Shown here: in pieces, positions 1-64,000 of the stretch
Layout of the letters: each line of letters starts with the position of its first letter
Numbering within the stretch: the stretch's first letter is position 1
Assembly: GCA_964187785.1 (NCBI GenBank)
Contig: OZ076419.1
Span: 20,584,001 to 20,648,000, forward strand
DNA: 64,000 nt
Reading direction: 5' to 3'
Origin: Amphiscolops sp. MND2022
Taxonomy: Eukaryota
Notes under the pieces: model-generated
The model's database searches: none
Told to the model about the DNA's origin: nothing
What the model saw: the letters and a program-made list of their open reading frames with translations, nothing else
Position numbers and translations under genes: made by a program

Positions 1-180
1 AATATCTGAATTATTCAGTATCATATCAAGAATTTTACTGAAAAAAAGTAGACAACTTGAGGTTTCAATAACATTCCTGCTATCGCAGAAATAATAAAAA
101 GAATTCCTGTCAGAACTTGACATGACTGTTGCATTATGACATTATCTTTGAGTGAAACGAAAACTCTGGTTTTTGTGGAA
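1..180 (-). pseudogene. Fragment of a membrane-protein gene, probably TM6 of a GPCR, paralogous to 2989-3850
   Basis: The minus frame reads KTRVFVSLKDNVIMQ...LFIISAIAGMLLKPQVVYFF. This aligns with SVWISLKKSLFRS...FFIISAIAGIILKSELLNFF of ORF 2989-3348, and both share the DNA core ttcctgctatcgcagaaataat. It runs off the window edge. Confidence 0.4.
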
Positions 181-186
181 CTCAAG

Positions 187-1638
187 AAGCTGGTAATAAA
201 GATGATTTCTCGAATTATCGACCCATATCCTTGCTTCCTGCGATATCGAAAGTGTTTGAGCGAATCATTTTTAAACGGGTATACTCTTATGTCGAAAAAT
301 TCAAGCTGCTTGATGACAACCAGTTTGGATTCAGGAAAAAAAGAAACACTGTAGATGCACTAGCATGCGTGATGGAGCAAATAAGAGCGTCGAAAGATCA
401 ACAAGTCGCATCGTTTTGCGTTTTCCTCGATTTGAAAAAGGCATTTGACACTATTGATCATGAAATTCTCATTCTTAAACTAGAAAATATGGGCTTGAGA
501 GGTCATGTGTCAGCACTCTTGAAGTCATATCTGTCGGATAGATACCAATATACACAAGTAAATGGCTCTAACTCCAAATTAGGATTAATTCGTACTGGAA
601 TTCCGCAGGGCTCAGTTCTTGGACCAATCCTTTTCTTGTTATACATAAATGACCTGACCAAATCGGTACAATCACATGTTACTCTTTTCGCCGATGACAC
701 CAACATTTTCGATCGCATGGAAGAGAACGGAACCAACAACTTAGATAACACCTTATCGATTGTGAACTCCTGGATGAAAAGTAACAAGCTGAAACGTAAT
801 CTCGATAAATCAAAAGCTGTAATCTTTGGTGAATCATCTCAAACTGAAATCTTCGATAAGTTTGGCTTGATGGTCCAACATTGTGTTAAGTATTTGGGAG
901 TGTTAATTGATGACGATCTCAGGTTCAAAAATCAAGTTGAAAAGATAAAAAGGAAACTTTTGTTCTGTAATTACACAGTCTTACGCACAAGGCCCTACCT
1001 AAAAAGGTCTCAATTACTTGTATACTACAGAACGCACGTCAAACCAATTGTGCAGTATGGTGTTTTGGTATATGGATGCACAGCTTTCAGCAACCTCCAA
1101 CCGATTTTGCGTTTACAGAAAAGGATAATCAGGAACATTTACCGTCTGCCAAAATATACCAATGTCGATCAATTGATGTCGGCAAATGGATTGGAAACTG
1201 TATACGAACTTCATGTTTATGAACTCTTGAAATTTATTCTGAAGTCAATGACCACAGGACACGAGAGCCAGTTGTTGAACGAAATACTGCGCAAGGAAAA
1301 GGGAATAAACTATGGACTGAGAAAAGCGCCAGAAACTCTTGCCCTGATTCCTATCACAAGATCGAAAGTCGGTGAGCATTCTCTTAAATCTAGGGTTCCG
1401 ACACTTTTCAACAAGTTGAATTCCTGGGGAGTTTTTCCAGACCAGAGTAATCTAGCTGGTATCAGCGCTGACTCCATGAAGAGCCTTGGTCATAAATTGT
1501 TCGACTGTTTTGTCATAGGCAACGAAGACCTGGTGCGCTTCGTTTTCGGATTGCCGCCATAGGAGAGCAACAAGTGGACAGCGTACAAACATCTCTTCTA
1601 TCGACTGAGGAGAACGCAGGCGAACTAATAATAAAAAA
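187..1638 (+). mobile_element. 5'-truncated non-LTR retrotransposon (CR1/L2/Jockey-type LINE)
   Basis: The RT frame starts abruptly near 187 (EAGNKDDFSNYRPISLLP) and ends at 1562, followed by a short 3' UTR and a taataataaaaaa tail (1626-1638). No clear target-site duplication. Confidence 0.9.
231..1562 (+). CDS. LINE ORF2 reverse transcriptase (N-terminally truncated, no endonuclease)
   Basis: Motifs QFGFR, FLDLKKAFDT, GIPQGSVLGPILFLLYINDL, FADDT and KYLGV in an open 443-aa frame. Confidence 0.92.
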   Translation: MLPAISKVFERIIFKRVYSYVEKFKLLDDNQFGFRKKRNTVDALACVMEQIRASKDQQVASFCVFLDLKKAFDTIDHEILILKLENMGLRGHVSALLKSYLSDRYQYTQVNGSNSKLGLIRTGIPQGSVLGPILFLLYINDLTKSVQSHVTLFADDTNIFDRMEENGTNNLDNTLSIVNSWMKSNKLKRNLDKSKAVIFGESSQTEIFDKFGLMVQHCVKYLGVLIDDDLRFKNQVEKIKRKLLFCNYTVLRTRPYLKRSQLLVYYRTHVKPIVQYGVLVYGCTAFSNLQPILRLQKRIIRNIYRLPKYTNVDQLMSANGLETVYELHVYELLKFILKSMTTGHESQLLNEILRKEKGINYGLRKAPETLALIPITRSKVGEHSLKSRVPTLFNKLNSWGVFPDQSNLAGISADSMKSLGHKLFDCFVIGNEDLVRFVFGLPP

Positions 1639-2988
1639 TAGAGCTTTTCAACTAAATTCAAGTTTCATTTCATCAGTTTTTTTCTTCAGCCGTCAGTAAA
1701 AAAGCAATTGGTTCTTCTTCTTTGGAACTGTCATTTTGTTTAATTTGAATAATCAATGCCAATGTCTCATCGTTATTTTTTGTGGGATCCAAGTGTAAGT
1801 GGTGTTTTTCTCTGCTGTTTCTGTTTTGTTTTGCTTAACCATACATCAAATTAGGGGGTATCATAGTGTTTACTATCATACCCCAAATGCTTCTGCCACC
1901 TGATGCAAAAAATCCCGCGTTAGAGTTCTCAGGTGTCTGCATCTTTGCTCCCCGAGAGCATTGAAGACTCCTGGGCCTGTAAAGTCGGGCATCGGGTGCG
2001 CAGAAGCCGTAAATTGAAACTATATCAGCAGGGGTACGAGAAGCGAGTTTTCAGGGAATTTCATTGGAACTTCATCTTTACTTCCGGTTTTTTCCAGCTG
2101 TCTTAATACACTGTAGAGTGTCTGTGCCTAAAATTGATAGCACATGAGCTCTCACTGTTTCACACGCGCATTGAAACCCTCCAAAACGTTCTGGGCTTAT
2201 TTTTTTCCTGATGTTTCGTTTTTTCTTCTTTTTTTTTGTTTTTTCCCCATGTCAACTTCTGAGGAATGACTTCAAATTTCACAATTATCAAGAGGCTCCC
2301 TTCAACCGGGCAACCGCCTTTTGGGAGTCTTTTCTGGCATCGATTTATTCTTCTGGTGTTTTTAATTTGATGATATTGATTGTAATGTTGCCAGATAAAT
2401 TAATTTATTATTATTATAGCTCAAAATGGCAAATTTCAATAAAAAGGCTCCATGTTCAGGTTCAAAAAGGTTTTGACATGCAGATAAAAGTTTTTGTCAA
2501 GAGAAAATCTTGGAAATTTGAAAATTGTAGAAACCTCACAAATTCAACGACATATTCAAAAGATGAGAACAAATTCACAAAATCTGTCCTTTCATTACAA
2601 AATACAATTTTTCAGTCGTGCGTTAGTTTCGAAAAATTACGTGGAAGGGAGATCGTGATTTGGTGCTTGTAGCATTTATTTTTTATTGGGGCAGTACCGA
2701 GTTCGATTCTTTCTCAAATCGATGTTGTTGGGTCTTCAACAAGCTCAGCAAAATTGTCATAAGAAATAAAACCATTAGTGGTAAACTGAATTGAAAAAAT
2801 AGGCAAGCTGAGCAGTCGAACTTTTTGACCCTGAACTAGTCTTTTTTGTCACAGGTTCTAATAGAGCTATGATTGACGCAATGATATCATAGAAATGCCA
2901 ACCAACTTTCCGACTAGGAACTCAATTTTTCGGATAATACACACCGAATATGTCACGAAATGAAATTCACAACTTTCGCTCATCAAAG

Positions 2989-3850
2989 TCAAGTGGGTGG
3001 CAAACCATTAAGACGCCAATCGGGGAACATTTGACTGCAACAGATATGCGACGAGATCATGAAAAAAGTTTTTCCTCTTCGGGAAGCATTCAATGATTCA
3101 AGTGTGTCACAGATTAACGTAGAATATTTCAGTAAGCACTCGTCATCACAACAAAAATTGAACTGAAAAAAGTTCAATAATTCAGATTTCAATATTATTC
3201 CTGCTATCGCAGAAATAATGAAAAAATCCACATACCTCATCATCTTGACAGCTTCAGAAATTATGCTCCTAAACAGTGATTTTTTCAAACTGATCCAAAC
3301 AGAGTATTGTTTGCTATTAGTTGAAAGGCTGCCGCGAGTATTTTTCAATGACCACCGCGAATATAAAATAGCGATTTAATATAGCAGTTAAATAGCAAAA
3401 GTTTGGTTGATTGAAATTTCAGACATATCGCATTTAACTTAGAGCTTAAAATGAGTGTCAAAACAAGGAAAACCTCAGAGCCATACGCCGATGCTGTAGG
3501 ACATATCAGAACTATTAGCTTCGCACTTCTAGAGTTAGATTCTGCGTATAAGAGGATGTAGATCTTCGAAACGCTAGGTCACTCAGTCCGAGTCGTCTAT
3601 GAGCGCATTTGTCGGAGGGAAGGCTTTCAAGCTCTCAATAATTTGACGACCAGCAACATAATTGCGATCCCTTATATAGGCGAGCATATTGTGTTGTACA
3701 GACAACCATTTTTAGCGATTCGGTGTTTCATTTCATAATTTTTCCTCCGCTTACCAAAGTTTCTAAATTTATCTCTGAGGGACAGTCGCTAACACAGCGA
3801 GGATATCGAACTTTCAGGGTGTTGACACTATCCACATCTAGTTGCTAACA
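2989..3850 (-). pseudogene. Degenerate class-A (rhodopsin-like) GPCR, copy 1
   Basis: Minus-strand pieces across frames give SLKWLSVQHNML (TM2-like), VT*RFEDLHPL (ERY...HP-like end of TM3), SRSAKLIVLIC/VFLVLTLIL (TM4), NAICLK (ECL2 Cys), AVKMMRYVDFFIISAIAGIIL (TM6) and LICDTLESLNAS (TM7). There are several stops and frameshifts. Confidence 0.55.
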
Positions 3851-3975
3851 ACCTCCTTTTCAACACCGGCTTCATATTTAAATCACATTTTATATCCGAT
3901 GCACACGGTCAATTCAATGCACGAGAATGATGAACACGCAAGCTGAAAAACTTGACAGAGTTTGGACTGTCGAGG

Positions 3976-5211
3976 TGTAAATACTAGATTACTGTCGATA
4001 CTCATCTCAAACTGAAATTGCCAAGGAACAAAAGAGGGTAACCACAAACAAAATACGGTACTAGTACGAAGTAGCTAGTTCAATTACCTTCTCTAGCTCG
4101 ATCTTTCTCTTGAGCTCCGATAACGGCTCATCATCGGACTCGACGACTCTCCATTTTGGTTTGAGATCTGGGCGAATCTCGAGCAGCGGCCTTCGAGACT
4201 GGGATGCTGCATCGCTTCGCTTTGCAGATGTTATTGCCGAACTCACGGTACTGCCTTTTGATCTCTCTGGGCTGAGGCTTTCTCCTGGCAGTCAACAGCT
4301 CACGGCGTGCATAAGCATGCCAGCCATGTTAATGGACCCTTCTTTCTGATGCTAAAGAACTTATCTTTGCACCAACCGCAGCTTTCTAGGGGCGATCCGT
4401 AGGCGATCTTAAATCTCTCCACATCTTCATCTCGCGTGGCCGTGTCACAAAAACAAAGCTCCCACCACTCATAATAGCATCCACCGACACCCTCTTTCAC
4501 AGACTTTCTCAGACATGGCCTAATTTCTTGACCATAATGCAACGCAGATAGTAGAAACGAACAGGGTAGAATGCAACAGCTACAGACAAATTGAATGAAA
4601 TTCACTGTTCCATTGGATTTGGTCTGTATTGACAGTGACAGATCGATGCGCTGACTAATGTTCCCTCAACCCCTTGGACCTTGCTTTCATCAATCTGCTT
4701 CAAAACTTGTTAATTGCTTCGATAACCCTCGAAAACACAACAGTGCACTCGATTCATTCCCGAAGAGCTTCAATAAAATGTATTTTGACGTGTTTATTCT
4801 TTTCGGGCATGTTATTATGGCACTAAAATTACCCCAATTTTGTCCATTTTGATGGTTTTGTTGAATCCTCAAAATCCTGTAACTGCAGCTTATCCTCCGT
4901 CATTGGAAATGCTTTTGGAGCTCCACTTTCCCCTCCTTTATGTTTGACAGTAGTGATATATTGTTATTTTGAAGGTCGTTACCACAAAAATTCAATTCGA
5001 CACTGTAAGGTGTATTTGTGTATGTTGGGGAATGAAAATATCAATTTAGCGGGAGAACGGAATGAGATCTAACGCTTAAAATCTAATGCAATGAGATCTG
5101 AAGATTTAACTTCTCAAAATACGTAAAGACTTTTTTCAGGATTGCAATGATAAACTTCAACATTATCGAAGGCAAAAGAATATAAAGGTTTGTTCGAAGG
5201 CCATATTTACA
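3976..5211 (+). mobile_element. Solo-LTR-like sequence related to the LTR of the BEL/Pao element at 37220-50816 (copy 1)
   Basis: About 4030-5045 aligns with the reverse complement of ~37400-38500. It is bounded by the inverted termini TGTAAATA (3976) and TATTTACA (5204-5211). No target-site duplication is visible, so the exact ends are tentative. Confidence 0.65.
4061..4516 (-). pseudogene. Frameshifted homolog of the LTR-borne antisense ORF (copy 1)
   Basis: Starts gccATGtct as at 37964. Peptides KKGP..W, RRKPQPREIKRQYREFG and RPDLKPKWRVVESDDEPLSELKRKIELE; ends TSY-stop. Confidence 0.65.
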
Positions 5212-5543
5212 CAAAAAACAATCAGGATGCTGTCAAGATTAGGCTTCGATGCCATTGGTGGAGCCTCTCCTGAGCCACCCCTGAGGGACGGGTGTAAGGG
5301 TACAGCCCATATAACTGAAGGTTTTTTTTACCGTGATGCAAAAATGTTACCATGAACCCGATATTGAGGAAGCAGAAAAGCGCTAGGTAGAGAGTAAAAT
5401 GAAAAATCAAACGGAAATCACATGCCTTACAATGAGACAAAAATAAGATGAGAATGTGTCATGACCGAAATCAAAAGTGCAGTTATTCACGCGATTAAAT
5501 TCAACACATTAAAACCGGAACTTTGGAAGGCTCGAAGACGGCG

Positions 5544-6438
5544 TTAACTGGCAGTCAAGTAATGATAGACGACACCGTTCTTTATAGAGATGTACTTAAA
5601 TCTGGCAAAGAATTCGCAGTAGTGTTTCTTGATATGCGACGAGATCATGAAAAAAGTTTTTCCTCTTCGGGAAGCATTCAATGATTCAAGTGTGTCACAG
5701 ATTAACGTAGAATATTTCAGTAAGCACTCGTCATCACAACAAAAATTGAACTGAAAAAAGTTCAATAATTCAGATTTCAATATTATTCCTGCTATCGCAG
5801 AAATAATGAAAAAATCCACAAACCTCATCATCTTGACAGCTTCAGAAATTATGCTCCTAAACAGTGATTTTTTCAAACTGATCCAAACAGAGTATTGTTT
5901 GCTATTAGTTGAAAGGCTGCCGCGAGTATTTTTCAATGACCACCGCGAATATAAAATAGCGATTTAATATAGCAGTTAAATAGCAAAAGTTTGGTTGATT
6001 GAAATTTCAGACATATCGCATTTAACTTAGAGCTTAAAATGAGTGTCAAAACAAGGAAAACCTCAGAGCCATACGCCGATGCTGTAGGACATATCAGAAC
6101 TATTAGCTTCGCACTTCTAGAGTTAGATTCTGCGTATAAGAGGATGTAGATCTTCGAAACGCTAGGTCACTCAGTCCGAGTCGTCTATGAGCGCATTTGT
6201 CGGAGGGAAGGCTTTCAAGCTCTCAATAATTTGACGACCAGCAACATAATTGCGATCCCTTATATAGGCGAGCATATTGTGTTGTACAGACAACCATTTT
6301 TAGCGATTCGGTGTTTCATTTCATAATTTTTCCTCCGCTTACCAAAGTTTCTAAATTTATCTCTGAGGGACAGTCGCTAACACAGCGAGGATATCGAACT
6401 TTCAGGGTGTTGACACTATCCACATCTAGTTGCTAACA
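5544..6438 (-). pseudogene. Degenerate class-A GPCR, copy 2
   Basis: Duplicate of 3043-3850. The frame reads across the duplication junction at 5630/5631 into a different C-terminus (KKHYCEFF...LTAS). Confidence 0.55.
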
Positions 6439-6563
6439 ACCTCCTTTTCAACACCGGCTTCATATTTAAATCACATTTTATATCCGATGCACACGGTCAA
6501 TTCAATGCACGAGAATGATGAACACGCAAGCTGAAAAACTTGACAGAGTTTGGACTGTCGAGG

Positions 6564-7795
6564 TGTAAATACTAGATTACTGTCGATACTCATCTCAAAC
6601 TGAAATTGCCAAGGAACAAAAGAGGGTAACCACAAACAAAATACGGTACCAGTACGAAGTAGCTAGTTCAATTACCTTCTCTAGCTCGATCTTTCTCTTG
6701 AGCTCCGATAACGGCTCATCATCGGACTCGACGACTCTCCATTTTGGTTTGAGATCTGGGCGAATCTCGAGCAGCGGCCTTCGAGACTGGGATGCTGCAT
6801 CGCTTCGCTTCGCAGATGTTATTGCCGAACTCACGGTACTGCCTTTTGATCTCTCTGGGCTGAGGCTTTCTCCTGGCAGTCAACAGCTCACGGCGTGCAT
6901 AAGCATGCCAGCCATGTGGACCCTTCTTTCTGATGCTAAAGAACTTATCTTTGCACCAACCGCAGCTTTCTAGGGGCGATCCGTAGGCGATCTTAAATCT
7001 CTCCACATCTTCATCTCGCGTGGCCGTGTCACAAAAACAAAGCTCCCACCACTCATAATAGCATCCACCGACACCGTCTTTCACAGACTTTCTCAGACAT
7101 GGCCTAATTTCTTGACCATAATGCAACGCAGATAGTAGAAACGAACAGGGTAGAATGCAACAGCTACAGACAAATTGAATGAAATTCACTGTTCCATTGG
7201 ATTTGGTCTGTATTGACAGTGACAGATCGATGCGCTGACTAATGTTCCCTCAACCCCTTGGACCTTGCTTTCATTAATCTGCTTCAAAACTTGTTAATTG
7301 CTTCGATAACCCTCGAAAACACAACAGTGCACTCGATTCATTCCCGAAGAGCTTCAATAAAATGTATTTTGACGTGTTTATTCTTTTCGGGCATGTTATT
7401 ATGGCACTAAAATTACCCCAATTTTGTCCATTTTGATGGTTTTGTTGAATCCTCAAAATCCTGTAACTGCAGCTTATCCTCCGTCATTGGAAATGCTTTT
7501 GGAGCTCCACTTTCCCCTCCTTTATGTTTGACAGTAGTGATATATTGTTATTTTGAAGGTCGTTACCACAAAAATTCAATTCGACACTGTAAGGTGTATT
7601 TGTGTATGTTGGGGAATGAAAATATCAATTTAGCGGGAGAACGGAATGAGATCTAACGCTTAAAATCTAATGCAATGAGATCTGAAGATTTAACTTCTCA
7701 AAATACGTAAAGACTTTTTTCAGGATTGCAATGATAAACTTCAACATTATCGAAGGCAAAAGAATATAAAGGTTTGTTCGAAGGCCATATTTACA
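6564..7795 (+). mobile_element. Solo-LTR-like sequence, copy 2
   Basis: Duplicate of 3976-5211 with the same TGTAAATA...TATTTACA ends. Confidence 0.65.
6649..7100 (-). pseudogene. Frameshifted homolog of the LTR-borne antisense ORF (copy 2)
   Basis: As copy 1, but KKGPHGWHAYARRELLTARRKPQPREIKRQYREFG is contiguous and the terminal TAG has become TGG at 6649-6651. Confidence 0.65.
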
Positions 7796-8289
7796 CAAAA
7801 AACAATCAGGATGCTGTCAAGATTAGGCTTCGATGCCATTGGTGGAGCCTCTCCTGAGCCACCCCTGAGGGACGGGTGTAAGGGTACAGCCCATATAACT
7901 GAAGGTTTTTTTTACCGTGATGCAAAAATGTTACCATGAACCCGATATTGAGGAAGCAGAAAAGCGCTAGGTAGAGAGTAAAATGAAAAATCAAACGGAA
8001 ATCACATGCCTTACAATGAGACAAAAATAAGATGAGAATGTGTCATGACCGAAATCAAAAGTGCAGTTATTCACGCGATTAAATTCAACACATTAAAACC
8101 GGAACTTTGGAAGGCTTGAAGACGGCGTTAACTGGCAGTCAAGTAATGATAGACGACACCGTTCTTTATAGAGATGTACTTAAATCTGGCAAAGAATTCG
8201 CAGTAGTGTTTCTTGGGAATGTCGACTCGGCGGTGTGAGAAACTGTTGAAGACATTCATGCCGATGCGACCTTTAAAGAAGTCTGTTAT

Positions 8290-8660
8290 TAAAAACAAGA
8301 CGGGAACGTCTAAAGTCGGCGCTATATCTCAGGCTCAAAAGCGCAGTTTTTAAAATTGTAAACGGGGGGACCCTTTTGACTTTTTGAAATTCCAGTTTGT
8401 TGCAAAATATCAAAAAAATTGAAGAACCTTTGGCGACAGAAAAAAATCGAAAAAAGTCGCACAGTGCCTGAAAAATTCAAAGGGGGGACCCTGTAGTCAC
8501 GTCCGGTTTTGTATCTTTCGTTAAAAATTGAGTACACGAAAGGGGGACCCTTTGCACTAGCATAGATGCGTTTCCGCATGCCGGTCCGGTAGTTTAGTAG
8601 TTCTGTGGAAAAAGTGTCCACTACGCATACATTGTTGCCAGACAAAAAAACTTGCCACTG
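8290..8660. repeat. Putative non-autonomous interspersed element with three gggggaccc motifs
   Basis: (g)gggggaccc occurs three times (~8365, ~8481, ~8542) with A-tracts and no coherent ORF. It separates the segmental duplication from the array. The family cannot be named from this window. Confidence 0.4.
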
Positions 8661-9949
8661 TAATAGTCGGGCTCATTTTGTGGATGGAATGAGTCGTACT
8701 CACTAAAGTCTCGTATGGAAGTTGTAGAACACAACAGCGAGTTGGCGAAGGGAGTTGAAATTACGGACCCAAGAATAGAACGGAGAGAATCTCCTTCGAT
8801 GTTGGCTGATCTGGAGTTGAGTCGTATATCATGTGGGTTGGGGATGAGTGAACTGGAAGCTGCTTTAGAATCTTTCGTTAACAACGATAACACTCAACTT
8901 GCCCTTTAATTGAACTTTTTCTCGAAGGAATGATGTACTTCAAAGCAGTCAACGATCCAGCGTTGATGGGAGATTTTCTAATTTTGAACGACTGTCAAAT
9001 ATTAAGCAAGCTGAATTCGGAGAACTTTCAAATGTTAGCGATTGTTTGAAGAGTTTGCAAACAGACAAAACGGCGAGTCTGAAAGTTGGGGATCCGCGTC
9101 ATCGAGTTGGAGATCCTCATGTGGAAGGTGGTACAGTTGCGAAAATTCCGAGTTTGGAAGTTGGAAATAGTTCGGAAAGACAAAACTGCGAGTCTGAAAA
9201 TTGGAGATCCGCGACTGCAAGTTGGAGATCGTCATTTGGAAGGTGGTACAGTTGCATTTCAAGGTTGAAAGTTGGAGCTCAAGAAAAATCTCACGAATTA
9301 GCCGCCGAGACACACATTGATCCAAATGCAAGCATAGAATGGAACGTGCAAAGAGCTTCCTAAGCGCGAAATGATGGAAACCATGATACAAGCGAAACAG
9401 ACTCAAGTGATGCTGATGTTTCTAATGATACGGAGGTTGACACTGGAGAACCAAAATTACGTCCCATTAAAAAATTACCGGAGCAAACGCCCCTCAGTGG
9501 AAAAATGTTATTCTTTGCTCAAAGGTAGTACATGAAATGAGTGATCATTTCAGTAACCTGCGTAAACTTTCACAGAGTGACCCTTAACATACCAGAGTAC
9601 TATCAAAACGGATCAGTGCTTTTTGTGCAATGTTTGTAATCTGATGATGAGTGATAAGCACAGGCACACAAAGGAACACAATGCTGAGAGAAGTGGAGAA
9701 CGCGAGGACAGCAGTTTGTTTCCTTCGAGCATTGTTGCAATAGAGAACTTTGAAAGTGACCTACACTTACCGAATTCTCAGTTTGTCGAGGAGTGGATTA
9801 GTCATCAAATAGGCACATTTTCTGATGAAGATGTATCGGGACATTGGGACATAATCGTAACTCAAAAAACTTTATGTAAAGCAATTCACCCAACTGCCAC
9901 ACTGACAGTTGCGTTTTGCTGACACTTGCTTTAGCTGTTTTTGTGAGAA

Positions 9950-10790
9950 ATTGTTTGGACGAAAAATCTTACCCGAATTACAGTGGCCAATTACATTTGT
10001 AGTTTGGAGAAACTAATCAAGTACGCCAAGGCTTATAAACCATCGCGAATCGCTGGACGTGCCCAAGTTGACTGGCTCGTCATATCGAAGGATGTAAAAG
10101 CCCGTTATCAGAAGGGTTCTTTGAAAGACAGGAGACAAACGCGTCAAAAATTATTCCAAAAAGTTCCTGACTTGAATCATCTAGCTGCGGTTCAATTCAA
10201 AATCACAGATTTGTGCAATGAAAATGTTTCGAAAAAATTTTTCAACTTGGATGAACTCAAATGCTTCAACTTCATCACCGTGCTCGAATCTGAACGGTCG
10301 TCCTGGTTCCATAAACGACTTGACATGGTCTCTCGTGAGAGAGATCAGTAAGGAAGGTCAGTATGATGGCGACAATCATAAAACCGGCCGCTACTATGAT
10401 ATTAAACTCAAGTTTCATAAAGATCAGTTTCCTTTGCTGAAAAGATTGAAGGGAGAGTTCAAGAAAAACCACGGATACGTCGGTACAGTTTTTGACACCC
10501 AGAAAAATAAAAGACCATTCCCTGGCCAACTTTATCGAAGTTCGAGAAGGATTTCAATGGGAATTCAATTCGTAAAAGTGGGAGACATGTTTTTCATATC
10601 AAACATGAATAGAGCCATGAAGAACTGGCATTCCACCAAACACAAAGCGCTCACAGGAAGGAGACAGCAGAAGGACATTATGTGAAGCACAGCTCTGAAG
10701 CCAACGACTTCTATCGTGACACGATAAAACGTGCCGTTCAAAAAAAACAGCGGTACTCCTTCAGAAACCAAACTTCATCTTCTTTTGAAA
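9950..10790 (+). pseudogene. Tyrosine-recombinase domain (Crypton-like), long unit 1, frameshifted
   Basis: TVANYICSLEKLIKY (core-binding-like), NGRPGSINDLTW (box I Arg, 10296), NHKTG (Lys, 10377), NMNRAMK (box II Arg) and KHSSEANDFY (His and catalytic Tyr), spread over three frames. Confidence 0.75.
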
Positions 10791-12194
10791 CTCCTTCGCC
10801 TTCTTTGATGAGCAGATATTCAGAAGGCAATCTTCATTCTGGTACTCCTGCCCAGAAACGACAGAAGACAGTGACAATGGTTACTCCTGATGTCAATTCT
10901 CGTGTCCAAAACCGACCAACGTCATCAGCGACGACTGTTACTACTGAAGGCAGCACTCCTGCCCAAAAGCGACGAAAGTCAACAGCGACGATTGTCACAC
11001 CTGAAATAAGTTCGACTCCAGTTCCACCCATCAATGTTGAAAGTCATAGCAAAGAGAATAGCGAGTCGTATATCATGTGGGGGTTGGGGATGAGTGAACT
11101 GGAAGGTGCTTTAAAATCTTTCGTTAACAACGACAACACTCAACTTGCCCTTTAATTGAACTCTTTTCTCGAAGGAATGATGTACTTCAAAGCAGTCAAC
11201 GATCCAGCGTTGATGGGAGATTTTCTAATTTTGAACGACTGTCAAATATTAAGCAAGCTGAATTCGGAGAACTTTCAAATGTTAGCGATTGTTTAAAGAG
11301 CTTGCAGAGACAAAACGGCGAGTCTGAAAGTTTGGGATCCGCGTCTGCAAGTTGGATATTGCATTTGGAAGGTGGCACAATTGCGAGTATTCTGAGTTTG
11401 GATGTTGGAAATCGTTTGGAAACAGACAAAACTGCGAGTCTGAAAATTGGAGATCCGAGACTGCAAGTTGGAGATCGTCATTTGGAAGGTGGTACAGTTG
11501 CAAGTATTTCAAGGTTGAAAGTTGGAGCTCAAGAAAGTTCTCACAAATTAGCCGCCGAGACACATATTGATCCCAATGCAAGCATAGAATGGAACGTGCA
11601 AAGAGCTTCCTATGCGCGAAATGATGGAAACGATGATACAAGCGAAACAGACTCAAGTGATGCTGATGTTGATAATGATACGGAGGTTGACACTGGAGAA
11701 CCAAAATTACGTCCCATTAAAAAACTACCGGAGCAAACGCCCCTCAGTGGAAAAATGTATTCTTTGCTCAAAGGTAGTAAATGAAATGAGTGATCATTTC
11801 AGTAACCTGCGTAAACTTTCACAGAGTGACCCCTAACATACCAGAGTACTATCGAAACGGATCAGTGCTTCTTGTGCAATGTTTGTAATCTGAGGATGAG
11901 TGATAAGCACAGGCACACAAAGGAACACAATGCTGAGAGAAGTGGAGAACGCGAGGACATCAGTTTGTTTCCTTCGAGCATTGTTGCAATAGAGAACTTT
12001 CAAAGTGGCCTTACCGAATTCTCAGTTTGTCGAGGAGTGGATTAGTCATCAAATAGGCACATTTTCTGATGGAGATGTATCGAGACATTGGGACATACCC
12101 GTAACTCAACAAACTTTATGTAAAGCAATTCACCCTACTGCCACACTGACAGTTGCGTTTTGCTGACACACTTGCTCTAGCTGTCTTTGTAAGA

Positions 12195-13020
12195 AATTGT
12201 TTGGACGAAAAATCTTACCCGAATTACAGTGGCCAATTACATTTGTAGTTTGGAGAAACAAATCAAGTACGCCAAGGCTTATAAATCATCGCGAATCGCT
12301 GGACGTGCCCAAGTTGACTGGCTCGTCATATCGAAGGATGTAAAAGCCCGTTATCAGAAGGGTTCTTTGAAAGACAGGAGACAAACGCGTCAAAAATTAT
12401 TCCAAAAAGATCCTGACTTGAATCATCTAGCTGCGGTTCAATTCAAAATCACAGATTTGTGCAATGAAAATGTTTCGAAAAAGTTTTTCAACTTGGATGA
12501 TCTCAAATGCTTCAACTTCATCACCGTGCTCGAATCTGAACGGTCGTCCTGGTTCCATAAACGACTTGACATGGTCTCTCGTGAGAGAGATCAGTAAGGA
12601 AGGTCAGTATGATGGCGACAATCATAAAACCGGCCGCTACTATGATATTAAACTCAAGTTTCATAAAGATCAGTTTCCTTGGCTGAAAAGATTGAAGGGA
12701 GTGTTCAAGAAAAACCACGGATACGTCGGTAGTTTTTGACACCCAGAAAAACAAAAGACCATTCCCTGACCAACATTATCGAAGTTCGAGAAGGATTTCA
12801 ATGGAAATTCAATTCGTAAAAGTGGGAGACATGTTTTTCATAACAAACATGAATAGAGCCATGAAGAACTGGCATTCCACGAAACACAAAGCGCTCACAG
12901 AAAGGAGACAGCAGAAGGCTCTGAAGCCAGCGACTTCTATCGTGACACGATAAAACGTGCCGTTCAAAAATTAAACAGCGGTACTACTTCAGAAATCAAA
13001 CTTCCTCTTCCTTTGAAACT
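12195..13020 (+). pseudogene. Tyrosine-recombinase domain, long unit 2
   Basis: Same GRPG, HKT and NR motifs and the DFY tyrosine, but a small deletion near 12918 removes the KHS residues. Confidence 0.7.
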
Positions 13021-16000
13021 CCTTCGTCTTCTTTGATGAGCAGATATTCAGAAGGCAATCTTCATTCTGGTACTCCTGCCCAGAAACGACAGAAGACAGT
13101 GACAATGGTTACTCCTGATGTCAATTCTCGTGTCCAAAACCGAACAACGTCATCAGCGACGACTGTTACTACTGAAGGCAACACTCCTGTCCAAAAGCGA
13201 CGAAAGTCAACAGCGAAGATTGTCACACCTGAAATAAGTTCGACTCCAGTTCCACCAATCAATGTTGAAAGTCATAGCAAAGAGAATAGCGAGTCGTATA
13301 TCATGTGGGTTGGGATGAGTGAACTGGAAGGTCCTTTAGAATCTTTCGTTAACAACGACAACACTCAACTTGCCCTTTAATTGAACTCTTTTCTCGAAGG
13401 AATGATGTACTTCAAAGCAGTCAACGATCCAGCGTTGATGGGAGATTTTCTAATTTTGAACGACTGTCAAATATTAAGCAAGCTGAATTCGGAGAACTTT
13501 CAAATGTTAGCGATTGTTTAAAGAGTTTGCAAAGAGACAAAACGGCGAGTCTGAAAGTTTGGGATCCGCGTCTGCAAGTTGGACATTGCATTTGGAAGGT
13601 GGCACAATTGCGAGTATTCTGAGTTTGGATGTTGGAAATCGTTTGGAAACAGACAAAACTGCGAGTCTGAAAATTGGAGATCCGCGACTGCAAGTAGATC
13701 GTCATTTGGAAGGTGGTACAGTTGCAAGTATTTCAAGGTTGAAAGTTGGAGCTCAAGAAAATTCTCACAAATTAGCCGCCGAGACACACATTGATCCAAA
13801 TGCAAGCATAGAATGGAACGTGCAAAGAGCTTCCTATGCGCGAAATGATGGAAACGATGATACAAGCGAAACAGACTCAAGTGATGCTGATGTTGATAAT
13901 GATACGGAGGTTGACACTGGAGAACCAAAATTACGTCCCATTAATAAGCTACCAGAGCAAACGCCCCTCAGTGGAAAAGTGTATTCTTTGCTCAAAGGTA
14001 GTGCATGAAATGAGTGATCATTTCAGTAACCTGCGTAAACTTTCACAGAGTGACCTTTAACATACCAGAGTACTATCAAAACGGATCAGTGCTTTTTGTG
14101 CAATGTTTGTAATCTGAGGATGAGTGATAAGCACAGGCACACAAAGGAACACAATGCTGAGAGAAGTGGAGAACGCGAGGACATCAGTTTGTTTCCTCTG
14201 ATCATTGTTGCAATAGAGAACTTTGAAAGTGACCTACACTTACCGAATTCTCAGTTTGTCGAGGAGTGGATTAGTCATCAAATAGGCATATTTTCTGATG
14301 GAGATGTATCGGGACAATGGGACATACCCGCAACTCAAAAAACTTTATGTAAAGCAATTCACGCAACTGCCACACTGACAGTTGCGCTTTGCTGACACAC
14401 TTGCTCTAGCTGTCTTTGTTTTGTGGGAAATTGTTTGGACAAAAAATCTTACCCGAATTACAGTGGCCAATTACATTTGTAGTTTGGAGAAACTAATCAA
14501 GTACGCCAAGGCTTATAAACCATCGCAAATCGCTGGACGTTCCCAAGTTGAAACTCCTTCGTCTTCTTTGATGAGCAGATATTCAGAAGGCCATCTTCAT
14601 TCTGGTACTCCTGCCCAGAAACGACAGAAGACAGTGACAATGGTTACTCCTGATGTCAATTCTCGTGTCCAAAACCGACCAACGTCATCAGCGACGACTG
14701 TTACTACTGAAGGCAGCACTCCTGTCCAAAAGCGACGAAAGTCAACAGCGACGATTGTCACACCTGAAATAAGTTCGACTCCAGTTCCACCCATCAATGT
14801 TGAAAGTCGTAGCAAAGAGAATAGCGAGTCGTATATCGTGTGGGGGTTGGGGTTGAGTGAACTGGAAGGTGCTTTAAAATCTTTCGTTAACAACGACAAC
14901 ACTGAATTTGCCCTTCAATTGAACTTTTTTCTCGAAGGAATGATGTACTTCAAAGCAGTCAACGATCCAGCGTTGATGGGAGATTTTCTAATTTTGAACG
15001 ACTGTCAAATATTAAGCAAGCTGAATTCGGAGAACTTTCAAATGTTAGCGATTGTTTAAAGAGTTTGCAGAGACAAAACGGCGAGTGTGAAAGTTTGGGA
15101 TCCGCGTCTGCAAGTTGGAGATTGCATTTGGAAGGTGGCACAATTGCGAGTATTATGAGTTTGGATGTTGGAAATCGTTTGGAAACAGACAAAACTGCGA
15201 GTCTGAAAATTGGAGATCCGAGACTGCAAGTTGGAGATCGTCATTTGGAAGGTGGTACAGTTGCAAGTATTTCAAGGCTGAAAGTTGGAGCTCAAGAAAA
15301 TTCTCACAAATTAGCCGCCGAGACACATATTGATCCCAATGCAAGCATAGAATGGAACGTGCAAAGAGCTTCCTATGCGCGAAATAATGGAAACGATGAT
15401 ACAAGCGAAACAGACTCAAGTGATGCTGTTGTTGATAATGATACGGAGGTTGACACTGGAGAACCAAAATTACGTCCCATTAAAAAACTACCGGAGCAAA
15501 CGCCCCTCAGTGGAAAAATGTATTCTTTGCTCAAAGGTAGTACATGAAATGAGTGATCATTTCAGTAACCTGCGTAAACTTTCACAGAGTGACCTTTAAC
15601 ATACCAGAGTACTATCAAAACGGATCAGTGCTTTTTGTGCAATGTTTGTAATCTGAGGATGAGTGATAAGCACAGGCACACAAAGGAACACAATGCTGAG
15701 AGAAGTGGAGAACGCGAGGACATCAGTTTGTTTCCTTCGAGCATTGTTGCAATAGAGAACTTTCAAAATGGCCTTACCGAATTCTCAGTTTGTCGAGGAG
15801 TGGATTAGTCATCAAATAGGCACATTTTCTGATGGAGATGTATCGAGACATTGGGACATACCCGTAACTCAAAAAACTTTATGTAAAGCAATTCACCCTA
15901 CTGCCACACTGACAGTTGCGTTTTGCTGACACACTTGCTCTAGCTGTCTTCGTGAGAAATTGTTTGGACGAAAAATCTTACCCGAATTACATTGGCCAAT

Positions 16001-19000
16001 TACATTTGTAGTTTGGAGAAACTAATCAAGTACGCCAAGGCTTATAAATCATCGCAAATCGCTGGACGTTCCCAAGTTGAAACTCCTTCGTCTTCTTTGA
16101 TGAGCAGATATTCAGAAGGCAATCTTCATTCTGGTACTCCTGCCCAGAAACGACAGAAGACAGTGACAATGGTTACTCCTGATGTCAATTCTCGTGTCCA
16201 AAACCGACCAACGTCATCAGCGACGACTGTTACTACTGAAGGCAGCACTCCTGTCCAAAAGCGACGAAAGTCAACAGCGACGATTGTCACACCTGAAATA
16301 AGTTCGACTCCAGTTCCACCAATCAATGTTGAAAGTCATAGCAAAGAGAATAGCGAGTCGTATATCATGTGGGTTGGGATGAGTGAACTGGAAGGTCCTT
16401 TAGAATCTTTCGTTAACAACGACAACACTCAACTTGCCCTTTAATTGAACTCTTTTCTCGAAGGAATGATGTACTTCAAAGCAGTCAACGATCCAGCGTT
16501 GATGGGAGATTTTCTAATTTTGAACGCCTGTCAAATATTAAGCAAGCTGAATTCGGAGAACTTTCAAATGTTAGCGATTGTTTAAAGAGTTTGCAAAGAG
16601 ACAAAACGGCGAGTCTGAAAGTTTGGGATCCGCGTCTGCAAGTTGGAGATTGGATTTGGAAGGTGGCACAATTGCGAGTATTCTGAGTTTGGATGTTGGA
16701 AATCGTTTGGAAACAGACAAAACTGCGAGTCTGAAAATTGGAGATCCGCGACTGCAAGTAGGAGATCGTCATTTGGAAGGTGGTACAGTTGCAAGTATTT
16801 CAAGGTTGAAAGTTGGAGCTCAAGAAAATTCTCACAAATTAGCCGCCGAGACACACATTGATCCAAATGCAAGCATAGAATGGAACGTGCAAAGAGCTTC
16901 CTATGCGCGAAATGATGGAAACGATGATACAAGCGAAACAGACTCAAGTGATGCTGATGTTGATAATGATACGGAGGTTGACACTGGAGAACCAAAATTA
17001 CGTCCCATTAATAAGCTACCAGAGCAAACGCCCCTCAGTGGAAAAGTGTATTCTTTGCTCAAAGGTAGTGCATGAAATGAGTGATCATTTCAGTAACCTG
17101 CGTAAACTTTCACAGAGTGACCTTTAACATACCAGAGTACTATCAAAACGGATCAGTGCTTTTTGTGCAATGTTTGTAATCTGAGGATGAGTGATAAGCA
17201 CAGGCACACAAAGGAACACAATGCTGAGAGAAGTGGAGAACGCGAGGACATCAGTTTGTTTCCTTCGAGCATTGTTGCAATAGAGAACTTTCAAAATGGC
17301 CTTACCGAATTCTCAGTTTGTCGAGGAGTGGATTAGTCATCAAATAGGCACATTTTCTGATGGAGATGTATCGAGACATTGGGACATACCCGTAACTCAA
17401 AAAACTTTATGTAAAGCAATTCACCCTACTGCCACACTGACAGTTGCGTTTTGCTGACACACTTGCTCTAGCTGTCTTTGTGAGAAATTGTTTGGACGAA
17501 AAATCTTACCCGAATTACATTGGCCAATTACATTTGTAGTTTGGAGAAACTAATCAAGTACGCCAAGGCTTATAAATCATCGCAAATCGCTGGACGTTCC
17601 CAAGTTGAAACTCCTTCGTCTTCTTTGATGAGCAGATATTCAGAAGGCAATCTTCATTCTGGTACTCCTGCCCAGAAACGACAGAAGACAGTGACAATGG
17701 TTACTCCTGATGTCAATTCTCGTGTCCAAAACCGACCAACGTCATCAGCGACGACTGTTACTACTGAAGGCAGCACTCCTGTCCAAAAGCGACGAAAGTC
17801 AACAGCGACGATTGTCACACCTGAAATAAGTTCGACTCCACTTCCACCAATCAATGTTGAAAGTCATAGCAAAGAGAATAGCGAGTCGTATATCATGTGG
17901 GTTGGGATGAGTGAACTGGAAGGTCCTTTAGAATCTTTCGTTAACAACGACAACACTCAACTTGCCCTTTAATTGAACTCTTTTCTCGAAGGAATGATGT
18001 ACTTCAAAGCAGTCAACGATCCAGCGTTGATGGGAGATTTTCTAATTTTGAACGACTGTCAAATATTAAGCAAGCTGAATTCGGAGAACTTTCAAATGTT
18101 AGCGATTGTTTAAAGAGTTTGCAAAGAGACAAAACGGCGAGTCTGAAAGTTTGGGATCCGCGTCTGCAAGTTGGAGATTGGATTTGGAAGGTGGCACAAT
18201 TGCGAGTATTCTGAGTTTGGATGTTGGAAATCGTTTGGAAACAGACAAAACTGCGAGTCTGAAAATTGGAGATCCGCGACTGCAAGTAGGAGATCGTCAT
18301 TGGGAAGGTGGTACAGTTGCAAGTATTTCAAGGTTGAAAGTTGGAGCTCAAGAAAATTCTCACAAATTAGCCGCCGAGACACACATTGATCCAAATGCAA
18401 GCATAGAATGGAACGTGCAAAGAGCTTCCTATGCGCGAAATGATGGAAACGATGATACAAGCGAAACAGACTCAAGTGATGCTGATGTTGATAATGATAC
18501 GGAGGTTGACACTGGAGAACCAAAATTACGTCCCATTAATAAGCTACCAGAGCAAACGCCCCTCAGTGGAAAAGTGTATTCTTTGCTCAAAGGTAGTGCA
18601 TGAAATGAGTGATCATTTCAGTAACCTGCGTAAACTTTCACAGAGTGACCTTTAACATACCAGAGTACTATCAAAACGGATCAGTGCTTTTTGTGCAATG
18701 TTTGTAATCTGAGGATGAGTGATAAGCACAGGCACACAAAGGAACACAATGCTGAGAGAAGTGGAGAACGCGAGGACATCAGTTTGTTTCCTTCGAGCAT
18801 TGTTGCAATAGAGAACTTTCAAAATGGCCTTACCGAATTCTCAGTTTGTCGAGGAGTGGATTAGTCATCAAATAGGCACATTTTCTGATGGAGATGTATC
18901 GAGACATTGGGACATACCCGTAACTCAAAAAACTTTATGTAAAGCAATTCACCCTACTGCCACACTGACAGTTGCGTTTTGCTGACACACTTGCTCTAGC

Positions 19001-20524
19001 TGTCTTTGTGAGAAATTGTTTGGACGAAAAATCTTACCCGAATTACATTGGCCAATTACATTTGTAGTTTGGAGAAACTAATCAAGTACGCCAAGGCTTA
19101 TAAATCATCGCAAATCGCTGGACGTTCCCAAGTTGAAACTCCTTCGTCTTCTTTGATGAGCAGATATTCAGAAGGCAATCTTCATTCTGGTACTCCTGCC
19201 CAGAAACGACAGAAGACAGTGACAATGGTTACTCCTGATGTCAATTCTCGTGTCCAAAACCGACCAACGTCATCAGCGACGACTGTTACTACTGAAGGCA
19301 GCACTCCTGTCCAAAAGCGACGAAAGTCAACAGCGACGATTGTCACACCTGAAATAAGTTCGACTCCAGTTCCACCCATCAATGTTGAAAGTCAAAGCAA
19401 AGAGAATACCGAGTCGTATATCATGTGGGTTGGGGATGAGTGAACTGGAAGGTCCTTTAGAATCTTTCGTTAACAACGACAACACTCAACTTGCCCTTTA
19501 ATTGAACTCTTTTCTCGAAGGAATGATGTACTTCAAAGCAGTCAACGATCCAGCGTTGATGGGAGATTTTCTAATTTTGAACGACTGCCAAATATTAAGC
19601 AAGCTGAATTCGGAGAACTTTCAAATGTTGGCGATTGTTTGAAGAGTTTGCAAAGAGACAAAACGGCGAGTCTGAAAGTTTGGGATCCGCGTCTGCAAGT
19701 TGGAGATTGCATTTGGAAGGTGGCACAATTGCGAGTATTCTGAGTTTGGATGTTGGAAATCGTTTGGAAACAGACAAAACTACGAGTCTGAAAATTGGAG
19801 ATCCGCTACTGCAAGTTGGAGATCGTCATTTGGAAGGTGGTACAGTTGCAAGTATTTCAAGGTTGAAAGTTGGAGCTCAAGAAAATTCTCACAAATTAGC
19901 CGCCGAGACACACATTGATCCAAAGACAAGCATAGAATGGAACGTGCAAAGAGCTTCCTATGCGCGAAATGATGGAAACGATGATACAAGCGAAACAGAC
20001 TCAAGTGATGCTGATGTTGATAATGATACGGAGGTTGACACTGGAGAACCAAAATTACGTCCCATTAATAAGCTACCAGAGCAAACGCCCCTCAGTGGAA
20101 AAGTGTATTCTTTGCACAAAGGTAGTGCATAAAATGAGAGATCATTTCAGTAACCTGCGTAAACTTTCACAGAGTGACCCTTAACATACCACAGTACTAT
20201 CGAATCGGATCAGTGTTTTCTGTGCCATGTTTGTAATCTGAGGATGGGTGATAAACACAGGCACCCAAAGGAACACAATGCAGAGAGAAGTGGAGAACGC
20301 GAGGACATCAGTTTGTTTCCTCTGAGCATTGTTGCAATAGAGAACTTTGAAAGTTTGTCGAGGAGTGGATTAGTCATCAAATAGGCATATTTTCTGACGG
20401 AGATGTATCGGGACAATGAGACATACCCGCAACTCAAAAAACTTTATGTAAAGCAATTCACGCAACTGCCACACTGACAGTTGCGTTTTGCTGACACACT
20501 TGCTCTAGCTGTCTTTGTGGGAAA

Positions 20525-21372
20525 TTGTTTGGACGAAAAACCTTACCCGAATTACAGTGGCCAATTACATTTGTAATTTTTGGAGAAACTAATCAAGTAC
20601 GCCAAGGCTTATAAACCATCGCAAATCGCTGGACGTGCCCAAGTTGACTGGCTCGTCATATCGAAGGATGTAAAAGCCCGTTATCAGAAGGGTTCTTTGA
20701 AAGACAGGAGACAAACGCGTCAAAAATTATTCCAAAAAAGTTCCTGACTTGAATCATCTAGCTGCGGTTCAATCCAAAATCACATATTTGTGCAATGAAA
20801 AAGTTTTTCAACTTGGATGAACTCAAATGCTTCAACTTCATCACCGTGCTTGAATCTGAACGGTCGTCCTGGTTCCATAAACGACTTGACATGGTCTCTC
20901 GTGAGAGAGATCAGAAAGGAAGGTCAGTATGATTACGACAATCATAAAACCGGCAGCTACTATGATATTAAACAAGTTTCATAAAGATCAGTTTCCTTTG
21001 CTGAAAAGATTGAAGGGAGAGTTCAAGAAAAACCACGGATACGTCGGTACAGTTTTTGACACCCAGAAAAATAAAAGACCATTCCCTGGCCAACTTTATC
21101 GAAGTCCGAGAAGGATTTCAACGGGAATTCAATTCGTAAAAGTGGGAGACATGTTTTTCATAACAAACATGAATAGAGCCATGAAGAACTGGCATTCCAC
21201 CAAACACAAAGCGCTCACAGGAAGGAGACAGCAGAAAGACATTGTGAAGCACAGCTCTGAAGCCAGCGACTTCTATCGTGACACGATAAAACGTGCCGTT
21301 CAAAAATTAAACAGCGGTACTACTTCAGAAATCAAACTTCCTCTTCCTTTGAAACTCCTTCGTCTTCTTTGA
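20525..21372 (+). pseudogene. Tyrosine-recombinase domain, third long unit (array unit 7)
   Basis: ORF 20929-21372 carries NMNRAMK...IVKHSSEASDFY in one frame (His codon 21250, Tyr codon 21274). GRPG and HKT lie upstream in a shifted frame. Confidence 0.75.
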
Positions 21373-24300
21373 TGAGCAGATATTCAGAAGGCAATCTTCA
21401 TTCTGGTACTCCTGCCCAGAAACGACAGAAGACAGTGACAATGGTTACTCCTGATGTCAATTCTCGTGTCCAAAACCGACCAACGTCATCAGCGACGACT
21501 GTTACTACTGAAGGCAGCTCTCCTGTCCAAAAGCGACGAAAGTCAACAGCGACGATTGTCACACCTGAAATAAGTTCGACTCCAGTTCCACCAATCAATG
21601 TTGAAAGTCATAGCAAAGAGAATAGCGAGTCGTATATTATGTGGGTTGGGGATGAGTGAACTGGAAGGTCCTTTAGAATCTTTCGTTAACAACGACAACA
21701 CTCAACTTGCCCCTTAAAGAACTCTTTTTTTCGAAGGAATGATGTACTTCAAAGCAGTCAACGATCCAGCGTTGATGGGAGATTTTCTAATTTTGAACGA
21801 CTGCCAAATATTAAGCAAGCTGAATTCGGAGAACTTTCAAATGTTAGCGATTGTTTAAAGAGTTTGCAAAGAGACAAAACGGCGAGTCTGAAAGTTTGGG
21901 ATCCGCGTCTGCAAGTTGGAGATTGCATTTGGAAGGTGGCACAGTTGCGAGTATTCTGAGTTTGGATGTTGGAAATCGTTTGGAAACAGACAAAACTCCG
22001 AGTCTGAAAATTGGAGATCCGCGACTGCAAGTTGGAGATCGTCATTTGGAAGGTGGTACAGTTGCAAGTATTTCAAGGTTGAAAGTTGGAGCTCAAGAAA
22101 ATTCTCACAAATTAGCCGCCGAGACACACATTGATCCAAAGGCAAGCATAGAATGGAACGTGCAAAGAGCTTCCTATGCGCGAAATGATGGAAACAATGA
22201 TACAAGCGAAACAGACTCAAGTGATGCTGATGTTGATAATGATACGGAGGTTGACACTGGAGAACCAAAATTACGTCCCATTAATAAACTACCAGAGCAA
22301 ACGCCCCTCAGTAGAAAAGTGTATTCTTTCCTCAAAGGTAGTGCATAAAATGAAAGATCATTTCAGTAACCTGCGTAAACTTTCACAGAGTGACCCTTAA
22401 CATAACACAGTACTATCAAATCTGATCAGTGCTTTCTGTGCAATTTTTGTAATCTGAGGATGGGTGATAAACACAGGCACCCGAAGGAACACAATGCAGA
22501 GAGAAGTGGAGAACGCGAGGACATCAGTTTGTTTCCTCTGAGCATTGTTGCAATAGAGAACTTTGAAAGTTTGTCGAGGAGTGGATTAATCATCAAACAG
22601 GCATATTTTCTGATGGAGATGTATCGCGACAATGGGACATACCCGCAACTCAAAAAACTTTATGTAAAGCAATTCACGCAACTGCCACACTGACAGTTGC
22701 GTTTTCCTGACACACTGTCTTTGTGGGAAGTTGTTTGGACGAAAAATCTTACCCGAATTACAGTGGCCAATTACATTTGTAATTTTTGGAGAAACTAATC
22801 AAGTACGCCAAGGCTTATAAACCATCGCAAATCGCTGGACGTTCCCAAGTTGAAACTCCTTCGTCTTCTTTGATGAGCAGATATTCAGAAGGCAATCTTC
22901 ATTCTGGTACTCCTGCCCAGAAACGACAGAAGACAGTGACAATGGTTACACCTGATGTCAATTCTCGTGTCCAAAACCGACCAACGTCATCAGCTACGAC
23001 TGTTACTACTGAAGGCAGCACTCCTGTCCAAAAGCGACGAAAGTCAACAGCGACGATTGTCACACCTGAAATAAGTTCGACTCCAGTTCCACCCATCAAT
23101 GTTGAAAGTCATAGCAAAGAGAATAGCGAGTCGTATATCATGTGGGTTGGGGATGAGTGAACTGGAAGGTCCTTTAGAATCTTTCGTTAACAACGACAAC
23201 ACTCAACTTGCCCTTTAATTGAACTCTTTTCTCGAATGTACTTCAAAGCAGTCAACGATCCAGCGTTGATGGGAGATTTTCTAATTTTGAACGACTGCCA
23301 AATATTAAGCAAGCTGAATTCGGAGAACTTTCAAATGTTAGCGATTGTTTAAAGAGTTTGCAAAGAGACAAAACGGCGAGTCTGAAAGTTTGGGATCCGC
23401 GTCTGCAAGTTGGAGATTGCATTTGGAAGGTGGCACAGTTGCGAGTATTCTGAGTTTGGATGTTGGAAATCGTTTGGAAACAGACAAAACTCCGAGTCTG
23501 AAAATTGGAGATCCGCGACTGCAAGTTGGAGATCGTCATTTGGAAGGTGGTACAGTTGCAAGTATTTCAAGGTTGAAAGTTGGAGCTCAAGAAAATTCTC
23601 ACAAATTAGCCGCCGAGACACACATTGATCCAAAGGCAAGCATAGAATGGAACGTACAAAGAGCTTCCTATGCGCGAAATGATGCAAACGATGATACAAG
23701 CGAAACAGACTCAAGTGATGCTGATGTTGATAATACGGAGGTTGACACTGGAGAACCAAAATTACGTCCCATTAATAAACTACCAGAGCAAACGCCCCTC
23801 AGTAGAAAAGTGTATTCTTTGCTCAAAGGTAGTGCATAAAATGAAAGATCATTTCAGTAACCTGCGTAAACTTTCACAGAGTGACCCTTAACATAACACA
23901 GTACTATCAAATCGGATCAGTGCTTTCTGTGCAATTTTTGTAATCTGAGGATGGGTGATAAACACAGGCACCCGAAGGAACACAATGCAGAGAGAAGTGG
24001 AGAACGCGAGGACATCAGTTTGTTTCCTCTGAGCATTGTTGCAATAGAGAACTTTGAAAGTTTGTCGAGGAGTGGATTAGTCATCAAATAGGCATATTTT
24101 CTGATGGAGATGTATCGCGACAATGGGACATACCCGCAACTCCAAAAACTTTATGTAAAGCAATTCACGCAACTGCCACACTGACAGTTGCGTTTTCCTG
24201 ACACACTTGCTCTAGCTGTCTTTGTGGGAAATTGTTTGGACGAAAAATCTTACCCGAATTACAGTGGCCAATTACATTTGTAATTTTTGGAGAAACTAAT

Positions 24301-25734
24301 CAAGTACGCCAAGGCTTATAAACCATCGCAAATCGCTGGACGTTCCCAAGTTGAAACTCCTTCGTCTTCTTTGATGAGCAGATATTCAGAAGGCAATCTT
24401 CATTCTGGTACTCCTGCCCAGAAACGACAGAAGACAGTGACAATGGTTACTCCTGATGTCAATTCTCGTGTCCAAAACCGACCAACGTCATCAGCTACGA
24501 CTGTTACTACTGAAGGCAGCACTCCTGTCCAAAAGCGACGAAAGTCAACAGCGACGATTGTCACACCTGAAATAAGTTCGACTCCAGTTCCACCCATCAA
24601 TGTTGAAAGTCATAGCAAAGAGAATAGCGAGTCGTATATCAAGTGGGTTGGGGATGAGTGAACTGGAAGGTCCTTTAGAATCTTTCGTTAACAACGACAA
24701 CACTCAACTTGCCCTTTAATTGAACTCTTTTCTCGAATGTACTTCAAAGCAGTCAACGATCCAGCGTTGATGGGAGATTTTCTAATTTTGAACGACTGCC
24801 AAATATTAAGCAAGCTGAATTCGGAGAACTTTCAAATGTTAGCGATTGTTTAAAGAGTTTGCAAAGAGACAAAACGGCGAGTCTGAAAGTTTGGGATCCG
24901 CGTCTGCAAGTTGGAGATTGCATTTGGAAGGTGGCACAGTTGCGAGTATTCTGAGTTTGGATGTTGGAAATCGTTTGGAAACAGACAAAACTCCGAGTCT
25001 GAAAATTGGAGATCCGCGACTGCAAGTTGGAGATCGTCATTTGGAAGGTGGTACAGTTGCAAGTATTTCAAGGTTGAAAATTGGAGCTCAGGAAAATTCT
25101 CACAAATTAGCCGCCGAGACACACATTGATCCAAAGGCAAGCATAGAATGGAACGTACAAAGAGCTTCCTATGCGCGAAATGATGGAAACGATGATACAA
25201 GCGAAACAGACTCAAGTGATGCTGATGTTGATAATGATACGGAGGTTGACACTGGAGAACCAAAATTACGTCCCATTAATAAACTACCAGAGCAAACGCC
25301 CCTCAGTAGAAAAGTGTATTCTTTGCTCAAAGGTAGTGCATAAAATGAAAAATCATTTCAGTAACCTGCGTAAACTTTCACAGAGTGACCCTTAACATAA
25401 CACAGTACTATCAAATCGGATCAGTGCTTTCTGTGCAATTTTTGTAATCTGAGGATGGGTGATAAACACAGGCACCCGAAGAAACACAATGCAGAGAGAA
25501 GTGGAGAACGCGAGGACATCAGTTTGTTTCCTCTGAGCATTGTTGCAATAGAGAACTTTGAAAGTTTGTCGAGGAGTGGATTAGTCATCAAATAGGCATA
25601 TTTTCTGATGGAGATGTATCGCGACAATGGGACATACCCGCAACTCCAAAAACTTTATGTAAAGCAATTCACGCAACTGCCACACTGACAGTTGCGTTTT
25701 CCTGACACACTTGCTCTAGCTGTCTTTGTGGGAA

Positions 25735-26590
25735 ATTGTTTGGACGAAAAATCTTACCCGAATTACAGTGGCCAATTACATTTGTAATTTTTGGAGAAAC
25801 TTATCAAGTACGCCAAGGCTTATAAACCATCGCAAATCGCTGGACGTGCCCAAGTTGACTGGCTCGTCATATCGAAGGATGTAAAAGCCCGTTATCAGAA
25901 GGGTTCTTTGAAAGACAGGAGACAAACGCGTCAAAAATTATTCCAAAAAAGTTCCTGACTTGAATCATCTAGCTGCGGTTCAATCCAAAATCACATATTT
26001 GTGCAATGAAAAAGTTTTTCAACTTGGATGAACTCAAATGCTTCAACTTCATCACCTGGCTTGAATCTGAACGGTCGTCCTGGTTCCATAAACGACTTGA
26101 CATGGTCTCTCGTGAGAGAGATCAGAAAGGAAGGTCAGTATGATTACGACAATCACAAAACCGGCAGCTACTATGATATTAAACTCAAGTTTCATAAAGA
26201 TCAGTTTCCTTTGCTGAAAAGATTGAAGGGAGAATTCAAGAAAAACCACGGATACGTCGGTACAGTTTTTGACACCCAGAAAAATAAAAGACCATTCCCT
26301 GGCCAACTTTATCGAAGTTCGAGAAGGATTTCAATAGGAATTCAATTCGTAAAAGTGGGAGACATATTTTTCATAACAAACATGAATAGAGCCATGAAGA
26401 ACTGGCATTCCACCAAACACAAAGCGCTCACAGGAAGGAGACAGCAGAAGGACATTATGTGAAGCACAGCTCTGAAGCCAGCGACTTCTATCGTGACACG
26501 ATAAAACGTGCCGTTCAAAAATTAAACAGCGGTACTACTTCAGAAATCAAACTTCCTCTTCCTTTGAAACTCCTTCGTCTTCTTTGATGA
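25735..26590 (+). pseudogene. Tyrosine-recombinase domain, fourth long unit (array unit 10)
   Basis: ORF 26028-26462 reads NLNGRPGSINDLTW...NHKTGSYY...NMNRAMK; HSSEASDFY follows after a frameshift. Confidence 0.72.
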
Positions 26591-29500
26591 GCAGATATTC
26601 AGAAGGCAATCTTCATTCTGGTACTCCTGCCCAGAAACGACAGAAGACAGTGACAATGGTTACTCCTGATGTCAATTCTCGTGTCCAAAACCGACCAACG
26701 TCATCAGCGACGACTGTTACTACTGAAGGCAGCTCTCCTGTCCAAAAGCGACGAAAGTCAACAGCGACGATTGTCACACCTGAAATAAGTTCGACTCCAG
26801 TTCCACCAATCAATGTTGAAAGTCATCGCAAAGAGAATAGCGAGTCGTATATCATGTGGGTTGGGGATGAGTGAACTGGAAGGTCCTTTAGAATCTTTCG
26901 TTAACAACGACAACACTCAACTTGCCCTTTAATTGAACTCTTTTCTCGAAGGAATGATGTACTTCAAAGCAGTCAACGATCCAGCGTTGATGGGAGATTT
27001 TCTAATTTTGAACGACTGTCAAATATTAAGCAAGCTGAAATCGGAGAACTTTCAAATGTTACCGATTGTTTAAAGAGTTTGCGAAGAGACAAAACGGCGA
27101 GTCTGAAAGTTTGGGATCCGCGTCTGCAAGTTGGATATTGCATTTGGAAGGTGGCACAATTGTGAGTATTTTGAGTTTGGATGTTGGAAATCGTTTGAAA
27201 CAGACAAAACTGCGAGTCTGAAAATTGGAGATCCGCGACTGCAAGTAGGAGATCGTCATTTGGAAGGTGGTACAGTTGCAAGTATTTCAAGGTTGAAAGT
27301 TGGAGCTCAAGAAAATTCTCACAAATTAGCCGCCGAGACACACATTGATCCAAATGCAAGCATAGAATGGAACGTGCAAAGAGCTTCCTATGCGCGAAAT
27401 GATGGAAACGATGATACAAGCGAAACAGACTCAAGTGATGCTGATGTTGATAATGATACGGAGGTTGACACTGGAGAACCAAAATTACGTGCCATTAATA
27501 AGCTACCAGAGCAAACGCCCCTCAGTGGAAAAGTGTATTCTTTGCTCAAAGGTAGTGCATAAAATGAGAGATCATTTCAGTAACCTGCGTAAACTTTCAC
27601 AGAGTGACCCTTAACATACCACAGTACTATCAAATCGGATCAGTGCTTTCTGTGCAATGTTTGTAATCTGAGGATGGGTGATAAACACAGGCACCCAAAG
27701 GAACACAATGCAGAGAGAAGTGGAGAACGCGAGGACATCAGTTTTTTTCCTCTGAGCATTGTTGCAATAGAGAACTTTGAAAGTGACCTACACTTACCGA
27801 ATTCTCAGTTTGTCGAGGAGTGGATAAGTCATCAAATAGGCATATTTTCTGATGGAGATGTATCGGGACAATGGGACATACCCGCAACTCAAAAAACTTT
27901 ATGTAAAGCAATTCACGCAACTGCCACACTGACAGTTGCGCTTTGCTGACACACTTGCTCTAGCTGTCTTAGTGGGAAATTGTTTGGACGAAAAATCTTA
28001 CCCGAATTACAGTGGCCAATTACATTTGTAGTTTGGAGAAACTAATCAAGTACGCCAAGGCTTATAAACCATCGCAAATCGCTGGACGTTCCCAAGTTGA
28101 AACTCCTTCGTCTTCTTTGATGAGCAGATATTCAGAAGGCAATCTTCATTCTGGTACTCCTGCCCAGAAACGACAGAAGACAGTGACAATGGTTACTCCT
28201 GATGTCAATTCTCGTGTCCAAAACCGACCAACGTCATCAGCGACGACTCTGTGTGATAGGGGCAGGATTGTGTATTTGCAGTTGGAAGCCGGAAGTATTC
28301 ATCGAATCTAGTGTGCAAAAGGGGAGTACATACAGTAGTAGCATTCCAGTTTGTTTTATCATTCTGAAGTGGCGTGCTTGAGTTGACATGAAATGAGATT
28401 TGATTGGTGCAATAATTTTTACACTGTTGTTTCTATAAAACTTGTTGTTTTGTCATTCGTTTATATTTCTCTGGATAGTTGGTTAATAGTTGTATGCTTG
28501 AAATTTCTGGCTTGAATAAAATTACTGAACAGCTCCCAAGAGTGCAAAAGATGGGAAAACATCTTTGGGCTGCTTCTAATGTCAAAAAATTTTGTGGAAC
28601 TTATTTTCGTTTTTCACGAGAGTTGACAAAGCCATGTCGCAGAATCTACTGAAAAACTGGGGTCTTTTCTTTTATCCCCCCAGCCTACTAGGCTTAAAAT
28701 TTTCCCTCATCAACATTTCATTTTTTAGGATATGAATCGTAGTATATGACTCACTCCTCAATGAATTGGGGGAGGGGGTAGGGTGACAAATCTGCTGCCG
28801 GAACAGAAAAGACCCAACCTATCAAAGACGTGAAAAACTGGAAATTTGCGGAAAATTGATTTCAGATCGTGAGAGCTGTGATTTGTCTCCACCAAGCATT
28901 GATTTTGCCTTTAACCTACAATATTCGAGTCTTTTCTGTCATTTCCCCCAAAACTCATTAAGAAGTGTTTTCTATTCGAGTTGCTTCGATTCTTTGTTAC
29001 CCCAGTTTGTCCTCATTTGAATGCATTAACTATGACCTAGCTGCTGCTTTTACGGGTTTCTCGGTTCCGCTAGTTGCATTTCGTGAAAAGCCAGTTGCAC
29101 TTGTTTAAACGTCAGTTTCAGATCGCAGAGAGCCAGTTGTGCATGGTTCGCTGCACAGCGTTATTTTGTAATTGAAACTGTGAATTTCGTTTGAATTTTG
29201 AATGTTTTATGCGCTACCTATGTATTACCAAATGCAGTCCAAACCTGTAAAGAACAGTTGAAGGATCTAATCGATCGTTTGAGGAGCTTTTTTCTTTGGT
29301 TTTACCTTGGTTATTAGTTCTGGAATAGTGAAGCGCCAGCTAGCATTTACAGCAAAGCGCCAGTAATTAGTAGTCGCTGAGTTGGCGTTTTACAGTTCCA
29401 ACAGAGGATGCCACTTTTGGTAAACTCCTAGTTTTTTGTCCTCCCGCCGTGTTAAACGCCAGTTGCTTATCACTTTTTGACAAAAATTCGATGACCATAA

Positions 29501-30325
29501 GCGTAGTAGATGGGTAGATCAAATCCATAGTTCACATGGGTGGACCAACCTTATGGGTCTAGTGACGCGAATAACGTCTGAGGATTAATGTCTAAAGGTG
29601 TTTTGTGAAAAACATCTAAAAATCAATGTGTTAGAATACGGATTGAGCATGTCATGCCTTTAGACGATATTCCCATGTTGCTTTTAGATCCTTAGACGTT
29701 CCCGCACCCCTTCTGGGTCCTCGAAACTAACTCCATGGGATTTCAATTTCACGCGATACCTTGGGCAGTGCTTTGTCTTAGTTTGTTAGCGCAATACTTG
29801 TTTGAAAAAAGTGAATTTTGAGGATGATCGCCGCCTTTATTGCGGGCATTTCAACCAGATTAGCTAAAATGAGATTTTTAATGTAATGACCACATGTATG
29901 GTGAAATTTTGTTCAGGCGAAATATCACTGCAGTCAAGCCGAGGATACTTTGAGCCACCTTATACGTGAACGCGCCAAAAATATGATAGGAAGAAAGTTT
30001 CAGCAAGGATGGATAGAGGGATAACGTCGAGTCGGGACGCTATCTCCGAATTTTGATTCTCGCATTAGTACGGAGAAATGTATCTTTCTTCCAAATATGA
30101 TAATTTCAATTGAATGCACGTGACATGGTTTCAGATCCGGGTAAAAAAAGCGAAATACGGATTGGACATGCCAGACGGTTTTTAGATGTCGCCTTTAGAC
30201 ATTAATCCGTGCTTGTCTTGACGATTATCTGCGAATCGTTTTTTAGGGTCTCCTTCGATGTGTTACAACTATTTTCGTACTTGTAGATCACTGAGTATTA
30301 CTTAAGTTTCTTGGTTTCCTTTCAG

Positions 30326-30780
30326 ATTTCGAAACTTTGTGAAAGTTTTGAGATGGTACGTTCGCGACAGCTAGTCAAATGGAGGCGTGATCCGAACAAC
30401 TACCTGGACGACGACCCTCCAGACTTCATTGTCAAAAATTCACTGAGCATAAATGCAAGTCGTTGGCCTCTTTGGACCCGAAGTTTCGATACGAGGCAGT
30501 TTCTAATAGTCTACAGGGGAGATCGAGTATCAGGTGGAGATAGCTCCGATAACGTGTACACATTTGATTCTGGACCTCCTCATTTTGTGTTAATTGATTC
30601 ATCAAAACAAGAAGATTGCTTGGCGAGGTATCTCAATGATTCGGATAGTAAATTTGAAGAAAATTGTCGGCCAGTCCAGTTTTGTGATAAACAGGGTCAA
30701 ACCAACATTGCGTTTTACAGCACTCGAGAAAGAACTCCGATACAATCATCAGTGCGTTGAGGCGCAGTGGAAACAGGCAG
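30326..30780 (+). pseudogene. SET domain (PR-Set7/KMT5A-like lysine methyltransferase fold), frameshifted near its C-terminus
   Basis: DPPDFIVKNS...FLIVYRGDRV...NVYTF...LIDSSKQEDCLARYLNDS...ENC...IAFYSTR, then ELRYN in the next frame (30732). These match the SET motifs YxG, RxxNHS and ELxYDY. A polypyrimidine-CAG acceptor precedes 30326. Confidence 0.75.
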
Positions 30781-31182
30781 CTGTAAAGTCAGTGAATGCA
30801 GGAGGTACAAAAGAATCAGAACCCAGAGAAAGAATTGAAGAGGATGAAAAACCAGAGACAGATCATGTAGTTCTTGGAGAACCACTAACTGTTAACACAG
30901 AACTAACTCTTAACCAAAACACTGAGGAACAAATTGCGAGCAACAGTTTCGATCTTCTTGAAATTTCCAATGAATTTGACATTGATTCTATTGAAATCAG
31001 CCCCTTTCTTGAATCTTCTCAAAAAATGGAATGCCAAGCCCAAAATCCCGGTAACTTTAGTAACATAACGTCCAAGAATTTTCTCACTGAGAAGGAGCCA
31101 GGAGCCGGACTCTTTGGAATGGCAAACTCCAACCACCTTCAACCGTCCAATCAACCATGTTTAATGACAAACTTGGAACTCA

Positions 31183-32126
31183 CCAATGACGTGGCCACCA
31201 AAAGAGATCACTCCCGTCAATGACGGGCCTACATGAAGAGAGCCAAAAGAGATCACTCCCGCCAATGACGGGCCTCCGCCAAAAGAGATCACTCCCGCCA
31301 ATGACGGGCCTCCGCCATAAGAGATCACTCCCGCCAATGACGGGCCTCCGCCAAAAGAGATCACTCCCGCCAGTGACGGTCCTCCGCCAAAAGAGATCAC
31401 TCCCGCCAATGACGGACCTCCACCAAACGAGATCACTCCCGCCAATGACGGGCCTCCGCCAAAAGAGGTCACTCCCGCCATTGACGGGTCTCCACCAAAG
31501 AGATCACTCCCGCCAGTGACGGGCCTCCACCAAAAGAGATCATTCCCGCCAGTGACGGGCCTCCACCAAAAGAGATCATTCCCGCCAATGACGGGCCTCC
31601 ACCAAAAGATACATCACGCCAATGACGGGCCTCCACCAAAAGATCACTCCCGCCAATGACGGGCCCCCACCAAAAGAGGTCACTCCTGCCAATGACGAGC
31701 CCCACCAAAAAAGGTAACTCCCGCCAATGACGGTCCTCCACCAAAAGAGATCATTCCCGCCAATGACGGGCCTCCACCAAAAGATACCTCACGCCAATGA
31801 CGGGCCTCCACCAAAAGATCACTCCCGCCAATGACGGGCCCCCACCAAAAGATGTCACCCCCGCCAATGACGGGCCCCACCAAAAGAGGTCACTCCCGCC
31901 AATGACGGTCCTCCACCAAAAGAGATCATTCCCGCCAATGACGGGCCTCCACCAAAATATCAATCACGCCAATGACGGGCCTCCACCAAAAGATCACTCC
32001 CGCCAATGACGGGCCCCCACCAAACGAGGTCACTCTCGCCAATGACGGGCCCCCACCAAAAGAGGTCACTCCCGCCAATGACGGGCCTCCACCAAAAGAA
32101 GTCACTCCGCCACTGACAGGCCTCCA
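31183..32126 (+). repeat. 36-bp minisatellite (~26-27 units, some 33-34 bp), likely coding (NDGPPPKEITPA)n
   Basis: Consensus aatgacgggcctccaccaaaagagatcactcccgcc; units abut directly with no spacers. It lies between the SET domain and the zinc fingers. Confidence 0.95.
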
Positions 32127-32269
32127 GTAAATGACGTTACCAAAGTAAATATTTCAGAACTGTTTCTTTATGGCAAGGACGAAGAAGATTCTCAAGGCAA
32201 AAAAGAAAAACGTAATCGCCATCGTCGAAATAAACTGAAAACTTGTCTTCACTATGCAACATGAGTTGA

Positions 32270-33010
32270 ATGACTCTCATACTTTCATTGATGGCCCTGT
32301 TTCAAAGTTCATACAGTCACACCAGAGGTGACTCCTCTGATAAGGAGAGGTCTGATGCTGAATCTACTGGAGAACACGAGGAGACCCAATGGGCCACCAG
32401 AAATTCGAAACACAAAGACCAGAAATTGAGAAGTGTCTTATCTGTAACAAAAATGTAAAGAAAATGCGTGATCACTGAGTAAGGCACACCACCTCGGTGA
32501 TGAACCCCGAGCAAAAAACTTTCTGGGCACTCATTATTCAAACTAGTCCACAGTTGCTACGCTGCTACTAATGCCTAGTTTGTTTAACAAGAATGAGCTT
32601 CAATGCTACACATCCAAAACAAGCTGCAGAGGATCTTTAATCGAGGAGATATCCAGCTCTTTCCAATGGAGGTTCAACTCACACTTCGTCGGCTCAAAGA
32701 GTCACTTGCTAAGCCCTATGAGAACATAGTTGAGCAATTCAACAGCTATATGGGGCCATCGCATCGGTTTCAAAAGTGAGCTCCACACTGAAGGTCTTCA
32801 TTGGTCAAAACATTTTGCAAACCAAAGAATTTAGTTCGACGACAGCTTGCTGCTTGTGTGCAGAAGTGCTCGCGGGAGCTCGGACTCGCTATCAAAGTGC
32901 AGCGCAGAAAGAAAAGAGACAGAAATCTAAAGAGCTGTATGCCAAAGTAACGACTTTGAAAGAAGTGCAGGAGATTAATTCTCTGATTCAAGACTTTCTA
33001 CATTCGAATT
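32270..33010 (+). pseudogene. Acidic linker, two zinc-finger motifs and N-terminal part of the recombinase; diverged paralog of the array gene
   Basis: KCLICNKNVKKMRDH (32431) matches array KCILCSKVVHKMRDH. RCY*CLVCLTRMS matches QCFLCNVCNLRMS. ARTRYQSAAQKEKRQKSKELYAKVTTL matches VKARYQKGSLKDRRQTRQKLFQKVPDL. Confidence 0.7.
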
Positions 33011-33089
33011 AATCGGAAAGTCCTCCATTATAAAGAATTCTCAACGATTTTTTTGCTGCTTTCGTTTAGACTTAAGGGCGGGCATAAAT

Positions 33090-35695
33090 CAATGTTGAGC
33101 TCTATGTAAATAGAGTCCGACTTGAAGGAACAAACGCTTGAACGAAATTCGCTCGAAAATTTTTGATATGTTGGGTAATGAAACTGGTCTGTAGTTTTCG
33201 GCGTTCATTTTACTTCCTTTTTCGTAAACTGGACTTCCAATGGCTTCATTCCACGATGAATGGAAGGTTGAGGTTGGGAACACGTTTTGAATATCTCGAA
33301 AAGCGATGCTGAGATGTGGTCACTGACTTCGCGGAAGAGGATTGGGGGTAGATTGTCTGGTCCTTTGCTCTTATTCACAGGAAGTTAACTACAAATGTTT
33401 GAAATCTGTCTCGTGAACTCGACGTTTTCAAACTTGGGATAAAACATTTCTTGAGAAATTGGTTCTTCTAACTTTCAGGATGTTTCATACGTGGAAGCGA
33501 AGAAGTCGGCAAAAAGTCTGGCTTTTCCGCGTCTTAATGAGCCTCTTCTTTTCCGCATTTCAATTTAGACGGTATTTTTTATTTCTTGAAGGCTTTGAAA
33601 TGCTTGAAGAGATTCGCTGAAGACCTTGTAGCTGCTAGTTGGCTTTCATAACTAGTTTTGTCTTCTTGTGCCATTGCGTTGGGCATTAGGAATAATTCCT
33701 GGACTGATGGATGAGTTTCGTGGTATCTTTTCCGCGTTGTTTCTCAACGTTCCAGCGTGTGCGATGTCTCGCGGGATATCCATGGTAATAGGGATGATCG
33801 ATGTCTCGTTAATCTAGGCACCGAGTCGACATTGCAAAAGTTATAAACTTTTTTCCAGGGGTTTTCATGTAAATTTCTCCTCCAATAGCAGTGAAAACCA
33901 TTGGAGTGTGTGAGGACAGATTACAGACAATCTCGTGATCGCGAAGTGGTTCTAAGTCTATATCGCAGATGTTTCTGGAAACCAACATAAGATCCAGAAT
34001 GTCAGTGGCAGATGTTTTGATGTCGATTTTTTGTTGCAGATTCAGATCATTGATGTTTTCTAGGAACATTGCTCTCGATCTGTTCCAGGTTCGATGGTGT
34101 TCCAGTTAATTTGATCAAGGTTTAAGTCGCGGTACACTGAGTTCACCGTGAGCTTTCTGTTGTTTCTTTCAAAATAAGAATAGTTGTTCAAAGTCATCTA
34201 TAGTAAAAGTGTACTTACTGTTGTGTGGGGGTGAGTGAACGCAAACAACACAGAAAGATTTCCTAAGCTAACTTGGCATGTAGCTATGGATCCATTCTTA
34301 TCATAGTCGGTTTGTATTTCGTCTGAGGAGATTGAACTTTTGATAGCAACCATAGTTCCTCCGTGGGAAGTAAAACCTTCCTTCGCTGATCGTTTTGAGC
34401 GGTATAAAGTGTAGTTTTGTAGGAAAATTCTGCATCAGAGATCTCTTTTGTGAGCCAGGTTTCGCAACGACACGAAACATCGAAGTTGTACAATGACATT
34501 ATTTTAGAGCAAACTGTGCGCCTTTCAGCTCGGAACAGACTGTTAACATTGTAACAGAACATTTCAACTTCACCTGTACTGTTTCCTAGTCAGTCGCCTA
34601 GTTTGACGGCAACAACTTTGGAGTACAGCGATCCCTTTCTTATTTTCAGGTCTTTCGATTCCACTTCTGAAACCAACAGCTCTTTCCGTTTTTCAGAAGT
34701 TTCTGTGCAAGCTTTCGCTCTTTCAAGCTTAAAGACTTTGATACAAAAATTGAATACTTTTTCTGATTCTACGTTGGTCAATTTTTGAAGGCGGCTGCAC
34801 GAAATATTCTTGAGCAAAACATTCTTGAGGGAATTCCATCAGTAAAGGCCAGGGATGTTGTTTATTAGGGTTGTAGGCGCCCAAGCGTCTGAAAGATGAG
34901 ATCTCTCCGGCTTCGACGCCCAAGATTTTCATGGCCGATCCCAACTGTTCTTTCACATGTTGAAGATTTCCCTTCGGTTTTCAGCTGTTGGGTGTTATTT
35001 TCTCAGCTTTACATTCAGGAATCCCCGAAAAACGCAGCTCGTTTATAATAAAAAAGTAATGGCGCGTTCGTATTTGCCCGAAATATCGCAGGCTGGGACC
35101 GATGAACCCACTCGAAAACAAAGATATCGATAGCTACAGATCCTCAGATACGATCTGCTGAACTGTTGTATAGTGATAGTCGATTATCAGCAGAAGAGTT
35201 TTTAGCGCATATTGCGCATTCAACTGAAGCCTCATCAAAGCGCATGAAAATGCAAAAGCTTCCAATTGTGAATGAAGAGCTGGAAAATTGTGAACCTGTT
35301 GAGGAGGAATTGAAGATGTTGACGATCTTGACTGCTCTGAAGATTTCGAAGAGGACTTTTCCTCATGAGTCGGTTGTGACAAGCACGCAATTGCATGTAT
35401 CGTTCGTCCGTGTGGACACATGCTGTGCAATTCTTGCGGGGGTCTCAAATATTGCAAGTTTTGTGGGGAGACTTCGGTGGCAAAGACTTTGACTGTTGAT
35501 GTTCATCAAATTTTGATACTCGGTTTTATTTCATTTCTTGTGGTGAGAATTTTGTTCTGTTATGTGCCGTCTTACTGCGTTATTATTGGTCTGATTGTTT
35601 TTCGTCTTGATTTGATGATTTGCTAACTTCTTTTAAAAACTCAATTTTAGATCTTATTCCGTTCGATCTGATTCTATTAGATCGTAGGCGCTACA
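33090..35695 (-). mobile_element. Decayed CR1/L2-type LINE: ORF1, APE endonuclease and start of RT; RT body missing
   Basis: ORF1-like FRRLGAYNPNKQHPWPLLMEF (34956-34729); endonuclease CYNVNSL...CETWLT (34562-34284) and ILDLMLVS...SSH (34069-33809); RT start NYRPVSLPNISKIFER (33283-33130). Confidence 0.8.
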
Positions 35696-35989
35696 CAAGT
35701 TTCTTAAATCTTAATCCATTAGATATTATTCCATCTTCCAAATTTGAGCATGATGACATGCTTAGCTTTGATTTTCCTTCAGTTTTTGCTCATACATCTG
35801 AATTTAGTCTTTCTCTTGCCAAACTAATACTTTTGAAACTTTCACCAAGTTGCAAGAGCAATCATCCGAAACGTTTTCTACTCCTACGATTCTGAACGAA
35901 GTTTTGATATTCGGGCTTCACAAAGATCCACAACCTTTCCACTGCATGCCCTATACTAATTACTCGGAAGCTATGTTTCTCGAATATTT

Positions 35990-36524
35990 CAGATTGGATG
36001 CTAAATAAAACAAAATAACATTTGCCATTGATCAGGGGAAATCAGATTGAAAGATAAGCCCGAACACACTAACGAGCATCTTATTGAGAGTTCCAGTTGA
36101 TTACTCAAGTCGTCCGCGCCACCGTGCGAAATCATCTTCGATTGGGACACTTCAGGATCCCAACTTATCTGAAAAACAATTCCATTTACAGAACTCAAGT
36201 CGGCATGCAGGACTAACGTCTCAATGTACATACAACGTTCAAAGCCAAGTCATGCTCATAACCTATTTTTATACGAGAGAGAGAAAACACTTATTCGGAC
36301 AACATATCGATCTCATCAGTTACGACGTACAAGCCATTAAATTGGAACTCACGAAACTTTACTGGAAGTATGTCAACCAAAGATACACAGAAAATAACCT
36401 CTGCACCTGAAGAACTTTGTGCTTCTGCGACAATTGCAATAACTATGGAAAACTTACTGATTTATCAACTGAGGGCTGAAATCCCTTGGGCGTGCCCTAA
36501 AGTTTATACTACTACTACTACTAC
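35990..36524 (+). mobile_element. 3' end of a LINE with (TAC)6 tail
   Basis: The C-terminal peptide LTKLYWKYVNQRYTENNLCT*RTLCFCDNC resembles a Cys-rich ORF2 end; tac x6 at 36507-36524. Confidence 0.55.
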
Positions 36525-36536
36525 ACTGTATTACTG

Positions 36537-36540
<4 letters not shown>

Positions 36541-36568
<28 letters not shown>

Positions 36569-36930
36569 GGGTTTTTCCCGAAGGAGGGGACAGGGTCCCA
36601 GAATTCCACAGGTTCTCCTTAAAGTTGTCCGGCTTTCGCCTAACTCGTCATTTTCCACGTCGACTTTATATGATAATTGTAGGAATTGGCAAAATATTCT
36701 TTGAAAACTTTGGTAAGATCTTCTTTAATTGTGGGAGATAGTAGGTCAATGTCTTTCTTGGTCGCTTGGTGAATCGCAATAGACCGGTACCAGAAATTTT
36801 GTCTACTTGAAGATAATCGCAGTTTCGGTAGTACAAATAATTCGGACTCGGCAGCTCTCGTTCTTTTATCTGAAGGGGGAAAACGTACCTTCGGCTCCCA
36901 GTCATAGTTGTACTTGTCATTGACTATTCA
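36541..36930 (-). mobile_element. 3' end of a LINE with (ATT)9 tail
   Basis: The minus frame LFVLPKLRLSSSRQNFWYRS...KEDLTKVFKEYF resembles an ORF2 C-terminus; (taa)9 at 36541-36568. Confidence 0.6.
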
Positions 36931-37020
36931 TATAGGGGTAGCCGATGCCAGTATACAATAAGTGTAGATTGATTTATGCTGAAGCATAAATGATTTTTTA
37001 TAGTTTTACAGGGCAATAAG

Positions 37021-37219
37021 TCACGTGAAGCGGAAATCACGCCAAGTATGAGATGTATGGATAGGCATACGACTACTTTCCAAAGATAGATGCTTTCTGA
37101 GACGACTTTTGAATGTGTGTAGACATATACTAATGTCTCTCAAGCACAACGGTAGTGAGTTCCACTTCGAAGAAGAATGATGAAAGAAAGAACTGAAGAG
37201 AGATACATGACTTCCCACG
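37021..37219 (-). mobile_element. LINE ORF2 C-terminal fragment abutting the BEL/Pao 3' LTR
   Basis: SFFHHSSSKWNSLP...FKSRLRKHL is a typical CR1/L2 RT C-terminus. Confidence 0.65.
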
Positions 37220-38537
37220 TGGATCTTCGTGAAGCTCGAATGTTAAAACTTCGTTCAGAATATTAGAAGGGATGGACAACGCTTAGGATGATTGGTCTTG
37301 GTTCTTGGTGAAATAATTTCAAAACCTTCAGTTTAACAAGTGAAAGACTGAATTTCAGATTATTGAGTAACAACTGAGGGAAAATCAACAAAATTAAGCA
37401 TGTCACCATGCACAAATTATATTTTCATTCATAAACATGTACAAGTACACGTTACAGTGTTAAATCAAACTTTTGCGTTAACGATCATCAAAATGATAAA
37501 TAATTGCTACTGTTTAACAGTGAAATAGGGAAAGTGGAGCTGCAAAAGTATATCCGATGATGGAAGATACACTGGAGCTGAAAGATTTTGAGGATTTAGT
37601 AAAACCATCGAAATGGGCAGAATGGGGTAATTTTAGTGACCATAATAAAATGGCGGAAATGAGTGTGCAAGCGAAACAACGTTATATTCAAGCTATTTGG
37701 ACATTAGTCTAGTGCACTGTTGTGTTTTTGAGAGTTATAAAAGCAATTAACAAATATTAAAGCAAATTGATGAAATCAGGATCACGGGGCAGAGGAAATG
37801 TTAATCAGCACATGGATATGTTACTGCCAATGCAGACTGAATTCCATAGAACAGTGCACTTCATTTCTGTTGTCTGTTGCTGTTGCATTCTATTCTGTTC
37901 GTTTCTATCTTCTATCTGCGTTGCTTTATGGTCACTAAATTGCAGACGTTTTTCAAGTAAGCCATGTCTAAGAAAACGTTTGAAAGGAGAGTGTCAGTGG
38001 ACGCTGACTATTAAGAGCAGGATGAAAGGGAGGAGTATTGGTTCGGTGACTGGGTCACCCGAGATGAAGAGGAGGATGCGGAGAGGTATGATAAGTTGCG
38101 AATCCCCCCCAGAAAGTTGGGTTGGTCCAAAGACAATAAGTTCTTTGGCAAGAGAAAGAAGGGTCCGCATGGTTGGCACGCTCATCCACGCCGCAAGCGA
38201 TTGACAGCCAGACGAAAACCTCAGGTGAGAGAAATAAATAGACAATACCGTGAATTCGGCAAGAAAGCTTGTAAGGAGGATGGGCGAAGGGATGCAGTAT
38301 CCCAGTATCGAAGGTTGCTGCTAGAGGTTCGCCCGGATCTCAAACCAAAGTGGAGAGCCGTCGAGTCCGATGATGAGCCGTTATCGGAGCTCAAGAAAAA
38401 GATCGAGCTTGAGCACTTGATTGAAGAGGAGCTGCAAGCAGAAGCGGCTCAAGGTGCTAGTACATCGTACTAGTACCTTCTTTTGTTTGTTGTTACCCTC
38501 TTCTTCTGTTAAAGTTTTCTGTTTATTGGTAAGTCCA
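37220..38537 (-). repeat. 3' LTR of the outer element (1318 bp)
   Basis: On the minus strand it begins TGGAC right after the PPT and ends GATCCA; it matches 49919-50816. Confidence 0.9.
37964..38473 (+). pseudogene. Antisense ORF of 169 codons in the U3-side part of the LTR, one premature TAA at 38012; function unknown
   Basis: MSKKTFERRVSVDADY*EQDEREEYWFGDW...KKGPHGWHAHPRRKRLTARRKPQVREINRQYREFG...ELKKKIELE...GASTSY. Homologous frames are retained in the diverged solo-LTR copies. Confidence 0.7.
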
Positions 38538-38550
38538 TTCCGCCCACCTT
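38538..38550 (-). promoter_or_regulatory. Polypurine tract of the outer element
   Basis: aaggtgggcggaa on the minus strand immediately before the 3' LTR. Confidence 0.8.
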
Positions 38551-38565
38551 GAGCAGTAACACTGC

Positions 38566-39387
38566 TCAACTCAAAGGTAATTTCCTCAATTTGATTGCAG
38601 GTTTCACATACTCTCCACGTGCTGTTCTGACTTTGACAACTCGACAGATTTTGTCTTTACCACGATAAACCTCAACGATTCGTCCTAGAGGCCATTGAAG
38701 TGGTGGTGTAGTCTCGTCTGTTAGAAAAACGACATCTCCCTCTTCGAGGTTTGAGTTCGCTTCGCGATTCCACTTTCGTCTCGTCTGAAGTGTCGTTAGA
38801 TACTCCGAGCTCCAACGCTTCCAGAAAAGAGATATCAATCGTTTTAGAAAAATCCATCTTCTTTGCGGATTAACTTCTTCTTCACATATTTGGAGGGAAC
38901 TAGTTTTCTCGGCAACTGATAGGTATTGGATTTCTTTCCCACTGACAAGCATTGACGGCGTGAGAACCGTATCATCCGTTGGATCATCAGAGGCTTCAAT
39001 TAGTGGTCTAGAGTTGGGGATTGCTTCAATTTCGCAGAGTAGTTTAGCAAGTTCCTCGTAGTTTAGGACATTGTTTCCCATTGTCTTCTTCAGGTGGTGT
39101 TTACCTGATTTGTTTCCTGATTCCCAGAGGCCTCCCCAATGTGGCGATCCTGGCGGAATCATGAACCATTGAGAACCCAAATCGACTGCAAGATTTGGCA
39201 AAGATTCTTTCGTGTAGTCGTGAGACAAAACTTCTTCAAGTAGTTTCAGCTCGTTTGCTGTTCCCACAAAGTTCGTACCATTATCGGAATACATTCGAAT
39301 AGGTGCACCTCTACGAGCAACAAAACGGCGCAATGCAGCTGTACATGCAGGTGTGCTAAGTGACGGTACTAGTTCCAAATGAATGGC
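38566..39387 (-). pseudogene. Outer element integrase, C-terminal part
   Basis: HLELVPSLST...RRFVARRG...SDNGTNFVG...PHWGGLWE...FWKRWSSEYL...WPLGRIVEV; it rejoins 45911 at STRAI|HLELV. Confidence 0.92.
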
Positions 39388-40310
39388 TGTTGGCGCCAGT
39401 CATCAGAAGGCAAAGAAACTCGATTCAGAACATGCTGGTTGAGAAACAAGACTTAAACTCCAAAAAACTTAGATGAAAATTTGAAGAAAAGTCCATCATC
39501 AATTTTCTGCAAACCCCCCCCCAAATGGGTTTTCTCCAAGACTATTAATCATAGAGCCATGAAACTTGGCACACATACGCAAGTACCTAACACAAACACA
39601 CCGGCCAAGTTTCAAGGTCATCCACCCAATATAACCCCCTTTACCCCGCACATGTGTAGTTTTCAAGGTCATTGAACCAAAAATGTAAACTTTGTTATTT
39701 ACCCATATGACCCACATTAGAATGTAACTCTGTTGCAATTGATGATATTTACATAGTGTAAACATATTTTCTAACCCACCTAACCAACATGCCAAAACCA
39801 CCATGTGCTTTGTTTACATAGCCAATAACTTTAATAATTCACCTAAATGTCATTTTATTTATACCACATATTTCAACTGATATTTGTTCTATATTTACTG
39901 TAGAATTGTAAACCACATTTATACCATTATTAGGTAGAGATTTTCTCCACTGAAAAGCTATAGTCAAGTTGGGTCTCAGGACCGCGAGACTAATTAATCT
40001 ACTTCTCAATCTTCACAAATTTTCGCTAGAGTCAGAGCGACTAAGTAGCTACTCTTATAGTTGGAGAGCCGGAGCGCGTGAAGATACAGTGAGGGAAGTG
40101 TGTGCAGGATCACATCGGATCCAATTCAGTGCAAAAAGGAATCGCAGGAGATTCCACGGGTCACATCGGACCCACCAGCCAAAAGATACAGTCCTTTAAA
40201 ACAAGAAAATCAGGAATTGTTCATTAACGGTCCACAGTACTAAGCAACGGATCAGGGCGGCGTAAAGCTTGTCAAGCCTCAGCGCAGGATAAGGGCAAGC
40301 AGCCGTTACA
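39388..40310 (+). repeat. 5' LTR of the nested element (923 bp)
   Basis: Near-identical to 44986-45910: about 12 substitutions and a 2-bp homopolymer indel, counted by eye. Confidence 0.95.
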
Positions 40311-40312
40311 TT

Positions 40313-40330
40313 TGGTCCGCCGACCCGGAC
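40313..40330 (+). promoter_or_regulatory. Primer-binding site of the nested element, tRNA-Tyr-like
   Basis: TGGTCCGCCGACCCGGAC, 2 nt after the LTR end. It resembles the complement of tRNA-Tyr 3' ends; the tRNA assignment is inferred. Confidence 0.7.
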
Positions 40331-40429
40331 AACTCGTTGGTGGACGATCCGGACTAGAAGACGACGACTCGTTGGTGGACAGCTGAGAAGATTGCCCAGG
40401 AAGAACAAGTGTCTGATTCTTGGAGTCTC

Positions 40430-40657
40430 TGACTTTGTGTCTCTGGGAGATTGGGCTACTGTGTCTCTGGGAGATTGGGACTTTGTGTCTCTGGGAGATT
40501 GGACTACTGTGTCTCTTGGAGATTGGGCTATTGTGTCTCTGGGAGATTGGGCTATTGTGTCTCTGGGAGATTGGGATACTGTGTGTCTGGGAGATTGGGC
40601 TAGTGTGTCTCTTGGATATTGGGCTATTGTGTCTCTGGGAGATTGGGCTATTGTGAA
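40430..40657 (+). repeat. 24-bp tandem repeat (~9-10 units) in the leader of the nested element
   Basis: Consensus ttgtgtctctgggagattgggcta, between the PBS and the gag ATG (40690). Confidence 0.93.
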
Positions 40658-40689
40658 CTTGGAACTAAACTCAATCGACAAGAGAAGAG

Positions 40690-43600
40690 ATGGCAGAACC
40701 AAAACGGTTCGATATCAACAAAATCGAAAACTTTCTGGAGAACTCTGCTGACAAAGCCCAAACGTTGAGTTATTGGAATGCAGCTGTCGAACACGGTAAG
40801 ACTGTCAAAGAAATTGATGAGAACCTAGCTAGCAATGTTGACGACAAGCAGATAGCAGATTTACTGCTAAGACGAACAGATGCCATAAACAGGAGAGATC
40901 GGGTCATTATGGCAGTCGAAAATGCAATCAAATTCAAGTACCAACCGCAGATTCCCGAAATGTTCTCAGCAGTGAACAGAGCAATGCAGAGCCGATGGGT
41001 TGAGTTACAGCAGCAAAGCTCTAGCGTTGGAAGGGTAAAAACACTGATGTCAGCATTGCAAGATGGAAATCAGATACTAAATTACTTGGATCTTGACGAA
41101 AAGAAACGTGCTATCGATAGACTAATGGTTAGCAACGAAAAGTTGCGAGACGATTCAATCGCAAATGGCAAAGTTGTCGACGAAGAAGATTATGCTGCCG
41201 CATGTCAAGAATTGCTGCAGAAACGGTCTGACATTAAAACGAAGATTGAAGATCTGCTGAAGTCAGGAGAAGGAGGAGCCATTTTGCGAAGTCTTGAAGA
41301 CGCTGAACAAAGACTGGCAGACGTTCGCGCAAGCGTAGCCGCAGACAAATCAAGTAGAAATGGCACTTCACCACAAAAGGAGCCCGAACCAGACGAGGAG
41401 CAGAAAGAAGCTCCTCAATGGTCATAACGCGGATGACAGCCAAGAGCGAAACAAATGTGCTAGATCATTGCCAATAGAAGAATTGAGCATACACTCGCGA
41501 AGTAAAAGAACCAAAAGCAACAAAACGTCTGTGATTTCAAAAACATCTAGTGCAAGATGATTTCTCGATTTGGAGCTGAAATCTTTGAAAGAGCAAGAAG
41601 AACTTCAAACCCGCCTAGAGAAACTGAGACGTGAAGCAAACGAAGTTAAGATAGCTAGCTTGCAAGATGAGATGGTTAGCTTGCAAGAGGAGATGGCCCG
41701 CAAAGCCAAAATTGCTGAAAAGGAACTACAAATGGCGCAAGTGTCGAGTAGTGATGGGTCTAGCTTCCGTAGTATCTCACCAGTCGGGACTCCAGATGAC
41801 AATCTGACGAAAGTCTCAGGATGGATGGACAAGACAGAAGAAGCTGAAAACGTGGCATCGCAGATTAACGTGCCATCTGTATACCAGCAAACGTCCGTCT
41901 CAGCACCAGTGATTACAGTACAATCAACGCATGGAGGACAATGCTCTGCGCAAGTGAAGGACTTGAAACCCTCAGTGAAACCGACCATATCCATAGAAGC
42001 CGCTGTGCGAGGTCTTGGAATGGACAAAACAAAGACTGTCATAGGAGTTGGCAGCCAAAGAGCAACAACGCAACCAGAAGTGAAATTCGCCATCAATGAC
42101 GTCGTTAATTAAGCCGTCAATGACCCTTATGGCAAACCAAAGCTGGGTACCACCTAGGAATGGAGGCAACCCGAGTAGTGCATTTTAAGTACAACAACTT
42201 GAGAACACAAAGAAGCAGTATATGCCAAGTCAAGGGCCAAACATAGTGTCAAATGCGAGAGAAGACTACTACATCAGATCTAGCTTGCCAAAATTGAAGT
42301 TGGCAGAATTCTCAGGTGACCCATTGGAGTGGCCAGAGTGGTCACAACTATTCCAAGCAACCGTCCATGCAGCGAACATAGACGACAGTGTAAAAATGAA
42401 TCACCTGAAAACCATGGTCACAGGCAAAGCCAAGGAGGCGATTGCTGGCCTTGGGTACACTGCTGAGATGTACAATGTGGCGTGGAACGTTCTAGTTTGA
42501 AACTTTGGAAAACCTCAAATGGTTGTGAACGCCCAGTTAAAGCGAATCTATTCGTTCCCTCCGATAAAACCTTATGATGGAGCCGCATTGATCAAGTTTG
42601 CGAGAATAGTGTCGAGTTGCGTGAATGTTTTGACACAATTCAACTACGTGGGAGACCTCAACTCAGAAGGAGTTCTGGGCAGTGCCACAAGGAAGTTAAC
42701 ACTGGACATGAAAACGAAGTGGCTCACTTATGTCAAGCAAATGAACCTGTGTCAACCTGGACTCGCTGTGTTCAGTGAATAGCTCAATGATATAGCAGAT
42801 GTTCAAGACGAATTGCTTTTGTCTTCAAACCCGAATGCTGATCGCGCGAAGTCGAACTACAAGGAAAAGGTCAAAGGCTCCACGTTTGCCACATCAACAA
42901 CAAACACAACCAGTGACAACTCAAAATACCAGCGAGAGTGTGCGCTGAAAGATGGCAAACATCCAATATGGAAATGTGAGAAGTTCAAGAAGATGAACGT
43001 CGAAGAAAGAGGACAAAAGGCGAAAGAGCTGAAATTGTGCTTCAAATGCTTGTCAGATGCACATCAGATGAGAAATTGCTCTGGTAGACTCTGCGATGTG
43101 AATGGTTGCGGAAAACCTCATCACAGATTGCTACACAGACCATACAAGAACGTGGAACAAAAGAAAAATGTTGAAATGTCGATGAGGTCTCCAACCTGTC
43201 CTCAATGAGAAGCAGTGGAGTGCTTCCAGTCATTCCAGTATCGATAGGGAGTGGGAGCAAAACTGTGAAAACGTTCGCTTTGTGCGACTCTGGAGCAAGC
43301 CTGTCCTTTGTGGACGAGAGCCTGATGAAAACGCTAAATCTGACGGGACAGCCAGTGGATTTGAATGTTGCAGGGATTCATGGAACGTCAGATATTAGTA
43401 GCAAACGACTTCGAGTCAGGATTGGAGATCAAGACGGAAAAGTCAAAGAATATATCATGGCCTATAGTCATCCCGACGTAAATGCAGGAAATCGAACGTA
43501 CGACCTCAAGAAATTGAAAGAAGTGAAAGTCATCTTGAGTCAAGATTGCTACCACTTGCATAGAGCAATCGACTATAGAAAGTGTGGAAACGCCAAGCCC

Positions 43601-43700
43601 TGGGCAGTGCAAACGAAACTGGGATGGATGCTCAGTGGACCCTTGCCTCAACAAGAAACTGCGAAGTTCGCCAGTGAATGTTTGGTTTTTGCAGATGTGG
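40690..43700 (+). pseudogene. Nested element gag and aspartic protease, broken by stops and frameshifts
   Basis: LPKLKLAEFSGDPLEWPEWSQLF (DUF1759-like), CFKCLSDAHQMRNC and CDVNGCGKPHHRLLH knuckles, ALCDSGASLSF protease, KLGWMLSGP. Confidence 0.9.
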
Positions 43701-44236
43701 ATCCATTGGTGGATCAGATGAAAACTCGGTCGAGCATGGAAGTGCATACTTCCCACTGCAGCGTATCCGAAATGTCCAAGGAAAATACGGAGATCTCACC
43801 AGACATATTCGTTGTAGAAAGAAACTGGCAGGAAGTCAGTACTAAACCCCTCCTTTTGGAGATCAAGCAAGTCTGGCAAGACGAAATGCACCTAGCTGTG
43901 AGTGACCATATGATAGTCGAACAAGACAAAACATGGGTTTCTCAATTGTAGAAAAAAAGAACGAACATGAAAGTTTTGCAATTAAATCAAACCTCCGAAC
44001 CCTGGAAGACATTACTGTGATGCTTGATTTAGAATAAGTTAAACAGAATATGGATGTCGCCTCTGTGCGACAGCATGTGAAAGAAAAGCAATCAACTCAA
44101 AAGCAAGCAATAAAGCTCGCTGTCAACACTCTAACACATGAAGAGGGAAGAAAATGTTCTCAAATGGACAAAAAAATGAATTCGTAAAAGAGTGTCATGT
44201 CGAACTTCGTGAATATTCAAGAGGAAAAGCGATGTA

Positions 44237-44985
44237 TTGAGACACTCCAATGATTTATTGAAACGCAACCAACCGTCTGAAGAGAACACAAGTGATCGAA
44301 CAAAAGCCGTAAAGATGTCATTTTGTAGAAGACATGATGATGAACTGAAAGATAAACTGCTGGACAAAATTATTCCAAACGACAGTGAAAAGTGTAACAA
44401 CTGGATAGGCTATGGAAACTCGGGAATGGATGCAGTGGCACAAGCTAACCCTAATGCGTACACCAAACTCAAACTGAGCAATGGCCACCGCAAGCAATTC
44501 GAGAAACGATTATTGAAGGTTGAACATAGCTCAAACCTATTACATGGAATGGTCGAAAGTGGTCAATTGACAACTGGCATCCTATATGCAAAGATTGTGA
44601 TTGATGAATTTGCAGATGAATTATCGCTGATGGAAACGCGATTGAGTTCATCAAAAGCACAAACAACAAAAAACTCGGAAAATGGGCCTTTCATAGGGCC
44701 GGCTGTATCATGGGAAGAAATGATTATGCAACATGAATTCTTTGGAAAATGGAATAAAGAAGAAGTTAGACAACTAGAAGTAAATGATTTGGTTTGGAAA
44801 GTAGATGAAAATGTAAAAAGAGCACATTACAAGATGGGTAGAGTGATAGAAGTCTATCATGGAAGCAATGGGCGAGTGAGATCAGCGCTGGTGAAAACTG
44901 AAGGTGGAAAACTCAAAAGACCAGTAGTGAAACTGGCACCCATGTTCTACAGAAGTGTTTTTCGGGAGAAAAACAGGGCCGGCAA
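44237..44985 (+). pseudogene. Collapsed pol remnant ending in the integrase C-terminal domain, followed by the PPT
   Basis: KWN...LEVNDLVW...YKMGRVIEVYHGSNGRVRSALVKT...KRPVVKLAP. No YxDD, RNaseH or DDE core is seen. Purine tract gggagaaaaacagggccggcaa at 44964-44985. Confidence 0.8.
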
Positions 44986-45910
44986 TGTTGGCGCCAGTCA
45001 TCAGAAGGCAAAGAAACACGATTCAGAACATGCTGGTTGAGAAACAAGACTTAAACTCCAAAAAACTTACATGAAAATTTGAAGAAAAGTCCATCATCAA
45101 TTTTCTGCAAAACCCCCCCCCCAAATGGGTTTTCTCCAAGACTAATAATCATAGAGCCATGAAACTTGGCACACATACGCAAGTACCTAACACAAACACA
45201 CCGGCCAAGTTTCAAGGTCATCCACCCAATATAACCCCCTTTACCCCGCACATGTGTAGTTTTCAAGGTCATTGAACCAAAAATGTAAACTTTGTTATTT
45301 ACCCATATGACCCACATTAGATTGTAACTCTGTTGCAATTGATGATATTTACATAGTGTAAACATATTTTCTAACCCACCTAACCAACATGCCAAAACCA
45401 CCATGTGCTTTGTTTACATAGCCAATAACTTTAATAATTCACTTAAATGTCATTTTATTTATACCACATATTTCAACTGATATTTGTTCTATATTTACTG
45501 TAGAATTGTAAACCACATTTATACCATTATTAGATAGAGATTTTCTCCACTGAATAGCTATAGTCAAGTTGGGTCTCAGGACCGCGAGACTAATTAATCT
45601 ACTTCTCAATCTTCACAACTTTTCGCTAGAGTCAGAGCGACTAAGTAGCTACTCTTATAGTTGGAGAGCCGGAGCGCGTGAAGATACAGTGAGGGAAGTG
45701 TGTGCAGGATCACATCGGATCCAATTCAGTGCAAAAAGGAATCGCAGGAGATTCCACGGGTCACATCGGACCCACCAGCTAAAAGATACAGTCCTTTAAA
45801 ACAAGAAAATCAGGAATTGTTTAGTAACGGTCCACAGTACTAAGCAACGGATCAGGGCGGCGTAACGCTTGTCAAGCCTCAGCGCAGGATAAGGGCAAGC
45901 AGCCGTTACA
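44986..45910 (+). repeat. 3' LTR of the nested element (925 bp)
   Basis: Matches 39388-40310 and is followed by the TSD. Confidence 0.95.
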
Positions 45911-48900
45911 ATGGCCCTTGTTGAGAAGCAGACGAACAATGCCATGTAGCACTTGAATATTTCCTTTGTCTGAAAGTCTTCGACAGTGAAGGCACCGGTG
46001 AAGTCCACGCCAGTGTACGTGAAAGGTGGCGATGGTGTAATCCTTTCTTCTGGTAAATCACCCATGAGAGGTGCTTGGATCCTGGAATTGTAGCAAAAAC
46101 ATTTGATGCAGTTATGGATGTGTTTCCGGATGAGAGTTTTGGCATGTATGATCCAAAAGTTTCGTCTAATCTCAACTAGGGTAGCATTTGCTCCAGCGTG
46201 GAGCATCTTGAGGTGAACATCTGCGATGATCAGTCTTGAAAGTGGACTTTCTTTTGGAATGAGGATGGGAAAGCGCTTTGTTTCTGCAGTTGTCCAATTA
46301 TTTCTAATCCTTCCGCCCACCTTGAGGATCCCATCCTCAATAAAAAGATTAAGCTGCGAAACTGAACTTTTCCGTGGTAGTGGACGTTCATTCTGTAAGC
46401 AGGCAATCTCCTCTTCGAATTGGACTCCTTGCTCCTAACGAACAATGTCTTCAAGAACCTTTTGTCGGAACTTAAGTAATCTTGGGCCATTCTTCTTCAA
46501 AAATAGCAGTTTTTTGAGACCAGAATTTTTCATTCGTAGCTTGTCGATGAAGAACTGAACATAACAGTGCACTTGAATGGCTTTAGACAGAGTGCACTGT
46601 TCGTTTAGATTGATTCGATCCTGATCCTGTGTGTCTGAAAATGGTCTCAAAAAACACAAAATGTGGCTTTTCTTCCTGTCGGTGTCCGTTTTGCTAGTTT
46701 GCGGTTGTTTAGGAATGCTGAGACTTCCTAGCCATCTTGGACCGTTCCACCAGAGTGCTGCTGAGTCTAATTGATCTGCTGATACTCCTCGAGTCGCTAG
46801 ATCAGCTGGGTTATCTTCACTTGGGACATGTTTCCAGTGTTTTAGCTTCAGGTTGTCCTGAATTGCTTGGACACGGTTGGCAATGAAGGTATTCCAGCTT
46901 CGCGGGATTTCTTGAAGCCAACTGAGCACCAAAGTAGAGTCCGTCCATTCATGAAGTTGTTCCGGAATGAAGTTAATCTTCTCTAAAATTGGTAGGACAG
47001 CTTTCAACAAACTGCATCCAAGAAATGCTGCACGAAGTTCTAATTTTGGGACAGTGAGAGGCTTCAAAGGTGCAACTTTTGACTTGGAAACCAAAAGGTT
47101 GGTTTCTTGTGTGTCGAGGCAGCGAACATAGATGCAAGCAGCACATGCTAGCTCCGAAGCATCGCAAAATAAGTGCAATTCGAAACGCTTTTTCAGTATG
47201 TGTCTCGGAATCTTCAATTTTGTAATCAATGGTAGTGTTTTACGCCATTTCATGAACTCCGATTGAACATCCGATGGCAATTCCTCATCCCAATTAACTC
47301 CACCAACCCAGCAAGATTGCATTATTAGTTTTAACTTCAGTGTAACAGGTGTTAATAGACCGAGTGGGTCGAAGATTGTTGAGATATCTGACAACATTGA
47401 TCGTTTAGTGAATTTCAGCTTGTCCGATTCCTTAATTGTGAATGCAAAGTTGTCTTCGTTTGGCAGCCACTTTATTCCGAGCGTTTTGACACTATAGTGA
47501 TGCTCAGTGAAGTTTTTCTCACTTTCACGAAGGTTTGGTTGGAGATCTTCGATGATTTTCGCATTGTTGCTGGCGAATTTTCGCAAAATCATTCCGTGCT
47601 TTTCTAATTGTTTCGACACTGCATGGATAAGTTGAGTTGCTTCTCCTCGGTGTGAGCACCAGAGAGCATATCATCTACGTAGAAGTCTCTTTAGATGACG
47701 TTTTCCACTGACGAATCCTTTCCGGCTTCTTGAAATGAACGAATGGAATGGTATCCTGATGAGCCAATGCCATACGTCATTCGTGTCATTCGGTAGACCT
47801 TGATGGGATCACTTGGCGTGTCTCGCCAAAATAGTCGATGAAAATCCTTGTCATCTTTGTCTAATGCAATTTGTCTATACATTTTTGCAATTTCACCAGT
47901 GATTCCAATAGCATAGCATCGGAATCTGATGAGGTGATCAAACAAGTCGTCTTGTATCTTCGGTCCCACCAGGAGAACGTCATTGAGGGAAACTTTTGTG
48001 GATGTTTTCGCGCGGGCGTCGAAAACAACTCGAAGCTTGGTTGTTGTACTTTCTTTCTGGACACAATGATGTGGTAGGTAGAAGCATTTGTGAGGGTGCA
48101 AATCAAGTTCCTGCTTTGGGACTTCCTCCAGATGTTCTAAGTCAATGAACTCGTGTATGAAATCTCTATATTGCTGTTGGAGAATAGGGTTCGCTTCCAG
48201 TCATTTTTCGAGAATGAGAAAACGTCTCAACGCACTTGCCTTGCTTTCTCCAAGCGGTGTTGCATCAGGTTTGAAAGGCAGTTTGACTTGGAATCGTCCA
48301 TTCACCAACTTTGTTGTTGCTTCAAAGTGGTTTTTTGTAACCATCTCTGCTTCTGTGAGGGAAGGCTTGGTTGATGGCACCTCTTCAGTGCACCAGAATT
48401 TGCTGATATCTTGTGCACTGTTTGTTTGAAGAAAGTTGCAAACTGCTTCAGATGGAGAATTTTGGTCTCTAAATTTGGCAACTTCCGCTCTTCCGGTTAT
48501 GACCCAACCGAATACTCTTCGAGTGAATGTTAGATCTTTTTCTTGGAAACGATCATTTGTTGTCATTTGGTTCATCAATTCCACTCCGATCAACATGTCA
48601 ATTGATCCTGGATATGCAAAACTCTTGTCGGCTAGGTGGAGATCTTTTATGATGTCTATGGTCTTTACATCTATCGGTTGACTGGGAAGAGTATTTGTTA
48701 TTTTGGAAATTACATGCATTTCGGATACCACAAGAGGTTGATTTTGTGGTCTGATTGTTACTGTCACGACTCCATTTGTGGGTTTGGGTGCTGATGATCC
48801 CAGGTTGTAGATTGCCGTCTTCGTTCCTCGTCTTGGCAGCTGCAATTGTTGTGCAAGTCGTTCAGTTATGAAATTGGTTTCGGATCCACTGTCAAGGAGG

Positions 48901-49770
48901 GCTCGGGCCAAAAAAATTCGTCCATCCTTGTCTTCTAAAGCTAGTCGACAGGTGCCAAGCAGAGCCACCGTTCTTCCCTGATCTGACCTTGAAATGGCTT
49001 TGTCAGAAGTACTTGTCAGAGTTGTTTGGGTTTCGGGATTGTCCGTAGTTGAAACATTTGCCTTTTCGAAACGTTTTGGTTGATTGGCAACATCAATATG
49101 CAACAAACTGTGATGTTTCTTGCTGCAGTGACAACAAGAAAATTTACTGGGGCAGTTGACGACGGCATGTCCTAGTCTTAAGCAGTTAAAACAAAGATTC
49201 TTTGATTGAACAAACTGCTTCCTCTGTAATGGTGTCATTGTCTTGAACTCGTCAGTCTTTGCAACTGATTGATCCGTGGGTTGAACAGTGCACTTCCTAC
49301 TCTCCAGTTGGGTGGCGTACGATTGAAATTTCCGATCGGAAACGGATCCAGTGGCAGAATTCTGGTCACAAAATTTCGGTTTTTCTTGACCCTTTGTTGA
49401 ATTTTTCTCGATTGTTTCAAGTGCACGCGCCCTCGTGTCAATGAACTTGAGCAAATCAGGAAGTTTCTGCAACTCAGTGCCTGACTGCTGCAGTTCCCAT
49501 TGTTTTCGAGTTTCAATGTTTAGTTTACCAGAAAGAACATGCAAAAGAATTGGGTCCCAGTCGTTACAGTTGCATCCTTGGGCTTCCAGGGCAGCTACAT
49601 TCTCATGGAATGGTTCCAGTAGTTTTCTGAGACCATTTCCATTCTCGCACTTGATTACTCCTTGGTTGAGAATTTCGTCGAGGTGCATTCTCACAATAAA
49701 GCACTTATTAGCATATCGTTGCTCTAGGATGTTTCTGGCATTCTCGTAATTAGTAGACGAGAGTATTTAG
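45911..49770 (-). pseudogene. Outer element gag (N-terminus lost), protease, RT, RNaseH and integrase N-terminal part, with multiple disruptions
   Basis: CFNCLRLGHAVVNC, ALLDSGSETNF, YLPHH...KLRVVFDA, FYVDDMLSG (~47660-47690), LHLFCDAS, KSKVAP, NPADLATRG, HAG...CIKC, PFTYTGVDFTG. Confidence 0.92.
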
Positions 49771-49892
49771 TTAACTAGAGTATTTACCTCGGGACCTTTT
49801 GAGCCGTCGGAGCTTGTCTGTCGTCAGGCTGCTCACTGCTTCTGATTGCGAAGCATTTCGTTCTTCATGACCGTCCATTCTATCACGTTGTC

Positions 49893-49913
49893 TGCTCCCG
49901 GGTCGCGGCACCA
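49893..49913 (-). promoter_or_regulatory. Primer-binding site of the outer element, tRNA-His-like
   Basis: Minus strand TGGTGCCGCGACCCGGGAGC, a few T after the LTR-terminal CA. It resembles the TGGTGCCGTGAC complement of tRNA-His. Confidence 0.7.
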
Positions 49914-49918
49914 AAAAA

Positions 49919-50816
49919 TGGATCTTCGTGAAGCTCGAATGTCAAAACTTCGCTCAGAATTTTAGAAGGGATGTGCAACGCTTAGGATGATTGGTCTTGG
50001 TTCTTGGTGAAATAGTTTCAAAACCTTCAGTTTAACAAGTGAAAGACTGAATTTCAGATTATTGAGTAACAACTGAGGGAAAATCAACAAAATTAAGCAT
50101 GTCACCATGCACAAATTATATTTTCATTCATAAACATGTACAAGTACACGTTACAGTGTTGAATCAAACTTTTGCATTAACGATCATCAAAATGATAAAT
50201 AATTGCTACTGTTTAACAGTGAAATAGAGAAAATGGAGCTGCAAAAAAATTTCCAATGATGAAAGATACACTGGATTTTCAGGATTTCAGTTGAAAGATT
50301 TTCAGGATTTAGTGAAACCATCGAATTGGGCAAAATGGGGTATTTTTAGTGACCATAATAAAATTGCGGAAATGAGTGTGCAAGCAAAACAACGTTGTAT
50401 TCAAGCTATTTGGACATTAGTCTAGTGCACTGTTGTGTTTTTGAGGGTTATAAAAGCAATTAACAAATATTAAAGCAAATTGATGAAATCAGGATCACGG
50501 GGCAGAGGAAATGTTAATCAGCACATGGATATGTTACTGCCAATGCAGACTGAATTCCATAGAACAGTGCACTTCATTTCTGTTGTCTGTTGCTGTTGCA
50601 TTCTATTCTGTTCGTTTCTATCTTCTATCTGGGTTGCTTTATGGTCACTAAATTCCAGACGTTTTTCAAGTAAGCCATGTCTAAGAAAACGTTTGAAAGG
50701 AGAGTGTCAGTGGACGCTGACTATTAAGAGCAGGATGAGTGGGAGGAGTATTGGTTCGGTGACTGGGTCACCCGAGATGAAGAGGAGGATGCGGAGAGGT
50801 ATGATAAGTTGCGAAT
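49919..50816 (-). repeat. 5' LTR remnant of the outer element, lacking the part equivalent to 38104-38537
   Basis: Aligns with 37220-38103 up to gataagttgcgaat, with visibly more differences than the nested LTR pair. Confidence 0.9.
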
Positions 50817-50854
50817 GGTCTGTGCGACGGTGAGGGCGAGCGTGCATTCATCGG

Positions 50855-51174
50855 ATATGCCCCACATTATATTTTCGCTCTCAAAAAGTATGTTTTTGCA
50901 GATGTAGACAACTGCTCTGCCCACTTTGCCCAATTTCGATGCCCACTTTGCCGAATTCCAATGCCCACTTTGCCGGAAAAAAATTCGGCAAAATGGGCAA
51001 GGTAGGGACACTTTGCCGAATTCAAGGAATATGGGACATTTTGCCGAAACCCATTTTGCCGAATTAGGCAAAGTGTCCCTACCTTGCCCATTTTGCGGAA
51101 CTTTTTTTCGGGAAAGTGGGCATCGAAATTCGGCATACATCGCATATGCCCCACATTTTATTTTTGCTTTCAGA
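50855..51174. mobile_element. Foldback/MITE-like palindromic element between ~30-bp direct repeats
   Basis: Inverted arms of ~75-95 bp (about 50928-51024 and 51060-51135) built of tgcccactttgccg motifs. atatgccccacatt...gct.tca.aa occurs at 50855 and 51144. Confidence 0.6.
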
Positions 51175-51499
51175 ACACATTGTTGATCATAAAGAGGTTA
51201 GACCTAAGTATTTTAGATAAAATTAGATCTGAAAGTTAGACCAAACAGTTAGATCTAATTCTATTAGACCCAAGCAAGTAGATCAAAGGCGTACACTCCC
51301 TTTTTGACATTTGAGGAGCACACGACAACTGTTTCGGTGTCTAGTTACCTCCTGTCACGTTTATGATAAAAGTTATGAAATCTGTTTTACTGCCATTCAA
51401 ATTTAGTCGACGGGACCTTAGGTAACTTTCAAGTTTCAAAGTATTTGTTTGCAAACATTGCAAAGCAATGTCAGGGTACTGATGACTACAAAAAGTTAT

Positions 51500-53480
51500 C
51501 AACTACGTTATCTGTCCAGTCAAGTCATTGGCATATAAGTTGAAGAGCAGTGGTCCTAAAATTGTGCACTGAGGAACGCCTTGCTTCAGTTCTATCAAAT
51601 CCAATTTGACACCATTCAATGAAACCTGCTGCAGTCTGTCACTGAGGAAACTTTTTATAAAGCTGATGGCCGAAGATGAGAAACTAAGAGACTTGAGTTT
51701 AGACAAAAGGATTTCATGTGAAAGTTAGTCAAAACCTTTTGATAAATCCAGCAAGACTGCATGAACTATTTTTCCAACCTGAATTTCTTGTTTAACTGAT
51801 TCGGTGAAAAACAGAACAGCATCTTCTACTGATACTTTTTTCCTAATACCAAATTGGAGTGGAGCGAGGAGTCTTTTTTCTTCAATGTCAGCTGTAATTT
51901 GCCTATGAATACTTTTTTCAACGATTTTGGAGAACGTTGTTGTAATCGAAATGAGACGATAATTTTTGGGAGCTAGGATGTCATTTTTTTGAAAAATGGG
52001 GGTTATAGTTGCTCTCTTTAACATCGTAGGAAAGACACTTTCATTAATGCACTGAATGTTAAGTGAGAAGACAAAATTTGCTTTCGATCGATTATAGCCC
52101 AAGCGGGCACCTTACAAGGACCGGTAGGTTTGTTCGGTTTCAACTCATTGATGATATCGTAAAAATCTTTCACTGTGATTGGACTGAAAGAGAACGAAGA
52201 ATCACCGGAAAGGAAGGAATGTAACTTCATCAGTGATATTACCACAATTGTGACCAAGGTTCGAAAGTATCAGGTTGAAATGATCGGTCATTTCCTTGTC
52301 ATCAACTATTGTTTTACCGAATGAATTTCTCACTGCTGCAAGATTGACCGACTTTTTATGTTCTCGGGCGTTATTTATGAATATCCATCTCTCCTTAGCG
52401 GTGCACAGAGAGGAAAAACAGCTCCAGGCAAATTTCTCTTGCTTTTCTTTTAGTACCTTAGAAAGTTGAATTCAATGTTTTGAGTACATAGACCAGGTTT
52501 GAGCAGAGGTGTTATTACAGTATTCGTAGTGGGCTGCTTGGCATGCCTGGGTTAAGGTTTTGTTCACGCTGTCATATACGGATTCTTTGAAAAGTTTAGG
52601 GGTCCTTTTTTAGAGAAATATTTTTTGACGGGTGCATGCTCTTCCACAACACTAGCTAAAATATAGACAAACTGATTGAACATATCAGTAGCATTCGAGC
52701 AACTAAAGATTCTCAATCATGGGATATTTGGTAGTGACTGACAGAAAGCGGCTTTTTGGTAAGTACTCAAATCGAACTTCTGCAAGATTTTGCAATTCTG
52801 TTTTTCAGCGAAAATGTTTGTGAAAAATACTGAGCCAAAATGATCTGTTTTAAAAGGTTTTTTAAACACAAAGCATTTACCGACTAAGATGTTTTCAGCT
52901 ATTATATAGTCAATGTGGGTTTTTGTAGTCTTACAGACACGCGTAGGTAAATAGGGGCTAGCTACGGACAACCCATATGGTTATATGACTGTTTCTAGGC
53001 TTTCCCGTTCAAGTGGGGTGAGGTAGTCATTTTGTAACCACCCATCATTGTTTTGTTTGGAGTTTTGCATGTGGAGTTGTCTATACTTGTTTCTAATTGT
53101 TCAAGAAAATCATTTTGAAATTGTTTCAAAGGATCATTTGTTACGTTAATCAACATGATTTTCTTGCATTTTTTGAGAAATTCCTACATTCTACCCAGAT
53201 GGAGTCGAATTTAGTTTTATCAAATAGGTTTAGATCTTTTCGTATCCTCGAGCAAGTTTCACAGGTACAAATTGCATTACACCACAGCCCTTTTTTTCGA
53301 ATTTGCAGATTTTTTGTCGTATCTGAAAAGCTCGTGGGTGTTTGAAGCTACATTCCAAAAAACCAAGTCATCACTAGGAGTTAACCAACTTACGAAATAA
53401 TTTATCCAATCTGTCAGTTTTTTCAGTCGATACTTTGGTGCCTATTCTTGCAACCGAATTTACAAAATAGGTCCCGAACA
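51500..53480 (-). mobile_element. Decayed CR1/L2-type LINE ORF2 (endonuclease to mid-RT)
   Basis: THIDYII...TDHF (52971-52717), KNYRLISITTTFSKIVEK, QFGIRKK, LDLSKGFD, GVPQCTILGPLLFNLYANDL; endonuclease-like frame at ~53400-53050. Confidence 0.85.
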
Positions 53481-53599
53481 GCAGAATTCAAATTACTAGC
53501 TTTCAGTGCTGTTGCAGCCACTATGTATTTAACTTTATTTGAAGAAGTTAGCATATTTGTTGAATGGCTTGGTCGCTTCGCTTCCTTCGCCAAGTAGCA

Positions 53600-53780
53600 A
53601 CATTGAGGCCTGGCCATAAGGCTCGTCAGTAGCTTGTGTTTATTAACCGTACGTTGCCCTAAGGGGGGATGGTGTGGTAAAATAGAATTTCTACCAAAGA
53701 CAATGAGTCCTCCCGGGACTCGAGCCTCGCCGGTTGAGATGATGGCCGAGTACAATAGCCACTCGGCCATCGGGAGGAGG
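53600..53780 (-). mobile_element. Putative tRNA-derived SINE head
   Basis: Minus strand has the A-box TGGCCGAGTGG (53769-53759) and a B-box-like GGCTCGAGTCC (53726-53716), framed by complementary TCCTCCCG...CGGGAGGA. There is no proper anticodon arm. The 3' extent is uncertain. Confidence 0.55.
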
Positions 53781-54169
53781 AACACTGTATTATCAGCTCG
53801 CTTATGTAGTCCTCCATCAGATATCATAGATCTTCGTTATCACATCAATCAAGTGCCATATGTATCATCATGTTGGGGGGAGAAGACACACACCCATGGT
53901 CTGCAACGAACGTAGGGAACCCCATACTAGCCACTATCCCAGTAGACCAGTAACAAAAATACCAACCAACAAACTACTCATACCAGCCACTATCCCAACC
54001 GACCGGTAGAATATTTTAAATCTGCAAAGATATAGAGGTTTAAAAAAACTATACGTAATGAAATTCTTCGAACGCATCTCTGTTGCTCACAGTTCCTAGA
54101 ACACAGGCCGCATTGCCGATCTCAAGAGCCATTGAAATCCGATGCTTCAAAAAGCTGCCAGCTGTTTAC

Positions 54170-54970
54170 CCAGGTATTTCAATACCAAGCGAAGTTGGTA
54201 TTGGTCTTGACTGATTTGGTATTGGTTTTGGTATTGAAGTCTTCATCAAAACCAGTGTTTGGTATTGGTTTTGGTATTGATTTCAAGATATGCCTGAAAA
54301 CAGGAAACCCCACAATAAGTATCTGTCAAATACAATTCCATCTTCAACTTACGTTCTCAGAAAACTTGTATAACGTTATGGAATGTTTATTCGCGCAGTT
54401 TCAAAGTATAAACGCAAAACAATGGCAACTTACAAAACCTAACTTAGAAGAAATACTGCACTTTGAGTGATGTGGGATGTGAGGGAAGAGCAATACGCAA
54501 TTATTCAGGCATAAAAGATTTGTTCTTACTAATGAACACGTTGCGACTGTGATTTTCAACAGTCAAACGACATTGGAAATAGTTATGTGAGCATCTGCAC
54601 AACGGAAACAGACGCTCAGAATCTACACTGACCGGGCGAAAACTCTTCATATAACTCTCAACATAGAAGTTTTCGTCCAGTAATCGCTAAGAAAAATCAT
54701 GAATAAGCGGCACAACCTCGACGCAGTCGTTATTGTTATCAGCCATCCCAAAACTGAAAAAACGCAAATTCATTGCACATAAACACTTATCATACATAAT
54801 AATTAGTAAAACACCCATTTGTTGAATACTGAAAAAGAAATTGGTTGCAAAAAACTGAAAGTTTAAATACATTTCAAAACAGATAAAAATTTTGTATTGG
54901 TATTTACGAGATTTGGTATTGGTATTGGTTTTGAAGTTTTGATTGAAAGGCGGTATTGGTTTTGGATACG
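54170..54970 (+). repeat. Two clusters of degenerate ttggtattggttttggtattg repeats (54170-54290 and 54890-54970)
   Basis: The motif ggtattg recurs about ten times in the same orientation; these may be subterminal repeats of a DNA transposon. Confidence 0.6.
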
Positions 54971-55005
54971 GGACATTTTGCTGAAAAACAGTTTGCCGAA
55001 AATTG

Positions 55006-55593
55006 AATCCAATTTGACACCATTCAATGAAACCTGCTGCAGTCTGTCACTGAGGAAACTTTTTATAAAGCTGATGGCCGAAGATGAGAAACTAAGAGAC
55101 TTGAGTTTAGACAAAAGGATTTCATGTGAAAGTTAGTCAAAACCTTTTGATAAATCCAGCAAGACTGCATGAACTATTTTTCCAACCTGAATTTCTTGTT
55201 TAACTGATTCGGTGAAAAACAGAACAGCATCTTCTACTGATACTTTTTTCCTAATACCAAATTGGAGTGGAGCGAGGAGACTTTTTTCTTCAATGTCAGC
55301 TGTAATTTGCCTATGAATACTTTTTTCAACGATTTTGGAGAACGTTGTTGTTATCGAAATGGGACGATAATTTTTGGGATCTAGAGTGTCAATTTTTTGA
55401 AAAACGGGGGTTATAGTCGCTCTCTTTAACATCGTAGGAAAGACACTTTCATTATTGCACTCATTCAATATGAATCTTAAGTGAGAAGTCAAAATTTGCT
55501 TTCGATCCATTATAGCCCAAGCGGGCACCTTACAAGGACCGGTAGGTTTGTTCGCTTTCAACTCATTGATGATATCATAACAATCTTTCACTG
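55006..55593 (-). mobile_element. Second copy of the LINE RT segment 51599-52174
   Basis: High identity, including the same in-frame stop after DLSKGFD. Confidence 0.88.
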
Positions 55594-56040
55594 CGTCTGC
55601 AGTATCTTTGGTTGGGTTACATTGTCGGTCATTGATTCTCTCAAATGGTGGATTTCGGTCACAATGTCGTCGAAGTTCTGGATGGACGATTGTGGGTATC
55701 AGGTGGGAGGTGGTCGTTGCGGGTTCGTATGTTCATTTACAATGATTCCTGCCAAAGGTGACTCTATGTCACAATCACATTAAGTGTCTGGGTTGACAGC
55801 ATTCTGCGTGTTCTCTTCCCTATTAGGAGGAGCGTTACGTCCTTTAGTCGAATCGGTAAAAGCAATCTGATCTGCTAAGGTTTTGACAATGGAAGTCAGT
55901 TCCTTAATCTGGTTGTTCATTTCTATAAATTTTTGGTCATTTCTGACTCCTTCATGATCTTTTTCGAGATCTAGCAAGTTTGCTCTACTGAAATCGTTAG
56001 ACGCGCCATTCCGGGAAGCTAGCTTCACTATCGTTATCAC
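55594..56040 (-). pseudogene. Possible LTR-retrotransposon (Ty3/Gypsy-like) gag N-terminal fragment
   Basis: Coiled-coil-like EKDHEGVRNDQKFIEMNNQIKELTSIVKTL, then ...TQPKILQTQ, cut at the LINE junction. The call rests on recalled resemblance only. Confidence 0.4.
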
Positions 56041-56799
56041 TGTTGTATTTCATTTCTATTAACTCTGTTACTTTGCTCTTAGAGGTTTGCGACTTAATTG
56101 ATAACATAAGGATAAGAAGTTTAGCGTTTGAGTTGAATTGGAGAATTTATGAAGATTTTGGTGAAGTATTTCTACTGAAGTTTTGTGACGTAGGTAGCAA
56201 GTGCACGTTACAAGAAGGCCAAAGTAAATGGTTGCGCGATAGCACCTGCTGTTGAGTACTAAGGCTGGTCGCGTGACCGCATTTGCCAATCATATTGCGT
56301 TATTTTATTGTTGATAATTAGCACCTAGTGTTCGGAAGCGCATTTTACGTCTAAAGGTGTGAGTGCAGTGATGGTGCGTTACTATAATCGTGCGTTACGT
56401 GAATCATTAAATAATACATATTATTACTATAGATAAAATAATTGCACTTTTACGAGAGTATGATGATGTTATATCACCATTGTTGAGTAATCGGCGAACT
56501 ATGAACTAGGCAAAAGTGCGTATTATAAAACTACAAGCACTTTTGGCACATGGTTAACGTATTCGACCCAACTACATCGAATTTCGAAAGTGGTTTTGAT
56601 TGAAAGTGAAAGTGGTTATTCTGCATGGTTATATGAAAGGTGCACGTAACACAGCCGAGTTGGCTTACTGATTTATAATTCACAGAATAGGCATGTAAAA
56701 TGTTTAAATTTATTTCGTAATGCTGTGTAATCAGCTACTCTATGTTCCGGTTCCTCCGATTTTCCTTTCTGGCCTTGTGACGTTGTGTGTGTAGCGGCG

Positions 56800-59700
56800 T
56801 CACTTCGTTAATTTCATGTGTTTCGTTTTTCCGTTCACAGTTTTTGTCAAGTAGTGATGCGTGGTTAACAGCATCAATTGTTAATTATAGTTTCAATCTT
56901 GCGTATTGCATGGCACGTAGGGACTCGGCCAGAATTTTCCTCATTTTCACGAGGAAAGGAGTCTTTGCTGTTTTTGCGAGAAGTTTACATTGCAACATCT
57001 CTAACCTCTGAGACCATTGGGAAGGAGTAGTGGATTCTCGGTTGGAGCAGAAGTACAGGAAAATGCGTCAAAAGCCTCTGCTTGACAAGGCATGCAGATC
57101 TTTGCGCTTTTGAAGACTGACGAGTTAGATTGGACCGGTTACCTGTGCCTTCGGTAATTCAAGATTCACGACTGGAGTGTTCAGCAAAAAAGTGAATCGT
57201 AATTGAGGAAGCTGACGCTCACCCTGCAGCAGGTCCAGCCTGAATGAAAATTGCGACTACTTGTGTATACTTTCACCATTTTGCTTCTGTTCTAAAGTCT
57301 TGAATTGTGGATGTAGCAACTTGTGATGCAATTTGTTGCAACCATTTTTGTCAGAACTAATTGTAAATTGATGTGTGTCTGACAAACATTCCAAGCAAAG
57401 CTTAGATTCTTTTGGGGTCGGGCCTTTTCAGCTGCATTCTTCTTGAATTTCTCACGTTTTCCTAATTGATGCATGCCATTTTAAGCACCCTTTCCCGCTA
57501 ACACTTAAAGTTGATCTTCGCTGGGTTTGTTGTTGATGTTGCAAACCCCAAGTTGATACATGTTCATTTTTGCTCAAAAGAGACTTTGTTTTTATGTCCA
57601 TTGTCCTTGTGCCACTTTCCAGAACCCCATCCGAAAATAGGTCTCATGACATTCACAAAAAAAGACACTATTCTCGCTTACTTCATCAAAACTGCTTGAT
57701 CATAAAGTTTCATCGGTGATATAGTTGCCCCAGTCGAGCATTTTCAACCATTAGAGATTTCTAATAGACAAACTAGCACGTTCCACCCCGCATTATACAT
57801 CTCAACAGTATTTCCGAGGCCGGCAATCGTTGCTTTGGCTTCGCCCGTGACCATTGATTTCAAGTGGCACATCTTTGAACTGTCGTCCATGTTTGCTGCC
57901 ACTCAGGCCACACCAACCATAAATTAATTTGACAAACACTTACCGTCATTCACGGATTTGTTGTGGCAAATTCATTTCTCTCTTTGCCGTTGCTTTTCGA
58001 CTACACGCTCCGTTGTCAGTTTTCATTCTGTGATTTCTATCATCTCGCATAGTAGCTTCTGTGGGTGTGGTCGCTTTCTCAGTAGCTCTTGAGTACCTTG
58101 CACGTCCTTTGTGACCTGATTGCGCTGTATCCACTGGTTTTAACACCAATTTTTTCGACCGTACTGATGACTCCTTGTTGGTCGCGGCCAAATTGACTGT
58201 TTCTGTCTTGTCCGTCTATCTTGACTAATTTGTGAAAGTGTCAACTGATGGCGCGACCGGTGAGAAACTTCGGAACCTAGTCCCATCACTACTTGAAACT
58301 CCCGCAATTTCTTTCTCTGATTGGCTGTTTTGGCTTCGCGCTCCAGCTTTTCTCGCAACTCAGCTATTTCCTTTTATTTTGTCTTCGCATTAGTTTCTCC
58401 AAACGGACTTGCACTTCGACATGATCTTTCGTAGCTGTTAGCACTAACTGTATTTTATCTTGCCTTTGAGGTTTTCGAGAACAGAGAAAGATTGTTTCTG
58501 CTGCTTTTAGTTTCTTTCAATTACGAAGATATGTTCAGTTCCCTGGCTTCTGGTGTAATGATCTGGCTTCACTCTCTGGCTTCAGGTTGTCATCGAAATG
58601 ACGATTCTCGATTTGCATTTGCTCGTTGTTCAGTTCCGCCTCCTCTTGGACGAGGTACGGCAATCACGGGATTTATCTGCTGTCGACTTAGGCCGACAAT
58701 CTGCAAGTGTTTGCCCAGCTTCTTCAAGACATCGCAAAGTGGTTTCCGCGTCGCCTGGTTTCAGGGAAGCCCTATTTGCAATATATCTCATAGTTTCGAA
58801 ATGTTTTATTAATTAGCTGCCTATAGTTTTCTCAGTTGTAAAATTCGCCGTCTGCAATTTGATTATTGCGCCATTTTTCATAGCTAACGATACTTTCATC
58901 TATACCCTGTCTCAAGATTTTGTTAGTTTTGTATCTCATTCCCATCCTCTGTTGCTGAACATCAACAGTTTCAACCTTCCAATGATAGTGTTTTTTGCAG
59001 CAAATCTTCAATTCGACTCTACAAAGCTTTGTTCACGTCTGCGGACACCTCGGATATCTGAGGTTGATACTTGAGTTTTACTGAGTTTTTGACACTAGTT
59101 GTTTCAATCATCGTTCTTTGCTGAGTTCTCGTCAATTTTGATGACCGACTTAGCGTGGTTGGCAGCTTCATAACAATAAATTATTGCTTGGGATCTTTTC
59201 TGTCTTCTTTTCTGTCATTTTTGTTGTTTTCAATCTGCTTGGGTTCTCCATCTCTTTGCTTCGCCATGAAACTTACTATTACAAATGATCAAGTTCAAAG
59301 GTTTTACTATGTCTAGACTCCCAAAGTCACACAGTTAACTTCGGGAGTCAAAACAGCACATACTCCCAAAACAAAAGTCCAAACTCCCAAAGTCACGAGA
59401 GCCCGAACTCCCAGAACAACAAAAGCGCAAACACCCAGAGTCAACATAACCGAAGCATCCAGAGTTAGATATTTTTCCCTTCTTGAGCATCCTACTCCGG
59501 TTATGTCTACCATCAAATCGCTGTCCGGGTCGTTTGACCAAGTGTAACAGCTGCTTGCTCTTGTTTTATGCCAAAACTTGACAAGTTGATCGATTGTTTA
59601 GTACTGTAGACCGTTACTAAACGTTCCGGCTTCTCTTGTTTGTGAAGGACTGTATCTTGCAGTTTGTGGGTCCGATGTAACCCCGGGATTAACCCATAAC

Positions 59701-59903
59701 CTGCGATTCCGCTTCACACTTGGTTGGGTCGTCTGGGATCCGTCGAAAACGCGCTCCTTTATCTTTACGCGCTCCAACGCTCCAACTATGAGAGTATCTA
59801 CTTGTTCACTTTGACTGGTTAGCGAAAAATTGTAAACACTGTGGAAGTTAGTTATTCTCCAGATCTGGTATTGCAGAATTTTGTTATTTCTGTTATCATA
59901 CAT
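56800..59903 (-). mobile_element. Third BEL/Pao element, sister family of the nested element: 5' LTR, PBS, leader repeats and decayed gag; 3' part missing
   Basis: SSDGTRFRSFSPV matches SSDGSSFRSISPV. MDDSSKMCHLKSMVTGEAKATIAGLGNTVEMYNAGWNVLV matches IDDSVKMNHLKTMVTGKAKEAIAGLGYTAEMYNVAWNVLV. ECVLKNG..EKFKK matches ECALKDG..EKFKK. The left boundary is approximate. Confidence 0.82.
59543..59903 (-). repeat. 5' LTR of the third BEL/Pao element (361 bp)
   Basis: Minus strand TGTATG...GTTACA, followed after 2 nt by the PBS TGGTCAAACGACCCGGAC (59540-59523). Confidence 0.78.
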
Positions 59904-60413
59904 TTGCGATCGAATAAATGTTTTTTTCTTGGCTTTTTTGAAAGTCTATCGAGGACATTCATGAGAAGCGGGAACCTTTCCGCAGGTATCAGCGTGTCAC
60001 GCACACATCCCTCTGTCCCGCATCCATAAGGGCTTCCAATGGTCTTAGTGAGGAGCTCGCTGCTAGCTTGTCGTTATGAAAACTATGTTATAAGATTTCC
60101 TGAGTGGATTGATTTAACCAATGATATTTCAAAACTTTCGGGAGAAAAAAGTGAAAACATATCACAATTAAATTAAAAGTCGTTTGGGGGAAGAATACTT
60201 ATTCAGTTTTTGCATTTTTTGGAATCATCCTTACTAAAAAATTATAATCAATAGGAACAGCTACACAAGTCTGTAGGACTGAAGTTGCTGGAGTTATGAA
60301 AGGAGCTCATTAAATTTTCATTCAAGCAGCGTTTTTGTCTTCGAACTGTTTTTGAGAACATGTTTCCATGCGACTTTGACGTTGTCAAATTGTGTGGTTG
60401 TATTACTTCCATT

Positions 60414-61415
60414 TCATGGTTTTTTGAAGAACCGTTCTTTGAATAGTTTAGGGAATGTATATCGTGATGAAATCAAAAGCACGTTGAACAGCCCCAACGT
60501 GTAGTCAAATAACCAGCTCGTGACTACCTTGTGGAAGCGATCCCTTTCGTAACGAGACTCGACCAGTATTGTGAACAGAATTACAACCGTAACATAAATC
60601 AGAATGGCCACTGAGACATAGAGAATAAAGAACAGCATAAATTTTATAGCTTTCATCTCCTCTGTCGAAAACTCAAACATCTGCGATTTCTGAGTGTCCT
60701 TAGTATTGTTTGGTTGCCCCATTTTCTTAACACTGCTTTTCTGTTTTTCTTTCTCCTTTTTAAACCGCTGTCGACGTAATAACGAGACTATGAAAACAAC
60801 GTTTGAGGAAACTATCACGAAATTGACTGAGAAACCGAATGAAAAAAAAATTGCAGTGTTCAGTGTCTGATGAGTTATTTCGCACGAATCTTTCCGAAAG
60901 TCTACAATAGCTATGTATGGCAAGGAATACAAAAAAGAGAATATTGCTATAGCAACTGAACATTTGGGGATAACTTTTTTCCATTCGCGTTGGTGATGCC
61001 AAGTTGGATTTAATAGAAACAGCGGTTGGTCGACAAACAACGTTGGGCAATGCGCAAAGGCTGCATAAAGCGTAAATGTATTACAGAAGAACAACGTTTT
61101 GCAAGTAACCCGCGAAAAGTCCAGCAGATAAATTCTAAGCAAGAAGAGAATTTTTGAAAGTATGGCATTCATAAGGTGAACGTTGTTACCCCAGAAAACC
61201 ATTTGCTTCAACCACAGAAATACGGTGGACGCGTTTTTGGCTCTACAGAGCAAGTCGAAGACAACACAGTTTGAGATGAATCCTACAACCGGAAGTAATA
61301 CTGTTACGGTCAATCCAAAATAGCCAAGTGGATAATTTTCCCTCATGTTGTCAAGCGATTGTTTTGCTGAGTATGAATCCAAAATTGTTGAGTTCTCCGA
61401 ATCATAATCCATCAT
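60414..61415 (-). CDS. Orphan class-A (rhodopsin-like) GPCR, single coding exon, 333 aa
   Basis: Seven hydrophobic segments, an N-terminal NST sequon, GFISN in TM1, TCK Cys before TM3, VDQ at the DRY position, LPY in TM4, an ECL2 Cys, a basic ICL3 and N in TM7. A tttacag acceptor lies 13 nt upstream of the ATG. Confidence 0.8.
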   Translation of the reverse strand: MMDYDSENSTILDSYSAKQSLDNMRENYPLGYFGLTVTVLLPVVGFISNCVVFDLLCRAKNASTVFLWLKQMVFWGNNVHLMNAILSKILFLLRIYLLDFSRVTCKTLFFCNTFTLYAAFAHCPTLFVDQPLFLLNPTWHHQREWKKVIPKCSVAIAIFSFLYSLPYIAIVDFRKDSCEITHQTLNTAIFFSFGFSVNFVIVSSNVVFIVSLLRRQRFKKEKEKQKSSVKKMGQPNNTKDTQKSQMFEFSTEEMKAIKFMLFFILYVSVAILIYVTVVILFTILVESRYERDRFHKVVTSWLFDYTLGLFNVLLISSRYTFPKLFKERFFKKP

Positions 61416-62029
61416 GGACCGCTGTCACCTGTAAACATACGCACAGAACAGCACAGGCCACGTGGTTTGTCTTCATATTGAATTTGAGGCCCAAAAAAAA
61501 CAAAAGTTGTTCACGAAAAACGTGAAACCAAAATAAACAACCTTTCCAAAAATGGAGTTAAGCGTCAAATAGTCACACAGTTTCTCCTGTATAATGTAAA
61601 GTTTAACACGACTTGTCTTGTCTAAGCTGCTTTGTAAAAGAATGTATTTTGGTTGAAAAAATGCAACTCCAAATGAATACAACAATGGTTTTGAAGGAGA
61701 TTGTGGAAATTTTAGTTTTTGGCGTCTACGAAAACCCATTGCTTTTGCGCGAAGTACATATGATAGACGGAACTATGTTAATCATGTTTTTAGACCGCCG
61801 GAACAGTGAAAACAGCTGAACAGACAATAGCATGCTTCGACATGGATTATTTGGCAAGCTAGGTGTTTACTTAGTAAACGATACTTCTTAGGCAAAATTA
61901 ACGAGCTATTGAGTGACGTCAACAAAAAATTGTCCGAATTGGCTTAGATAGAATTGACCGCTTAGAGCGAATTTTACAAAGTTTTTGTGTAATGCAGAAA
62001 AGAGATCTGAGGGAAAAAGGCCCCCCCGA

Positions 62030-62950
62030 ACTACTCAACCGATCCCGTTGAAGTTTGGCACACCCATACCTGAGGAGTTATGCTACTCGTCTATAAAAAC
62101 GGAATCGAGCCGAAACCCCCAGTCCCGGACTATTAGCACCGGAATTGACCTAGGTTGACCCCACTACGAACTCATCTGCCAAGCACGGAATAAGTCATGT
62201 AATATATGGAATTGGTAGCCCATGGAATATTAGGCTGTTTGCGCATGTTTTCGAAACGCAACGACGCGTGTAGGAGGAGCACGGACCCTATGTAAATAAA
62301 CCCCGAATGTTATGTAAAAAGCCAACTGATGACCCGAGGATCATGAAACTTACACCAGATGTTCTAGACACCAGACACCAGACACCTAGCAACCCTAAGC
62401 GATATACATGAAAGATACATTGATCAGTTCACCACGCGCGGAGTAATGTTTGTTTAGGCACGCGGGACCGGACGCGCGGGCCCGACCGATAAATGACATT
62501 TGACCTTGGCTTGTAATATATCAAATTAACCGGAATATTGAATGTAGTTGATTGCTATTGTGAATGAAGTATTTACCGTTTTTATAACCCATGCGGAGCT
62601 AACTGCCTTAAGTAAACAAACGATACGCATATCATGTAACTCGAAGACCATTGACCCTAGGCTGTTATAACTTGGCATGTAGCAACTTTAGGTGACGACA
62701 AATGACTTCAAGGTCATGGAAGGACCTCAAGGTCATTAGAGACGTATCCCCGAATTATATGGAAAAACGTACAGTAAGACTTGTGAAACGGCGTCGTTGC
62801 GTGATAATTTATGCATTTCAGTTAGACGGAAAGACTTCTGGTGAACCGCGTCCATAAGGATGAAGAAGTACCCCTTACACGTAGAGAACATGTAAACCAT
62901 GTAGTTGAAGGTCATTGAACGATCGTCTCGATATTAGAAATATCTCGGGT
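62030..62950. repeat. Non-coding interspersed repeat rich in aaggtca/tgacct and aa(c/g)ttggca motifs
   Basis: Recurrent gtttggcacac, aacttggcatg, tttgacctt, tcaaggtcat and aaggtcattgaac. The family is not determined. Confidence 0.4.
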
Positions 62951-64000
62951 GACTTGAATTATTTTTGAAATGTGGACTTCGAACAAGATGTGAATTATTT
63001 GTCGTTGGCGGCAAAGAATGTTTAGCCGAAGTATAATTAGACGCGTTCGCCTTGCCAGAAAAGGAATAGTTAACATGGAGGTAAACTCATGCAAATTTAA
63101 GACGCCGACGCCCTGTAAGTAACCAAAATGTCAAGTATGATAGAAAGTGAAGATGAAACCACTCGAAACACGCGCGACGAACAAATATAGTTGAGGCGGA
63201 ATTGAAATACACTGAATAGACACAACCGAGTTAGAGAGCTACAAGCAAGTTGAGCCTCGAGACGGAGGCAAGAAACTTGGCTTCGCTATAAGATCTGGTT
63301 CGTCGTCAGCTCTGGGAGCTAGGGATTGAAATTCTACAAGTCCGTCACTTGTATTTTGCGCGAGACTTAGTTGGTTGAATCGCTAATAGTTACTAGTTAG
63401 CTATTGTTGTTAAAGAACCAGATTTGACGTTCTTTATAAAAAGTAATTCGAATATTACTTCAACTTTCTTAGTCAATTCAAGAGAGCCGATTAACTTTGG
63501 ATACGTGAGAACACGATAAAAATAACCGAACTTACTCACCAAAAATCCTTTTTCTGATAGAGTTACATTCTTGGGAAAATCTTTCCGCCCTCGAAATCTA
63601 AATTTCTACAGAAATTGACAGTTATGAAGTTTCAACTATTTGGAATTGCTTCAGCTTAGTTTAGTAATTATTAGGTTAGCATCTTTGTAGACTGCAATCG
63701 AAATTCTTCTATTATAAAGCTTATCAGAAAACATGCTTAGCAGGAAAACTTTGAAATAGGGAAAACTTCAAAAAATTGCAAACAAATTTCGGAAGCTTGA
63801 GAGTCTATTAAATTTCTACTATAGAGAAAACTTTATTTCCGATTTTTTCACGAGGTGCCAAACTTGTGCCTTGGAAAAAGTTTCTGTTACTTCTGGGAGA
63901 AACGCAAACTGTTAAATAATTTACTCGTACCGGATGGCTGCAACTCAGTTGGGTCGAATAGCTGCCAAATGTAATATTCAAACTATAAGTCTACAATCGC

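What the first reader, a model, noticed from the sequence alone, without database searches (positions are those of the whole stretch)
8819..33010. Candidate SET-zinc finger-tyrosine recombinase mobile gene, reconstructed from two adjacent paralogs
Seen: 30326-33010 reads, across stops and frameshifts, as SET domain, acidic linker, (NDGPPPKEITPA)n, acidic patch, CxxC..H finger, second Cys finger and recombinase N-terminus, until a LINE cuts it. Seen: the array gene next door has its own repeats, acidic patch, the same two fingers and the same RYQ...K..RQ segment, and then continues into GRPG, HKT, NxxR and HS...Y. Established: R-K-HxxR-H/W-Y is the lambda-integrase-family catalytic set, Cryptons are YR DNA transposons, and SET domains are lysine methyltransferases. 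Inferred: the ancestral ORF joined a chromatin-modifying SET domain to a site-specific recombinase in one mobile element, which could mark or target its own locus. No single copy here shows SET and the catalytic Tyr together, and I cannot tell whether this architecture has already been described.
Basis: partly seen in the sequence, partly recalled or inferred. Interest (0 to 1): 0.85.

Follow-up and report, generated by a model that had tools for sequence, protein, structure and literature searches.

The report
Dead SET-recombinase transposon copies, array

Summary
The reconstruction is right, but both copies in the window are dead. Elsewhere in this genome at least 11 loci carry one open frame of about 1,372 aa. 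It reads SET domain (Pfam PF00856, above cut-off), coding repeats, acidic patch, two zinc fingers, then a two-domain tyrosine recombinase (structural Z 10-12 to XerH, Tn1549 integrase, lambda integrase and Cre; R, K, R, H, Y conserved). Six copies compared in full are 99.99-100% identical over a 9.3-kb body with sharp ends. (AGT)n microsatellite flanks both ends, and an 11-bp inverted repeat lies about 11 bp inside each end.

In the window:
- Element A (8706-29370) has lost its SET end. A 2.2-kb internal piece was amplified into an 11-unit macrosatellite (8819-28248). It is not a gene.
- Element B (29379-33018) belongs to another subfamily. It starts right after an AGTAGT remnant and keeps a decayed SET domain, repeats and fingers. 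It stops at an antisense reverse-transcriptase fragment.

The SET domain evolves under purifying selection, although its NH motif reads ND.

I found no paper describing a SET-recombinase transposon. The scan has already reported this family from two other pieces of this genome. What the SET domain does, and whether the elements still move, remain untested.

The parts
8706..29370 (+). Element A: 5'-truncated relic of a SET-recombinase transposon, a sister lineage of the intact 1,372-aa family. The SET domain and the 5' end are missing.
   Evidence: tblastn of the intact protein starts at its aa 196 (window 8715). blastn of the intact element starts at window 8706. The last 400 bp of the intact element match 28975-29370.
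8819..28248 (+). Macrosatellite of 11 tandem units, each an internal fragment of element A equal to aa ~230-1248 of the intact protein. Order: long, long, short x4, long, short x2, long, short (cut off).
   Evidence: Spacings are 2213-2250 bp (long) and 1494-1539 bp (short). The edges were mapped. Units are 94.5-99.6% identical, and all short units share one ~700-bp deletion.
24639..26858 (+). Long unit U10, the best-preserved example. It needs several frame changes to be read. The other long units are 8835-11081, 11082-13306 and 19428-21643.
   Evidence: Three-frame translation; tblastn pieces lie in frames 3, 2 and 1.
25401..25592 (+). Second zinc finger (CFLCNFCN..H.H..H) in unit U10.
   Evidence: There is only a weak Pfam zf-AN1 hit, below cut-off.
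26010..26459 (+). Recombinase catalytic-domain piece carrying LNGRPG (first Arg) and NHKTG (Lys).
   Evidence: hhalign against profile A1: probability 98.8%, E 5.4e-17. 79% identical to the intact copies.
26318..26542 (+). Another frame of the same unit, carrying NSIRK (second Arg) and SAHRKETAEGHY (His and the nucleophile Tyr).
   Evidence: tblastn to intact aa 1091-1166, 74% identity. The conserved columns are listed.
28975..29370 (+). 3' terminal region of element A. A short piece of its 3' untranslated part also survives at 28525-28620.
   Evidence: blastn to the last 400 bp of the intact 9.3-kb element, 74% identity, E 1e-66.
29352..29362 (+). Subterminal arm GCAAAGCGCCA of element A. It is the inverted partner of the arm at 29383-29393.
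   Evidence: The same 11-mer lies 10 bp inside the 3' end of the intact element, and its reverse complement lies 11 bp inside the 5' end.
29369..29374 (+). AGTAGT: remnant of the (AGT)n target microsatellite, between elements A and B.
   Evidence: Intact copies are flanked by (AGT)n on both sides.
29383..29393 (+). Subterminal arm TGGCGTTTTAC of element B. It matches the intact family's TGGCGCTTTGC at 9 of 11 positions.
29379..33018 (+). Element B: decayed copy of a second subfamily, truncated at its 3' side. Its 5' end is GAGTTGGCGTTTTACAG.
   Evidence: 78-82% DNA identity to L002 (C1:18.75 Mb) over 29468-32256, with the same 5' end as L002 position 480.
30356..30727 (+). SET domain relic. 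The GxG motif is lost (NASRWPLW), LARYLNDSD is kept, and the ELRYxY motif is lost to a frame break.
   Evidence: hhalign: probability 99.9%, E 6.5e-35. Alignment. 36% identical to the intact SET domain.
31243..32126 (+). 36-bp coding repeat (NDGPPPKEITPA)n, 25 copies, broken by frameshifts.
   Evidence: Tandem Repeats Finder; translation.
32398..32622 (+). The two zinc fingers of element B.
   Evidence: tblastn to intact aa 717-790 and to P0003/P0004.
32857..33018 (+). Start of the recombinase N-terminal (core-binding) domain; the last recognisable part of element B.
   Evidence: tblastn to P0003 aa 761-814, a weak match at E 0.002.
33092..34589 (-). Antisense retroelement fragment that abuts element B. 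It has a reverse-transcriptase motif (..NYRPVSL..) at 33092-33319 and an endonuclease-like piece upstream.
   Evidence: Translation. Atlas nearest clusters are RVT_1, score 0.93. No Pfam hit.

Best explanation
The region holds two dead copies of a Crypton-like DNA transposon family. Its single protein reads SET domain, coding repeats, acidic patch, two zinc fingers, then tyrosine recombinase.

Shown:
- Intact ORFs with this order exist elsewhere in the genome.
- They sit in 9.3-kb elements with sharp ends.
- (AGT)n lies on both sides of each element, always on the sense strand.
- An 11-bp inverted repeat lies about 11 bp inside each end.

Inferred mechanism: the recombinase binds the subterminal arms and recombines the two flanking (AGT)n tracts to excise a circle. 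It re-inserts the circle into another (AGT)n tract. Each insertion recreates two targets, so elements pile up head to tail in one orientation. Elements A and B in the window, with AGTAGT between them, are such a pile.

Element A then lost its 5' end, including SET. A 2.2-kb internal piece was amplified to 11 units, most likely by unequal crossing-over, and the units were later homogenised.

The SET domain is kept by selection. My best guess, at about 35%, is that it methylates a histone lysine at donor or target chromatin. Next most likely is that it serves as a tether that binds a histone tail.
For: - One frame is hit by both window pieces at 11 or more loci, and at least eight further subfamilies do the same.
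- ORF sequence; SET PF00856 at 35 bits against a 22.4-bit cut-off; KMT2A and KMT5A SET domains in PDB.
- Recombinase: model pLDDT 85. All top 50 Foldseek PDB hits are tyrosine recombinases. Z 10-12 over both domains. XerC/XerD fill the Swiss-Prot hits. R, HKTG, RK, H and Y are invariant or nearly so in 24 sequences.
- Element limits, 99.99-100% identity and (AGT)n flanks; the 11-bp arms.
- A single ORF and no reverse transcriptase.
- Window anatomy.
- SET under constraint: dN/dS 0.08-0.18 between subfamilies. Against the ~95% identical copy in a second organism, SET codons 40-140 show 14 synonymous and 4 non-synonymous changes, and 23 of 31 listed changes are at third positions, p 4e-6.
- Every neighbouring pair of SET or recombinase hits within about 25 kb has the same orientation (by inspection).
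Against: - No Pfam recombinase model scores the protein.
- The first catalytic His is N, T or S.
- The canonical SET 'NH' motif reads 'ND' in every subfamily of this genome, so catalysis is uncertain.
- The SET structure model was too poor to use.
- No empty site, circle junction or transcript was seen, and no RNA run is on record.
- How the array formed is inferred only.
Confidence: 0.85

Rival explanations
1. The array is a working 'array gene': a tandemly repeated coding gene that makes zinc-finger/recombinase proteins.
For: Units are 94.5-99.6% alike, and each carries ORFs of 90-225 aa with recognisable motifs.
Against: No unit can be read in one frame. Stops and frameshifts interrupt every domain. 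Seven of the 11 units lack the catalytic core. The unit junction joins aa ~1248 back to aa ~230, with no start or end of a gene. The array occurs only here in the genome.
Confidence: 0.03
2. SET-recombinase is a host multigene family spread by segmental duplication, not a mobile element.
For: The SET domain is under purifying selection. No transposition event was seen directly.
Against: The copies are 99.99-100% identical over exactly the same 9.3 kb. Their flanks are unrelated, on at least five chromosomes. Each is bounded by (AGT)n and carries subterminal inverted arms. Many decayed and truncated copies exist.
Confidence: 0.05
3. The array arose from a circular DNA made of the internal 2.2-kb fragment (recombinase-made or extrachromosomal). 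The circle was amplified by rolling-circle copying and re-inserted, rather than the array growing by unequal crossing-over in place.
For: The family makes circles by its presumed mechanism. Other tandem arrays of family fragments exist, for example three SET pieces 1,875 bp apart at C2:65.00 Mb.
Against: The first unit runs on 5' into parental sequence that is not part of the repeat (8706-8819). After the last unit comes the parental 3' end. This fits amplification in place. The unit junction lies inside the ORF, not at the element's arms.
Confidence: 0.12
4. The SET domain is catalytically dead and serves only as a histone-tail or protein-binding module that tethers the recombinase to chromatin.
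For: The His of the SET 'NH' motif is Asp in every subfamily of this genome, while a distant metagenomic relative keeps NH. From general knowledge of SET enzymes, this His matters for activity.
Against: The GxG and ELRYxY motifs and the rest of the fold signature are conserved under strong constraint. A constrained Asp could still support cofactor binding.
Confidence: 0.3

Closest known systems
Crypton DNA transposons (Goodwin et al. 2003; Kojima and Jurka 2011, PMC3212892)
   Same: A single tyrosine-recombinase gene, no reverse transcriptase, no long terminal repeats, and short direct repeats at the element/target boundary. Movement is presumed to go through a circle.
   Different: This family adds an N-terminal SET domain, coding repeats and two zinc fingers. 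It inserts in (AGT)n microsatellites. It is not scored by the Crypton-derived Pfam model DUF3504, whose 24 hits in this genome lie elsewhere. Neither Crypton paper that I read mentions SET.
SETMAR (primate SET plus mariner transposase fusion gene)
   Same: A SET domain and a transposase in one protein.
   Different: From general knowledge, SETMAR is a host gene that captured a dead DDE transposon. Here the fusion is the transposon's own protein, it is multi-copy, and the enzyme is a tyrosine recombinase.
DIRS and Ngaro tyrosine-recombinase retrotransposons
   Same: A eukaryotic mobile element with a tyrosine recombinase; DIRS also carries a methyltransferase-like domain (PMC13465315).
   Different: Those elements encode reverse transcriptase and RNase H and have complex terminal repeats. 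This element has one ORF and no reverse transcriptase.
Chromoviruses (Ty3/gypsy elements with a chromodomain on the integrase)
   Same: A chromatin module fused to the integrating enzyme of a mobile element.
   Different: From general knowledge, the chromodomain reads a mark and the element is an LTR retrotransposon. Here the module belongs to a family of enzymes that write the mark.
Target-specific transposons: Dada, and microsatellite-specific non-LTR elements (PMC3706591)
   Same: Insertion into multicopy repeated targets, which spares host genes.
   Different: PMC3706591 states that such specificity is seen almost only in non-LTR retrotransposons, with Dada as the DNA-transposon exception. 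Here a recombinase-based DNA element targets a microsatellite.
KMT5A (SETD8/PR-Set7) and KMT2A SET domains
   Same: The best solved-structure sequence matches, covering aa 36-148.
   Different: The matches are weak (E 4e-4 to 0.05). The NH motif reads ND. There are no flanking pre-SET or post-SET modules.

Membership tests
Tyrosine recombinase (lambda integrase / Cre / Xer fold) | Two-domain fold: helical core-binding domain plus catalytic domain | tested here: met
   AlphaFold model of aa 800-1200, pLDDT 85.4. All top 50 Foldseek PDB hits are tyrosine recombinases. VIA-align Z 10-12 with 253-296 residues aligned to XerH, Tn1549 integrase, lambda integrase and Cre.
Tyrosine recombinase (lambda integrase / Cre / Xer fold) | Catalytic residues R, K, R, H/W and the Tyr nucleophile | tested here: met
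   R998 is invariant. HKTG 1024-1027, R1101-K1102, H1129 and Y1138 are conserved in 90% or more of 24 sequences. The H-to-Y spacing is 9 residues.
Tyrosine recombinase (lambda integrase / Cre / Xer fold) | First His of the HxxR motif | tested here: not met
   The position is N, T, S or P (NSIRK, TPIRK and so on) across the alignment.
Tyrosine recombinase (lambda integrase / Cre / Xer fold) | Scored by Pfam PF00589 or a related model | tested here: not met
   No recombinase family at E 0.1 or better for the intact ORF, and none at E 0.01 or better for ten long relatives. The profile also found no solved relative by sequence.
Crypton (tyrosine-recombinase DNA transposon) | Recombinase ORF without reverse transcriptase, in a multi-copy element with defined ends | tested here: met
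   There is one ORF of 90 aa or more, apart from ORFs that overlap it. Six copies share the same 9.3-kb body at 99.99-100% identity.
Crypton (tyrosine-recombinase DNA transposon) | No long terminal repeats; short direct repeats shared by the element ends and the target | tested here: met
   (AGT)n lies on both sides. The only terminal symmetry is an 11-bp subterminal inverted repeat.
Crypton (tyrosine-recombinase DNA transposon) | Sequence kinship with described Crypton clades (CryptonA / DUF3504) | tested here: not met
   The 24 PF12012 hits in this genome do not coincide with any SET-recombinase locus, and the ORF does not score against PF12012. Other Crypton clades could not be tested, as no Repbase sequences were available.
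Crypton (tyrosine-recombinase DNA transposon) | Excision as a circle and re-insertion | not testable with these tools
   Only assembled contigs were available, and tandem copies would mimic a circle junction.
SET-domain lysine methyltransferase | Scored by Pfam PF00856 above the gathering cut-off | tested here: met
   Intact ORF aa 40-140: 35 bits against 22.4, E 2e-8. P0055 also scores. The window copy matches only through the family profile.
SET-domain lysine methyltransferase | Cofactor and catalytic motifs GxG, NH(S/C) and ELxYxY | tested here: inconclusive
   GxG and ELRY(S/N/D)Y are conserved. NH reads ND in all nine sequences from this family's SET alignment, and NH in the distant P0055.
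SET-domain lysine methyltransferase | Methyl transfer to lysine | not testable with these tools
   This needs an enzyme assay. The SET structure model was too poor to inspect the pocket (pLDDT 48).

The most novel reading that the evidence does not exclude
SET-recombinase elements are an undescribed superfamily of eukaryotic DNA transposons. They insert specifically and directionally into (AGT)n microsatellites. They also carry their own histone-lysine methyltransferase, which acts on chromatin at their donor or target sites. That would make them a mobile element that writes a chromatin mark for its own benefit.
Probability: 0.3. Interest if true: 0.85.

Novelty: new variant of a known kind. 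Interest (0 to 1): 0.62.

Why it matters
Mobile elements are known to read chromatin, as with chromodomains on integrases, and to be silenced by it. A transposon that carries a histone-methyltransferase domain under selection would be a case of the element acting on chromatin itself. The family also shows strict and directional microsatellite targeting by a recombinase-based DNA transposon. Near-identical intact copies are available for direct assays. The window adds two things. It shows a head-to-tail junction with the target remnant and both recombinase arms in place. It also shows how an internal transposon fragment becomes a 19-kb macrosatellite.

Tried and rejected
- Pfam on ten stop-to-stop pieces of the window gave nothing above cut-off. 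The domains were recognised only through intact relatives.
- A profile of the recombinase against PDB sequences gave nothing. The fold search was needed instead.
- The SET structure prediction, from a 10-sequence alignment, gave pLDDT 48. I did not search with it.
- The word-indexed protein search found only 4 relatives each for the recombinase and the SET regions. Cluster look-ups gave no names or taxa.
Their ends were therefore judged only from the 3.4-kb loci already held.
- No RNA run is on record, so expression is unknown. The runs that were laid are contigs and cannot show circles or transcripts.
- In the dN/dS run, pairs involving L009 and L010 are invalid, because internal stops shifted the codon alignment. 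I ignored them.
Natural intact copies made it unnecessary.
- The (ACT)5 tract at 36507-36524 has the opposite polarity to the element flanks, so I did not treat it as part of the elements.


Full report
**What is in the window**

The stretch 8819-28248 is a tandem array of 11 units. The units come in two sizes, about 2.2 kb and about 1.5 kb, and the array edges were mapped exactly by alignment. The units are 94.5-99.6% identical to each other. All short units share one ~700-bp deletion. The order is long, long, short x4, long, short x2, long, then a truncated short unit.

No unit reads in a single frame, and the longest ORF is 225 aa. None of the ten pieces of the region that I scanned scores in Pfam above cut-off. 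The window has no N and no Rfam match.

**The decisive result**

I searched the window's own genome (1.07 Gb; the window is C11:20,584,001-20,648,000) with two pieces: the SET-like piece (30287-30757) and the recombinase piece (26010-26459). At 11 or more loci both pieces hit the same open frame of about 1,384 codons. The SET piece matches at 36% identity and the recombinase piece at 79%. Both pieces also hit one frame in at least eight other, more diverged subfamilies of 856-1110 aa.

The ORF at L029:3414-7529 (1,372 aa from a TTG; 1,365 aa from the first ATG, as in P0001) reads in this order:
- SET domain, aa 40-140;
- 19-20-aa coding repeats;
- an acidic patch;
- two zinc fingers, aa ~717-800;
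- the recombinase, aa ~810-1165;
- a Ser- and Lys-rich tail.

Pfam scores the SET domain above its cut-off (PF00856, 35 bits against 22.4, E 2e-8). The nearest solved sequences are the KMT2A and KMT5A SET domains.

**The recombinase**

No Pfam model scores this domain. A full HMMER scan of 1.84 billion representative proteins found only 134 relatives.

An alignment of 24 of them (A1) shows these conserved residues, in numbering of the intact protein:
- R998 invariant, in LNGRPGP;
- H1024-K-T-G1027;
- R1101-K1102, in NSIRK;
- H1129 and Y1138, nine residues apart.

The first His of the classical HxxR motif is N, T or S.

The AlphaFold model of aa 800-1200 has pLDDT 85.4. All of its top 50 Foldseek hits in PDB are tyrosine recombinases. 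VIA-align gives Z 10-12 over both domains against XerH, Tn1549 integrase, lambda integrase and Cre. XerC and XerD fill most of the Swiss-Prot list.

The Crypton-derived Pfam model DUF3504 hits 24 other places in this genome, but none of the SET-recombinase loci. By this measure the lineage lies outside CryptonA.

**The element**

Six copies, on chromosomes C2, C3, C4, C9 and C11 (two copies on C11), are 99.99-100% identical from one sharp left boundary. Five run the full length. The C3 copy breaks off early and is followed by a second, 97.8% identical copy in tandem.

The body is 9,349 bp. It starts ACTTGGCTG and ends ATTAATTAGAT. On both sides it abuts (AGT)n tracts of very different lengths, always on the sense strand. 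An 11-bp perfect inverted repeat, TGGCGCTTTGC, lies 11 bp inside the 5' end and 10 bp inside the 3' end. Its score alone is not unusual against shuffles; the matching offset at the two ends is what makes it notable.

The element has one real ORF and no reverse transcriptase. (AGT)n also precedes the SET ORFs of three other subfamily loci, L010-L012.

**Re-reading the window with this template**

*Element A.* tblastn of the intact protein shows that every array unit equals aa ~230-1248, with the internal repeats collapsed, and then jumps back to aa ~230. Short units lack aa 955-1164, the catalytic core.
- Ahead of the array, 8706-8819 continues into parental sequence (aa ~192-230) that is not part of the repeat.
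- Behind the array, 28525-28620 and 28975-29370 match the 3' untranslated part and the terminal 400 bp of the intact element.
- Element A is therefore 8706-29370. It is 5'-truncated, so it has no SET domain, and its middle was amplified in place.

*The junction.* Element A ends ...GCAAAGCGCCAGTAATT. Then comes AGTAGT (29369-29374). Then element B begins: GAGTTGGCGTTTTACAG.

*Element B.* It shares this 5' end, and 78-82% DNA identity, with a copy on C1 (L002). It carries:
- a decayed SET domain at 30356-30727 (hhalign probability 99.9%, E 6.5e-35). The GxG and ELRY motifs are lost;
- the 36-bp repeats;
- the two fingers at 32398-32622;
- the first ~50 residues of the recombinase, up to 33018.

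Beyond 33018 lies an antisense reverse-transcriptase fragment. The rest of element B is absent from the window.

So the two "paralogs" are two elements of different subfamilies, inserted head to tail, with a remnant of the target between them and both arms in place.

**Is the SET domain kept by selection?**

- Between subfamilies, dN/dS on the SET segment is 0.08-0.18, although dS is saturated.
- Independently, contigs from a second organism and from a marine metagenome hold a ~95% identical copy of the whole ORF.
- Of the 31 listed differences in the first 220 codons, 23 are at third positions (p 4e-6). Inside SET codons 40-140 there are 14 synonymous and 4 non-synonymous changes. In the linker that follows there are 4 and 6.
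- All subfamilies here read ARFIND where SET enzymes read NH. A distant metagenomic SET-recombinase protein (P0055) keeps NH.
- So the domain is constrained but not canonical. Whether it transfers methyl groups is open.

**Mechanism**

The mechanism is inferred. The recombinase, guided by the fingers and the subterminal arms, would exchange strands within the (AGT)n tracts. This excises a circle and inserts it into another (AGT)n tract. The polarity of AGT fixes the orientation, and each insertion creates two new targets.

This fits the clusters seen, such as C4:35.988-36.008 Mb, C10:48.316-48.348 Mb and C1:60.539-60.548 Mb. By inspection, every neighbouring pair there has the same orientation. 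Some of these pairs may be duplications rather than separate insertions.

The array most likely grew by unequal crossing-over. The features shared between adjacent long and short units point to later homogenisation.

**Novelty**

Six full-text searches found no SET-recombinase transposon and no microsatellite-targeting Crypton. Reading the two Crypton papers, the Dada paper and one further candidate paper found none either. Repbase and Dfam are not covered by these tools.

The scan's own notes report the same family from two other pieces of this genome, and the array as a macrosatellite. My results agree with them and were reached independently before I read them.

Noticed in passing
window 38566-49694: Fragments of BEL/Pao-type LTR retrotransposons on both strands: Peptidase_A17, DUF5641, integrase zinc-binding and core domains, DUF1759.
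   Followed up: partly
window 5110-5352 and 7694-7936: Two copies of the same sequence about 2.58 kb apart, with identical 81-aa and 78-aa reading frames on opposite strands. This is another repeat just upstream of the array.
   Followed up: no
G000:C2:65004389-65008530 (L003-L005): Three SET-domain pieces spaced 1,875 bp apart on the minus strand. This looks like a second tandem array built from a SET-recombinase element, this time including the SET domain.
   Followed up: no
genome-wide, e.g. G000:C8:53045233-53045604: About 80 hits of a 132-aa open frame, 36% identical to the window's SET piece and many identical to each other. It may be the SET exon of a spliced, high-copy subfamily.
   Followed up: no
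G000:C3:2082695-2085130: Three DUF3504 (Crypton-derived) domains spaced 993 bp apart inside one 1,055-aa open frame. It is unrelated to the SET-recombinase loci.
   Followed up: no
L029:8564-9423: The intact element carries a non-coding 173-bp tandem repeat of 5 copies in its 3' part, besides the 57-60-bp coding repeats at 4298-5323.
   Followed up: no
window 40435-40655: A 24-bp tandem repeat of 9 copies.
   Followed up: no
L029:3414-7532 against runs X5, X6 and X8: A marine metagenome and a second, coded organism hold the same ORF at about 95% identity. They are either a close relative of the host or a sign of transfer between species.
   Followed up: partly

What the first reader, a model, noticed from the sequence alone, without database searches (positions are those of the whole stretch)
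37964..38473. Antisense ORF inside a BEL/Pao LTR with codon-level evidence of purifying selection
Seen: the first ~570 nt of the outer LTR contain a 169-codon ORF opposite to gag-pol. Over 34 codons (38159-38260 versus reverse complement 6824-6925 of the diverged solo-type LTR) I count 13 codons with synonymous-only changes and 6 with amino-acid changes. The gccATGtct start and the TSY-stop end are conserved in both families. Established: antisense LTR-associated genes are known in some retroviruses (HTLV-1 HBZ) and extra antisense ORFs in some plant LTR retrotransposons; I know of none for BEL/Pao. Inferred: an accessory protein (acidic N-terminus, Arg/Lys-rich middle, coiled-coil-like end) is encoded by the LTR itself. 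The TAA at 38012 is in both LTRs of this copy, so it predates the insertion.
Basis: partly seen in the sequence, partly recalled or inferred. Interest (0 to 1): 0.75.

Follow-up and report, generated by a model that had tools for sequence, protein, structure and literature searches.

The report
Backwards gene inside a retrotransposon's LTR
A family of animal BEL/Pao jumping genes carries a 169-codon gene of no known family, written backwards inside its terminal repeat, whose copies show selection on the protein, and the protein likely works as a nuclear helper that regulates the element, although its expression is untested.

Summary
A 169-codon frame (37964-38473, +) lies wholly inside the 1,318-bp 3' LTR (37220-38537) of a minus-strand BEL/Pao element, with a stop at 38012 in both LTRs. 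Over the whole ORF dN/dS is 0.33-0.47, but outside that block it is 0.61-0.85 and not significant against the one decayed partner. Protein copies from unnamed ENA assemblies fill the gap. Of 80 records, 24 run uninterrupted from start to end. In 34 aligned copies, substitutions shared by 3 or more are conservative (mean BLOSUM +0.80, n=59), while private ones look neutral (-0.35, n=113; P=4e-6), in both halves of the protein. The sense-strand frame that shares third positions has stops in the core in both lineages. There is no distant relative among 1.84 billion proteins and no Pfam family; one weak annexin-repeat likeness appeared. Best reading: a lineage-restricted accessory gene, probably a nuclear, trans-acting regulator. 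Transcription, translation and function are untested. My literature searches found no LTR-embedded antisense gene in BEL/Pao.

The parts
37220..38537 (-). 3' LTR of the outer BEL/Pao element, 1,318 bp, TG...CA ends
   Evidence: 95% direct repeat with 49919-50816; ends read from sequence
37964..38473 (+). Antisense ORF, 169 codons plus stop; broken in this copy by an in-frame stop at 38012-38014
   Evidence: uninterrupted natural relatives
38000..38089 (+). Acidic-aromatic N-terminal segment (residues 13-42; 14 D/E and 7 W/F/Y of 30 in natural copy P0045), predicted disordered
38162..38263 (+). Most constrained core (residues 67-100): basic, with an NLS-like PRRKR stretch, running into a predicted helix
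   Evidence: 3 shared vs 22 private substitutions here, against 56 vs 91 elsewhere, P=0.007; PRRKR-like in 32 of 34 copies
38201..38329 (+). Predicted long amphipathic helix (about residues 80-122); also the stretch with a weak annexin-repeat likeness
38354..38470 (+). Acidic C-terminal segment with an SDDEPL-like motif (34 of 34 copies) and a predicted helix at 140-164
38451..38479 (.). 13-bp hairpin over the stop codon, followed by a T-rich tract; not kept as a stable hairpin in the diverged copies
37928..37960 (+). 10-codon upstream ORF, in frame, ending 3 bases before the main ATG
37736..37742 (+). TATAAAA facing the ORF; candidate antisense promoter element, present in both LTRs of this element but absent from the diverged copy
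38538..38549 (-). Purine-rich tract abutting the 3' LTR (PPT candidate)
   Evidence: sequence
38566..49800 (-). Decayed gag-pol (DUF1759, aspartic protease, RT-like stretch, Peptidase_A17, integrase, DUF5641), split by a nested element at 39388-45910
49896..49913 (-). Primer-binding site candidate (begins TGG), 5 bases from the 5' LTR
   Evidence: sequence
49919..50816 (-). 5' LTR, truncated inside the ORF; holds only about the first 46 codons (from 50677), with the same stop
6599..7631 (-). Diverged (75%) partial LTR of a sister subfamily with a frameshifted copy of the ORF
4010..5047 (-). Tandem-duplication twin of the diverged copy; not independent

Best explanation
This BEL/Pao lineage carries a 169-codon antisense gene inside its LTR whose copies show purifying selection on the protein, and the protein is likely a small nuclear regulator that acts in trans on the element's own transcription or RNA. 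Shown: the position, the open frame in many natural copies, and selection on amino acids in the spreading lineages followed by neutral decay after insertion. Inferred: (1) the ORF lies in U3, because it occupies the LTR's 5' end; (2) a promoter in the non-coding half of the LTR fires away from gag-pol to make the mRNA; (3) the basic PRRKR core takes the protein to the nucleus and, with the amphipathic helix, binds nucleic acid or a partner, while the acidic-aromatic N-terminus and the SDDEPL segment recruit host factors, as retroviral Tat/Rev/HBZ-type accessory proteins do; (4) it works in trans, since this copy was inserted with the stop already in both LTRs. Because U3 is copied to both ends, each new insertion carries two copies and any solo LTR that keeps U3 would keep one.
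For: DNA: 34 of 83 mismatches across the whole ORF are synonymous in this frame against 19.6 expected (P=0.0002); scan-corrected P about 0.001 for the core; dN/dS 0.33, or 0.47 with a 3:1 transition weight, while the non-coding LTR gives 0.79-1.16 in all six frames with that weight. Protein: 24 of 80 records are uninterrupted end to end, in several supported subfamilies down to 76-79% identity. Substitutions shared by 3 or more of 34 copies average +0.80 BLOSUM62 (35 of 59 positive); private ones average -0.35 (35 of 113), matching the neutral expectation of -0.32 to -0.48. The gap holds in residues 1-66 (P=0.0008) and 101-169 (P=0.003), with one copy per contig length (26 copies, P=6e-6), and on a tree (58 deep vs 140 terminal changes, P=0.0003). 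Seven contig lengths hold 2 or 3 copies, and two of them also hold a Pol about 87-94% identical to this element's, as paired LTRs would. Between those two, the ORF (94-95%) is as conserved as Pol (91%). Composition and motifs. Analogies: PMC7264820, PMC10186651, PMC1654176.
Against: On DNA alone the signal comes from one block in one pair; outside it dN/dS is 0.61-0.85, P=0.09-0.33. With the sharing threshold at 2 copies the core's special conservation is no longer significant (P=0.23), though the conservative-substitution signal stays. The protein records were found because a gene caller saw open frames, which inflates the count of intact copies, and their DNA context could not be read: same-contig placement rests on equal contig lengths. 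The candidate TATA box is missing in the diverged copy, and no conserved polyadenylation signal follows the stop. The fold is low-confidence (pLDDT 57) and gives no functional match. The nuclear-regulator role rests on composition and analogy only.
Confidence: 0.55

Rival explanations
1. The protein is real but is a suppressor of small-RNA silencing: two GW dipeptides hook Argonaute/PIWI proteins and the basic core binds RNA.
For: Two GW pairs in 29 of 34 copies; W71 invariant and W54 nearly so; strongly basic core. GW hooks in viral silencing suppressors are recalled, from no call.
Against: Two GW pairs are unremarkable in a protein with about 8 Trp and 8 Gly (my estimate, about 1 in 6 by chance); no family or fold match to a known suppressor.
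Confidence: 0.15
2. The ORF grew around a captured fragment of a host annexin repeat (residues about 80-124), inserted backwards into U3 and then remodelled. This concerns origin and can coexist with the best explanation.
For: The profile of natural copies hits annexin chain 6tu2_A ungapped at E=0.004, and 4 of 7 PDB hits are annexins. A second, core-weighted alignment built after seeing that hit gives E=0.0002 and 6 of 11 hits. GC steps from 27-40% to 46-53% at the ORF. Earlier, unchecked notes report other host-like cargo in this genome's elements.
Against: Single sequences score only E=0.11-0.14. Pfam's annexin model is listed for none of 34 + 12 queries. No protein of 297-2,000 residues scored E<=10 on residues 72-128 (28 candidates, weak test). 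AlphaFold gives one unbroken helix where annexins have three short ones, on a shallow alignment (annexin layout recalled). The annexin calcium loop and hydrophobic helix before the match are not recognisable (my reading, recalled consensus).
Confidence: 0.12
3. The frame is one exon of a longer spliced antisense gene, so the 169-residue product is not the real protein.
For: A pyrimidine-rich tract and an acceptor-like AG lie just upstream of the ATG (sequence). Earlier unchecked notes describe spliced antisense cargo genes in this genome's Gypsy elements.
Against: Start Met and stop are both kept across subfamilies; the only donor-like site inside the ORF (38223) falls on a codon that differs in the other copies; no longer relatives in the full-library search.
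Confidence: 0.1
4. No protein is made: the pattern comes from constraint on LTR DNA/RNA signals, a sense-strand frame, or chance in a purine-rich strand.
For: The sense-strand frame sharing third positions shows the same low ratio (35 synonymous vs 22.1). The C-terminal third is conserved at all codon positions (6/6/11 mismatches). A hairpin covers the stop.
Against: That sense frame has two stops in the core in both lineages and no start codon in this copy. Nucleotide constraint does not predict conservative amino-acid changes on shared branches and neutral ones on private branches. At this base composition, 1 stop or fewer in 168 codons has P=0.0007 for one frame.
Confidence: 0.08

Closest known systems
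Antisense additional ORFs of plant and fungal Ty3/Gypsy elements (aORF-3R: Grande gene23, RIRE2, Retand TRP28, Boty); PMC7264820, parts 1-2 of 3 read; PMC11963269, passages
   Same: Antisense to gag-pol, kept in many copies, conserved about like the element's other proteins, no cellular relatives, proposed nuclear regulators
   Different: Those lie between pol and the 3' LTR in Gypsy elements; this one is inside the LTR of an animal BEL/Pao element, two per element, and has no TRP28 or other Pfam domain
HIV-1 antisense gene in U3-R of the LTR (HAP); PMC1654176, abstract and outline only
   Same: Same place and direction: an antisense gene wholly within the LTR's U3-R region
   Different: A retrovirus; RNA and protein were reported there, whereas here there is evolutionary evidence but no expression data; no sequence relationship was found
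HTLV-1 HBZ; PMC10186651, passages
   Same: Antisense accessory protein; N-terminal activation domain, nuclear, helical C-terminal part: a similar order of acidic, basic and helical segments
   Different: HBZ has a true bZIP; here no bZIP family match and a weak heptad pattern. HBZ's coding region lies mostly outside the LTR (recalled)
Antisense ORF of the mussel Steamer-like element MchSLE-1 (PMC10974842, abstract and Discussion), and LINE-1 ORF0 (as described in that Discussion)
   Same: Antisense ORFs in animal retrotransposons, driven from the 3' LTR or the promoter region; ORF0 is said to enhance mobility
   Different: Not BEL/Pao; the passages read do not place the MchSLE-1 ORF inside the LTR or test selection on it
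Belpaoviridae / BEL-Pao elements; PMC8742986, whole text; PMC3118150, passages
   Same: Domain order, PBS, PPT, LTRs
   Different: Described with gag, pol and sometimes env only, and LTRs of 0.2-1.2 kb; this LTR is 1.32 kb, 0.51 kb of it the extra gene. The word 'antisense' does not occur in the main text of the 62-genome survey (its supplements were not read)

Membership tests
BEL/Pao (Belpaoviridae), host element | Gag-protease-RT-RNase H-integrase order with BEL-type domains | tested here: met
   DUF1759, aspartic protease, Peptidase_A17, Integrase_H2C2, rve, DUF5641 in order on the minus strand; colinear with full BEL polyproteins across the RT stretch
BEL/Pao (Belpaoviridae), host element | Two LTRs with a PBS after the 5' LTR and a PPT before the 3' LTR | tested here: met
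   the 5' LTR is truncated
BEL/Pao (Belpaoviridae), host element | PBS for tRNA-Arg or tRNA-Gly (ICTV profile) | not tested
   The PBS looks tRNA-His-like from recall; no tRNA set was available to test it
BEL/Pao (Belpaoviridae), host element | LTR length 0.2-1.2 kb (typical range, descriptive) | tested here: not met
   1,318 bp; the excess is accounted for by the 510-bp ORF
BEL/Pao (Belpaoviridae), host element | Target-site duplication | not testable with these tools
   The outer end of the 5' LTR is missing
aORF-3R (antisense ORF between pol and 3' LTR) | Antisense to gag-pol | tested here: met
aORF-3R (antisense ORF between pol and 3' LTR) | Located in the internal region between pol and the 3' LTR | tested here: not met
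   Pol frame ends at 38566, the LTR begins at 38537, the ORF lies at 37964-38473 and recurs in the 5' LTR
aORF-3R (antisense ORF between pol and 3' LTR) | Present in most copies, conserved like the element's other proteins | tested here: inconclusive
   ORF 94-95% vs Pol 91% between two elements; the fraction of all genomic copies could not be counted (no genome)
aORF-3R (antisense ORF between pol and 3' LTR) | Own antisense transcript and nuclear product | not testable with these tools
   No reads to lay; no localisation data
Retand TRP28 antisense ORFs | PF04195 domain | tested here: not met
   Not listed for any of 34 members at E<=1
HBZ/APH-type bZIP antisense factors | C-terminal leucine zipper | tested here: not met
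   No bZIP Pfam match; 4 of 7 a/d positions hydrophobic, low hydrophobic moment
HBZ/APH-type bZIP antisense factors | N-terminal activation domain and nuclear localisation | tested here: inconclusive
   Composition and NLS-like motif fit; activity untested
Annexin repeat (as source of the core) | Significant sequence or profile match to the repeat | tested here: inconclusive
   E=0.004 and 0.0002 to one PDB annexin with profiles; Pfam annexin not listed
Annexin repeat (as source of the core) | Short-helix bundle of the repeat | tested here: inconclusive
   One long helix predicted on a shallow alignment; no annexin among the rows shown

The most novel reading that the evidence does not exclude
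A BEL/Pao lineage has turned its promoter repeat into a two-way unit that encodes its own trans-acting regulator or anti-silencing protein, unrelated to any known family and possibly rebuilt from a scrap of host annexin. Because the gene sits in U3, it is doubled at every jump and survives in solo LTRs, so even dismantled elements could keep supplying it and steer the activity of the whole family.
Probability: 0.35. Interest if true: 0.8.

Novelty: new variant of a known kind. Interest (0 to 1): 0.62.

Why it matters
BEL/Pao elements are described as having gag, pol and sometimes env, and LTRs are routinely treated as non-coding. A selected gene inside the LTR, on the opposite strand, would give this group a retrovirus-like accessory layer that annotation pipelines miss. 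The function of antisense accessory ORFs in retrotransposons is an open question (PMC7264820). This case offers a small single-frame protein, many natural intact and dead copies, and a mapped constrained core, so the question is testable with expression data and reporter assays.

Tried and rejected
No whole genome is held, so genome-wide DNA dN/dS could not be run. Sequencing runs: none was listed and no RNA holder was listed; this says nothing about expression. Related loci: 2 metagenome hits were chance matches in wrong frames of bacterial genes; 3 prokaryote-genome hits had similar weak scores (34-38% over about 50 residues) and were not followed; viral contigs gave none for the ORF or Pol. 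Families: none meaningful in Pfam, PHROGs, Rfam or the ESM Atlas (best 0.75). Fold searches gave nothing at E<=0.001 in PDB or BFVD and only generic helices at Z<=6.2. Homodimer prediction of residues 60-169: no answer. The other four frames show dN/dS of 0.9-2.6 and were rejected. CpG decay does not explain the third-position excess. The nested element's LTR has an AT-rich 120-codon antisense frame in a similar position, but it is frameshifted in the other LTR and unrelated in sequence, so it was not counted as support. The bacterial promoter scan was used only for the hairpin. Earlier scan notes: no match by sequence or by words. Literature searches for a BEL/Pao or LTR-embedded antisense ORF listed none; Repbase, GyDB and most subscription journals are outside that library. 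Rows left out of the 34-copy protein test: 39 of the 73 records then held, being partial, frameshifted, internally deleted or N-terminally fused.

Full report
Setting. The window is repeat-rich animal DNA; no whole genome is held. The host is not identified: the nearest named relatives of the element's Pol are arthropod BEL/Pao proteins at 36-45% identity, and a neighbouring single-exon receptor gene looks like generic metazoan 7TM proteins. The element spans 37220-50816 with gag-pol on the minus strand: DUF1759, aspartic protease, an RT-like stretch, Peptidase_A17, integrase and DUF5641 in BEL/Pao order. It is dead: pol has stops, a second BEL element is nested in integrase at 39388-45910, and the 5' LTR is cut off at 50816. 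The 3' LTR runs 37220-38537, with TG...CA ends and a purine tract beside it, and the Pol frame ends 28 bases outside it. The ORF at 37964-38473 is therefore inside the LTR, not in the internal region, and its first part recurs in the 5' LTR from 50677. The two LTRs differ at 29 of 884 aligned bases and share the stop at 38012.

It is exact: 13 synonymous-only and 6 replacement codons of 34, with mismatches 5/2/15 by codon position. Because the block was hand-picked, I scanned all 102-site windows in six frames across the aligned LTR and permuted the mismatches among sites of the same base. Over the whole ORF, 34 of 83 mismatches are synonymous against 19.6 expected (P=0.0002); dN/dS is 0.33, or 0.47 with a 3:1 transition weight, while the non-coding LTR gives 0.79-1.16 in all six frames under that weight. 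Against this, the ORF outside the block gives 0.61-0.85 and is not significant. The partner is a decayed partial LTR with five frameshifts in the ORF, and 5 of its 9 amino-acid differences in the core are absent from its closest database relative P0013, so decay after insertion dilutes the signal. Its twin at 4010-5047 is part of a tandem duplication and adds nothing.

Which frame. Only one other frame shows the signal: the sense-strand frame that shares third positions (35 synonymous vs 22.1 expected). It has two stops inside the constrained core, at the same places in both lineages, and no start codon in this copy. The other four frames give dN/dS of 0.9-2.6. The antisense frame is the one under selection.

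Other copies. A protein search returned 35 clusters at 61-95% identity, all from unnamed ENA assemblies; cluster look-ups and a full-library search brought the set to 80 records. Of these, 24 run without a stop from the start region to the C-terminal end, and they fall into several well-supported subfamilies. Seven contig lengths carry two or three copies, and two of those also carry a Pol about 87-94% identical to this element's, as expected for paired LTRs; this rests on equal contig lengths, since the DNA could not be read. These records exist because a gene caller saw an open frame, so their number is not itself proof.

Selection on the protein. A stronger test compares kinds of change. 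In 34 frame-intact copies (39 of the 73 records then held were left out as partial or frameshifted), residues seen in one copy only average -0.35 in BLOSUM62, 35 of 113 positive. That is what random single-base changes to this DNA give (-0.32 to -0.48; 31-36% positive). Residues shared by three or more copies average +0.80, 35 of 59 positive (P=4e-6). The difference holds in residues 1-66 and in 101-169 separately, with one copy per contig length, with a threshold of two copies, and when changes are placed on a tree. Residues 67-100 are short of shared changes (3 vs 22 private; P=0.007), though not at the two-copy threshold (P=0.23). This is the pattern of a gene that matters while the element is replicating and decays once a copy has landed. 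Between the two elements where both can be compared, the ORF (94-95%) is as conserved as Pol (91%).

The protein. It has an acidic-aromatic N-terminus (14 D/E and 7 aromatic of 30 residues), a basic middle (20 K/R of 58) with an NLS-like PRRKR in 32 of 34 copies, a predicted amphipathic helix at about 80-122, and an acidic tail with an SDDEPL-like motif in 34 of 34. The tail is a poor coiled coil. HMMER over 1.84 billion representatives found 19 proteins, all close family members (59-95% identity). Pfam, PHROGs, the ESM Atlas and three fold searches gave no meaningful match. One lead appeared: residues 80-124 align without gaps to an annexin repeat at E=0.004, or 0.0002 with a second alignment built afterwards. 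Pfam's annexin model, a search of longer proteins and the predicted single helix do not back it. I give it about 12% as the origin of the core.

How it most likely works. Position at the LTR's 5' end implies U3 (inferred; no TATA box and no usable polyadenylation signal were found in the gag-pol direction, so the borders are unmapped). A promoter in the AT-rich half of the LTR would fire away from gag-pol; a TATAAAA at 37736 faces the ORF in both LTRs but is absent from the diverged copy. A 10-codon upstream ORF ends three bases before the ATG, and a hairpin with a T-rich tract covers the stop; either could be regulatory, and neither is kept intact in the diverged copy. The product's layout fits a nuclear trans-regulator of the element's transcription or RNA. 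That this copy was inserted with the stop in both LTRs suggests the gene is not needed in cis and can be supplied by other copies. I put coding under selection at about 0.9 and this specific role at about 0.55; silencing suppression is the main functional rival.

Comparison with what is known. Antisense extra ORFs are known in plant and fungal Gypsy elements, between pol and the 3' LTR, with unknown but possibly nuclear roles (PMC7264820, parts 1-2 of 3; PMC11963269, passages). An antisense gene in U3-R was reported for HIV-1 (PMC1654176, abstract). HBZ is a nuclear antisense factor with an activation domain and a bZIP (PMC10186651, passages). A mussel Steamer-like element makes an antisense ORF RNA from its 3' LTR (PMC10974842, abstract and Discussion). 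The ICTV profile lists only gag, pol and env for Belpaoviridae (PMC8742986, whole text), and a 62-genome survey does not use the word antisense in its main text (PMC3118150, passages; supplements not read, and they may bear on LTR lengths). Passages of PMC8220671, PMC3485330, PMC5408684 and PMC6431247 added no closer case. Nine searches listed no LTR-embedded antisense gene in BEL/Pao; Repbase and most subscription journals were not searchable. This gene works like, but is not a member of, aORF-3R (wrong position) or HBZ (no zipper). Earlier notes from this scan, which I did not check, report other accessory genes in this genome's retrotransposons, including an esterase inside a BEL/Pao LTR; they make the setting plausible but are not evidence.

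Verdict. A real feature and a new variant of a known kind. Evidence for selection on a protein is strong; expression and function are untested, and the family is so far confined to one narrow lineage. Interest 0.62.

Noticed in passing
window 8819-28248: Tandem array of about 1.5-kb units, 90-98% alike, with recurring open frames of 160-226 codons on the + strand and no Pfam match in the four frames scanned.
   Followed up: partly
window 39388-45910: Younger BEL element nested in the outer integrase, opposite orientation, 925-bp LTRs 98.5% alike, 5-bp target duplication. Its LTR has an AT-rich 120-codon antisense frame (45051-45413) ending 65 bases from the LTR start, frameshifted at a G run in the other LTR.
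   Followed up: partly
window 3043-8215: 2,589-bp tandem duplication, 99.6% identical, holding both diverged LTR fragments.
   Followed up: partly
window 57270-59846: Degenerate relative of the nested BEL element on the minus strand.
   Followed up: no
window 60414-61424: Intact single-exon 7TM receptor-like ORF of 336 codons on the minus strand.
   Followed up: partly
window 35741-35930: Isolated 190-bp fragment, 78% identical to the PBS-side end of the outer LTR, inverted.
   Followed up: no
window 31183-32134: Minisatellite of about 36-bp units, 25 copies, with overlapping short open frames.
   Followed up: no
window 50918-51135: Palindromic, MITE-like stretch just beyond the cut end of the 5' LTR.
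   Followed up: no
P0004, P0067: In these natural copies the short upstream ORF reads straight into the main frame, adding 12 N-terminal residues.
   Followed up: no
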